Source of the DNA: Ruditapes philippinarum | Lineage: Eukaryota | Assembly (NCBI RefSeq): GCF_026571515.1 | Contig: NW_026865651.1 | Coordinates: 62,001 to 126,000, forward strand | Length of the DNA: 64,000 nt | Direction: 5' to 3' | Shown here: positions 1 to 64,000 of the stretch, one piece after another | Layout of the letters: each line of letters opens with the position of its first letter | Numbering within the stretch: the stretch's first letter is position 1 | The notes under the pieces: generated by a model | The model's database searches: none | Told to the model about the DNA's origin: nothing | Seen by the model: only the letters and a program-made list of their open reading frames with translations | Translations under genes and position numbers: made by a program

Positions 1-218
1 TCAATAAAAAAAATATATTGCAATTCGTATGCGGCATAATTGTGTCAAATTTCTAACCATCAAAACTCCAAACCGGTGTTAAATAGCCGATAAACACCGC
101 TGAAACCGATATGATTACTAAAAAACCTTTCTATTCTTATATTGCACGAAAGAAATAGTTTTAAATAACAACAACTAATTACGAAAAGAAACACGTTAAA
201 CCATAAGCTTATATAAGT

Positions 219-396
219 NNNNNNNNNNNNNNNNNNNNNNNNNNNNNNNNNNNNNNNNNNNNNNNNNNNNNNNNNNNNNNNNNNNNNNNNNNNNNNNNNN
301 NNNNNNNNNNNNNNNNNNNNNNNNNNNNNNNNNNNNNNNNNNNNNNNNNNNNNNNNNNNNNNNNNNNNNNNNNNNNNNNNNNNNNNNNNNNNNNNN
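219..396. other. Assembly gap (N run)
   Basis: Run of N just upstream of the copy-1 promoter block. Confidence 0.99.
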
Positions 397-432
397 GTAT
401 TATTACAGCAAAATACTTGAATGTGTTATATT

Positions 433-515
433 ATAATTTAGTTCCGTTTCCTAAAATCGCGCAATGCATTTAACTTCCTTGTAGCCATTTTGAAAACAGC
501 AGCGAAATGGTGAGT
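433..515 (+). promoter_or_regulatory. Conserved proximal promoter/5'UTR block of HSPA12 copy 1 (IRF/ETS-like, ETS and YY1-like motifs)
   Basis: AGTTCCGTTTCCT at 440-452, ACTTCCT and GCCATTTT just upstream of ATG|GTGAGT, conserved in all four modules. Motif identity is inferred from consensus only. Confidence 0.5.
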
Positions 516-3500
516 AATTATTGTTTTACTTCTTCCTTTTTCTCAGCGCTAGGTCATTCTTAGAGATGCTTCCGAAAATAACATACGATCAGGTGATTTC
601 TTCAAACATAAACCATGTTTTTTAATGAACATTTTGTCAAAAAACGGCTCATAGAAAAAAAGTTGCAAATTACTTCAAATGAAAACGTGCTTCTATTAGT
701 TCAAAAACTATGATATCTAAATTTAAAGTTGAGATATATTCCGTGCTAGTATTTATAAAAAAAAACAACAACACATTATATGGGGAAGGTAGGGGACAGG
801 AGATTTTTATATTAGATTATTGAACTTTCCAGATTGTTTTTGACCTTGATATATAATTATGAACGTTTATATCGCGCGACATACCATCTTATCACAATTT
901 TGTTTTTGCGAGTTTCGACTTGTTAACATTCCTTCAGATACAGGAAAGGATGAACTGAAATATTACCCTACCTTCCACGATATTACAACATTGAAGTGTA
1001 ACATTAAAGACACATTTTTTTACTTTACCTCAAAAGCTTTCCTATAATTATCCCAAAAGCTTTGAATTCATGATAGCATATCAGAAGATTAATAATTCAT
1101 TTGTTTCAGTCTGAGGTATTATGTGCCTGTTTGTCTATTTCTATATTAGTTTTCACATGGATATGTGATCCTAACACATTTGTTGTTTATAACATGAAAA
1201 TTAGTCAGCATCACAATTTTAGTAAAAATAATAAAACTACTTATTTCGATCATTAACATATGGTCCATGAAATATTGAATATAATATGCGTTATAACATA
1301 CTTTAAATAGAACATTTTATTGTTTTTTTGTGTGATATTATATAAAGGGGTCTGTTTTACTAAAATTAAAATGTTTATGAAAAGTTAATTTTTGAAACAC
1401 TCTCGTATTGTATTCTTATCGGGTTCTTATGTGAACAATTAAATATCATGGGTTCAATTTGTTTAAAGGTATTCCAAGTGTGTTTGATCGGTGAGATAAG
1501 TTCTGTTTACACAACACATTTTACACTTCGTTTCGATCTCATTACATTTACTAATGTACAGTTTATTTTACATCAGAACTCAGTGTATAAAAGATCATAG
1601 ATAATTTACATTGAGAGTAAAAATTAGTTTAACGAAATGTTGTGTACAAAATAAATTGTATGTTGAGTTTAAATTTGGCTTCAGACACCCAGACTTTCAC
1701 ACAATTAATGTGATGGGTTGGGTAATGAACCCTTTAGATTCTATCTATAGTAATCATAAATGTTTCGTTTGCAAAGCCAAGGCCGGTTTACCTTTTAAAA
1801 ACTTTTTCCTTTTTTTCTTCTTTATCATAGCTGTTTATATTGAATTAAAGATATAAGAAGATTGTTGATTTTGTCGTATTTTACTGTTTACACATCATAT
1901 TCATATAAATGGCAAGTCAACATGTATATACATATATTAAGGTTTTTATTTAATAATGTGAACTATGAAACATGACATTGATTTATATATATTATAGTAC
2001 AAGATACATACAGGCTGGGCTGGGTAGCAATAACATGTCAAAATGATTGACGAGAGTTCTGTATGTAACACTAAAAACGCGTGCATGTATATAATTATAA
2101 GTTGTCATTAATGGAAGCTGTCATGATATATACGATTCTCAAATGTCCAGTGGGACAGTTCGAATTTGGTATTTCACTTGTACACTTGTGTATTTGTATA
2201 TTAAAAGTATGAAACATCTGTGAGTTCTCTCTCCGTTATACGACAATTTTACACTATTTTTTATACTCTAATTTCCATTTAAATTATTTCATATGTGATT
2301 CTTTTAATAATACTGTCATTTTTTGCATATGATGAAAGTCACACTTAAAAACAATTAATAATGACACCTTAATCAATACAGTAAAATAAAAAGTGTCCTA
2401 TTTTGAAGATACATCAATATCAATATGCTTACAATTTAATTTCTTTGTTTACATTTTTTTTTCTTAGCTGCAATAAATGTGTATGTCATTGTTGTACAAG
2501 CATTGCTATCATTTCCATATGTTTCAAAACTAAGAAATAACAATTGCAATTTGTATTTAGGCAGGTATATTAATTTCATAGTTTGGGGACCTTTCTGTTG
2601 AAATGTGTCACAGTTAAATCGTATACATATACATGTACAAGCTCAGTGCGTTAACTGGAGTGCAGGTATAAGTAACCCGCATCCCAGAGCATGCCCATTG
2701 ATTGGCCCATTTTTGCTTACTTATTGTGACGTCAGAGAAAGGGAAAGCAATAGATATATCATATTCAGATGCTCGTTCATTGGTTACATTTTACTGGGGT
2801 TTCATATTATGGCAACAGGGAACGTTTCACTATATTAGAAAAGAGAGAGAACATCAAAACACTCGGCAATCTGATTAATACTCGGGGGCTACGCTCCCTC
2901 GTAGAAATCAGATAGACTCGTGTTTCGATGCTCTTTCTATTACTTATTGTTTCAAATTCAATTATATTTAGAGCTTATCTTAATTATAATACGGTGTTTT
3001 TAACTATAAGTAACTTTAGTATATGAAACTATACGTAACTTCAAGTTTTGAAAATTGAGTCCCGCTTAAGCCTTTGTTAAGGGATGCACTTTTTCATTTT
3101 CCCCCATGTACAGATTCAATCAAACCGAGTCTGCAATTTTCATGTAATTTTGTTGTGATTATTTTTTTTAATCTATGAGACATTACATAACTTTAATCTA
3201 AGGAACTATACATAACTTTAATCAATGTAATATCTTAATATCTTTTCAGCGATTTCAAGAAACTGGCTGGAAAGTCATATAATAATATATATATATATTA
3301 ATTGATACATGATGATTTATCTCTATCAGTCGGCATAAAATAAATCAGAGTTGATATATTTAAACTAAATAATTATTTTTCCTGTTCTAATTAAATTCAT
3401 TGAATTTGATCATGTTTTTTATTTCTTTCATTACACTTGAATTTTTAGATTTACAGTTCTTATATTAATGTACTTTATATAAATTATAAATTGGCAATAA

Positions 3501-6478
3501 CAATGTTAAATAAAATGATAACGTTATGTCAATATTTTTAAAAGAATGTCCTTTTTCTTAACACTGCTCGTTTTTTTCAGGACTTTGTATCATAATACTT
3601 CTCTTAGGTACATAATTTAGACTAATTTAGTAATAATAATAAGCTTTAATCAAGTGATTTGTATCATAGTTGGGGGATATCAGCTCAATCAGATTGCGTG
3701 TTTTCATCTATTTATAGGCTGGTGATATTTTGGTTGGTTCTATAGACTTTGGAACAACGTACTCGGGATGGGCAGTTATGTTTGCCCATGAATTTGAATC
3801 AGAGCCGACGAAAGGATTTGTGAAGACATGGCATTCGGGAAGCTCGATAATCACGGAGAAAACACCTACAGTGGTACTTATACAACCAGGCGGAAAGGAA
3901 CTAGAGGCGTTTGGTTACGATGCTGAGAATCGTTATAAAGAGCTTATAGAACAGGATGAACACGAGGGATATTACTACTTTCAGAGATTTAAAATGAAAC
4001 TTCACAAGCAATTGGGCGATGTAAGGAATAGTTCAATTATTAATGAATTGCATTTGTACAGTTTCTTGATTTTTACACATTGCTTAGTTTGATTATCCTG
4101 CTTTAACTTATTTCATTTCTGTATTATTATGTTTCTAGCATTGATCTAAATTCCTGGTTAGTAATTAATTAAATATTTTTATAATACTTGAATCAAGGAA
4201 AGGCATCGTTCACAGATCACGGTTTGATATTTCGTTTGTATGTTTTGTCAAGTGTTTTTCGCCGTTTCTCTCCTCCCCCAAAAAGTCTTTCAATGAATTT
4301 TAATCAAGCCTTATATGTCTGAAGTTTCTTGTTGATAGCACTTATTAATCAATTTGCTCCATTTCCGTTATCACTTTAAGCTTTCCACTACGATTGGTTG
4401 ACTATACCATGTTACTCCCCTGGCCATCAGTCGAACGTTCCTCTACCGTTCACGTTCTTACGAAGGTTTGAAGTAACGGCAGTTATTTCATTAAGCTACT
4501 AAAGGAACGTCTCTGTGCCGAGATTGCGTTCCATTGACGTTGTTTTCCCATGTTTATATTAAACGCAAATGTAACATATGTTTTATTTACCTTCACATTA
4601 ATATTTCATATTTTGACATTCAGAAAATCGACTTGAATATGACGTTGGCTGATGAAATGGGTCGCAAACTACCTGCAATTGATGTTTTTGCTATGGCAAT
4701 AGAATACCTTGTTGATGATATGCATGATGCAATCAAAGACAGAATGTCCGGAGTTATTGAGAAGTCTGAGGTTCATTGGGTTATCACTGTTCCGGCTATT
4801 TGGACAGACTCTGCAAAACAGTTCATGAGAAAAGCTGGTGAACAGGTTTGTTATCTTTATATTCATTGATTTAGTTTTCATTTAAAAGTTTATTGTTTTA
4901 TTTAAATAATAAAAAATATCAAAGGTATTGCTGTTGACAATTTATTAACTAAAAATGTCTCTTCAGGCTGGAATCGATGATCGCAAATTAAGTATCGCCC
5001 TTGAACCAGAAGCGGCCTCCATTTTCTGTCGCCATTTGTCAGTTGAAAAAAGAGTCGACACTACTAATGTCTGCATTGCTTCCTTCCCAGCTGGAACAAG
5101 ATACATGGTACTTGATGCTGGAGGTATATATTTTTAGACGCTAATCTTACGTTTTTCAATCTTATGTAATTTTCAGAAGTAAGAACTGTATATTAATACT
5201 TTTTAGAAAATACAGGTACTAATATGTCATTTATATATGCAATAGCACTGCTATGTATAATAAAGAAATGACGTTAAACAAAAATTTTTAAACGATTCAT
5301 TCTAAACGTAAAGATATTACGGCTTTATTTGGTTCTCCAGTTTTTAAATTTTGTTTTGCCCATAAAATTCAAAGGTAGTTTAGACATTTTGCGAACGTTT
5401 AAGTGTATTTTGTTTATCAGGTGGTACAATAGATATCACAGTCCATGAGGTCCAAGCTAATGGCGCTGTAAAAGAAATACAAGCAGCAAGCGGAGGCGGT
5501 TGGGGTGGTACTCTTGTTGACCAGGCGTTTGAAAAGTTGATCATTGATTTAGTAGGGAAAAGGGTTTATCAGGATTTCAAACAGGAAAGCCCGGATGATT
5601 GGCTAGACCTTTGGCGCGATTTTGAACTGAAGAAAAGAACAATTAAACCTGATAAGGAGACAAAGGTTGTCATGAAGATACCCGAAAGTCTTCGTGAACA
5701 GTATAAAAGTAAATTCCAAAAAACTTTTAAAGAAGCTGTTGAATCATCTTCATATGCTGAAAATATTACATTTGTTGCTGACAAGATGAAGTTTGACGCA
5801 ATCGTATTTAGAAAGCTTTTTGATGTCTCGTTGACCAAAACAATACAGCATACGGAAATATTAATGAGAGATCCAGCTGTCCGACAGATTAAGGCCATTT
5901 TAATGGTTGGAGGTTTTTCGGAGTCGCCTATGCTCCAAGACAAGGTTAAATCCTGCTTTCGTGGCATTGATGTTATCATACCTGCAGAGGCGTCCTCGTC
6001 GATATTGAGAGGGGCGCTTATCTTTGGACACAGTCCAACTTCGGTCTCTGAAAGAGTTTTAAAGTATTCTTATGGTATTGCCATGTATACAGCTTTTAGA
6101 AAAGGTGAACATCCAGAAAACCGGTATGAAATGACTGATTCAGGACCTAAGTGCAGAGACGTTTTTGACAAGCATGTTGAGAAAAACCAAATAGTTAAAG
6201 TGGGAGAGACACAAGTATCCCAAACGTACACACCGACAAGCAAAAACCAGACTTGCATTCCATTTCGTATTTTTGCTTCAGAGTTAAGAGATCCCAAATA
6301 TACCGATGTAGGTTGCAAATTCATTGGAAAACTGGAAATAGAGCTTACAGATCATGATGGAGATTTAACACGTGAAATCAATGTTAACTTCACATTCAGT
6401 GGTACAGAAATTGAGGTATCAGCAAAGGATGTCAAAACAGGAAAGTCGGAAAAAGCATCTATCAATTTTCTCGGCTAA
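507..6478 (+). CDS. HSPA12: HSPA12-like atypical Hsp70, copy 1 (580 aa, intact)
   Basis: Exons 507-509 (ATG only), 3718-4020, 4624-4845, 4967-5123, 5421-6478. All introns are GT-AG with phases 0,0,0,1; total 1743 nt, open frame. Hsp70/HSPA12 motifs: [49 protein letters not shown]. Ends in FLG with no lid or EEVD. Confidence 0.93.
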
Positions 6479-7832
6479 TCAGTGATACATAAATGTCATA
6501 AAAGCGGAATCTAAAGTTATTTGTTTAATATGGATGGATTGAGTGACTTCTGACATGAGGTTAATTACGTGTTTTACCTTACAATTTATGTTACATAAAT
6601 GATAATAACATTTTCCGTTTCAACGTGTGGTTGTTTAAACACACATTTACTATAGAAGTAATGAAATGCTGACATAGGCATTTTCTTCTTCAACATTTAA
6701 CAATAATCATAGAAACCACATAATTATATGCTTAGAGTTTTTACACTTTTATAAACAGATTTTGATGATTTTGCATCACAATTGTTAGTGTTGGAATTAT
6801 CTTTATTAGAAATAAAATTAACAAAAATACTGTATGCTTTAAAAATGCTACAATTGAGATAATTTTTAAATTTGCCATGATGATCATTTTTACATAATGA
6901 TATGTAATACGTGAGTATGATAATACAGTCAGATGATTGAATCATAATGTGTTATGATTTTTCACTGTTCACATAATGAAACGGCCATTTTGTTTAGGAA
7001 TATTTTACCGAAATATATGACCATTATTTGTGAAAATGTTTTGAAATCCAAACCCTGATAAACTCGACAGGACTCTCAATATACTTCAACTCATATGTAT
7101 TCGAACCTCAATAGTTAAAATGATTCCTATTCATGCTTTAGAAGAAAATGATTATAGGTTACAAGGGAGACATTATTAATAATATTCTTATAATTTTTGC
7201 CCTTCAAATTTTTTGGTTCTAGTTTTTTTGCAGTTAATTCTTAGTTACTCTTTATAGAATAAAATTTTATTATTAAAAATTAGTTTTTGAAAGGTTTCTT
7301 TATTGATATCAAGGACATGTATCATTTGCAGTATTTCCAAATTTTACATTATGAATGTAAAGTTACCTATCAATGAGGACCCTTTGTATTTGCAGAGTGA
7401 GTAAGTGAGTGATTAACCACGTTTTATTTTGATTCAGACATTTTGATATTTTCATTGACAATTTCAATTAATTTATTCCGTTTTCAGCAGGATATTTCTG
7501 ATGGGTTTTTGGTATTTCAAAATGAATTTGCAGAATATTTGACATCTGGCCGGGTGCTTTATGTTGAGCTATTTTATTTGTGGATTCCTAGATTTATTGT
7601 ATTCATATATTTCAAATTTTCTTATTTTACATTAAAAATGTAAATTTAAGTTACCTATCAATGAATACCCTTTTCTTAAAGAGAGTCAGTGCTTAGAACC
7701 TGCTTATGCATGATGGTTTGGAAATTTTTATTGATTTCGAGAAATGTAACAGATATTTTATTGTCAAGCTTTAGAAATGTTAATCTATTTTTTGTTTCAG
7801 TTTAAGGCATTTTATGCCTCAGAAACGAATAA

Positions 7833-7833
<1 letters not shown>

Positions 7834-7873
<40 letters not shown>

Positions 7874-7911
7874 AAAAAAAAAAAAACAACTACAAGCAAT
7901 CAAACAAACAA
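7834..7911. repeat. Poly(A) tract grading into (CAAA)n
   Basis: About 39 A, a C, about 13 A, then caaa-type units. Confidence 0.9.
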
Positions 7912-10210
7912 AATCATTCATTTCTAATCATTCAGGAATGTGAAATGACATTCAAACTTTAGTGTGTTGTTTTAAATTTTACTTAAAATACAGGATTTTT
8001 ACATTGGGATTAATTTGCCTTAAAATATGTAAAGTATTATGTGCATTTTGTTTATGGTGATGTGGTATATTAACTTATTCTTCATATTTATATACGTAGT
8101 GTTAACTTTTGTATAGTTTGTGTACCTTGAATAAATTAAAGAAAAAGTCTTCATTTTATTGCTGTATCTGAACAAGCTATTCCACCTTTTATGTTTCAAA
8201 ACGTTATTTTTTACAATTTAGCATAAACTTGAGAAAAAATATAGAGTGCGTTTTCTGTATTCACAAATTAAAGATAGAAAAATGGGACGGGGATAATTTG
8301 ACGAAAGGACACACCTTAAAAGAATAACATTAAGTTGTTCATATCATCATTTGAGTAAAACAGAATTGTTTTTTATTTAGAAAATAAATGTTTATGCTCA
8401 ATAGAGAGCAACAGAAATTCTTAAATGATACAATTTTTAGCAAAGCATTGTTGACTATTATTCAGTAAAAGAAATGAAAAATAACAAAAACAATTTTCCG
8501 CATTAAGTACGATTGACTATATACTATTACTATTACTGAGTTGCAAAAGAAAGTGTTAACTTGGCTTGTGGGAAAAGGTACTTTTATTCAAGAAAATTAT
8601 TGGCATATTTGATATCAATGGCAGAAATGTATTACACGATGGTAATTATTGACATTTTATAATTATCAGAACTTTGGTTACGTGTAAATGGCTCAGTGTG
8701 AAAAGTACATATTGCAGAACTGTGCTTTTAGTAAATGCGTTTTTTTTGCATTTGGATACTTAAATATTTAAATGGGACATTATATTCAAACTATCTTTCA
8801 TATGAGGTCGGCAAGGTCCATGCAGCTTCGAATTCTCGTTGATGGTGGTAATAGATATTAAATAATTGTCAAGTTACTATAAGACAAGGGCATTATAAAA
8901 ATGCAAATGATCACCACGTTTTAATACAAAGTAAAGCGTTGTGTTGTCAATACATTTCTACAAACTTTAATACCAAATTGGCCACTTTTTTGCACAATTA
9001 TGTATACAAAATATCCAATTTACACAGTGAACATGCTTAAATATATTGTCAACAATGGAAGCATGTCTTTGTTAATAAGTTGTCAAATTCGATTTGGAAA
9101 ATAAAGTATAGATATGGAGAGCAACTTTTAAGGAAATTAACCATATTCGAAATATCAAATCATAATGGTCAGATTGATAGACTAGGAATGTTACCTAGTG
9201 ATCAACAGGATAGAAAAAGAGGGGGACAGATGATGGAAAAACTTTAAATGAAGGTTATAATCTCAAATAATAATAAGCACGTGACAAACTAAAAAAAGAA
9301 ATAGGATATCGTCACAAACTTACCGGTTGTCTTGTAAAGCGGTGTATTGTAGTGAACATCGCCTTGTTTACATGATCTTTGTTTCATATTTTATCTGCGT
9401 AGTTGTAGAGATTATAAGCGTTTCAAACTCAATCAATTAAGTTGGTCTGTAACAAAAAATTAGAGTAGACAAAATATTAAAAGGGGCACAATTATATAAA
9501 ATGTTAACATGTGGATTACAGTCTGAATATTAAAAAATCTGAGGTACACAGGATTAAAGGGTTTTTACGTCAGAAAACATGGTCAATAGCTCGTTTCAAT
9601 CCCAATGAGTCTCCGTCTTACAAATGCTTATTTAAGTATCTAACATTTATGGAAACGGCACGTTAGATTATTTTTAATTTACACTATGTGTCTTTGATGA
9701 AAATGTCAAACCAATTTCAGAGTTGTAGAAACTGTATCCCTTTAAGTCGCTGTGCTGTTGGAAAAAATAAGAAAATAGTACAATAAAGTGAAAAGCAGTC
9801 TTTAACATTTGCCTTTATTACCATATGAACTCAAATGGTACAAAATATTGTTCAGATGTTTTACCATCCAAATGCATAAATTATTTTTTTATGATTCCTA
9901 TAAAATAAATGAAATTGATATTGATATTACATAGATCTTATATGACGTATGATTTTTCAAAGATACAAAACAGTTAAATAAATAGTGCCAAGAAGTTACG
10001 GTTTGCTACCTTTAATCTACCTTGCTCCCGACCGTCTTTAGAAAAGATCATCATTTACATATCAAGTATTGGATAATAATTATTGAAAGCTTAAAATTTT
10101 ACTTTCCCCTGTCTTGAAGACAGAATATACATGTAGATGGCCGATTACTACTACGCGGATCTTACTTGAAAGAATAAAGTTTATTAGCTACAGGTAAATG
10201 CTTCATTGCC

Positions 10211-10346
10211 TTATGGATGGAACATATTACATATTTGCAAACTTCATCAAAACATTGCAATCCGTGACTCTGTGACCCATCGTTATCACCCGTAACATAA
10301 TTTGGGCAGTGAGGAAAATTTTCGCAATCAGACGTTATTGTACAAA
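10211..10346 (-). pseudogene. Remnant last coding exon of a Cvsi-2-like gene
   Basis: Homologous to 55014-54881. After an AG acceptor it reads (V)CTITSDCENFPHCPNYVTGDNDGSQSHGLQCFDEVCKY, then ttccatccataag. It is 2 nt longer (frameshift before the homologous TAA), the last Cys is Tyr, and the downstream donor is GC instead of GT. No upstream exons were found. Confidence 0.75.
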
Positions 10347-10381
10347 CTAAATAAAACAACAGGAAGTGAATCAGTTTAGTA

Positions 10382-12810
10382 TTTTATGCCACCGCAGCAT
10401 CTGCGATGAGGTGGCATATAGCGATTAACATGTGTGTTTGTGTGTGTGTTCTATAGATTATATAGTGAACTTAAAAATTCTACTTGTGAAAAACCACAAG
10501 TCCAATTTCAACTAAACTTGGCAGGATTGATCCTTGGGTGAAGGGCTTCCAAAGTTGTTCAAAGAATTTCATTCCATGCAGAAATCTGGTTGCCATGGCA
10601 ACCAAAAGGAATTATAAGAATAAATTAAAAAAAATCTTCTTGTAAAGACCCAAAATGCCTAGAGCTTAGATATTTTGCATAAGGCATTGTCTGGTAGACC
10701 CTTACCAAGATTGTTCAAATTATAGCCCTGGGGTCAAAATATACTATCATCTATAGGTCCTCTACCAAAGTTGTTCAAATTTATCCCCTGGTGTCAAAAT
10801 TGGCCCTGCCCGGGGGCAGTGATTCTCATTATGTACACATAGTAAAAACAGAAAATAAAACAAATGTTTTCTGAATGAGAGAAAGCTACAGCTTAGATAT
10901 TTGACTTGAAATGTTGTTTGGTGGACCCGCATCAAGATTGTTTTGAATGAAATCCTTGGGTCAAAATTTTGCCTTGCCCAAGGGGATAGTGACCTACTTT
11001 CTTGTCCTGTGATGTACAGCATCAAAAAGATGTAAAGTGAACTTTGATAGCATCTGACCTAGATTTTGACAAAGTGTCTTACTGTGTTGTTGGGGTCATA
11101 TAGTAAAAACTTAAACTACCTCCATGTAAAGACCAAAAAGGCATAGGGCTTAGATATTTTGCATAAGGCATTGCCTGGTAGATCTCTACCCAGATTGTTC
11201 AAATTATAGCCCTGGGGTCAAAATCGGCCCCGCCCCAGGGGTCATGGATTTTCCTTATATGTATATAGTAAAAACTTATAGTAAAAACTTCTTCTAGCAA
11301 TTGACAAATGCTAGAGGTTAAATATTTTGCATGAAATATTGTGTAGTGAACCTCTAGCAAGATTGTTCAAATTATAGCCATGGGGTCAAATTGCCCCGGG
11401 GGTCATTGATTTTCAATATATATATAGTAAAAAATCAAACAATCTTATTGTCTGAAGGTACAAGGCTTAGAGCTTTAATATTTGTTAAATGATATCATCT
11501 ATAGGTACTCTACCAAAGTTGTTCAAATTTTCCCTCTTGTGTCAAAATTAGCCCCGCCCCGGGGGTCATAGGTTTTCCTTATATGTATATAGTAAAAACT
11601 TAAAAAATCATCTTCTATTAATTTACAAAGGCTAGAGTTAAGATATTTTGCATGAAACATTGTGTAGTGAACCTCTAGCAAGATTTTACAAATTATAGCC
11701 CTAGGGTCAAAATTGGCCCCACCCCCAGGGTCTTTGATTTTCACTATGTACATATAGTAAAAATTTAAAAAATCTTTCTGACTAAAGATACAAGGCTTAG
11801 AGCTTTAATATTTGGTATATAATATTATCTATGGGTCCTCTACTAAAGTTGTTTTAATTATGCCCCCAGTGTTAAAATTGCCCTGCCCAAGAGGCGATAG
11901 TTTTCCTTATATGTATAAAGTAAAAACTTGAAAAATCTTCTTCTCTGAATTGACAAAGGCCTGGGGGTCATTGATTTTCATTATGTACATATAGTAAAAA
12001 AATAAAATCATATTTTTGTCTGAAGGTACAAGGCATAAGGCTTTGATGTTTGCTATATAATATCATCTATATGTCCTCTACCAAAGTTGTTCAAATTTAT
12101 CCCCTGGTGTCAAAACTGGCCCTGTCCGGGGGCAGTTATTCTCATTATGTACACATAGTAAAAACAGAAAATAAAACAAATGTTTTCTGAATGAGAGAAA
12201 TATACAGCTTAGATGTTTGACTTGAAATGTTGTTTGGTGGACCTGCATCAAGATTGTTTTGAATGAAACCCTTGGGTCCATATTTTGCCTTGCCCAAGGG
12301 GATAGTGACCTACTTTCTTGTCCTTTGACGTACAGCAATGAAATTTTGACCATGTGCACAGTTTTAGTTGTAAAATTGAACGTTGATATCAGGTGACCTA
12401 GATTTTGATGATGTGACCTACTTTCTTGTCTTTTGATGTATAGCTATGAAATTTAAACCATGTGCACAGATTAAGATGTAAAGTGAACTTTGATATCATC
12501 TGACGTAGATTTTGACAAAGTGTCTTACTGTGTTTTCCTTTGATGTAGTCATGAAATTTAGGCTGTGTGAAATATGAACTTCACCACCAAATTCACTAGA
12601 CTCAAGTGCATTGATATATTCCTACTCTGATCTTTTATTGGATTAACAATAGATTTTACCACTTATCTGATAATAAGAATTAGATAGGTCAGAGATCTAT
12701 GCGTAATGACAATCTTCAATTGTAAAGAAACAAAAAAAATGTTCATACACTACTATTTAGTGTTGTATTAATGCGGTGGCATAGCATTTTTCTCAAATGC
12801 AATCTTGTTT
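10382..12810 (+). mobile_element. Non-autonomous Helentron/HINE (pearl/DINE-1-like) element with internal ~160-bp satellite-like array
   Basis: Subterminal inverted repeats TATGCCACCGCA (10385-10396) and TGCGGTGGCATA (12772-12783), partial inverted copy at 10410-10418, (TG)n tract near 10430-10449, ~160-bp tandem cores, 3' hairpin GCATTT-ttctc-AAATGC, T-rich ends. Confidence 0.75.
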
Positions 12811-13884
12811 AATTTTTATGTTTATATGAATCAAGCTTTATCTTAATATATTTTAGAATGGGCCCAACGTTGATGTCACTGATTTGAGCAATTAAAGACT
12901 GAAACACAATCAAAGAAACTACTTTTTGTGTTTTCAATTGCGTATTTTAATGAGCGGCAGGATACAATGAACAGAGTGTTCTCTTATTCCTTTACTATAG
13001 CTATATTTTGAAATCAAGATGAAGACCGTCAGGATTTTGTTCACTACTTATATTGTCCCTTTTAGTGTTGCAATGAGGTCAGATCATGGTTTGTTGAGGC
13101 AGCAAATTTTAGATCAATGTGGTTATAATTGTTTGTTCAACAGGGCAAGTCTCTTTGAGAAAAAGCTGTCAGACGTTCAGAAACATTAGGAAAATAACAA
13201 TTTTGATTTATCTATTTGAACACGCGTTTTCCTGCCCGAGCATCAAACAGACAGTGTCCGTGCACAACATGTTTGCCGCTTGCAAAATTGACAATCAATT
13301 GATATCATGAAATACATACTTTTCATACAAGTACCTGCATTCTTTTCTTTATGAACCAATTTGGGAACTAAAAGGAGGTAGCATACATATACATGTATAT
13401 TGGGAGGAAACATATCAATAAATGCATACATTGTAACCACCCTTTGTAATATATACACTTATTGACGGATTTTGATTAAGCCAGTTTGATCCTGACTCGA
13501 AGAAGCCCAAACCTGCACTCTGCATATTATCCAAGTAATATAAATATTCCTACAAAATCTGTTTTAAAGATACAGAGTGGGCACAAAAATTTCAAATTAA
13601 TACATTATGACTTAGTGTGACCTTGACGTGAAAAGTTCAAACCTGAACTCTACCATTACCTCATTATGGTTAACATTTCTGCAAAGTAATTATATATTCC
13701 TTTAACTGGTTTAAAAGGTACAGACCTGACAAGAGAACTCCTATATAAATCTACTTAAATAAATAATTCCCGGGCCGAGACCAATTTGTCTGTCCGTCCG
13801 TCCGAACTTACTTATGGATACTTACGTGGCTAGAGGGACATTAGGTAACTGTACCTTATCTTTAATGTCATTCATTACGTAAAG

Positions 13885-14762
13885 CTTTTATGTGGCTCTT
13901 TTCTTTGTTGTTAGAACTTCCGTCTGTCCGTCCGTCTGCATTCAACTTGTCGGAGATCAATGAAACTTCACAGGAGTGATCAATACCATCCCTAGCTGTG
14001 CATATTGCCCACATGTTCCGTTTTGCTACACAAATGGCCGCCAGAGCTATAAATAGAAAAATGTTGTCCGGCATTCACAGGTCAAACTGCTAGTGGGATT
14101 TCAATGAAACTTAACAGAAGTTATCAGTACCATCCCTAGTTGTGCATATGGTCGGCACGTTTCATTTCGCATCACAAAATGGTCACAAAAGCTATAAATA
14201 GAAAAATCTTGTCCGGCTTTCTTAGGTCAAACTGCTACCGGGATTTCAATGAAACTTCACAGGAGTAATCAGTGCCATCCCTCGTTGTGCATAGCGCCGG
14301 CATGTTGAGCTTTACTGCACATAATGGCCACCAGAGCTTTATGTAGAAAAATAGTGTCCGGCTTTCACAGGTCAAACTGCTGGCGAGACTTCAATGAAAC
14401 TTCACAGGAGTGATCAAGTACTATCCCTAGTTGTGCATATCGCCCACACGTTTTGCATGGCTGCACAAAATGGCCACCAGAGCTATAAATAGAAAAATCT
14501 TGTCCGGCTTTCACAGATTAAACTACTGGTTGGATTTTAATGAAAATGCACAGAAGCTATCACTATCACCCCTACTTGTGCATATAGCCGGCACGTTTTG
14601 GTTCGTTGCACAAAATGGCCACTAGAGCTATGAATAGAAAAATGATGTCCGATTTTCAAAGGTCAAACTGCTGGCGGGATTTCGACCAAAAAATCACAGG
14701 AGCGATCAGGACCAAACCTTGTTTTGGGAGACATGCTTTGCGACAAAAACCTCTTCTAGTTT
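13885..14762 (+). mobile_element. HINE-like element with ~145-bp tandem repeats (about 5.5 units)
   Basis: GTCY microsatellite near 13920-13938; aatgaaacttcacaggag-type units near 13959, 14103, 14248, 14393, 14539 and 14684; ends with gggagacatg...cttctagttt. The 5' terminus is degenerate. Confidence 0.65.
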
Positions 14763-14951
14763 CATACTGCATTCGTCAGTGATAAAGGCTTTGTTCATCT
14801 TTACAAATGCGTAAATAAGAGCTTGATTGTAAATTTAACAACTTTATCAAATGAAAGTAAAATAAGAAATAAGATAATGTTAGCGCCTCGTGTATGACAA
14901 ACTGTATTCTGATAGCTAAATTGTGTTTTACCTTGCTTTTCGGTGTTTCAG

Positions 14952-15476
14952 ATAGTCTTAGATATTGTCAACCCGCATTAAATGAAAAGCTTTGTGGTAC
15001 TGATGGCAGAACATACCGCAGTTTGTAAGTGCTTCTGTGACCTTTATTTATTTTGATACAATTCTGTTAAATGTCTCTTGAGTTCAACATGTTCCTAGTC
15101 ATAAAAAAATGCAGTTTGTATGGTCTACTTTCCTAAAAGCGAAGTAACATACACCTGTATTTTCATCTCAGTTAGCCTAAAACCTGATGAGTTTTGTAAA
15201 TTGTTTAAAGTACTGGAGTAAAATAGCTTTATTCTTTGCAATCCATTTCAATTCATGTTTGACTACTGTAACTGAGTTATTTTTGCCTCATGTCCAGACA
15301 AAATTAAAACATGTAAACGGATTGAGCTAGCAATAAAAACGATTTTTTTAATGTTATTTAGAACATGTATTTCATACATTCTATATATATCAATATATAC
15401 TTATTTCAGTTGCGAATACGAAAAGGCGAGATGTACACACACAGATCTTTCCAAATTTGGAGACTGCAATGCTTAA
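14952..15476 (+). pseudogene. Last two exons of a Kazal-type gene, probably decayed
   Basis: Exons 14952-15024 and 15410-15476 splice to ...CQPALNEKLCGTDGRTYRSFCEYEKARCTHTDLSKFGDCNA*, homologous to exons 4-5 of the gene at 44899-53230. The first exon is 73 nt versus 104 and lacks Cys I. No convincing upstream exon was found. Confidence 0.7.
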
Positions 15477-16638
15477 TTTTGAAATACATATTGTTAAGTT
15501 TTAGACATTCAATATAGATAAAAGAAATGCATTTTTTTCTGTTTTGTTGTAATATATGTTCTCATTTAATATGATGATTTTCATAAGTTTGGAAAGATTG
15601 TTTTTCAATTATAATGATAAAGATATATTTTACATAATTAAAAGTTGACCTGAGGTATTTTTGACGTTTACCACATTAAAAACTATTATCTTAAATGGAC
15701 TATTTCATCTTTCAACTTGATAAGACTTTTCTTTTCTGTAACGGAATGTACTGATTGGAAAGCAAACAGTGCAGACCATGTGCTGGAAACACCGGTAGAT
15801 TCAGTCGCCACCTTTAGATTAAAGGTTGCAGGAAGCAGTCATATTATTACGCTTGAAAAGCGATTTCGATTAAACTTGTACATGAGGCACAGTTAAAAGG
15901 AAAACATCTCGAATTCTCCTCAGCATTGACTCAATAACAAAAGATAGCTTGTGTGATATATTTTCAGGATTTTATCTTATAAGATGAGAAGTTTTGCCTG
16001 AAACTGTTCAATAGTATTGTTATTTCTCATAAAATTACGTCTTGAATTCCATTATTCGTAAGTCTCAAAACAATCAATGAGGTTGATCAAAACATATACA
16101 TGTAAAATGAACATTTTAAGCTAGAACAAAGGTAAAGATAATTTGTTTCATAACCAATCAACCGCTTTCTCTCGTTATAGTAATAAAGCACATTTCACAA
16201 GAACCACACAAAATGCTCTAAATACAGTGTTTTCACAAGATAAGAAATAACAGTTAAACTTTCAAATACCTTTTGGTGTACTTATTTGTTAACCAGATTT
16301 ATTTCATTTCGATCGACAACCTTGATACTTTGTATATCTCTTTGTTGTGAAACAATATCTATTTGAAATGAGAAACCATTTATTAGACACCAAACATACT
16401 TTTGAATTTTTAAGCGCGTTTATTGTAAATCGCCAAAAAAGAATGATTAATATTTGCGTTCGAGCATGCCATTCTTACGGGCATTGGCGTTATTCAAAAC
16501 TGCGTTTGTTATGAAAAGATATTGTGGTTGTCTGCGACTTATAAAGACGTGTTTATTGTAATTTCTAGTTACTAGTATACAAAAGTATTTCATAAAGTTC
16601 GCCCATTTGCTATACATTTGATTATTGTCGTGTTCTAG

Positions 16639-16746
16639 ATGTGAACTTGCTGAAGTATTTTGTGCCATGATGTCCACCATGCACACATGTGAAAAAGTAC
16701 ATATGACCCAACAAGAGGTCCTGACGAAGTAAAACATGGTAGTGAA
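16639..16746 (+). pseudogene. Decayed copy of exon 3 of the two-domain Kazal gene
   Basis: Matches 51265-51379 (tgtgaacttgct...gtcctgacgaagtaaaacatggtagtgaa|gtgagt) but carries a 1-nt deletion, GGA>TGA and Cys>Ser. Confidence 0.8.
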
Positions 16747-17906
16747 GTGAGTCCTTTCTGCAAAAAGGCGTGATATATAGTAATAATTATCTCCCCCATG
16801 TATCAAAAATACTCATTTAGTATCAGGATATTTTCTTACCCTGGATATCATCAGCTATTCATTTTGCTCTAAAGCGACCTTATAGATTTAAATAAACAAA
16901 ATAAAGATTTCATATTTTGAAAAAATGCTTAAGGTGTTTGAGCGATTAACTAGTCAATATCTTGACTTAAAAAGTGGATGAATACACGACAGGACATGTT
17001 GTAGCATTCGAATTTTTGACGTTATTGCCGCTAACAGTACTGCAGTCTGCTATGTTGTTCACATCGTTTTCAGTGTTGTTGACGCAGCATGTTTTGATAA
17101 ATGCATTGATATACATTTTTAAATATTTTGGTTTTCCAGAGCAAGATTCTCTGAGGAGAAGATAAGAGTTTGCCAGCCTTAGCTTAACGTATACATTTAT
17201 AGATATTGACACGATAGCTGTAAGGATTTCTTGTATTGTTCAGCAATTCTAGCTTTCTTCCATGGAAGAGTCTAACAATTTAAGTTTTCCATTCCATTTG
17301 ATCTCATGATTTTTCCTCGTCTAAAAAACTAACAGTCATTGATTGTCCCTCGCGTTTGTGCAAATCTTTGCCGCACACTGAAAAAAATGACAAACGAATA
17401 CCGACAAGTTCCAGTGCGTACGTTTATTTACAATTCTAACATTCCTCATGATTTTGTCAATATACACAAAGAAGAAAGAAAACGATGTTAAACTGTCAAA
17501 GAACCATGGTTAGGGACTACATGTTTATGCGTCTGTTCTTTTTTTATACATGTTCTCCCTCCGATAATATAGATTAAGCTTTACAAGATAACAATAATAA
17601 CGCACTTTTATTGATATTTTCCGTTCTAACTATGTTGTCTTTTCATATGATAATAAAATAAAATAAAATATCACTTACAAATACACAACGGGTTTTATCC
17701 TTGTCAATAAAAAATATATATTGCAATTCGTATGCAGCATAATCGTGTCCAATTTCTAACCATCAAAACTCCAAACCGGTGTTAAATAGCCGATAAACAC
17801 CGCTGAAACCGATCTGATTACTAAAAACAAAAACTTTCTGTTCTTATATTGCACGAAAGAAATAGTTTAAATAACAACAACTTATCACTAGCTAATATAA
17901 GTTATA

Positions 17907-18053
17907 NNNNNNNNNNNNNNNNNNNNNNNNNNNNNNNNNNNNNNNNNNNNNNNNNNNNNNNNNNNNNNNNNNNNNNNNNNNNNNNNNNNNNNNNNNNNNN
18001 NNNNNNNNNNNNNNNNNNNNNNNNNNNNNNNNNNNNNNNNNNNNNNNNNNNNN
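17907..18053. other. Assembly gap (N run)
   Basis: Run of N at the homologous position upstream of copy 2. Confidence 0.99.
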
Positions 18054-18170
18054 TTGTCACGTATTATTACAGCAAAATAATTGAATGTTTTATATCATAG
18101 TTTAGTTTCGTTTCCTAAAATCGCGCAATACATTTAACTTCCTTGTAGCCATTTTGAAAACAGCAGCGAA

Positions 18171-21100
18171 ATGGTGAGTTATTATTTTCTTTCTTCCCTT
18201 TTCTCAGCGCTAGGTCATTCTTAGAGATGCTTCTAAAATAAAATCATATGATCAGGTGATTTTTTTCAAACAGAAAACATGTTTTTTAATGAACATTTTG
18301 TCAAAAATCGGTAAATAGAAAAAAGTTGCAAAATTACTTCAAATGAAAACATGATTCTATTAGTTCAAAAACTATGATATCTAAATTTAAAGTTGAGATA
18401 TATTCCGTACTAGTATTTAAAAAAACAACATTTTATGGGGAAGGTAGGGGACAGAAGATATCTATATTTGATTATTGAACTTTCCAGATTGTTTTTGACC
18501 TCGGTAGACATGAACGTTTATATCGCGCGACATACCATCTTATCACAATTTTGTTATTGCGAGTTTCTACTTGTTCTTAACATTCAAAGAAAGAACTGTA
18601 ATATTACCATAACTTCTACGATATTACAACATTTTAGAGTAATATTAAAGACCCGTTATGATTTAAAACTATACCCTAAAAGCTTTCCTATAATTATCCC
18701 AAAACTTTGAATTCATGTTACCCTGCTAAAGCTTACAAATTGTTATTCACACTCACAGGTTATTTACATGTACCTGAACCGCCTTTTTCTTCTGTTATTG
18801 TTTGGCAATTAGTACAGTTGTAGTCAATAAGCATTTGTTATAGAAGTCAAAATAATAGTTAATTCGCATTTGGCTACTATTATGACAAATGATTCCACAT
18901 TCAGTGCTACATTCTTAAGGAAATAAGATTTTTAATGTCTCGAAAACCGTTACATAAACGTTTTAAAACTCATGATAGCATTTCAGAAGATTAATAATTC
19001 ATTTGTTTCGGACTGAGGTACTATGTGCCTGTTTGTCTGTTTCTGTATTAGGTTTCACATGGATATGTGATCCTAACACATTTGTAGTTTATAACATGAA
19101 AATAAGTCAGCATCACAATTTTAGTAAAATAATAAAACTACTTATTTCGATCGGTAAGATATTGTTCATGAAATATTGAATATACTATGCGTTATAACAT
19201 ACTTTTAAATATAACATTTTATTGTATTTTGTGTGATATTATAAAGGGTCTGTTTACTAAATAAAATGTTAATGAAAAGCTGATTTTTGAAACACTCTTG
19301 TATTGTATTCTTTTCGGGTTCTTAAATGTGAACAATTAAATATCGATCAAATTACCTATGCGTTCAATTTGTTTAAAAGTACTCTCAACGGGCAAATACA
19401 AAGGTTTTCAACAGATATATACAACTTCGAGTAGAACTGACTTGTAGCCAAACAAAGACACTGGCATTAATACTATAATGTGTTTTGAAACCAAAAACTA
19501 TGTTTATAAATACTATTTTTGTTTCACTGACAAATCACGTTACTACATATTGATTATCTAAAAGAATTTTTTTCTATGCCATTTTTTTCCAACTTATTTG
19601 TGCGGGATATTACTTACTGTATCGAATTCAAAAATATAAATCAGATTGAAAAATCTTATGCAGAAAAAGAAACAATAACTATTTTTGCATCATTTTGGAG
19701 TTGGTATGTAATTTTTCAAACTTAATGTTTGTATAGGTCATGACTCGACAAAGTATAGTAGGCATTCACTTCACTTTCTATAGACTGATATATCTCATAT
19801 AGTCAAAATGCAGTGATTATGAACAATAACTATCACTTGCATAATTTTTGGGTTATTGTCCTTGTTAATTGCCATGCTTAATTTTGCCCCAGAGGATAGT
19901 TATCACATGTATCCAAAGTTTTGAAACACGGAAAACTTAACCGAAAGTGTGACGACACTGGTGTGAGTAGGATAGTTCTCCCTATGTTAAAACTATAATA
20001 ACCGAGCTAAAAATCATTTTCGAAGAAACGTTATTCTTGTACGGGTGATTTAGGAGTATATACATGTATTTTCATATAAGTTATTTCACTTTGTATCTTT
20101 TTGGCCGAAGGTCATTTAAATACATGTTCAATTCCTGTAAAAAACAGATAAGAAGATTTTTTTCTTGGTCAATTTAGAATAACAAACTGAAATTTTGGAA
20201 TCTCATTGGCTATTTTCAAATAAAATGTAAAGGATAGTTCATACCATTCCATTATAAAACAAGTACAGATGTTGCTGCAATGCAGCAATTAAGAAGCTCC
20301 GCGCGCAAAAAAAAAGCAGCACGCATCCAGGTGTGCCAAAATATTTCAAGAAATCAATACATCTAAAAACATTCAATACCCTAGTTAAATTGTACATGTT
20401 ATGTACAGTACAGTTTAGAACTGATTTGGCAGTATTTTATAACCATTACTAACACAGAAAGGGCTTATTTTGCATTTGTTGACAACTTTTTGGAATTTTC
20501 TTGGATTGTATGTGCAAATTGGAGTATGTAAATTACTTTATTTGTTCACCTCACACTATTTTACTTTTAAATACATTTCCAAATATTTCATAAAAATTAG
20601 CATGAATCTTGAGGCGTGCTGCTTTAAGTACTATTGTACATTATTCCAGATGTTTTGTAAATCATTTAAAGTTGTATAGTTATAGATCTACGTCTCGTAT
20701 GCACTGCCCATGATAAATAGAGGGGCCAGATATTAAATAAAAAAAAACAACAACTTTTACTAATGCCTACCTGGTACAGAAAGTAAATTAATTGATAATT
20801 GATACATGATGATACACCTCTTTCATAAAAAATAATCAGAGTTAATTGATTTAAATTATGATTATTTCTGGGGTGTGTTTCATAAAGTATCGTGAAAACA
20901 TAAGACTAAAATTAGGACTGGAATAAGATTGCACTTAGGAGTGTTTCAAGAATAACTCCTAAGTCTTGCACTTAGGAATAGTCCTAACTTTACTCTTAAG
21001 ACACAATCTTGCTAATGGAGATAAAAAATACTCACTTGTGGAAATGAAATAAGAAATCGTCATGTGAAATAGTGAAGAATGATAGAAAAAAAAAGAATGG

Positions 21101-24100
21101 TGTATAATTGACATTTATACATTATTATTTCTTATTTTTACCTTACTTAATATCATTTATGTTATAATGTAAGGGGACTAATAATGTTTTGATTTTCTTT
21201 TAAAAATATTCTAAAATTGCATAAGGCAGACATGTTTCTTGAAAATATATTCCATATTTTAATAAAACAAAAAAATATCTTCTTAATATTTATGAAATAA
21301 AATAAATTTTGAGTGAATTGTTGTAGGATGAAGCCTTTTTCGAGTTCAAATGTGCAGGAATGTAATAACTAAAGTTGATAGGCCTTAAGTAATTTATTAC
21401 AAAACATTTGAATGATTAAACGTGCATTATTTTACTGTTACGGCTGAAAAAAGATCTATTTCCATGAAAATAGTCAATAAAAACATTTGATCTTTATTAA
21501 GCGCGGAAGTTGTTTTTTCTGACGTCATTTGGTTTATTGACGTCATATCTGACTTCATATTTTATATGCCATGCATATATCGTGTAATAATGCACTTGAC
21601 TGCCTTATCCGTTAATAGGTGTGTTTTGATTTTATGTTAATTAAAAAAATTACTGAATCTTGAACATAGAACATTCGCCAAACTGCCATTTTGATCAGTC
21701 ACAATGTCAGTATGTACAAATACTGGTACAGATTTTCTTTCACTAATGAAATCTATCATTACACTGGTTAGCAAACATGAACATGTTTTTTTTCATAAAA
21801 GTTATATTCACCTTAAAAGTATTTATTTAGGGTTGTATTTACATAACCAAAACTTTTCATAATTCATATTAAATGAGTGTAATAATAACAGTGACAACAA
21901 TTTATTAAATATTACAGGTACTAGATCTAATAACTTTTTCTTCACTTTTTAAGTATATAATTATACATCAGTCAATGAAACAAGAGCTGCAATGATTTTT
22001 AAGCACGTATTTTTGTATTTACAACTTAATACAAAAGTTAGGAGTGCCCTAAGGCACCCATAGAAAAAGTCCTAAGTTTAGTCTTAAAATTGTACTTAAG
22101 ATTTTTCTTGAAACACTGTTTTATCACAGTTTTGCATTTACGACTAAAATAGGTCTTTATGAAACGCATCCCTGATCTAATTTGATTAACTGAATTTGAT
22201 AAATCATAAGAATGTAGTTCTTGGGATGATGTACCTAAATAAATTATCAGTTTCCAACATATAATGACAAATTAATATCTAACTGTCATTAAATTTAAAA
22301 GGGTGTCCTTTTCCTTGACATTGCTTATCTCGTTGGCTTTGTGTCATAATAATGGGCTAAGGTGGTACGTAATACTATGAAGCTTAAATAAGTGATTTGT
22401 ATCATTTGGTTGTGGATATCATTTTAATCAACTTGCGTGTTTTCATCTGTTTATAGGCTGGTAATATTGTAGTTGGTTCTATAGACTTTGGAACAACGTA
22501 CTCAGGATGGGCAGTTATGTTTTCTCATGAATTTGAATCAGAGCCGACGAAAGGATTCGTGAAGCAATGGCATTCGGGAAGCTCAATAATTACAGAAAAA
22601 ACACCTACAGTGGTTCTTATAAAACCTGGCGGAAATGAACTGGAAGCATTTGGTTACGATGCTGAGAACCGTTATAAAGAGCTAATAGAACAGGGAGAAC
22701 ACGAGGGATACTACTACTTTCAGAGATTTAAAATGAAACTTCATAAGGAAATGGGTGATGTAAGGAATATTTTGATTTTGAACGAGTTCCACATGTGCAG
22801 TTATTTGGTTGTAACACATTGCTTGGTTTGATAATCCTGCTTTTACTTATTTCATTTCTGATTATTCACTTAAATTGATTTAAATATAATAAAATGATCA
22901 ACAAAGGAAAGCATCGATCATGGTTCACGATAAGATGTTTCGTTTGTATGTTTTGTCAAGTGTTCTTGCCATTTCTTTTATTATTTTTCTCTTATATCTT
23001 CTCGTCTCAATAAAATGTCCTCCCCTGTAACTTCATCAGCCCTTAAACCCCTGAAGTTTCTTTTTGATTGTTATAATTAATCAATTCGCTCCTTCTTCTT
23101 TATCACCCCACCACTACGATTGGTTGCCTATACCTTATTACTTGGCATTCCTGGGCATCGTTCGAATGTTCCACTATCGTTTACTTTCTAACGAAAGTTT
23201 GAAGTAACGGTGGTGATTCAATTAGCTGCTAAAGATGCGTATTACCCTGTGCGACAGGAAATTGTAGGGGTTGCCTTCCGTTGAATTTGTTTCCAAAATT
23301 GATATTAACCACAAATATAACATATGTTTAAATTTCCTTTACATTAATTTTTCATATTTTCCATTCAGAAAATCGACTTGAACATGACGTTGAAGGATGA
23401 AATGGGACAGACTCTACCTGCAATTAATGTTTTTGCTATGGCAATAGAATACCTTGTAAATGATATGCATGATGTAACCAAAGACAGAATATCCGGAGTA
23501 ATTCAGAAGTCTGAGGTTCATTGGGTTATCACTGTTCCGGCAATTTGGACAGACTCAGCAAAACAGTTTATGAGAAAAGCTGGCGAACAGGTTAGTTATG
23601 TTTATATTCATTGATTTGTTCCATTTAAAACTTTATTGTTTAGTGTTAATTTCGATATTACTGCTGACAATTTCATCAACTTACAATGTTTCTTCAGGCT
23701 GGAATAGATGAACGCAAATTAAGTATCGCCCTTGAACCAGAAGCGGCCTCCATTTTCTGTCGCCATTTGCCAGTTGAAAAAAGAATCGACACTTCAAATG
23801 TATGCATTGCTTCCTTCCCAGCTGGAACGAAATACATGGTGCTAGATGCTGGAGGTATATATTTATCGATCTGATAACATGAATACATGGGGATATTCTC
23901 AGTCCATTAAACATGTAGATAAGGAATCTTATATCTTTTGTTATCTACTGTTTTGCTATTCTTTGAGAGTAAAATAATGGAAAAAGAAGCTGGACTTCTA
24001 CAGTGCTTTTCGTTTGGTTCGGCTGTATACATTTTGAAAGTCACTCTAAAATGAGTTTTAGTTTCGGACTTGTTTTCAGTTGCGCGGTCTAATTTAATCC

Positions 24101-26704
24101 CAAAATATCATGTTCGTCCTGATTGTGACGAATATAATAAACACTAATCATTTATGTATTTATCATTTCACTTTTCAAATAACATGGTAACTATTCATAG
24201 ATGTTTTCAGATAATAAATTTTCAATGACATATGGGGAATTACCCCATTAATTTGTGATTTTCTATGACCTATAAATACTTGTATATTGCGTTAATGTGA
24301 TATTAAATTTCCACAGTAAAAGATTACATACTGATACCTTTCATCAAATACATGGCATTTAGAAACACATAGCACTGATATGTACAATACAGTTATTAAA
24401 AAACAAAACACTTTAAATGGTCATTATTATCAATGAACTGCAAATACCTTGGGGTAAAATTCGGTCATTTAATGCTTATGTCTCCGTGTAGGAACATTAT
24501 CCTATTTTTTGCTTTTAGTAAGTTTTGTACCCCTTCGTAGTAAACCTAACACTAATTTTGAAGATAGATATGTATGAATTGATTTTTATTAATAGATCTA
24601 GAGTTGTTGGACCTATGCCCGGCCCAAAATCGTGGTAAATGTTCCGAAAAAGCAACAATTGATAATGTATTTATTGAAAGTAAATGCTTCTGTCCAATAG
24701 TTTTATATCCAATTATTCGTTAAGAACGAAAATGACCTTTATAGTATCTGCGGTAAATGAGTGCGGTTAAGTTCTAACTAAACGAATGCTCGGTGCAACG
24801 TTGGCTATATATTTTGACTTTGTGTTGTTAAAAATGTCTTTTGTTAATTTTGTAAAAGTCGAAACCGAATACAAATGGACAAGATTTTAACATTTTTTTA
24901 ATTTTTTTTATTATTAATAATCTAAATCCGTCTATGCCTGTGCTTATCAAGAAGGCAAAATGTGGCTATTTTATCTGCTAAACATACAGTTACTCCCCTT
25001 TTGTCTGGTCTGATGCGATAGGGTTACGTGACCATATTGGAGGTTAAATTACCTAATAAAAGTTTGATAAAGCTAAAGTATATAGCTTTTTAGTGTTATG
25101 CTTTTATTTCGTAAGATATTCGTTAAATCATGATGTTTGCACCGAGCACTGGTCTACGTTGAGCGTTGATCCAACCACTCTACGGATTTCAAATATTGTA
25201 CAGTGACACCTTATGACCAAGCATAAAATTACAATAAGGAAATTAAAATAGAACTGAACTGTAAATAAATACTGGGCTATTTCTTAACCAAAACGTTTCT
25301 TTAGACAAACAAAAATTATTGTAGACTCTCAAAATTTTGAGTAAATCAAACTATATTAAGTTTTTTTAAAGTGATACAAAATTGTACTTGAAGAAGATTA
25401 TGATGGTAATTCAGGCCTTATCACTGTCAGATTTTGCTTCTATAAAAAGATATTTATAATAAATACACAGGACATAATTCAATCTATTGACAAAATAAAA
25501 GAAAAGGTTACATATCTACATAAACTATTCATTTTAAGGTATAGATATAACGACCCCCTTTGGTTCCTCGGTTTAACTTTGAGGTCGATAAAAAAATAAG
25601 GTAGATAAGTCTAAAATGCGAATGATTAAGTATATTTTATTTTACAGGTGGTACAATAGATATTACAGTCCATGAAGTCCAACCTAACGGTTCTGTTAAA
25701 GAAATAGAAGCTGCAAGCGGTGGTGGCTGGGGCGGAACTCTTGTAGACCAGGCGTTTGAAGAGCTGATCATTGACATAGTAGGAAAAAAGGTTTATCAAG
25801 ATTTCAAAAGGAAAAGCCAGAAGATTGGTTGGACCTTTGGCGCGATTTCGAAATGAAGAAGAGAACAATCCAGCCTAAAAAAGAGACAAAAGTTGTCATG
25901 AGAATACCCGAATCTCTGCGTAAAAAGTATAAACGACAAAGCACAAAAACCTTCACAAATGCTGTTGAAACATCTTCATATGCTGACAATATTACATCTG
26001 TGGCTGACAAGATAAAGTTTGACCCATTTTTATTTAAAAAACTATTTGATGGTTCGTTGACGAAAACAATACAACATACAGAAAGTCTTATCAAAAAGCT
26101 AACTGTTCAACAGATCAAAGCCATTTTAATGGTGGGAGGTTTTTCTGAGTCCCCTATGCTTCAAGAGAGGGTTAAATCCTGCTTTCGTGGCATTGATGTC
26201 ATCATACCTGCAGAAGCGTCCTCCTCGATATTGAGAGGAGCGCTTATTTTTGGACATAGTCCAACTTCGATCTCTGAGAGAGTTCTGAGGTATACATATG
26301 GTATAAGTATCTATACTCCATTCATAACAGGCAAACATCCAGAAAGCAAGCGTGAAAATACTGATTCTGGACCTCAGTGCAGGGACGTGTTTAACAAGCA
26401 TGTTGAGAGAAATCAAAATGTCAAAGTAGGAGAGCCACAGGTTGTAAAATCTTACTCACCTGTCAACAAAAATCAGAAAATCATTCCTTTTTCCATATAT
26501 GCGTCTGACATGAAAGATCCCGAATATACAGATGTTGGTTGCAAATTCGTCGGGGAAATGCAAATAGAGCTCCAAGACCGCAAAATAGATGTGTCGCGTA
26601 AAGTTGAAGTAAGCCTTACATTTAGTGGTACAGAAATTGAGGTGAAAGCGAAAGATGTAAAAACAGGGAAATATGAAAAAGCATCGATTAATTTCCTGGG
26701 GTAA
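18171..26704 (+). pseudogene. HSPA12: HSPA12-like copy 2, frameshifted in exon 5 (pseudogene, null allele or sequence error)
   Basis: Exons 18171-18173, 22457-22759, 23369-23590, 23698-23854, 25648-26704. Exon 5 is 1057 nt versus 1058 in copies 1 and 3: one nt is missing at the A-run 25806-25809, giving TGA at 25854-25856. The rest of the reading frame and all splice sites look intact. Gene identity is secure; pseudogene status is not. Confidence 0.75.
20871..22171. mobile_element. Non-autonomous PIF/Harbinger-like DNA transposon in intron 1 of HSPA12 copy 2
   Basis: 17-bp TIRs (GGGTGTGTTTCATAAAG / CTTTATGAAACGCATCC, 15/17), 3-bp CTG target duplication, subterminal ttagga/tcctaa repeats. The empty site with a single CTG is visible in copy 1 (~3382) and copy 3 (~34796). 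Confidence 0.8.
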
Positions 26705-29700
26705 TCAGTGAAAAGTAGATATAAAAACATTTTTTTTTATCAAAAAGTCGAAGACGTGTTAAATAAAACAGGTATGATAAAGATAAATGATACTGTAAAT
26801 CGTGTCTCAATAAGAATTTAATATTGTGTTGAACTATTTTGAGATAACAAAACTACGGTTATGTTTTATAGTGTGATTGCTTTAAAACACGTAAATGGTG
26901 GAAGTAATATAACTATTTTGCACACATACATTTTGGAAAATTTTATTTGTGTAACTGCTTAACAAGAACCATATTCATCCTCATATTATATACAAATATC
27001 ACATTATAACTATAAGAGTTAAACAAATATAAAATGTTCATGGGGCTTCAGCATTTAAACCAGAAATGCAAAATTCTTGATGATGTTTGTATAATAAGTT
27101 AAATAAACCGTATATTAATGACACTTTAAATGATTTTTGAGTGATATACACATCAAAATCGCCTTACATTACGATGTAACGTTGCATGGCATGAGGGATT
27201 GATGGTTTTTTATTCGAATTGTAAATTATACTGCTTCTGAAAGTGCGATGGCGTTTCTCTACGTCTATGCAAACATCCATATGAAATTAGGTTCTACCAA
27301 TATGAAGGTAAAGAAGCACCCTAGAAACGATACCAAACATCATTTACTTGCAATTTGGTATATTACACAAATTATATATTATATTATATTATATTACACA
27401 AAAACTCCCATGTACAGTTTCTCTTGCGTTTTAGTTTTTTCGACAGAAAATAAAAAATGACTTCGAGTCAGCTAAATACTTATGAACTTAATAAGCAGTC
27501 TGTAATTGACACACTTTATCAGATCATAAATACCATCTTTGAAAAATAGTGTCAATATATTGACATGAATTCTCGAGTTACTTAATGTTGTCGGATTAAA
27601 AGAGTTTTCATAATGGAAATATTCATGTAAAAGATATATTGACTTAGCCTTTAACTTTCCATAAACCGAAAATGTAACTGATGGTTAAAGAAATTTGACC
27701 TTGTTTACATTTAAAGACATAGTTTTATTTGTGATACTGTTTGTAATTGACCTAGCGAATGATTGTAAAGGTTTGATTTTTTTCTCTGCAAAGGTACGTT
27801 GTCGTTCAACTTAATTTTACAGCCTAAGTTTTTAAATGCAGTTTGATGGACAGGAATTCAATTGGTCCTATGCAAGTTTTAGTAAAAATAAATAGTATCT
27901 GAAACATTCTCTGTATATAGCCTGTTATATGATAAGATGTAAATTATAAATGTTGCATTGGATATTTCTTTATCAGTAGTGTGTAAAGCTATATCATAAA
28001 TATGTACTTTGAATAAATACAAAACGCCATCCTTCTTATTGTTGTTTTTAACATGATAATCCAACTAATTTAATGTTTCAACGTTCAAAAATTGTTATTT
28101 CAGCAAACCAAAAAGAACCATATATATATTTACTAGGTTCTCTTTAAACTTCTCATGTAGGGAACTAATTAAATAAACGCTTAACACAAATCCTGGGTAT
28201 ACGAAACATATTTTGAATGTCCCAGTGAGTTTGCTATAAGCAGTGTTTTCTTAATGGCAAAGAATGTTGCATTATGCATTTGAGTACATATGTGCGCTCA
28301 TGCCTCAGTGTGTGATATAAATTAAAATAAATAAAACTTATCGATGACAGACAAAGAAGCAATATTTATCCAAAGTTTCTAAGATGAATGATCCATAGCC
28401 GCTGCGAGGACCCAGCGCTTCTCAGAAAGCTATGGGTATTGTGATTAGCTCGTGCAGTATATCTTGAAAAAATGTATAAACATAAAAACACTGATTACAG
28501 AAATGAAGTACAACTTTTTATTATATCGCTCTATACTTAACACAATTCGCTATAAGTACATAGTGGAAATTTAGACACATAATTAAATTGCAGCCTCGGT
28601 TTGTTTTCGTTTCAATGCATAACACACTTTTTGGCTTTTCTAGTAATTTAACTGATTAAATATTTGGCTGTTGTGGTTGGTATACCATGCATTTAATTTA
28701 AATATACTATTTATCTTCGTATTCCTCACTTCGGTCATTCATGTGCCTTTCATCTTATTTTTGTATTAAACCCTTTTCATTAAACACCTTACTTTTTATC
28801 TTCTTACATGTTACAATACAAATACCTTTGTATTATTACATAATTTGAGTAATGTTTCCAGATTGTCTAAAAGTTTGTATGCCTGCGGTAAATGCATAAA
28901 ATCGGCGGTCTACTAGATGTTAATGAAAATGTTGCAGTTCTAGAAGAACTTATATGTTTATATTTGATATATTTTTGTACTCCATAAACAAAATCTTATT
29001 AAACTTTTTCTTATGAAGTTCTATACTGAACATCTATTTTTATAGGGGAGTTCAAAGATAAAATCGTTCTGATCACTTGTTTAATTACCTGCTCCTACAA
29101 AAAAATTGCCAAATGTTCCGTGGATAAACCTTTAACAGATGCTCGGCTATTCGTTTCATGATATACAACGGTACATTTATATCTTCTTCACTTCGTACAG
29201 GTAAACTGCATGTCTGTTACCTCTTTTCCAGATTATTTTACTTCACAATAGCAGGTGTCAAACTGTATGGCAGGTGTAAAAATTGCCCTGTATTCAATGT
29301 TATTCTATTTTTCTTGGGACATAAAATGTTGAAAATTGAATACCGCTTAAGCCGCTGGATGCTTGCACTATGAACAGACTGTCTCAAACCGTGTCTAGAA
29401 GTTTTATGTACAAGGTAGCATATTCTAGGCCATTCATTTTCTACATCTTTGAAATTAGGTACAAAAATTAAACATGCATGTGTTATGATAATAAAGTAAT
29501 TTCTGATGCAATATTTGCAGAGCATTTCATATATATTCTTAATTGACTTGTTCAAAAGTAACTTGTACTCAACTTAAACTTTTTGTATAAAGGAAAATAC
29601 TATTATAATAGTTTATTATTGTGGTAAGAATTTTCAACTTTATTCATATTATTTGATATGATTTATATAAGTAAAATCTATGGCAATTCCTACGCAATTC

Positions 29701-30424
29701 TGAGTATGCAACTAATTTATAAAGGCGAAATAACAACGTCATTAGAAACTGACGTGGGCGGGGATGAATATTTATTGATTATTATTCCTTAGCGACAGTA
29801 GAATGCGAAACATTACAGCCCAATACGAAACTCGGTAGCTGAAAAACTCATTACTTGAAAAAATAGCGTTAGTGAATTCTCTTATTTAGTCATATTAGCA
29901 TGTCGGTTTGATGACACTAAATCAACCATTTAGGTATACGGTCTTCGCGGTCAATTATTTGGCATCAAAACTCTTAACCGGTGTTAAATAGCCGATAAAC
30001 ACCAACGAGACCGATATTATTTCTTAAACCTACCACTTTCTGTTGTACGAAAGAAACCATTGATAGTTTTAAATAATTACAACTTATCACGAACAGAAAT
30101 ATGTTATTATATTTTCCACTGTGACTGATATTAATTCTTTAACCAACTACTTTCTGTTCTTATATTGCACGAAATAGGTCAGGGTAGTTTTGAAAAAATA
30201 CAACTTTAATATTACGAACAGAAGCAAGTTTAAACACAGGCTAAAAAAAGATATATAAAAAGGTTATTCTAATTCCAAAATAATAATGATAATAATAAAA
30301 TCGAAGTAACAAAATAAGATTATATTCTATTTATGTCTTAATGAAAAAAAAGAAGAAATTACCAAATTACAGAGGTTCTCACGTGTATTTATAATTAATA
30401 CAACAAAATAATACAATATCTAAT

Positions 30425-30511
30425 ATCATAATTTAGTTCCGTTTCCTAAAATCGCGCGATGGATTTAACTTCCTTGTAGGCCATTTTGAAAACAGCAGCG
30501 AAATGGTGAGT
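30425..30511 (+). promoter_or_regulatory. Extra HSPA12 promoter/5'UTR/ATG-only exon module (orphan, or alternative first exon of copy 3)
   Basis: Same block as at 433-515, 18097-18179 and 32376-32458 (ttagttccgtttcctaaaatcgcgc...gccattttgaaaacagcagcgaaATG|gtgagt). It is followed by about 1.2 kb of diverged intron-1-like sequence but no gene body of its own. Confidence 0.75.
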
Positions 30512-32257
30512 TGTTATTATTATTTTACTTCTCAGCGAAAGGTCATTCTAAGAGATAATTCTATACATGCGATACAATCAACAATTTTTATTTCAATTAA
30601 TATCTCGTGAAAAATCGGAAAAGAGAAAAAATGCCACTTATTTCAAAAGAAAACATGACACAAAGGCTGTAAAAATTGATTTAATGTCGAGATATAGTCT
30701 TTATTTTCGGAAGAAACCATTGAAAGAGGAAGACAGTGGACGAAATACTTTGATATAACTTTCCGAATCGTTCTTGATCGTTCGATGTAAATGTCCATGT
30801 CGCGTGAGATACAATATTTGTAAGTGCGAGTTTCGACTTGTTCGCTTTCCTTAGAGGACTGTAGTATTATGCTACCTTCCACGAAATTACAACATTTACA
30901 GGTGTAACATTAAAGACCCATTATTCTCCAGAAATGCTTTTTACTATATCTCAAAACTTCTCCTATATCGATCAAGCTTCATATTCATGGTGGCCGGCTA
31001 CAGTTTCCAAATAGATATTGACAAGTTATCTACCCGAAACATCATTTGCTTCTATTTGGCATTTAGTACCGTTAAAATGATTTAGCATTTAGTATGGAAG
31101 TCAAAGTACTACTTTGTTCGCATTTTGCTACTTTTATGAACATGAATTTCACATTCAGTGCTATTTTCTTCAGGAAATAAGCATTTAAATTCTATAGAAC
31201 CATTATTTAAACGTTATAAAAACACATGATTGCTATTTCTGAAGAAGAAATATTTATTTCTTTTTGAAACAAAATATACTAATCTGTTTGTCTTTTCATT
31301 AGTTTACACATGAATATATTAATATCCTCATACATTTGCATTTTATAACATAAACAACAGCCAGTATCTATTTCAATCGTTAAAATTTTAACGCTCGTAT
31401 AACAATCTTATCGTGCTTTTAAACGACAAACAATAAAACAGCGACACATAATAACATAACGATCAAATTACGCAAACGTTCAATTTGTATAAAAATATTC
31501 ATAATGTGTTTAATCAATAGGTAAATACAAATATTATCATCAGCGATGTATAACTTTGAGTAGATTTGACCCGCCGCAAAAAGATATATGGATTAAATGA
31601 TATAAGGTATTTTGAAAATAAAAACTATGTTTAAATACGACATTTTTGATTAACTGGCAAATCACGCTACAACATATGAACTATTTCAAGTGATAATAAA
31701 TAAAATCCCACATACACTAACGCAACGGGTTTTATCTGTATCATTTGATATGATTGATATAAGTAAAATTTATTGCAATTCATAAGCAATTCTAAACTGA
31801 TAAAGATGTCAAGGTTGACGCTATTTTAAACTAACATGGGTTGGGAATGTAAACTGATTTATCGATCACCGATGTAAAACAGTCTGACACGTAGGTTTAA
31901 ATTGTATTAAAATTGATTAGATAATGTTTGAAAAAAAGATGAAACATTTCTCCTTAAGTTATTTGTTTCTAAAAAAAATCTTAATGCCTGAGAGACAGTA
32001 GGGTGCGAAATATAACAGCCAAGTACAAAAATCGGCAGCGGCTTTAATCTCTGCTTGAAACATAGAAGGAAATAAAACGGTGTTAAACAGCCAATTAACA
32101 CTGATAAGGGACTTCATGCATATGCCGGTGTTCTTTTTTTTAAACATGCTCTCCCTCCGATAATATAGATTAAGCTTTATAAGGTAACAATAATAACGCA
32201 TTTTATTGATATTTTCGGTTCTTACTATGTTGTCTTTTCATTTGATAATGAAAGAAC

Positions 32258-32312
<55 letters not shown>

Positions 32313-32318
32313 TAATAA
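32258..32318. repeat. (AAT)n microsatellite, about 17 perfect units
   Basis: Read directly; about 130 bp upstream of the copy-3 ATG exon. Confidence 0.95.
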
Positions 32319-32449
32319 CTGAAATACAGAGATTGTCACGTATTATTACAGCAAAATAGTTGAATGTGTTATATTATAATTTAGTTCCGTTTCCTAAAAT
32401 CGCGCAATGCATTTAACTTCCTTGTAGCCATTTTGAAAACAGCAGCGAA

Positions 32450-35400
32450 ATGGTGAGTAATTATTGTTTTACTTCTTCCTTTTTCTCAGCGCTAGGTCAT
32501 TCTTAGAGATGCTTCAGAAAAAATCATACGATCAGGTGATTTTTCCAAACAGAAACCATGTTTTTTAATGAACATTTTGTCAAAAATCGGTTAATAGAAA
32601 AAAGTTGCAAATTACTTCAAACGAAAACATGCTTCTATAAGTTCAAAAACTATGATATCTTACAATAGTTTAAAGTTGAGATGTATTCCGTACTAGTATT
32701 TATAAAAAAACAACAACACATTATATGGGGAAGGTAGGGGACAGGAGATTTTTATATTAGATTATTGAACTTTCCAGATTGTTTTTGACCTTGATAGATA
32801 TGAACGTTTATATCGCGCGACATACCATCTTATCACAATTTTGTTATTGCGAGTTTCGACTTGTTAACATTCCTTCAGATACAGGAAAGGATGAACTGTA
32901 ATATTACGCTACCTTCCACGATATTACAACATTGAAGTGTAACATTAAAGACACATTTTTTTTACTATACCTCAAATACAGGAAATAAGATTTTTAAAGT
33001 TTCTAAAACCGTTACATAAACGTTAAAACTCATAAGAGCATTTCAGAAGATTAATAATTCATTTGTTTCAGTCTGAGGCATTATGTGCCTGTTTGTCTGT
33101 TTCTATATTAGTTTTCACATGGATATGTGATCAGTTTATAACATGAAAATCAGTCAGCATCACAATTTTAGTAAAAATAATAAAACTACTTATTTCGATC
33201 ATTAACATATGGTCCATGAAATATTGAATATAATATGCGTTATAACATACTTTAAATAGAACATTTTATTGTATTTTGTGTGATATTATAAAGGGTCTGT
33301 TTACTAAATAAAATGTTTATGAAAAGTTAATTTTTGAAACACTCTCGTATTGTATTCTTATCGGGTTCTTATGTGAACAATTAAATATCATGGGTTCAAT
33401 TTGTTTAAAGGTATTCCAAGTGTGTTTTATCGCTGAGATAAGTTCTGTTTACACAAAACATTTTACACTTCGTTTCGATCTCATTACATTTACTAGTGTA
33501 CTGTTTATTTTACATCAGAACTCAGTATAATTTACATTGAGTGTAAAAATTAGTTTAACGAAATATCGAGTACAAAATAAATTGTTCTATTTGTATGTTT
33601 TCACACAATTAATGTGGTGGGTGGAGTAATGAACCCTTTAAGGTCTATCTATAGTAATCCTAAATGTATTTGTTTGCGAAGCCAAGGCCGTTTTACCTTT
33701 TTAACAGTTTTTTTATATTTTTCTTTTTCATCATATCTGTTTGTATTGAATTAAAGCTATAAGTAGATTGTTGATTTAACACTATTCTTTATACTTTAAT
33801 TTCCATTTAAATTATTTCATATGTGATTCTTTTAATAATACTGTCATTCTTTTGCACATGATGAAAGTCAAACTTGAAATACCTAAATCAATACTAGAAA
33901 ATTAAAGTTGTCCTATTTTGAAGAGACATCAATATCAATATACTTACAATTTAATTTCTTTGTTTACATTTTTTCTTAGCTACAATAAATTACTTTGTCA
34001 TTGTTGTACAAGCATTGCTAACAGTTCTATATGTTTCAAAAACTAAGAAATAACAATTGCAATTTGTATTTGGGCAGGTATTTTTATTAAAGATACTTGT
34101 ATCATAGTTTGGGAAGTTTCTGTTGAAAATGTGTCAGAGTTAAATTGTATACATATACATGCACAGTGCGTTAACTGGAGTGCAGGTATTAGTTATTGGT
34201 TGGCTCATTTTTGCTGGGGTTTACTTATTGTGACGGCAGAGAATGGGAAAGCAATAGAAATATCATATTCAGATGCTCATTCATTGGTAACATTTTACTG
34301 GGGTTTCATATTGTGACAGCAGGGAACGTGTTTTTATGTTTGACCATGATACAAAAGAGAAAGAACATCAAAACACTCGGCAATCTGATTAATACTCGGG
34401 GCTACACCCCCCTCGTACAAATCAGATAGCCTCGTGTTTCGATGCTCTTTCTATTACATATTGTTTCAAATTCAATAATGTCTAGAGTTTATCTTAATTA
34501 TAATACGGTGTATTAGTCTATGGAACTTTATGTAAGTTTAAGTTTTGAAAATTGAGTACCGCTAAAGCCTGTGCGAAGGGTACAGATTCAATCAAACCGA
34601 GTCTGCAATTTTCATGTAATTTTGTTGTGATTTTGACATTACATAACTTTAATCTAAGGAACTATATATAACTTTAATCTATGCAAAATTAAAAATCTTT
34701 ATAGCGATTTCAAAGTCATATATAGTAATTGATACATGATGATTTATCTCTATCATTCGGCATAAAATAAATCAGAGACTAAATAATTATTATTCCTGTT
34801 CTAATTGGATTCATTGAATTTGGTCATGCTTTTTATTTCTTTCATAACACTTGAATGTTAAGATTACAGTTTAATGTACTTCATATAAATTATAAATTTG
34901 CAATAAAAATGGTAAATAAAATTATGCCGTAATGTCAATATTTTTAAAAGAATGTCATTTTTCTTGACACTGCTAGTTTTTTTCAGGGCTTTGTATATTA
35001 ATAATTCTCTTAGGTACATAAATAATAAGCTTTAATCAAATGATTTGGATATCAGCTCAATCAGATTGCATGTTTTCATCTATTTATAGGCTGGTAATAT
35101 TTTGGTTGGTTCTATAGACTTTGGAACAACGTATTCAGGATGGGCAGTTATGTTTTCCCATGAATTTGAATCAGAGCCGACGAAAGGATTTGTTAAGCAA
35201 TGGCATTCGGGCTCGATAATCACAGAAAAAACACCTACAGTGGTACTTATACAACCAGGCGGCAATAAACTAGAGAACTTTGGTTACGATGCTGAGAACC
35301 GTTATAAAGAGCTAATAGAACAGGGAGAACACGAGGGATACTACTACTTTCAGAGATTTAAAATGAAACTTCATAAACAATTGGGCGATGTAAGGAATAT

Positions 35401-38400
35401 CTTAATTTTGAATGAGTTCCACGTGACTGTGCAATTACTTGATTGTTACACATTGCTTAGTTTGATTATCCTGCTTTAACTTATTTCATTTCTTTATTAT
35501 TTTTTCTTGCATTGATCTAAACTCCCGATTAGTAATTAATTTGTAATGATTGCTAACAGCATCGTTAACGGTTGATATGATGTTTCGTTTGAATGTATTT
35601 CTGCCGTTTCTAAATCCACCTTTTATTTCATGCTTTTGTGTGGATAACTGATTTATCATTGAAAATTATATTTGATAATTTTACAGTGAAAATTATCATT
35701 TTATAATTTCACACTTTTGAAAGAAGAGACTACTTTTAAAAGATTTATCTTTTTCGGTACATCACTTTTATTTAAATTTATGGTTACAATGCCATCCTAT
35801 CTAGAGCTGTTTAGAAGCAAAGCAAAGCTAAAATTTATAAATAATTTATATTTCAAAAGTAATCAAAACGATAAAACTTACTTCAATAAATTCCATTTAC
35901 CGATTAACAAATTCGTCTCTACTTTTTGATTTCCTTCTTAACAGTCTGATAATTACACTTCTTTCATAATGCAAAACTGTTCTTGATGACATTTGGGCAT
36001 ATTTAACAATCCTACAAGCAATAACTGTAAAATCTGTTTAAAAACAATGGCGGTCATCTGCCCGAATAATTACCAAGCGTTCGTAAGACAGCTTTTCAAA
36101 AGATCCCATGTTTCCAAATTCCTAGTCGCTTCTTGAATGTGTACGCATATGGCAACAGTTACAATCTACGAATAAGTATTCTTTCTTATGATAGATGTAA
36201 CATTATCAAAGCCAAATGAAATCCCTTAGAATCAAGCACATTTTATTCTTTCCTCGTTTGAAATAAACAACTTTTAAAAATGGCCGTCGAATGATAAGGA
36301 CTATTACATCTTTCTGCATTATAAGTGTATAAAAGAAAATTAAGTTCGACATGATGTAACTTTCCCATCTTTTTTAAATGTTTGTTTTATTGTTTAAAAA
36401 AAGGATCTATCATACTTTTTTGTTTAAAACAATATCATCGCTATTTAATGATTAATGTTGATTTTCGATCTTATTTTTTAGCTCAAGACTTCTTGAGCTA
36501 TTTATGAGAAATTCGTCCGAAATTGAGGCTTCCAGTGGAAAATACAGATTATAATTAGTTAATATTGAGGAAATTTCATTTAAACTTGTTTGAAGCATAA
36601 AATAAAAAAGAAAATTTGTTTGCTTGTGGTATAAGATGTAATTTTCTTTCATCTCGTGGGAAAACTGTTTTTAAAGCTCACTCGATGAAATAAAATTTCA
36701 ATTTATGCACAAACAAACAAATATACACTATATATTCGTTCACTTCAATAAAAAGTCTTTCCATGTATTTTTATCACACTTTTTTCCTCTGAAGGCTCTT
36801 GTTAAAAGTAGTAATAATTAATCAATTCGATTCTTCTCCTTTATCACCTTTCAACTACGATTGTTTTTTTAACCCTCCTTGGTATCGGTCCAATGTTTCA
36901 CAATAGTCTCTTCCGAACGTTTGAAATAACGGCAAGATATTCAATTAGCTGCTATTACCTTTTGCAACAGGAAATTGTCAGGATTGCGTTCCGTTGATGT
37001 TGTTTTCCCATATTGATATTAACTGTTGTAGTTTGATCATAAATATTACATATAATGGAATTTTTCTTTTCAATCATTTTTCATATTTTGGCATTCAGAA
37101 AATCGACTTGAATATGACGTTGGCGGATGAAATGGGACGCAAACTACCTGCAATTGATGTTTTTGCTATGGCAATAGAATACCTTGTTGATGATATGCAT
37201 AAGGTTATCAAAGACAGAATGTCCGGAGGTATTGAGAAGTCTGAGGTTCATTGGGTTATCACTGTTCCGGCTATTTGGACAGATTCAGCAAAACAGTTCA
37301 TGAGAAAAGCTGGTGAACAGGTTCGTTATCATTATATTTTAGATATTTTTCATTTAAAAGTTTATTGTTTAGTTTTAATTTTGATAAAAATTATCAAAAG
37401 TACTGCTGTGGACCATTTCAATAAAATCTAACAATGTCTCTTCAGGCTGGAATTGATGATCGCAAATTAAGTATCGCACTTGAACCAGAAGCGGCCTCCA
37501 TTTTCTGTCGCCATTTGTCAGTTGAAAAAAGGATCGACACTACTAATGTCTGCATTGCTTCCTTCCCAGCTGAAACGAGATACATGGTGCTAGATGCTGG
37601 AGGTATATATTTATAAATCTCTCAGATAAGGTTAATAATGGGGAATATTCTCAATTCATAAAAGCATATTGTAGTGCTCCCGTGAGCGCCACGAAATATC
37701 ACGTAATAATGATGAATCGATCGGACGTACAGACGGACATATGACTGATTACAATATTATAGAACTAAGTCTGGACATTTCGGAAATAATCACTTAAGGA
37801 TATTATCAGTTATTTTTAAACAAAATAATTTATTTTAATAAATTCCCTTAACAGTAAATAATGTCAGGATTGCAACTTTAAAAAATCAGATGATGCAATA
37901 AAATAATGGCACAACGAATTGCAAAAGAGTCAAGAGTCTGACAGAACTTACACATTCAACAGTCATTTAAATATTACGGAGTCGTCAAAGCTTCCCACTT
38001 TTGAGTTAATATATAAAATAATAAAATGCAATTTTTGTCATCAAATACAAAAATCTATCGTTAAAATCTCTCAATTATTTCCTTGAATGATATTTACTTA
38101 TCTTAAATTATATGTCCAAAAATAAAATCAGTACAAAAAACTTCACTATTTACCCGGAGCCAAATAAAATCGAATTACCCGAAAATCTGAATGGGGACCC
38201 TCGTATACTTGCCAAAAAATCTGGCAGTCCAGCACAAAAAATGCTGTCAAATAAATGTAAAGGATTCCCATACAAATAAATCTAAAGGATTCCCATACAA
38301 GTAAGGGAAATCCGTCATAAAATATCACGGGTTCATGAAAAACCGTCATAAAATTATGGGGAACAAAATTTTTTTAGTGAATGTTTTAGACAAAGATTTC

Positions 38401-40561
38401 ATAAATAACTTCAATGAAATTATGTTATTTATTACATTAAGGTAGTGAACATCTAATAAGCATTATTAGAGAACGGTCAAATTGACAACATAGGACAGAT
38501 GCATGCCTTAAATGACTCCTTTACGCAAAATTTAAACATAATTTACCGTATGGTTTATGAGTTTTGATGTATGGATTTGATTTACACGTGCACACAACAA
38601 CATGTTTACTAATTTAGTTATGACCCTGACCAATAAATGACATTGACCGTCAAATGATTGAATTCTGCTTATATTTCCTTAACTTTGTCATATATTTATG
38701 GAAATTATTCATAACTGGACAAAACAAGAAGTGTGACTAGGACAGACCTATTTTACAATAAAATAGAATAAAAAGCTTAACTGTTTTTATTTAATTTCCT
38801 TTTAAAGATTTGTCTAAACCGTTTATGTGTTTGGTTTTAGAAAACGTGAAAAAAGTCGAGCGTTGTCCCTGCCCTGCGGTGGCTCTTTTATGCAATGATA
38901 ATTATTCACATATTTCTTGAGTAGAAAAAGTTAATGAGGAAAAGTAGAGCTAAATAAATAATAATAAAAATCGGGCCGGGTTAACCAGAAATCAGATTGA
39001 CTTGGGGACGGATTGACTTAATTGGCGCCGGATTGATTTGAGGCCGGGTCGACTTTGGGCCGGGTTGACTGGTACCGCATTTATATATGCAATAGCACTG
39101 TTTTGTACAATAAAAAACAAAAAATACGTTAATAATTTCATAAATGAACAATACAATAAGTACAATAAGGACATAATATACCAGTTCTCCCATGTTAGAA
39201 CATTATCCAGTTTAGTGAAGTTACTGATTATCGAGTCATGTATCAATTGACTTTTAACTTTAAACCAAGTCTTTTTAAATGTTATACAGTGACAAGTTAT
39301 GGCCAAAACGCAATTGAATAAGGAATTACGTTTTTATTTCTGACACTTAGTCTTAATTACGGACGGTTTCTTAACCATAACGATTTTATATTATTACAAT
39401 ATTTTATTGCAGAATCTCAAAATTTTGAGTGTATTAAGTGTAAAAATATGTTCAAGTGATTCAAAATATAATTGAAAAAGATACCGATTTTGATATTTAA
39501 CAGGTGGAACAATAGATATAACAGTCCATGAAGTCCAACCTAATGGCGCTGTTAAAGAAATACAAGCTGCAAGTGGAGGCGGTTGGGGTGGTACTCTAGT
39601 AGACCAAGCTTTTGAAAAGCTGATCATTGATTTAGTAGGAAAAAGTGTTTATCAAGATTTCAAACAGGAAAGCCCGGATGACTGGCTAGATCTTTGGCGC
39701 GATTTTGAACTTAAGAAAAGAACAATCAAACCTGATAAGGAGACAAAAGTTGTCATGAAGATACCCGAAACTCTTCGTGAGCAGTATAAACGTAAATTCC
39801 GACAAACCTTTAAAGAGGCCGTTGAATCATCTTCATATGCTGAAAATATTACATTTGTTGCTGACAAGATGAAGTTTGACGCAATCGTATTTAAAAAGCT
39901 TTTTGATGTTTCTTTGGCCAAAACAATACAACATATGGAAAACCTTATCAGAGATCCAGCCGTCCGACACATTAAAGCCATTTTAATGGTTGGAGGTTTT
40001 TCTGAGTCTCCTTTGCTTCAAGAGAGGGTTAAATCGTGTTTTCCTGGCATTGATGTCATTATACCTGCAGAAGCGTCCTCGTCGATATTGAGAGGAGCGC
40101 TTATTTTTGGACACAGTCCAACTTCGATCTCAGAAAGAGTTCTGAGGTATACATATGGGGTGCGTGTATCAAGGCCATTTATAGAAGGCGTAGATCCAGA
40201 AAGCAAGCGTGTAATGACTGATTCGGGACCTCATTGCACGGGCACATTTGACAAGCATGTTGAGAGAAATAAAAAAGTAAAAGTAGGAGAGCCACAGATA
40301 ACACAAATTTACACACCAAGGAACAGGGATCAAAAAGCCTTAACATTTCCCGTATATGCGTCAGAGATGAAAGATCCCAAATATACCGATGTGGGATGCA
40401 AATTCATCGGGGATATGAGGATAGAGCTGCCATACCATGATGGAGACTTGTCGCGTGAAGTTGAAGTTAGCCTTACATTTAGTGGTACAGAAATTGAGGT
40501 GACAACACATGATGTAAAATCTGGGAAATTAGAAAAAGCATCCATTGATTTCCTCGGGTAA
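32450..40561 (+). CDS. HSPA12: HSPA12-like atypical Hsp70, copy 3 (579 aa, intact)
   Basis: Exons 32450-32452 (ATG; alternative ATG exon at 30503-30505), 35090-35389, 37099-37320, 37446-37602, 39504-40561. GT-AG introns, 1740 nt open frame, same motifs as copy 1, one-codon deletion in exon 2 (HSGSII). Confidence 0.92.
35620..36720. mobile_element. About 1.1-kb insertion in intron 2 of HSPA12 copy 3
   Basis: Intron 2 is 1709 bp versus 603 and 609 in the paralogs. The extra sequence is bounded by ttttatttcat...atgaaataaaa. Class unknown and ends approximate. Confidence 0.45.
38441..38600. mobile_element. Truncated relative of the 59357-60152 element in intron 4 of HSPA12 copy 3
   Basis: ttaa|ggtagt start and shared blocks ttgacaacat.ggacag, atgccttaaatg, gcaaaatttaaaca.aatttaccgt.tggtt.atgagtt. 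No right TIR found; the right boundary is approximate. Confidence 0.6.
38972..39076. repeat. Array of ~15-bp GC-rich repeats (ggccgggttgact-like), probably a transposon end
   Basis: About six degenerate copies in intron 4 of copy 3; paralog-homologous intron sequence resumes immediately after. Confidence 0.55.
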
Positions 40562-41199
40562 TCAGTGAATAAAAAAACAATTTAAGGTCAAAGACGAGCT
40601 AAATAAGACACGCACAATTAAAATTAATTAATGAAATTAATGAAACTCTGTAAGAATTTAATATATTATTGAACTATTTTGAGATGTCAAAACTACGGTT
40701 ATTTTATATAGTGTGATTGCTTTAAGACACATAAATGGTGTAATAAATGCTATAATTATGCACACAAGCATTTCTGAACAATTTATTTTTTGATACTGCT
40801 TAATTAATAAGTATCTATGGTTAATAATAATAATCAAGATTAGTTATTGCAAATTTATCCTCATCTTATTCACCAGTTGTATTATAACTTTCAATGCTAC
40901 ACATGCACTTGTTAAGTGTTAAACAATTAAAATGTTTATTGGCTTAATAAGAAAAAACAAATTTTATGATATTGTGTGTTTAATGAGTATGTTTTATAAC
41001 TCTTGTAATGGCTTTGGAGTGATATACTCGCAACACAATGTCTTAAATAATTTACGTAACGTTTTGAGAAAATGAGTGAGATATGCTTTTCTATTCGATT
41101 TGTAAAACATAGTGTAGCCCCTCTAAAATTGCCATGACGCACCTCTGCTTCAATGTGTTATGTATATAGGCTTTATTTTAAATGTGTTTAGTATCTATT

Positions 41200-41273
41200 T
41201 CCTGAATAGCTCAGTAGGTAGAGCACAGGACTGATTATTGCGATGTCGTGGGTTCGATACCTACTTATGCCAC
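41200..41273 (+). pseudogene. tRNA-like sequence (tRNA pseudogene or SINE head)
   Basis: A-box/D-arm TAGCTCAGTAGGTAGAGC and T-arm GTGGGTTCGATACCTAC are present, but the acceptor and anticodon stems do not pair. Confidence 0.55.
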
Positions 41274-44200
41274 TATCATTTTTAATAATTTTGTTTATTT
41301 GATGTTTATATAATTTTTCATGTTCATTCATCTTCTTTCAAGAAAGTTCTTTTCATGTTCATTCTGGAATATTCTTTCTCTAAGTAGTTTAGTATTCTAG
41401 ATTGTTCAATAATTGTATATATATGATGAATGTTTGTACTTCGATTGTGCTTTTGTGTAGATTGAGTGCTATTGCACTGCTGACATAGTAATATATAAGT
41501 TTGGAGTTTGTTATTCTGTATGGGAAGTGATACTTATTGTATTAATTCTACTGTGGACATTGATCAAATTTGAGTTGTGGACAATTGAATTCCGAAATGT
41601 GAGTTAAACTTTTAAATAGGGCATGTGTTAAATTTGAATTGTGGACAACTGTGACTTAAACTTAACTTTCATATTTTTTGTATTATGGTAAATAACTGTT
41701 TTTCTTTAATTATCAATTGTAAATTTTTTTTTAAATGTATTCCTTATGTTCTTAAAAACGACCTGTAAGGGACACTATTTATCAGATCATTAATACCATC
41801 TTCAAAAAGTGACTTATACCATATGCTGACATGAATTCTTGCGTTTAACATTATTTGTGACGATGATCCAATAAAAAAAGGTTCTCGGATTACAGGAGTT
41901 TTATTAATTGAAATACTCATATAAATTTACAACATTAATAAATATTGACTGTACACATAGCCTTTTACTTTACAAAAAACGAAACTTTAACTGATGGTGA
42001 AAGAAACTACAATGTGTCATCTTTTAAAACAGTAAATATAATGTTAAATTTTATTTCATAAATGGGATATTTAATATTTAGTATCACAGTGAACTCTGGA
42101 AACCTTAAAGAACATGTCAAATGAATGGCTTAGACTTGTTTCAATCATACAATATCTATAATATCTTTTATTGTAACTTCCAGTGTTTTTTTTAAAGTAA
42201 CATGACTTTTTTTAAAACTACTCAGTGATTCTGTCGGCGGCTAAATTTCGTTCAACATATATAGATATATTTACGTTTCAAACCCCAAAAATATAGAATT
42301 AATACATAAACTCCTGCCGGGGCATTAGAAAATGTCATTTAAGCATGATTTGAGCACATAAGATCATTATAATAATTTTGTCATTAATTTGCCTGTGTAT
42401 CCCTTTAAAATCTTAGTATTATCTAAAGAACTTCAGGCATCGTTGTAGTGGTTAAATTACTTTACATAACCTTACATTAAACGTAACACGAGAAGAGAGA
42501 AAATTATTGGCGAGTGAGCGTCGTCGTCTTTCATGGAATGGTTTGTTTTTTTTGGCCCATGGTAGGAGCTGTCATTATTAGCAGTTAATGTCATGTTGTG
42601 TTAATTAGTTTTATTTTGATTTTTAAAAATCTAATAACAATGTGAAATTAACTATTATTTTCTATTTGTTTGTATTAAAATTGTTAAGTAAAAATAACCT
42701 ATGGTTAAAATGAAAGGTAGACAAATTAAAGCTATACATACAGACGCTTATGTCCATGTACTATTGAAACTGAGAATGGATAACATCCGTAGGTTGTCAA
42801 TTTAAACACTTCATGTATACATTGTTAGTTGTTATAATAAAGTCTAAGAGCAGCATTTGTTACTCTAACAGATACAAAAATCTGGAAACAAAGTGATCCC
42901 TCGGAAGCATTAATCACAACAAAATTACAAGAGACGTATGCGTTTAATGCATAGACACAATCAAATTTTTATATGTTATATAGACCAGTTGAGATTTCCT
43001 TTATTTTCATTTTATATACTATACATTATAATTTTCTTTCTACTAGATTTTGAATTCCATCCAAGTACCAATGTAATAGGATTTCATATCTATTAAATAG
43101 ATACTGGGAAGTATTAATGTTACACACATTTATATCTTTAGATATGATGAGACTGTATAATATTTCTGTATTAAAAGAGAAACAGTTATAGAATTATTAT
43201 TAAAGGTATGAGACTTACATTCAAATTTATAAATGATAATACATGTATTGATAAGTCTACATGTTATAGGTTTATTCCCAGGGTTAGGTGGCTTATAATT
43301 CTATTTACAATAGAGTTAAAGGAAAATTATGTGCCTTACTTTAGAAGAGCTTTAGTTACTGTATTTTTCAAAGTATTTTATTTTTCTGAACTTGTGAGAT
43401 AACGCTGGTATGACCTATACAGGTGAGGTTAAATAAGTGTCCATTACCAGTGATGACAGGGTCCGTGGTGGAAATCAACCGGACTGTTGCATGGCAATAG
43501 AGATATACATCCCACACTCTCTTTCTCTGCTATTACATTAGGTCAGTACTGGTCCTGGAAAGAAAATGTCCTTAAACTTGAATCAATCAATATAATTTTT
43601 AGAGTGTCCAAAATATTATATTCCGAATTTTTATTTTTATTTTTTCTAACATGTGCATAGTTTTAAAAGGACAGCCCCTGTCTTTTTGGCAATGGCGAGA
43701 CACTTATCTCAATCTGCAGGTCACAAGCAGAGTCAACACGACTACAGACTTTTCATAGTGTAGATATTTGCGTGCACTTGAATAGATTTGTGCACTTAAT
43801 TTTATGTTGGCTGATTTGTGCCACACGAAACCCGACAAGTACGAAAAAGTAACCGGGCGCCAGACGAAAATATGAAAAGACCACAAAGTGGTTCCTGTAT
43901 AGTATTTTCATGTTTTCGGTCGGTGCCCCCCCCCCCCTGATTAAAAAATACAACATGAAAAAGGTTGTTGTTTTTTATTAGATATAATACATGTATTAGT
44001 ACAGTTATTTATTGACCTGATATTAATAATGCCACTATCAATAACTGTGTCATCCTTTTTAAGAAAAAAAAATACATATAAATGTATAAAAAATTTTTTA
44101 ATTAAAGCCACTGGCCTCCAAGATAATAAAATGCGAAAAATGAATTAAACTTTAACGTAACCGGTAAATACTGATGTAGTTAGTTTTAATGTTTAAATTC

Positions 44201-44898
44201 ATTTACTGACACCTTAATAATTCAAGTAAAAATGTGGAAAATGTAGTCAATATCGCATGTTTTTCCTTTGCACAATCTACTTCGTAACTAACGTAGTAGC
44301 CAATATAAATATGAATTCATTTACCACGGTCACGTGTCACAACATTGGTCAGAAAAAATCCCGGTATCAGGTATGCCCGGGGTCGTATATATATATTTAT
44401 ATATATATGATAAAATTAATAAATTATAGTTTATTACTATAAATATCAAAACCAAAGCAGTTATTTGTTTCCCTTTATGTTTGATACGATCCCTAATTCC
44501 GTCGGAGCACAGGTCGCGATATTGTCCTGTACCATCACAGGGTACTAAAAACGGATGAATTCCCTGACACATTTGTGCACTTGTTATGAAAGACAATATA
44601 ACTGTAATAGAAATGATGTGCATGGTAGCCTGCGACATGATTAAGTTTAAAATAAAGAACATTATATAATGGGACCAAAGTATAGATCAAGTACAGATAA
44701 TTTGTTATCTAACCAATAATATACTCTTTATAGAAATAAAGCCCATTAAACATGAACCATGTTCCTCAAAAATGAACCCGGTGCTCCAAATAAGGCAGAT
44801 ACTTAAGATAAGGAGCCTAACTTGACATTTCAAAATCCACATTACTTTTAAGTGTACACATTTGTGACATACTTCCATTTCATTTCGATAGCCAAATC

Positions 44899-47800
44899 AT
44901 GTTACTCCGTATATTTCTTTGTTGTTTACCATTCTTTATAGAAGGTAAGAAACGATTTCTTTTGTATACAAAGCAATTTTTTTAGCAAGTTGGATTATTC
45001 AAGATGCCTTGATTGACGCTTGAGCATGTCAATGGTTCTGGGATTGATACATTTTTATACCTATTACTGAATAAATATGTCAGCCTGCTTATCTTAACAT
45101 TGAGAACATCGGATAAGTACTCCAGGGGTAGCTAGTCCAATCCTCCGGCGAGCCGTTATTTGGGCGTGAAAATTGCTGGCGTCTGCCTCTCACCGCTGAT
45201 TCAGAACACAGGCACGAGTATCGGACCTGGGAAGAAAATCTGACCACGTCTTAAATGTATCCCTTAAAAAGAGAACACCACTTGTTGTGCCACTTTTTTG
45301 TCTACCTGGGAGTTTTAGCACGGATGCGTTTTTTTGCTGATTGATATTTCATGAACGGGAAGGGCTAGAGACTTGAGGTCGGTCTCATTTGGAATACAAA
45401 CGTAAAATAGTGAAAACGTTTTTTTTTATTATCTGGACAATTGTTTATACAACGTCCCGGGGAATCGCAGACTCAAATCTGAAGTTTCCGGCCTTCTCTT
45501 AACTTACCGTATAAGTGGTTTTTTCTGCGGTGACTTTATTTCTGCGTTTTCTGCGGTCAGTTTCAGTACCGCAGAGATAAAAACCGCAGAATATTTCTCT
45601 GTGTTTTTTTAATGGTATGTGTCCTACATTATGACCTGTTTCCTCTAAAGTAATAACGACTAACGGATTATAACGGTTAGCGGGTCATCGAGTTATATAA
45701 AATTGCTTTCGGCTAAGTATGTATAATGTGCTTGTAAGGATGTACCTATTGTAAATTATGCCAATTTATGAATAAAGATATTTAAACATCTTAATTATGT
45801 AGTGTTTGTCTGTACGCAAAAAAGGTTTGTTTACCACTATATCATTAAAACCATTTTAATCCTTACACTGCTAAATAATCGTCGTATGCATTAATTGTTG
45901 TTTGATTTACGAAAAACTTTTATCAATTTTATTAAATCAAAGATACTTCCAGGGTATATTTTTCACACATCATTTCATGCTGAACAAAAGATGCATACTG
46001 TCTATTGTTGCGCATTATATTTGTTTGCAAGCAATCAATATAATTGTTTGTAATTTCTATATAGTTTTGCAGTGACGATGATTAACAAAATTTTAATGCG
46101 ATTGTGTACATGCAAATTAAATAGGTAGAGTAATGTGACTAAGACTTTGATAAGATGAGTCGCAGAATTTAAATCACTTTTTGTCCAAAGAATGTGCCGC
46201 AGAAAAAAAGTCCGCAGAAATAAAAACATGCCAAAATTTGGAAAAACTGCAGAATTTGGAGCCCGCAGAAAAAACCACTTATACGGTATAGTATATTTTT
46301 GAGGTGGCTCATATTTCGCTTTTTTGTTTTTTGACACATTTAAGATGAACACAGGTGTTTTTTTTTATTAATGTGGTCAGATTTTCTTCCTTGGTCCGAT
46401 TCTCGTGCCTGTGTTTCAGAAATTATGTTGGATTAGTAGCCGGCCAGTTACAGAATATAGGTACTTCCTGGTTTGTTATTCAGGGAATTTTGGAGGATTT
46501 GCCGCAGAGATACGATCAAAACACGTGAAAACCAGGAAAAACAAAATGTCATATGTGCCAGATCACAAAACCACATCAACCGCTATATTAGATAAATTAT
46601 ATCAACTGCAGGTTTGGTCCTGTATGGACTTAATTAAAGTTATATAATTAAAAGATTTTGTAAACTTTGACTGAAGAATCATACTTTCATCCATTATGAC
46701 AACTTAATTCACTTTTAACTTTTCAGGTGTTTCCTCTCAAACCACTCAATCAATATATACGGAATATTTCTGCAATAATTTAAAAAACGACGATTGTAAC
46801 AATCATAACGTTTCTGAAAGATGTGGCACCGATAATATTACCTACAGGAATGGGTATATATTGTTTTCATTTGTCATTTGGATGTTAATGTAAAAAAATG
46901 GGTATACGTATGTTGTTTTCATTTGATGTGAAAAAAAACGAATGGATATATTTATATTGTTTTAACTAAGGCGTAATCATACATATGTTAAATGCATGAT
47001 ATGCCATATAAGTACATACTTTTTTCAACACATCTTTGAACGAAACGTCGCAATAACATATTGAAAGTCATATATGGCGACCCTCCTGCTTTCCTGACAG
47101 AGGTAAACCTCCGGTGGCCAATAGTGCAGTATTTCAGCCGCGAACGGGCCACTTAGTAGAACCACCGGCGTTCTATTAGCTAGATAGATATCAACCTCAC
47201 TTTAAAAAATCCTTAATCACTGGCGGGATTCAAACCGACAACGGTAAGGGCCAGGAATTTTGAAGTCAACTACCTCTCTGTAGTTTCGATGTAATAGATA
47301 ACAGCATAAGTCTCGTTACAAACTTATGTGGCCCATTTTTGTAATCAACAAAACATGTCTCTTTTATGTGGTCTGTACACATACTATATGATTGGACATT
47401 TTGACACTTTAGGTCGTATCATAGACATTCGTTAGAGGTTTTTCTTCAGTTTTTAAAAAGAGTTTCCATACAATGCAACCAGCATTGAAAAATAATATAT
47501 CCACTGGACCTTTACAAAAAACCCGCTGAAACTGTCTAATTATTCTGCATTTAACAATGTACTATTTTGATGTCATTGCTGCATATTTAAATCAGAAATG
47601 ATAAAAGATGTATTAAGTTTTATTTACAAATGTTTAAAAATATATTTTCACAGACTCGAATCTGATTATTAAAGAATTGAAATATCAAATTGTAGTTAAT
47701 AAAGGTGTCAGAAAAATATTAAAAGTACCTAACATACAATGGTGTTTCTTCATGTAACACTGCTTTTAATTATATCATGCTTTAATAAAACCCACTTTAA

Positions 47801-50800
47801 GCAACTACTTTCAGTATCATAAAAGCACATGAACAAGGACCCTGAGCTTAATGACTACCTTGGCCTTCGGAAACAGTTATTCCTTTGTTGTATTTAGTGT
47901 TGTAGATTGAATGATGTTTTTGTCATAAAAACAGTGAATTATTAGTAACTTATTATTACTTTACATAATAAAACATGCACTTTTAATTCTTATCATCAGA
48001 GCTGCGGAGGCATATCCTTTTTGTATACATTGCTTGCAATGTATACAGAGTTATAAGCTATATCTCAGAAAAGATACAGGTTTAATGCATTACCGAACAA
48101 CATCCACTCCCGGATAAAAACCGCTATAGAAACTAGTTCTTCATTCTGCAGTAGCGTTACATTCCGACTACACATCATTAAAATAGCGTTTGCAAAGTTG
48201 TTTAAATGCTTTGAAATTTCCAAATCGTTCATTTTCATGAAATAATAGACTCTACATTCCTTTAAAGAAAACCAAAAATAACAGTTCATTGATAAAATCG
48301 TAGTTTATACCTACGCGTTAAACTTCGCATATACGCATGCGCTTGCTAGCATGAATGAATAGATCGTGAATATAGTAAGGCAATCGCAACTACTCGGCCC
48401 TTTCCGTCAGTCTTCGGATAGTAAGGTCGTCAGAATTATATAAATGGGACGAAACATCTCAGATAGATATTTAATCAAATAAAATTCCCGATTTACATTT
48501 ATGCGATAAAATTGCCCTAAAATGTTTTACAAAATGAGTATGGAGCTTCGTAACATCGTAACAAAATTTACCAGCATATACCGGAAAATGTTGTGTTTTT
48601 TTTAACCTGGCAATTATCGTGGCTTCGAAAAATAGAAATTCCGTAAGCTATTCTTTTGAATACCTTTTTTACACATGATTTTCCTTTCACTTTTGTATGC
48701 CTTAGATTTTTGAAAAGAAATATGTTTCGAAATTCAGCGAAGATTGCCTGATTCAGTACGGGTAAAAAAAAAGATTCGGCCGCTCGACCGTTCGACCCAT
48801 AACAATTCGTCGAACTTGGGATATTGACGATTAAGCCAGAGCATGGAGCTAAATATAGGCATATGTGTCCAGATTCGACGATAAGAAATAATCATTTGAA
48901 ACTACATGTAACTGTAAATCAGTGTAAGCACTAAGAAATAAATACATTAAATTTATGTTCAGAAAATAGAATTATTTTAATCTTCTTATATTAATGGGTG
49001 CATGGAATTGCCGAAAAACACCGAAAAACACCAAAAAATACCGAAAAACACTTAAAATACAAAAAAAAAATATTTAGGCTGTGATTAAATTCAGCAATAT
49101 AAACAATTTTTGATGGTTATTTGATGAAATGGGTTCAATAACATCAGTTTTAAATCGATGATATATCATAAAATACGCTGATGAATGTATTCGCTGAGCC
49201 TGCGTCGAACATAGAAAAGCCGAAAAACACATGTCACAGGCAAAAAAAAAATGCTAATTTCCATTTTAATCACCAGAGAAATTGTTTTTCACAATTCCGA
49301 TCAATAAATTTATCAGCGGATAATCTTAGAAAATATGGATAAGCCGAAAAACACTTTTCACGGCGATACAATTGGTATAATTCCAACAAAATTAGTTTTA
49401 TCTACTTTTTTCTATCCTTTAAATGATTAAAATTTACTTTCTTTTTGCAACCAGTGTAAATTAGAGAATGATTCTATTCTGTATTTAATGCGATATGAAA
49501 GTGTTTTCGGCAAAGTAACAGTCTAGCTTCAAAAAACATGGAAAAGCCAAAAAAAAACAACAACAAAACAACAAAAAACATTTTTTACGGGCGTTAAAAT
49601 AGTCGTAGTTAAAACAAGAGCCGCTTTTTTTTTCAACCTTTTAAATGAATAATTATTACTTTCTTTTGTTACCAATGGAAAATATCAGTGATATTATTTT
49701 TTATAAATACAGTATGAAAGTGTTTTTCGTTTACGTAACGGTCTAGCGTCAAAAACATGGAAAAGCCAAAAAAAAAACACACACATTTTACTGGCGATGA
49801 AATGGACATTTTTAAAATTGGAACTATTAAATAAATTTTTCAACCGTTTGAATGAATGATTATAACATTATATTTGTAAGCAATATCAGTAATATTTTTG
49901 TAATAAACATTGTATGAAAGTATTTTTCGGCTATGTTACTGCCTAGCGTCAAAAACATAGGAAAGCAAAAAAGAAAAACAAAACAAACAAACAACACATT
50001 TTACTTGCGATAAAATATATTACCTTTGTAAAATGTAAGTTATTTTTTGTAATAAGTACAGTATGAAAAAAATTTTCGGCTATGTAACAGTCAGCGTTAA
50101 AAACATGGGAAAGCCGAAAACTACATTGGACTCGCGATAAGAAAGGTATATGAATAAAAACACCCATAAAATTAGACTTTTCAATCGTTTAAATAATTAA
50201 CTTTTACTTTTTATTTGTTTATAGTAAAAACTAATCGAGCAGTCGTTTTATATTTATATGCTATATGAACTTGCGTAGTTACAATAGAGTAAAGAACATA
50301 TATAGAAAAGCAATAATTTACTTAATTATTACGCAGTATCTTATTATTTATTTCAGTGGTGAAACAGGTTTGCTCAGGGTGAGGTTTTAGATTGTTGAAT
50401 GTCCGCCATCCATCTTATGTCAACTGTGGTCTGTCCACATTTAGCATCGTCGGATACCCACGGCCGAACAATTTACATTTATCAGATATGTCATGTTAAA
50501 TGTTAATCAACCATGTGTATCCGACGATGACATTACAGTTGTTAACAATCTGCTGGTCATTTAGTTTGTTAACACTTTACTGGTCACATTTTTGCCCCAA
50601 TTGTCACACAACAGCGTAAGAATGTGTGTGACATGTTTTGCTCGAGTTTGAACATGGATCACCTTGGTTGAAAATCAGAAGTAAGTCACAGTAGCCAAAA
50701 AATAGAAAAAATGTTTAGCTCAATGGTTCATCTAAAGTTAAGAAGTTGGTAACACAGCCTGATTATGGAAAAAACCCTTCTTAACTTGCTGTCCAATATA

Positions 50801-53230
50801 AATGAATTTCTTGGAAAGGTTGTATATGAAGACTTTATGTAACAATTATTGAATAATGAAAATATTACAGTACATTTGAATTGTTTTGATAATAGATTTC
50901 ATTTTTATTAATAAACGATAAAGTAATGCATTTGAAAATTAATGTGTAGAGATGAATACAATACACCAGAATATATGTATTAATGCATCAAAGTACAGTA
51001 CATAGATGTACTATAATTTGTAGGATGATTCAATTTATTGATTTTGTATAGAGTTCAAGCCAGATCATGTATTTTATTAGATAGCATCACTGGAAACTCA
51101 ATATGACTGTTTCAATATTCTATACTGCAGTCCATTTAACGGGTGTTTCAAAAAATGATTTCTTTATTGCTTTATTATCAAGCAATGTATACTTCAGTAC
51201 TTCCAGTGCTTTGATTTTATTTTGTTAACGATAAATTGTTTTACAAATCTTAATACTGTTCCAGATGCGAACTTGCTAAGGCGTATTGTATCAAAGATAT
51301 CCACCAGGCACATATGGGAAAATGTACAAGTGACCCAAATGTAACAAGAAGTCCTGACGAAGTTAAACATGGCAGTGAGGTAAGTTAAAAGTCATACCTG
51401 TAATATAACATATTTTTTTTATTACATACCCGTGCCGCTTTTTGCGACTGCATAAAAATGGTAGTGCACGGACGTGCATATATGGTTTAATGTGACGTTA
51501 TACAAATAAAGTATTAAGACTAGTGTAAAGACGGGTTAAATGTTAGCGTTACACTAAAGGCGCTTAAATGAAAATGATTCTTTTTTTCAATTTAAACATT
51601 CTTTATTTTGGTTGTGTGATAAGTAGAATATTACAGTCGTATAGGCTCATTAATGAATTTATTAAACTCGCCAGAGGCTGGCATTATACAATTTTATTCA
51701 CTGCGTTCATTCAATATCCTCTATATATAAAATAATTATAGCGGGATATCATATTTACAATTTCAGTTGCTAAAAAAATAATTCTATCATCAGCGGTTTC
51801 TTTAAGGTTTAAATATGGATTCGAAATTTTTGAAGTCATCTAGATCATTAATGAAATTCAAGCATTCATCCTATCTGTTATTCTTTACAATAACAATATT
51901 TTATACGAATACGTACGAAGTGTATGGCTTTGGTGAAAAGTCTGTGACAGTCCAGCGGCAAGAATGTAGCATGAAAAAAAACTAATGTTTACGTTTGGTT
52001 GTTAACTGGTTAATGTCATATAATCTGTACCGTGGAACCTTTCAATTGTTCGTACCTTTATTTAAGGATTTACTTTTGAAATTTTCTATGTGAACAACAG
52101 AAACATGAAATGAAAAAAAAAACAAAGCAAATTTATTTTTGACCTAAGTTTGGATAAAAAATGCAATACTTTCCTAAGCACAAACTCAAACTTGCATGGA
52201 ATTTAACTTTGTTGGACGCATTTAGTTATTGTACACTTAGTTATTGATAAAAACTGTATTTTAGCCTATTTTGCATGTTACATGTTTGATTTCAAATATG
52301 TTTGTTCCATTCTTCTTTTTGATCATTTCTTTCAGCTGGCGTACGAGATCGAATGTGTACGCTTAATGCATATAAACTGTGGTCCACAAGATCCAAACGA
52401 AGTATGCTGTGGTTCTGACGGATACACTTATGATAATTTGTAGGGTTATTTTTTATGCATTGTATTGCTTTGTATAACAAGAAATCGAAACCCAATTTAA
52501 AGCGTTAATAACTTTTAGCATTTCATGAAAAAACTATTACATGTATTGAAAAGAAAATATCATGTTAAATACTTACTGTTGACATTTCAACAACAATTGG
52601 TCCGCTGAAATTGACATGGAAATTAAAATTGTAAAATGATAACTTATTTAAGTACTCCATTTTGAAAGATTCCATCTAATCTTTGTAGCAGCAATTCACA
52701 TGATAGTTATACATGTATTTGTTATCGGCTTTCATGTGATCTTTAAAAAAATAAGTGCATATAACAAAGTATGACCTCATAATATACCTAAATGAAAATT
52801 CTTGTCGTTATGAAACTCCTCATTAAGATGTTGATAAATCTTTACTATTGTTAAATATTACATTTATGCATGCAGATTTATTCTTTAAAGTGACAGTAAA
52901 AAAATGTTATGCTGTTGTTTATTTTTGTTTTTTTCCGATGTTTTTTGTGTGATTTTAATGGGGTTTTTTTTCTTTCTTTAAAAATAGTAAATTAATCGAA
53001 AATTGTGCAAAGACAAAGGAAGCAACCGATGCAACTTGTTTGAACTGCAAGCTATCTTGACAAAACTTGCTGATGAATGATTACATCATGATTGAAAATA
53101 TTGCATATGAAAGCTATACTTTGTGTAATCACTTATATTTGTTTACTTTTGTTTCAGTTGCGAGTTCTCCAAAGGAAAATGTACACACAGGGATCTTCAT
53201 ATCAGAAGTCTTGGCGCATGCACAGTTTAG
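44899..53230 (+). CDS. Secreted two-domain Kazal-type protein (154 aa)
   Basis: Exons 44899-44944, 46727-46853, 51265-51379, 52336-52439, 53158-53230. GT-AG introns with compatible phases 1,2,0,2; 465 nt. Protein: MLLRIFLCCLPFFIEGVSSQTTQSIYTEYFCNNLKNDDCNNHNVSERCGTDNITYRNGCELAKAYCIKDIHQAHMGKCTSDPNVTRSPDEVKHGSELAYEIECVRLMHINCGPQDPNEVCCGSDGYTYDNFCEFSKGKCTHRDLHIRSLGACTV. Two CG[TS]DxxTYxNxC motifs; AATAAA at 53276. Confidence 0.87.
45507..46286. mobile_element. Tc1/mariner-pogo-like MITE in intron 1 of the two-domain Kazal gene
   Basis: Perfect 24-bp TIRs CCGTATAAGTGGTTTTTTCTGCGG flanked by TA on both sides; subterminal ccgcag repeats. Confidence 0.85.
47060..47280 (-). mobile_element. Degenerate tRNA-derived SINE
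   Basis: Reverse-strand B-box (ggcgggattcaaacc near 47222) and a GC-richer body (gtagaaccacc...) resembling common bivalve SINEs from memory. Family not verified. Confidence 0.5.
49010..50170. repeat. Degenerate tandem repeat region (units about 150-230 bp) in Kazal intron 2
   Basis: Recurring ccgaaaaacac and atgaaagtgtttt(t)cgg...ctagcgtcaaaaacatggaaaagcc blocks near 49495, 49715, 49915 and 50063. Confidence 0.7.
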
Positions 53231-54880
53231 ATGTTTCTTATTTGATTTATTGTTGTATACTGGTGTATGTTACATAATAAAAATTACATAAATGTTAAAG
53301 ATAACATTTGTTATGCTAAAAATATCAATTTATCAATGTAAGAATAAATTAGCTATGTACAAAATAATACCGATATAACAGAGATAGGCAACTTTCTAGC
53401 CAGTTAAGATATCAAGTGTGCTTACTAAACTTAAAACTTGTAGCAAGTAAAACATATTAAATAAATATCAAAGTAAAACAATTCATTGTCAAAAAGCTTA
53501 TACATTAATTTTGTCTATGGCTGAAGGTAAAAACATTTAGACTTCCGATTTAAATAAATTCAAATAAATGATACATCAGTAAGAAATTCTTTAATTTTTT
53601 GTTACAAAACTATTCATATGACGAAAAAACTGGCTCAATGGATATGATCTTATAAATGAAAGGCATGGAAAGTTAACAATATTTTAACATGCAGCAATAG
53701 ATAAGAGACTTTAACTTTCAAATACGGTATACTATAAAAGGATCAAATGTACATACGTTAAGTTTAACTTGCTACAAAATGCCTAACTTTTCACTTTTTG
53801 ATAGGCATTTAGTGATAGTTCAATGGAGTATATAGAAGCTGCTTATCTCTGTTATCTACATCTCTGCCAATATAAACAAATAATGCTCTCACTTATGCTA
53901 AGCCAAAAGACCACAACAGTGTCAATTGGTCCAGTATATATGGATCAAATATTATCAATATAATAAATCTATGAGCGCCTATTCGACAGTGAATGAATAA
54001 GTCGGTATCAATTTAACGCTTACAGAAGCAATACAATTTACAATAGGACATTGAGAATAATAATATTTTGAAACCTTGTAAGAAAAACGTCAAACTAGTT
54101 TCTAATTGTTGAACACGAATCGTCGGAGTTTGATAGCCACACACTCACAAATTACCAACAAAATAGAGTTATTGTTTTATTGTTGTTGTTGTTGTTTTCA
54201 ATTGTGTTATTTTGTTGTTTTTTGTTTTCAAAAATAAATGATCAACACTTTTTTTTAAATTTTTATTTGCAATCATTTTTTTACAAACATGATGTTACTG
54301 AGCAACGATGAAAAATGAGTCAATTGAATAACTTAATGCGTTTTCTTGCGAAAAAAACTTTTTATTAGCTGTCACTCTCTGCTATGACATTTCTGAAAAC
54401 AAAATAAAAGTACACTTTTTATACATTTAAAGCCAAAATACTAGACTGTATTCTATTTAACTATTCGAATCCCTACATTTCTAATTGAAAAAACTATCGT
54501 GAAACTTTATGATATCTTTGCTAAATGCTAATGTTAGCAATTAAACATCTCCTAACAGGAGAGAAAAGAACATAATGCAGACTTTGATTGATTGGTAGCA
54601 GAGGTAAATTCGTACTACATAGCTTGATATAGAAGATGGTTAATTTGAAAAAAAAAACTTGTTGACTATAACACATCTTTTATAACTTATGATGCCACTC
54701 TTTAAAGTTGAATTTAATCAGGAGAAAAACGTTCATACTAAAGCGCATGTCTTTTATCAACACTTTGATTAACACCGTAACAGTAGATGCGTAAAGTAAA
54801 GCAAATAGTAAGGTTAGCAAACGGACACTCCAGATTGCTGTTATCAGTCAATATCAGTGATTTTTATAATAACCTTTACC

Positions 54881-57527
54881 TTATGGATGGAATCCAGCAC
54901 ATCTGCAAACTCCGTCAAGACAATGCCATTCGTGACCATGTGACCCACCATGACCATGTGTAGCATCGCCATGACAATGTGGAAGACCATCACAATCAGA
55001 TTTTGATGTGCAAACTTGAAAATAAACTTTACACCTATAATACTAGATTTTTTAAGCAAAAGAATAAACATTGAACGGGGGAATTTATCTTTTTTATCAT
55101 ATAATACTGCAAAATCATTTTTTATTCGTGGGGAACTAATTTTCAAATGCTTTATTTTTGCTGGATAGGTGAATCCACAAATTACAAATTTAAGATCAAA
55201 CAAAGTTCGATTTCGTCTGCTGTAGAATAATTAAGCATCACATTATTTTCATTTTACTTTCTGCAAAATAAAAACAATCCGTCAATTTAGCAGCTGATGA
55301 AAATATCCTGTGTGACAAAACCACGAACGTTCATGCTCACAAAAAGTATCGAATTTACAGTATAAGATTGAAGTGGGTCATTTTCTCATCATAATTATAA
55401 GGGTCATTAAAATAGCTTTCGGAAATAAGAAATAGACCAACCGGTATCAAAATACTTCAAAAACAAAACAAAAAAATGACAAAAGATCGTAATTGAAGAT
55501 GATCCAAACTAACAACATGTAGTAATATGAAGTTAATACTATGTCAAATAACTGTGGTAAGATATTCGATATCTAATTAATGTTAATTTATAATAAGTGT
55601 GAGGTGTTAATTGAATTGAATAAGTTCCATTCAGTATTTGGATATAGCACTTTGCATCTAAAAATATGGTAGAATAAGTTCCATTTAGTGTTTGGATATA
55701 GAACTTTATATCTGAGGTTAAGGTAGAATAAGTTCCATTTGGATATAGAACTTTATATCTAAGATAAGACAGAAAGTGCGCACGTGACAAGTATTACAAT
55801 GGCACATAAATACCTCTGTCTCCCGTCGTTCCAGTTGTGGCCTGTTGCAAGCACGTGCATTCTTGTCGTTCACATATCAAGGTAGCGTTCGAGTCGCACA
55901 TGGTCAGTGTGCATTCGTCGGCGGACATACAGTTCTCGGCGTATACGTATGCTGAAAAAAGAAACAAAGTAACCAACAAAATATTCGTGTATGTAATATT
56001 AAGTACACTTCAAAGTTTATTGTATACATTATGGCATATATAGATATCAGGTTTATTTGCATCAACTGAATGTTTCAAGTGTCAACTTTTATTTTATTAT
56101 GCTTATGATTGCCGTCATGGTTTAACGTGATGGAACCAAAATTGATAAGCTAGCCTTTCCCTGCAGTATAAAGCTAAGCCTGCACGGCATTGTCGTCTGA
56201 TAAAGCTGTAAACGGCTGGCTAAAAAAACTTTTCAACTTGATATACCAAACTTGATTATGTACAGTTCAAATAATGGACTCTGGAAATTTTCGTTTAACC
56301 TTTAACCTCATACAGGCGCGTTTTGACGACTTTTTACCCCCTCCCCATTTTGAGGCCTCAAATAGTGAAAAAAATATCCTATTTTGGTCCAAAACACTTG
56401 TTTCCGTTTTGAGAAAAGTTGTTAAAAAGAATCACTTTTTAAGCGCCGCCCCTATAAAAAGTGTCAAGGGGGTGCCAGGGGGGGTGGGGGGGTGGTTTGA
56501 TGCTTTGAGCCACCTTCTGCTTATGGCTTTGAAGGGGGACAGCCGATACACAAAAAAGTGATTTTTGGTAATTTTGGGATGTCCCCCTTTGACATGATAA
56601 CAGGAAATTTAAGGTTGAGCGTGCTGTTACAAAGGCTATGGTCCAGTTAACATATGTTCAAAGTTTGATCAGTATTGAAGCATTTTTTTATAGTTTCATA
56701 GCGGTTTGAACTTGTAACTGGAGGCTTTTTAACAGCTATATTTCACTATATGCTCATGCAGTAAAAACGTCATGGTACGCCGCAGATAAAGGGCTAATAT
56801 GTCGGAAAAAAACGTAATCGTCAGGTATATAAATAAAAAAAAATAATTCGATATTTAAATAATTTAAAAGTCGAAATTCTATTAACTGTATAGGAAAAAC
56901 TGGCTGTTAAAAGCCTAGAAAAAAATCATCATCGGAATTTAAATGAAATGAACAAAATGATAAATGTAAAAAGATATAAAAGGGCATTGTAAGAATTGAA
57001 TAAGAAACGATCGCAAAACACTAGAATTAAGTAAAAAAAAAGGGAAAAAAATAACAACAACATTTTTTTTGTGAAAGAGTTATTCAAATTATTACAACTA
57101 TAATCCAAGAAGTCAGCAATTACATTGTAATGAATTGTTGAAATCTTGAATGTGAAAACAACAATAAGTAGAAAAATCCATGATGCTGATGAAAAAAAAT
57201 CATTACTATTCTAAAGATCTAATAAAATACTATAAGATCGACGGGAATGCACTTGTGAAAATAGAAACAAATGAAACAATTGAATTCCTTTAAGTTCTAA
57301 CACCAAAGATTGTAAAAATGGCATCCAACTCAATCATAGATACAAGCAAAATAGCAAAGTGAAAAATCAAAACTGGCCCACACCTGGTACAAAAAAAGTA
57401 AGGGGAAAAATCAAAATCTCTTTAAAAAGTAGTGGAAAATTTAATAATTTGCTGTAAAATTCAAGAGTGAAATAAAACACAAAAACGTACCTGCTAGAGC
57501 AAAGCAAACGGCGATGAAAAACTTCAT
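54881..57527 (-). CDS. Secreted 12-Cys serine protease inhibitor, Cvsi-2-like (MEROPS I84-type), 102 aa, His-rich
   Basis: Exons 57527-57491, 55951-55814, 55014-54881; GT-AG, phases 1,1; 309 nt. Protein: MKFFIAVCFALAAYVYAENCMSADECTLTMCDSNATLICERQECTCLQQATTGTTGDRVCTSKSDCDGLPHCHGDATHGHGGSHGHEWHCLDGVCRCAGFHP. Signal peptide plus two 6-Cys repeats ending Cx4CxC, and a WHCxDGxCRC tail as recalled for Cvsi-2-like proteins. Confidence 0.85.
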
Positions 57528-58481
57528 TTTTGTTTTAATTGGCTATGTTGAATACAATTCACTCTTTCTCTGGCTAAGTCAAATCATTTCAATTTATACG
57601 TTTGATTTACATGGCAATGTCACGATGACATTCTAATCTTTCTGAGTATTACCCGGTATTACTTCGCCTCTTTGGGAATCTTACCGCTACTTACGACTCA
57701 TTACTAGTATTATTTAATATTTCTTAACTGAAAAGGGACTCAATCACGAATCTTAGGAGCAGCCCAGAACCCATGTGTTATTGATATGCCACTTAACTGG
57801 TACATAAACATACATATGTACATGTAAATGCGTTGTTATTGAGTTCTTTATTCTGTCCACTCTTTTCCAAATATTTTAATAGTTTCCTAAGATTAGTTTT
57901 TGTTTCAGTTTTTGAACATCCGGACATGCTCTGTTGAATTTGATGTCACTTCATTGCTATTGTTACGATCTCACACAGAGAAGATATGTTAAGGTTTTAC
58001 ACATCGGATGTTTCTAAATTCAAAAATTCACCATTCTCATGTTGAAATATTGAATTCTGCTTAAACCGGTGCTAAAGGGCGTGGACAGTAATTTACACAT
58101 GACAATATCTTTCTTTACGGACTTTCTTTGCGGATTCTTATTTTCTCTATTTTGAACGCTAAACATAATAGGTAATCAGATTATGAATACATAGTGTCAT
58201 AAAACTGACAGTTTCAAAATTGGACCAAATTATGTTGATCAATAATTGAGAATGCATCTTCTCAAACGTGCGTTTATTTGTGCATTTTCACATTCAAATT
58301 AGACTCATTCCATTCAATTAGAATTTCCTAGACTGCAATATAAGAATATGCCTAAAATTTAGCACAAAATATTCTTAAGCTATTATTTAGCAACGACAAT
58401 GGCATGAAATCCCATTGCATTCAGACTGACTACACCTTCTCACACATATTATTGTATTTTTTATGTACGGTGACATAAAGA

Positions 58482-58696
58482 GGACATAAGAAATCTTTTA
58501 TTTACTACGTGTGCATGCGATAGCTATTACGTGGTCTCGCAATTGGTATTTAATTTGCATGACCCGCAATAGACATAGCAAGCCCAAGCGATAGCAAGTA
58601 CGTGTGCACACGAGAGTATTACGTTGCCAGGTGATAACTGATATTGTCGCGTGACAACGTACAAGCTATCGCGTCCATTCAAGATTTCTTATGTCC
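58482..58696. mobile_element. Short MITE-like inverted-repeat element
   Basis: Perfect 16-bp inverted repeat GGACATAAGAAATCTT / AAGATTTCTTATGTCC around a more GC-rich core. Confidence 0.6.
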
Positions 58697-59356
58697 CCTC
58701 TTATCGATGCCAACGTGTGAATGTGTGTCATAGCTAAATATGTGGATGTAAATGTCTGAAAAGGTTGATGATGAAACATACTCAAAAGTAAACCGAATAT
58801 CAATTTTTGTGCGTGTCTTAGCCTGATTTCAGTGAAAAGCCTTTCATTTTAGGTCGTTTTACACATTAAAAAATATTATTCTGGAAAAATGGGGTCAGTA
58901 AATGATTTGAACATTTTGCACAAAAGTTATTGGTCTAAAATTACACAAAAATGACACACAACCCTTTTAACTATCGGGAAAAATATTTTGATTCCCGTTA
59001 TGTAAATAGAACCTAAGGAGAGTCCCTTTAAGGCTGTATATCGGTGTTTTTATATGTATCTATTTTAATATTTGCAAGTTAAAGATGGAGATTGATATTT
59101 ATGGTTGAATGTTACAGACATGTTGACTAAGACATCATTGGGAAGCAAAAGGCGGATAACCACCATAGATGTTTTATATGAAATTAAGTGTTATTTGCTT
59201 TCATTTATATAAGTATGAACAAAATAATTGAACCCTTCAATGCAAAATATAGTTTCGTGAAATAAAAGTTGCCATTAATGTTTCGAAAAACTGCCTGCAA
59301 TCTGCTTACTATTAACTTGTTCCTATTGCAATGCGGCAAAATGTTATACTATTTAA

Positions 59357-60152
59357 GGTAGTACACCCCTAATGGGCACTATAAGGAATTGTAAATTTGA
59401 CAACATGGGACAGTTATATGCCTTAAATGTCACCTGTTTGCAAAATTTAAACAAAATTTACCGTGTGGTTGATGAGTTATGGACATTTTTATGAACTAAA
59501 ACTTTGCCATTAGAAGGGATTTTTTCAGGATTGAGGAAACTCTAAAAAATCTATAATATCATCATTATGAAAAATGTTTTCCTTTTGCTCATTGTTAAGA
59601 AATAAACAATGACATATAGGTAACAAATTAAACAAGCAAAATGATTGTTTTTAAACGAAATGCTTTTAATATGTATAAAAATGTAACCCTACCCCACCCA
59701 CTTTTAACACTAATTTGACCATTTCCCTATGTAAAAAGCCTTATTTAAAATATCCCTAAAATTTTCCAAAATGAGGGGCTATTTTCAAAGTTTGCCTAAA
59801 TTTTCTTTAATGTATATTGGTTGGTCTTGCAAAATATAAAATACTTTTACCGTGTAGTTTTTATTTTATTAAACTTTGAAAATATCTGGTATCATATTTG
59901 CTATTAAATTTGGCATTATTTAGTAAATAAATACCTACAATAATTATATAATTAAAATAAAACACTTTTTTCTTCCATAGGGGGTCTGAGAGATTAATAA
60001 AAAATGTTAAAATGAAAAAAAAAGAAAGAAAAAAAAAATTGCACATTCTGGGGCTTGAACCCACCCCCCCTCAGTTTCAATACACTTTACAGTGATTTAA
60101 GCCTATTTGAATACTCTTCAAAGTGGATACAGTGCATTAGGGGTCTACTACC
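59357..60152. mobile_element. TTAA-flanked non-autonomous DNA element (Kolobok-like termini)
   Basis: 18-bp TIRs GGTAGTACACCCCTAATG / CATTAGGGGTCTACTACC (17/18), TTAA on both sides, GG...CC ends. Confidence 0.8.
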
Positions 60153-61072
60153 TTAAGTCGTTAATGTTTATTTGGGTTTAGATCGAATAAAAGCCATACC
60201 ATATTGTGACACTGTGAATGAAAGTCAATTATTATACAATGTGATAGATATTCGTGAATATTTTTATATTTCGCTCCGTCAATAAACATCGCTCTTCTAT
60301 TAGACAGATTTATAAATCAAATTAATTTTAATCAAAGATCCTGTATGAGTAATTAAGGTTGTTACCACACTCAAGTGAAACTTTATATCTGTATATAATT
60401 ATGCTTAAGCAGATTCTAAAACAATTTTCAAACATCGAAGAATATGTAAAATATGTACTGCAAAAATGTGTCCACATTGAATGTAATCATTAAAACATAT
60501 GCATTCATTTCTTATTGAAAAATTTTACTTAGACTTTAAAGAAGCTAAATTTCTAATTACCTCCCTCTATTAACATGAAATATAAATTCGATAATATCTT
60601 TACAAATAATGCTTTTTGGATCTTACAATATTAAAAACTCATCATTTGAGCATTGTATTTATGATATAAAACTATAAAAAATGGGGTAACAGGATCTATA
60701 AATGCATGATCTTTCGATAAACTATAAGCATATAAAATTAGAGAGCACACTAATATTTCAGGACCTGTATAATATTTGGTATCCTCTCAAAAAGCTAGAT
60801 TAAGTAATTCACTATTGTGTGGATATTTTAAGTTATTCTGTAATTACACGAATCATTTAGTTTAAGACAATTTTATTCATGTACATATACTTAATATTAC
60901 CACATTTTTAACAAGGTGAAATAAGATATCTACAAGTCGTGATTTTTTTTACCTAGTCCACATGGCACTTTCTCATCGTGTCGATTTTTATTACGTAAAT
61001 CAGACAGTGTCAACGGTTTATTTTCATACAGATTTAACAAGATTCGTTCAAAACTGTATTTCAGTTGAAAAA

Positions 61073-62812
61073 ATGTTTAAAATTGTGTGCTTATTGGTGT
61101 GCGTGGGTGAGTATTGAACAAATTTATTGATTTAATGGTTAAATAATCAGTTTTATTTTGAAAATTCTTTTCAATGATTGCTTGATTTTGTTATTACTTT
61201 ATCTAATATATGTTTGGTTCCCGTAATAAAGGACATTTTTTCAAATTATGGAAAAGTTCTTTTTGCAACAACAATTTTTATTGTGTGTGTAAAACATTTT
61301 AACTCACTACCTTAACACCTACAAAACACTGTATGTTGACTGTCAAATATCAAACTCTTACATGAAAATCTCTGTCTTGCAGTTGCATGATAGTAAAATT
61401 TGGTTAACATGAATGACGTTTAGGATATATAATGTCCTAAGTTCCATATTTGTACAAAAATGTTAACTTAATTAAACCTGCAAAAGATAAATTTTTAACA
61501 AAATTAACACATATTAATGGGTATTGATACAGAATGACATTGTTTTCATTTCCAAAATACTTGTCTTAAATTGTATCAGAATTGATATAAATCGGTATCA
61601 CTTTTAACACTTTACTGGATTTTCTAAAAGTTACTGTAAATCAACAAATGGATGCATATGTTAGTTTGTAAATAAATACGTTAATGTTAACCAAACTTTC
61701 GTATATTAAAGTGTATCTAAAAGTAAGATAAATAGATTTTTTTTGTTTGTTTCAGGAATAGTGTTGTCTGAAAGGCCAGAATATGGAACAGAACATTGCA
61801 AAAATGTTTTAGCTACAGACTGTAGCGGCTATTCTCCTGAACCTGTGTGTGCCTTTGACGGCCACAATCATGTGACATACCAAAATAGGTATAAAAAATT
61901 TATATTTATGCTTATCTTATATGTCCAGCTCTTGACATCTATAATTTCTTTCATTTTTCAACAGATAATATTTAAGATTTTAGGTTCAATTTTGATTTCT
62001 CATCGATTTCAATATAATTATGACTTTTTATCACATGTCCAAAATACATGAAATAAGAACTCTTTAAAGTTAAAAATAATCAATTAATTGACGGTCTGAT
62101 AGTGTAACGCTAAGAGTAAGTTCTCATTAAGCTATATCTGTATGACGCAAATGACGTCACGTCAAATATATGCACGGCTGTACAATACCTTTTAACGAAT
62201 CGAAAAGAGCTGCGGATATACGATTTATTGTGATACGCATTCATATACATAATGTTATAATAATACTTCCAATTTAAGTTATGAATTGTTATTTGGCGTC
62301 TTCGATCTATTGCGTCCTATAGGGTAACAGTTAAAACCACTGTCATAATGTAAAATGTTCGCTACACCTTGCATGCTGATGATTTTATGCTTTCATCTGG
62401 AATAGGAATGCTTTTAATTTTGCACTATCCTCTTATACGATTCTGAAGGAATTTTGGCCGGTTGTATCTGTATCTGTTATCGTTGTTGTCTGCTTGCACT
62501 TCCAATGACTTGCATAAAATTGTCAATATATGTAATTTGATGGAGGGTTATGATTGCGTGATGAATAAAAACCATTTGAAATTATCAGAGGCTAATGATG
62601 CTGAAAGAACCTTTATTTATGAATTGATTTTCAATTCTCAGTGGTAATAAAAACCATCTATACTCTTACAACTAAGAGTTATTTATTTTTGCATTTAATG
62701 ATACACTGCAAATATTTTCAGTTGCGAATTTGCGCACGGAATCTGCTCACACCATGGCCATAGCCTGCATGCTTTACACCAGGGTCCATGCACTGGAACA
62801 GAAACACTATAG
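61073..62812 (+). CDS. Secreted single-domain Kazal-like protein (85 aa), His-rich
   Basis: Exons 61073-61106, 61756-61888, 62722-62812; phases 1,2; 258 nt. Protein: MFKIVCLLVCVGIVLSERPEYGTEHCKNVLATDCSGYSPEPVCAFDGHNHVTYQNSCEFAHGICSHHGHSLHALHQGPCTGTETL. Six Cys in Kazal order, PVC...TYxNxC motif, AATAAA at 62844-62849. Confidence 0.87.
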
Positions 62813-64000
62813 AAAGGTCTATTTAACATTGAATTAACAGCTGAATAAAAATGAAAAAAAGTCAAAGATAAATCTGTTGTTTCTTTTTATTTATCCGACC
62901 CAGACCATGACTTATAGTCGAGCCGAGTCCTTTCGCAATCAGTAAAATCGAAAAATAATGTACAATTTTCTTAGGAAAAAACTAAAATCCGTGTTAATCA
63001 AACTCTTTATAAATAGAGCAAAAAAGTAAACGGCATATTAAAAACAAACAAACAAACACAACTATAGCCCCATCTTAACGCCTCTTTAGCATGTCCTTTC
63101 TCGAATGAGTGTGAGTCTGTTGTTGCACAAATAATGGCAATAAATCAGTTGGTAAAATTAGGTTTACGTTAAATTAATTGGGTATCCTGATTTAAAGAAA
63201 ACCCGGGTTTGAGGTAGTTTTAGAGTGCGTTGAAGGAAAGTCATTTTGGTCTAATGACAAAACTATATATTGAATGCCAAAAAAAAAGGTTCCGTGATAT
63301 AACTTTAATATTATTGTATTCAGAGTATACTAGCCAGTCCATGCGTTTCAATTTCTTATATCGGCAGCAGATCTAAAATCAAATACACAGTAACATTGAA
63401 AATGTTTCCGTACCAGTATCATTTCATCCTGAATTTCAAAAAATGCTAAGGTGTTGTTGATTAATGGATTCTTTTGTTTTGGATTTTAATGTCTCAAAGG
63501 TCAGAACAATAGTTATATTATTACAACTTAAAACAGTGTGCCCTATGTTTTTAGGTGATATTGGCCCCTCGGATGTAAAGTATTATATTTGCATGTAAGC
63601 AGTAGAATACCATAGGTGTTATTGCTTGTGTAGGTATTTATGGCAAACGCGTTCTTTATCATTAAATGTAAATATATAAATATTTGATCAGCTATGCCTT
63701 TTCACTCATAACTCATATGAAAAAATGATTAAACAAATCATATTTCTACATTTTCTTTAATATCATAGAGAAAAAAATAATTATGAAAATTTCATAAATT
63801 TCACAATTCATAATGTGACTATAGAACATAAGGAAAAGCCGTTACAGACCAATTGTATGAAGTTAGTGTTCGGCCTTCCAAAGGAAAACATTAGAATTGA
63901 GAAATGTCGATTTTATCAATATGTAATATTTTGAATAAAAATACATAATTTTACACAAATGGGCACACAGTCAGTTATTTTTAATGGGACTAGAAAAGCT

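What the first reader, a model, noticed from the sequence alone, without database searches (positions are those of the whole stretch)
6040..40561. HSPA12 paralogs have a near-constant ATPase domain but a hypervariable substrate-binding domain, like a receptor repertoire
Seen: copies 1 and 3 differ at only 5 of 126 residues in exons 3-4 but at about 57 of the last ~145 residues. Copies 2 and 3 differ at about 48 of those residues (hand counts). Changes cluster in patches between invariant framework: after YxYG (IAMYTA / ISIYTP / VRVSRP), KCRDV / QCRDV / HCTGT, and [20 protein letters not shown] / VVKSYSPVNKNQKIIPFSIY / ITQIYTPRNRDQKALTFPVY. Known: this region corresponds to the Hsp70 beta-sandwich substrate-binding domain, HSPA12 lacks the lid and EEVD, and HSPA12 is expanded in bivalves. 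Inference: these may be ATPase-switched ligand sensors or binders with diversifying specificity (pathogen or toxin proteins) rather than general chaperones.
Basis: partly seen in the sequence, partly recalled or inferred. Interest (0 to 1): 0.72.

Follow-up and report, generated by a model that had tools for sequence, protein, structure and literature searches.

The report
Clam HSPA12 with fast-changing binding surface
Three tandem clam genes encode lidless Hsp70-type ATPases whose fastest-changing residues map to the rim of the predicted client-binding cleft; the same residues stay fixed in a conserved sister lineage, so the copies likely grip different partners, although positive selection is not shown and part of the contrast comes from sequence exchange between copies.

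Summary
The counts are exact (5/126, 57/145, 48/145), and the variable tail folds as an Hsp70 substrate-binding beta-sandwich without a lid. The headline copy 1 vs 3 contrast is largely a mosaic: silent divergence jumps too (dS 0.28 to 1.04), with a breakpoint near the domain linker. A real effect remains. Across 31 disjoint paralog pairs dS is equal but dN/dS rises from 0.27 to 0.38. About a fifth of tail sites evolve near neutrally (3% in the ATPase half). They concentrate on the cleft rim (dN/dS about 0.85), while pocket walls (0.28) and the opposite sheet (0.30) stay constrained. The fastest 15 sites are unusually conserved in another lidless lineage (34/45 identical across clam genera), so the surface is functional. 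dN/dS above 1 does not survive corrections (p about 0.1). Copy 2 is frameshifted. Best reading: ATPase-switched adaptors with rapidly re-specified clients. A pathogen-receptor role is untested.

The parts
507..509 (+). Copy 1 predicted start codon at the end of exon 1, followed by a GT donor
   Evidence: Same ATG-donor context upstream of all six related copies; annotated proteins begin M-A-G; not confirmed by RNA
3718..4020 (+). Copy 1 exon 2 (ATPase lobe I, phosphate-1 motif)
4624..4845 (+). Copy 1 exon 3
4967..5123 (+). Copy 1 exon 4
5421..6478 (+). Copy 1 last exon (ATPase lobe II, linker, SBD-beta, stop); intact frame
   Evidence: none of the long RNA contig pieces listed in four runs matched it closely
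5987..6049 (+). Approximate recombination or conversion breakpoint in copy 1 (codons 417-437)
   Evidence: max-chi on silent sites against two C2655 copies, permutation p=0.0005; estimates against copies 3 and 2 fall earlier, codons 363 and 219
6065..6475 (+). Copy 1 SBD-beta domain; variable patches 6077-6094, 6149-6163, 6215-6274
18171..18173 (+). Copy 2 predicted start codon (exon 1 end)
22457..22759 (+). Copy 2 exon 2
23369..23590 (+). Copy 2 exon 3
23698..23854 (+). Copy 2 exon 4
25648..26704 (+). Copy 2 last exon, one base short; SBD-beta at 26291-26701, patches 26303-26320, 26375-26389, 26441-26500
25806..25809 (+). A-run holding the 1-nt frameshift of copy 2 (recent pseudogene or assembly error; not resolved)
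32450..32452 (+). Copy 3 predicted start codon (exon 1 end)
35090..35389 (+). Copy 3 exon 2
   Evidence: joint 35389-37099 in contigs of three runs
37099..37320 (+). Copy 3 exon 3
37446..37602 (+). Copy 3 exon 4
39504..40561 (+). Copy 3 last exon; intact; encodes the end of P0001 (579 aa, annotated HSPA12A-like)
40148..40558 (+). Copy 3 SBD-beta domain (residues 443-579); patches 40160-40177, 40232-40246, 40298-40357

Best explanation
These are tandem bivalve HSPA12 genes encoding a conserved Hsp70 ATPase joined to a predicted lidless substrate-binding beta-sandwich, and they likely act as nucleotide-switched adaptors whose client-binding surface is re-specified from copy to copy. Shown: the ATPase motifs are conserved; the predicted pocket walls and one sheet are constrained; about 15-25 positions on the cleft rim (equivalents of DnaK E402, T403, S427, A429, E430, A435, T437) and on neighbouring strands (T409, H439, N458) change at roughly the neutral rate in the expanded clades, yet are conserved in another lidless clade; sequence exchange has joined ATPase parts and binding domains of different ages (copy 1; clade B). 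Inferred: ADP/ATP controls client binding as reported for human HSPA12A; each copy would grip a different client or client variant; episodic selection for new specificities plus conversion would drive the turnover. The clients are unknown.
For: Tail folds as Hsp70 SBD-beta, Z 14-16, rmsd 1.7-1.9 A over 110-113 residues for the best rows; register Y443=DnaK L397 from the 1dg4 range and 493-512=DnaK 422-441 from hhalign. Site sets taken from PMC8604352 section 8: pocket walls dN/dS 0.28, rim 0.85 (0.67 with free silent rate); opposite sheet 0.30. Rim beats random tail sites (p=1e-4) and variable tail sites (p=0.008). 31 disjoint pairs: dS 0.274 vs 0.288 (p=1.0), dN higher in the tail in 22 of 31 (p=0.0025), rim pN/pS 1.07. 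Cross-validated top-10 sites: 1.10 in the tail vs 0.45 in the ATPase half. Eight held-out pairs: top-15 pN 0.183 vs tail 0.068. Six pairs from other animals: 0.229 vs 0.104. Conserved clade H across clam genera: top-15 identical at 34 of 45 vs 90 of 180 other variable sites (p=0.002); copy 3 vs a Mercenaria relative 2 of 15 (p=0.003). L007 vs P0007: 1 difference in 165 ATPase residues, 14 in the tail. Human HSPA12A binds the SorLA tail through its SBD in an ADP/ATP-dependent way (PMC6345817, passages).
Against: dN/dS above 1 is not robust. The pooled test falls from 2dlnL 29 to 4.1 once silent-rate variation and double-nucleotide changes are allowed, and 4 of 40 null simulations exceeded that. 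Cross-validated sites give 0.72-0.86 with a free silent rate. In the focal clade the M8 vs M8a signal (p=0.024) vanishes without copy 1 (p=0.41) and M1a vs M2a is not significant. Only 1 of 13 clades has a cross-validated interval above 1. Rim enrichment is not significant against the most variable tail sites (p=0.064). The family-wide rise is modest (0.27 to 0.38). Three of six copies in this clade are broken. No coordinates were available, so solvent exposure and an open cleft were not measured. No binding or ATPase data.
Confidence: 0.55

Rival explanations
1. Relaxed constraint: redundant young copies have lost a specific client, so the old binding surface drifts neutrally while the ATPase and the fold are kept for dosage or a generic role.
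For: The best estimates sit at or just below 1; the null model fits with about 22% of tail sites at dN/dS 1; broken copies are common (15 of 109 last exons had stops or split matches; 3 of 6 in the focal clade).
Against: Relaxation is confined to one surface while the ATPase half of the focal clade stays at dN/dS 0.17 and the opposite sheet at 0.30; M8 beats M8a at p<0.05 in 4 of 13 clades for the tail and 0 of 13 for the ATPase half (uncorrected for silent-rate variation); loss of the lid alone cannot explain it, as lidless clade H conserves the same sites.
Confidence: 0.3
2. Gene-conversion mosaic only: the 5' part is homogenised and the tails are simply older, with ordinary purifying selection throughout.
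For: True of copy 1: tail dS 1.0-1.9 against 0.28-0.41 in the ATPase part, breakpoint p=0.0005. 26 of 143 within-clade pairs show a silent-site breakpoint. Tail pS also exceeds ATPase pS in the other-animal pairs (0.343 vs 0.236).
Against: For copy 2 vs 3 and three more pairs pS is flat while pN rises 2-3 fold; family-wide dS is equal between domains (13 of 31 pairs, 7 of 13 clades higher in the tail).
Confidence: 0.07
3. The fast surface is not a client cleft but an interface for a co-chaperone, a lid-substituting partner or self-association that co-evolves with its partner.
For: Several top sites (477, 510, 533) lie on strand faces outside the literature cleft set; that this face lies under the lid in DnaK is recalled and inferred from strand alternation, not computed. 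The post hoc set for this face gives dN/dS 0.90.
Against: The a priori rim set is itself fast and the pocket walls are conserved; the human SBD binds a client tail (PMC6345817, passages).
Confidence: 0.08

Closest known systems
Bivalve HSPA12A/B-like expansion (P0001 = XP_060571724.1; 89 members in Pacific oyster, PMC11268181)
   Same: Same family, tandem duplication, large copy number (at least 116 last-exon matches here). PMC11268181 (passages) reports whole-gene Ka/Ks above 1 for 14 of 30 tandem pairs.
   Different: The passages seen give no domain- or site-level analysis, no mapping to the cleft and no chimeras. Here no pair has last-exon ATPase dN/dS above 1, and one pair exceeds 1 in the tail at very low dS.
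Human HSPA12A adaptor for SorLA (PMC6345817)
   Same: Same architecture; SBD binds a specific client in an ADP/ATP-dependent way, the model for the proposed mechanism.
   Different: Conserved two-gene system with a self client; the clam copies change their rim residues rapidly.
Canonical Hsp70/DnaK and the specialist HscA
   Same: ATPase fold and SBD-beta fold; arch and pocket residues tune specificity in DnaK and HscA (PMC8215388, passages).
   Different: No helical lid, no EEVD, an insertion of about 20-25 residues in loop 1,2, and variable rim residues between paralogs.
Highly variable receptor families (plant hvNLRs, MHC) and conversion-resistant divergence peaks (opsins)
   Same: Constant ATPase or scaffold with a variable binding surface; local escape from homogenisation (PMC3924837, passages; PMC8226289 seen only as a search listing; MHC recalled).
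   Different: No robust dN/dS above 1, no signalling domain and no known non-self ligand here.

Membership tests
HSPA12 (atypical Hsp70) | Hsp70-type ATPase domain with conserved nucleotide motifs | tested here: met
   Model residues 3-433 match Hsp70 NBDs at Z 30-32; DFGT, FKM, EPE, GGGT-D and VGG motifs conserved among homologues; Pfam HSP70 55.6 bits over cut-off 20.6
HSPA12 (atypical Hsp70) | Closest relatives are annotated HSPA12A/B-like | tested here: met
HSPA12 (atypical Hsp70) | No alpha-helical lid and no EEVD | tested here: met
   Residue 579 aligns to DnaK 505-506, the end of SBD-beta; the protein ends F-L-G; lid absence in HSPA12 stated in PMC13580251 (passage)
HSPA12 (atypical Hsp70) | Nucleotide-dependent client binding | not testable with these tools
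   reported for human HSPA12A only (PMC6345817)
Canonical Hsp70 chaperone | SBD-beta sandwich with hydrophobic central pocket | tested here: met
   pocket-wall equivalents are V/I, Y, L/I/M, V/I, V in five copies; whether the cleft is open was not measured
Canonical Hsp70 chaperone | [quoted passage not shown] | tested here: not met
Hypervariable receptor repertoire (NLR/MHC-like) | Variable residues concentrated at the binding surface, framework conserved | tested here: met
   by sequence mapping onto DnaK rather than by coordinates
Hypervariable receptor repertoire (NLR/MHC-like) | dN/dS above 1 at binding sites | tested here: inconclusive
   significant in simple models, p about 0.1 after corrections
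Hypervariable receptor repertoire (NLR/MHC-like) | Repertoire differs between individuals | tested here: inconclusive
   Contig C2655 carries three different copies; P0004 and RNA contig loose ends at 6076 and 6213 show further tails; alleles and paralogs cannot be told apart; copy 3's tail was nearly invariant in four runs chosen for holding it
Hypervariable receptor repertoire (NLR/MHC-like) | Attached signalling domain | tested here: not met
   Pfam finds only HSP70 in P0001 and P0122; the model is fully accounted for by NBD plus SBD-beta
Hypervariable receptor repertoire (NLR/MHC-like) | Binds non-self ligands | not testable with these tools
   no data

The most novel reading that the evidence does not exclude
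The expanded bivalve HSPA12 clades are an intracellular receptor repertoire: an Hsp70 ATPase switch coupled to a lidless peptide cleft whose rim is driven by an arms race with pathogen or toxin proteins, with binding domains shuffled onto ATPase motors at the linker, while clade H keeps a fixed host client.
Probability: 0.18. Interest if true: 0.85.

Novelty: new variant of a known kind. Interest (0 to 1): 0.52.

Why it matters
PMC13580251 (passage) says the function of HSPA12 and the reason for its expansion in bivalves are unknown. This analysis separates a conserved-surface clade from fast-surface clades and names 15 residues (P0001 numbering 448, 449, 451, 452, 464, 477, 495, 498, 500, 501, 506, 508, 510, 528, 533) that can be swapped in binding assays. 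If the copies bind different clients, the expansion is a set of specific adaptors rather than extra general chaperones. If the clients are microbial, it would be an undescribed kind of invertebrate intracellular recognition.

Tried and rejected
PAML, HyPhy and GENECONV are not installed, so I wrote GY94-type codon models with branch lengths fixed up to a scale. A whole-domain dN/dS above 1 was rejected. A single shared dN/dS above 1 at cross-validated or a priori sites was rejected. Linker-targeted domain shuffling is only suggestive: 11 of 26 significant breakpoints fall at codons 414-437, but from two clades and non-independent pairs. Preferential homogenisation of the ATPase part is not family-wide. 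RNA contigs did not cover copy 2's frameshift well enough to test it, and none of the long pieces listed matched copy 1 closely; these holes prove nothing. The metagenome scan returned no close clam relatives (best full-length match 41%), so no allele-level test was possible. phmmer of the last exon against PDB sequences found nothing. Whether C2655 is an allelic haplotype or a duplicate was not resolved (flanks 83-96% identical). No complex prediction, atlas search or representative search was run. Look-ups of earlier findings by words, sequence and genome were empty; one search gave one unrelated note.
Full report
Gene models. The window holds three five-exon HSPA12 genes on the + strand. 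Copies 1 and 3 have intact frames. Copy 2 lacks one base in an A-run at 25806-25809; this may be a recent pseudogene or an assembly error. Copy 3 equals P0001, annotated as HSPA12A-like of Ruditapes philippinarum, and its introns 2-4 are spliced out in contigs of public runs that are RNA by record or by guess. A second contig, C2655, is colinear and carries three more copies: one intact, one frameshifted in the tail, one with a stop in exon 2.

Observation. The ATPase part is near-constant only for some pairs: copy 1 vs 3 differs at 30 of 441 residues, copy 2 vs 3 at 60 of 440.

Copy 1 is a mosaic. Against copy 3, dS rises from 0.275 in the ATPase part to 1.035 in the tail, and dN/dS only from 0.13 to 0.24. 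Silent divergence rises for all four pairs with copy 1 (p 2e-6 to 3e-13), with a best breakpoint at codons 417-437 against the C2655 copies. So the headline contrast mostly reflects an old tail on a recently exchanged ATPase part. For 5 of the 6 pairs without copy 1, silent divergence is flat while replacements rise 1.7- to 3.3-fold; copy 2 vs 3 has pS 0.276 vs 0.313 and pN 0.070 vs 0.194.

Structure. The AlphaFold model of P0001 (pLDDT 92) matches ATP-state DnaK over residues 5-579 to 2-506 (Z 30.5, rmsd 4.1 A, 461 aligned). The tail alone (pLDDT 93.5) matches Hsp70 SBD-beta, Z 14-16, well above unrelated folds at Z 5.7 or less. There is no lid. Register: Y443 = DnaK L397, and 493-512 = 422-441; hhalign misplaced strand 1, so that part rests on the structural range and the invariant glycine. 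DnaK site residues were taken from PMC8604352 section 8 and its figure legends. No coordinates were available to me.

Family-wide data. The genome has at least 116 last-exon matches. I fetched 110 of 116, left out one frameshifted C2655 copy and dropped 15 with stops or split matches, keeping 94. Thirteen clades (59 sequences) were chosen by eye from the tree. Only the last exon was analysed, so some kept copies may be pseudogenes or alternate haplotypes. In 31 disjoint closest pairs mean dS is 0.274 (ATPase half) vs 0.288 (tail), dN is higher in the tail in 22 of 31 (p=0.0025), and dN/dS is 0.27 vs 0.38.

Where the change falls. Pooled dN/dS is 0.28 for the five pocket-wall sites, 0.85 for the eight a priori rim sites, 0.30 for the outer face of the opposite sheet, and 0.90 for a post hoc set on the rim-side sheet. 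The rim set exceeds random tail sites (p=1e-4) and variable tail sites (p=0.008) but not the most variable ones (p=0.064). Fastest sites are 506 (A435), 508 (T437), 500 (A429, arch), 452, 510 (H439), 533, 498 (S427) and 477 (T409). The ranking generalises: eight held-out pairs give top-15 pN 0.183 vs 0.068, and six disjoint pairs among 38 of 54 metagenome loci from other animals give 0.229 vs 0.104, with silent divergence also higher in their tails.

Positive selection is not shown. M8 beats M8a at p<0.05 in 4 of 13 clades for the tail and 0 of 13 for the ATPase half. A pooled mixture gives 2dlnL 29 for the tail and 4 for the ATPase half. With double-nucleotide changes at the jointly best rate it is 19. 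With silent-rate variation as well it is 4.1, and 4 of 40 null simulations were higher. Cross-validated top-10 sites give 1.10 with a shared silent rate and 0.86 with a free one, against 0.45-0.51 in the ATPase half. Under the null, about 22% of tail sites sit at dN/dS 1 against 3% in the ATPase half. Clades differ (p=0.004): 1.82 in clade D, 0.37 in clade C.

Control against simple loss of constraint. In clade H, which also lacks the lid, the top-15 sites are more conserved than other variable tail sites across Dreissena, Mactra and Mya (34 of 45 vs 90 of 180, p=0.002), although the ATPase half is only about 50% identical. Copy 3 shares 2 of 15 with a Mercenaria relative and 2 of 15 with P0004, whose ATPase half is 123 of 131 identical. 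Clades F and H took part in the ranking, H with little weight; the outside proteins did not. Beyond these clams the clade H match fades (0-7 of 15), and orthology there is uncertain. The surface is therefore a functional interface in at least one lineage.

Diversity between animals. RNA contigs run off copy 1 at 6076, 6213 and 6234, at the variable patches; the last is copy 3, the other two are tails absent from the six assembled copies. P0007 differs from L007 at 1 of 165 ATPase residues and 14 tail residues. These could be alleles, unassembled paralogs or conversion products.

Mechanism. Inferred by analogy with human HSPA12A (PMC6345817, passages): ADP favours and ATP releases binding of a client at the SBD. 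Conserved clades would keep one client; expanded clades would change rim residues and exchange domains, giving new preferences. Neutral drift of a disused surface remains a serious rival.

Literature. Ten searches listed no domain- or site-level selection study of bivalve HSPA12. Seen: passages of PMC11268181, PMC6345817, PMC13580251, PMC8215388, PMC10939072, PMC3924837; passages and section 8 of PMC8604352; abstract and discussion of PMC12692333; PMC8226289 as a listing only. No supplements were read. I recall scallop and hard-clam Hsp70 papers that the searches did not list as readable and that may report selected sites; these and unread supplements could pre-empt part of the claim.

Verdict. 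Real observation, known family, partly an exchange artefact, with a reproducible fast surface at the predicted cleft rim and a conserved-clade control. Receptor-like selection and microbial ligands are open.

Noticed in passing
window 25860-26120 (copy 2, residues 300-385): Copy 2 has a second divergent block in ATPase lobe II: 29 of 86 residues differ from copy 3. This is near the subdomain that GrpE-type exchange factors open in DnaK (PMC8215388 passage; position inferred).
   Followed up: partly
window 30503-30505: An extra copy of the exon-1 start context lies upstream of copy 3's own, within a partial duplicate of the upstream region.
   Followed up: no
G000:C2655 (L031-L037): Colinear, diverged version of this locus with three different HSPA12 copies plus tail fragments; alternate haplotype or segmental duplicate.
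   Followed up: partly
L010-L017 (clade B): ATPase and tail histories disagree in both directions, with breakpoints mostly at codons 414-430.
   Followed up: partly
window 33759-35080 and its match near 2246-3100: A repeated element in intron 1 draws very high contig depth in RNA runs.
   Followed up: no
window 52207-52440, 61710-62048 (+) and 54847-56009 (-): Small cysteine-rich exons: two look Kazal-like by eye (recalled motif; Pfam found nothing), one has a signal-peptide-like start and a weak sub-threshold Nodulin_late hit.
   Followed up: partly
window 11137-12547 and 13957-14714: Tandem satellites with periods near 165, 108 and 145 bases between copies 1 and 2.
   Followed up: no
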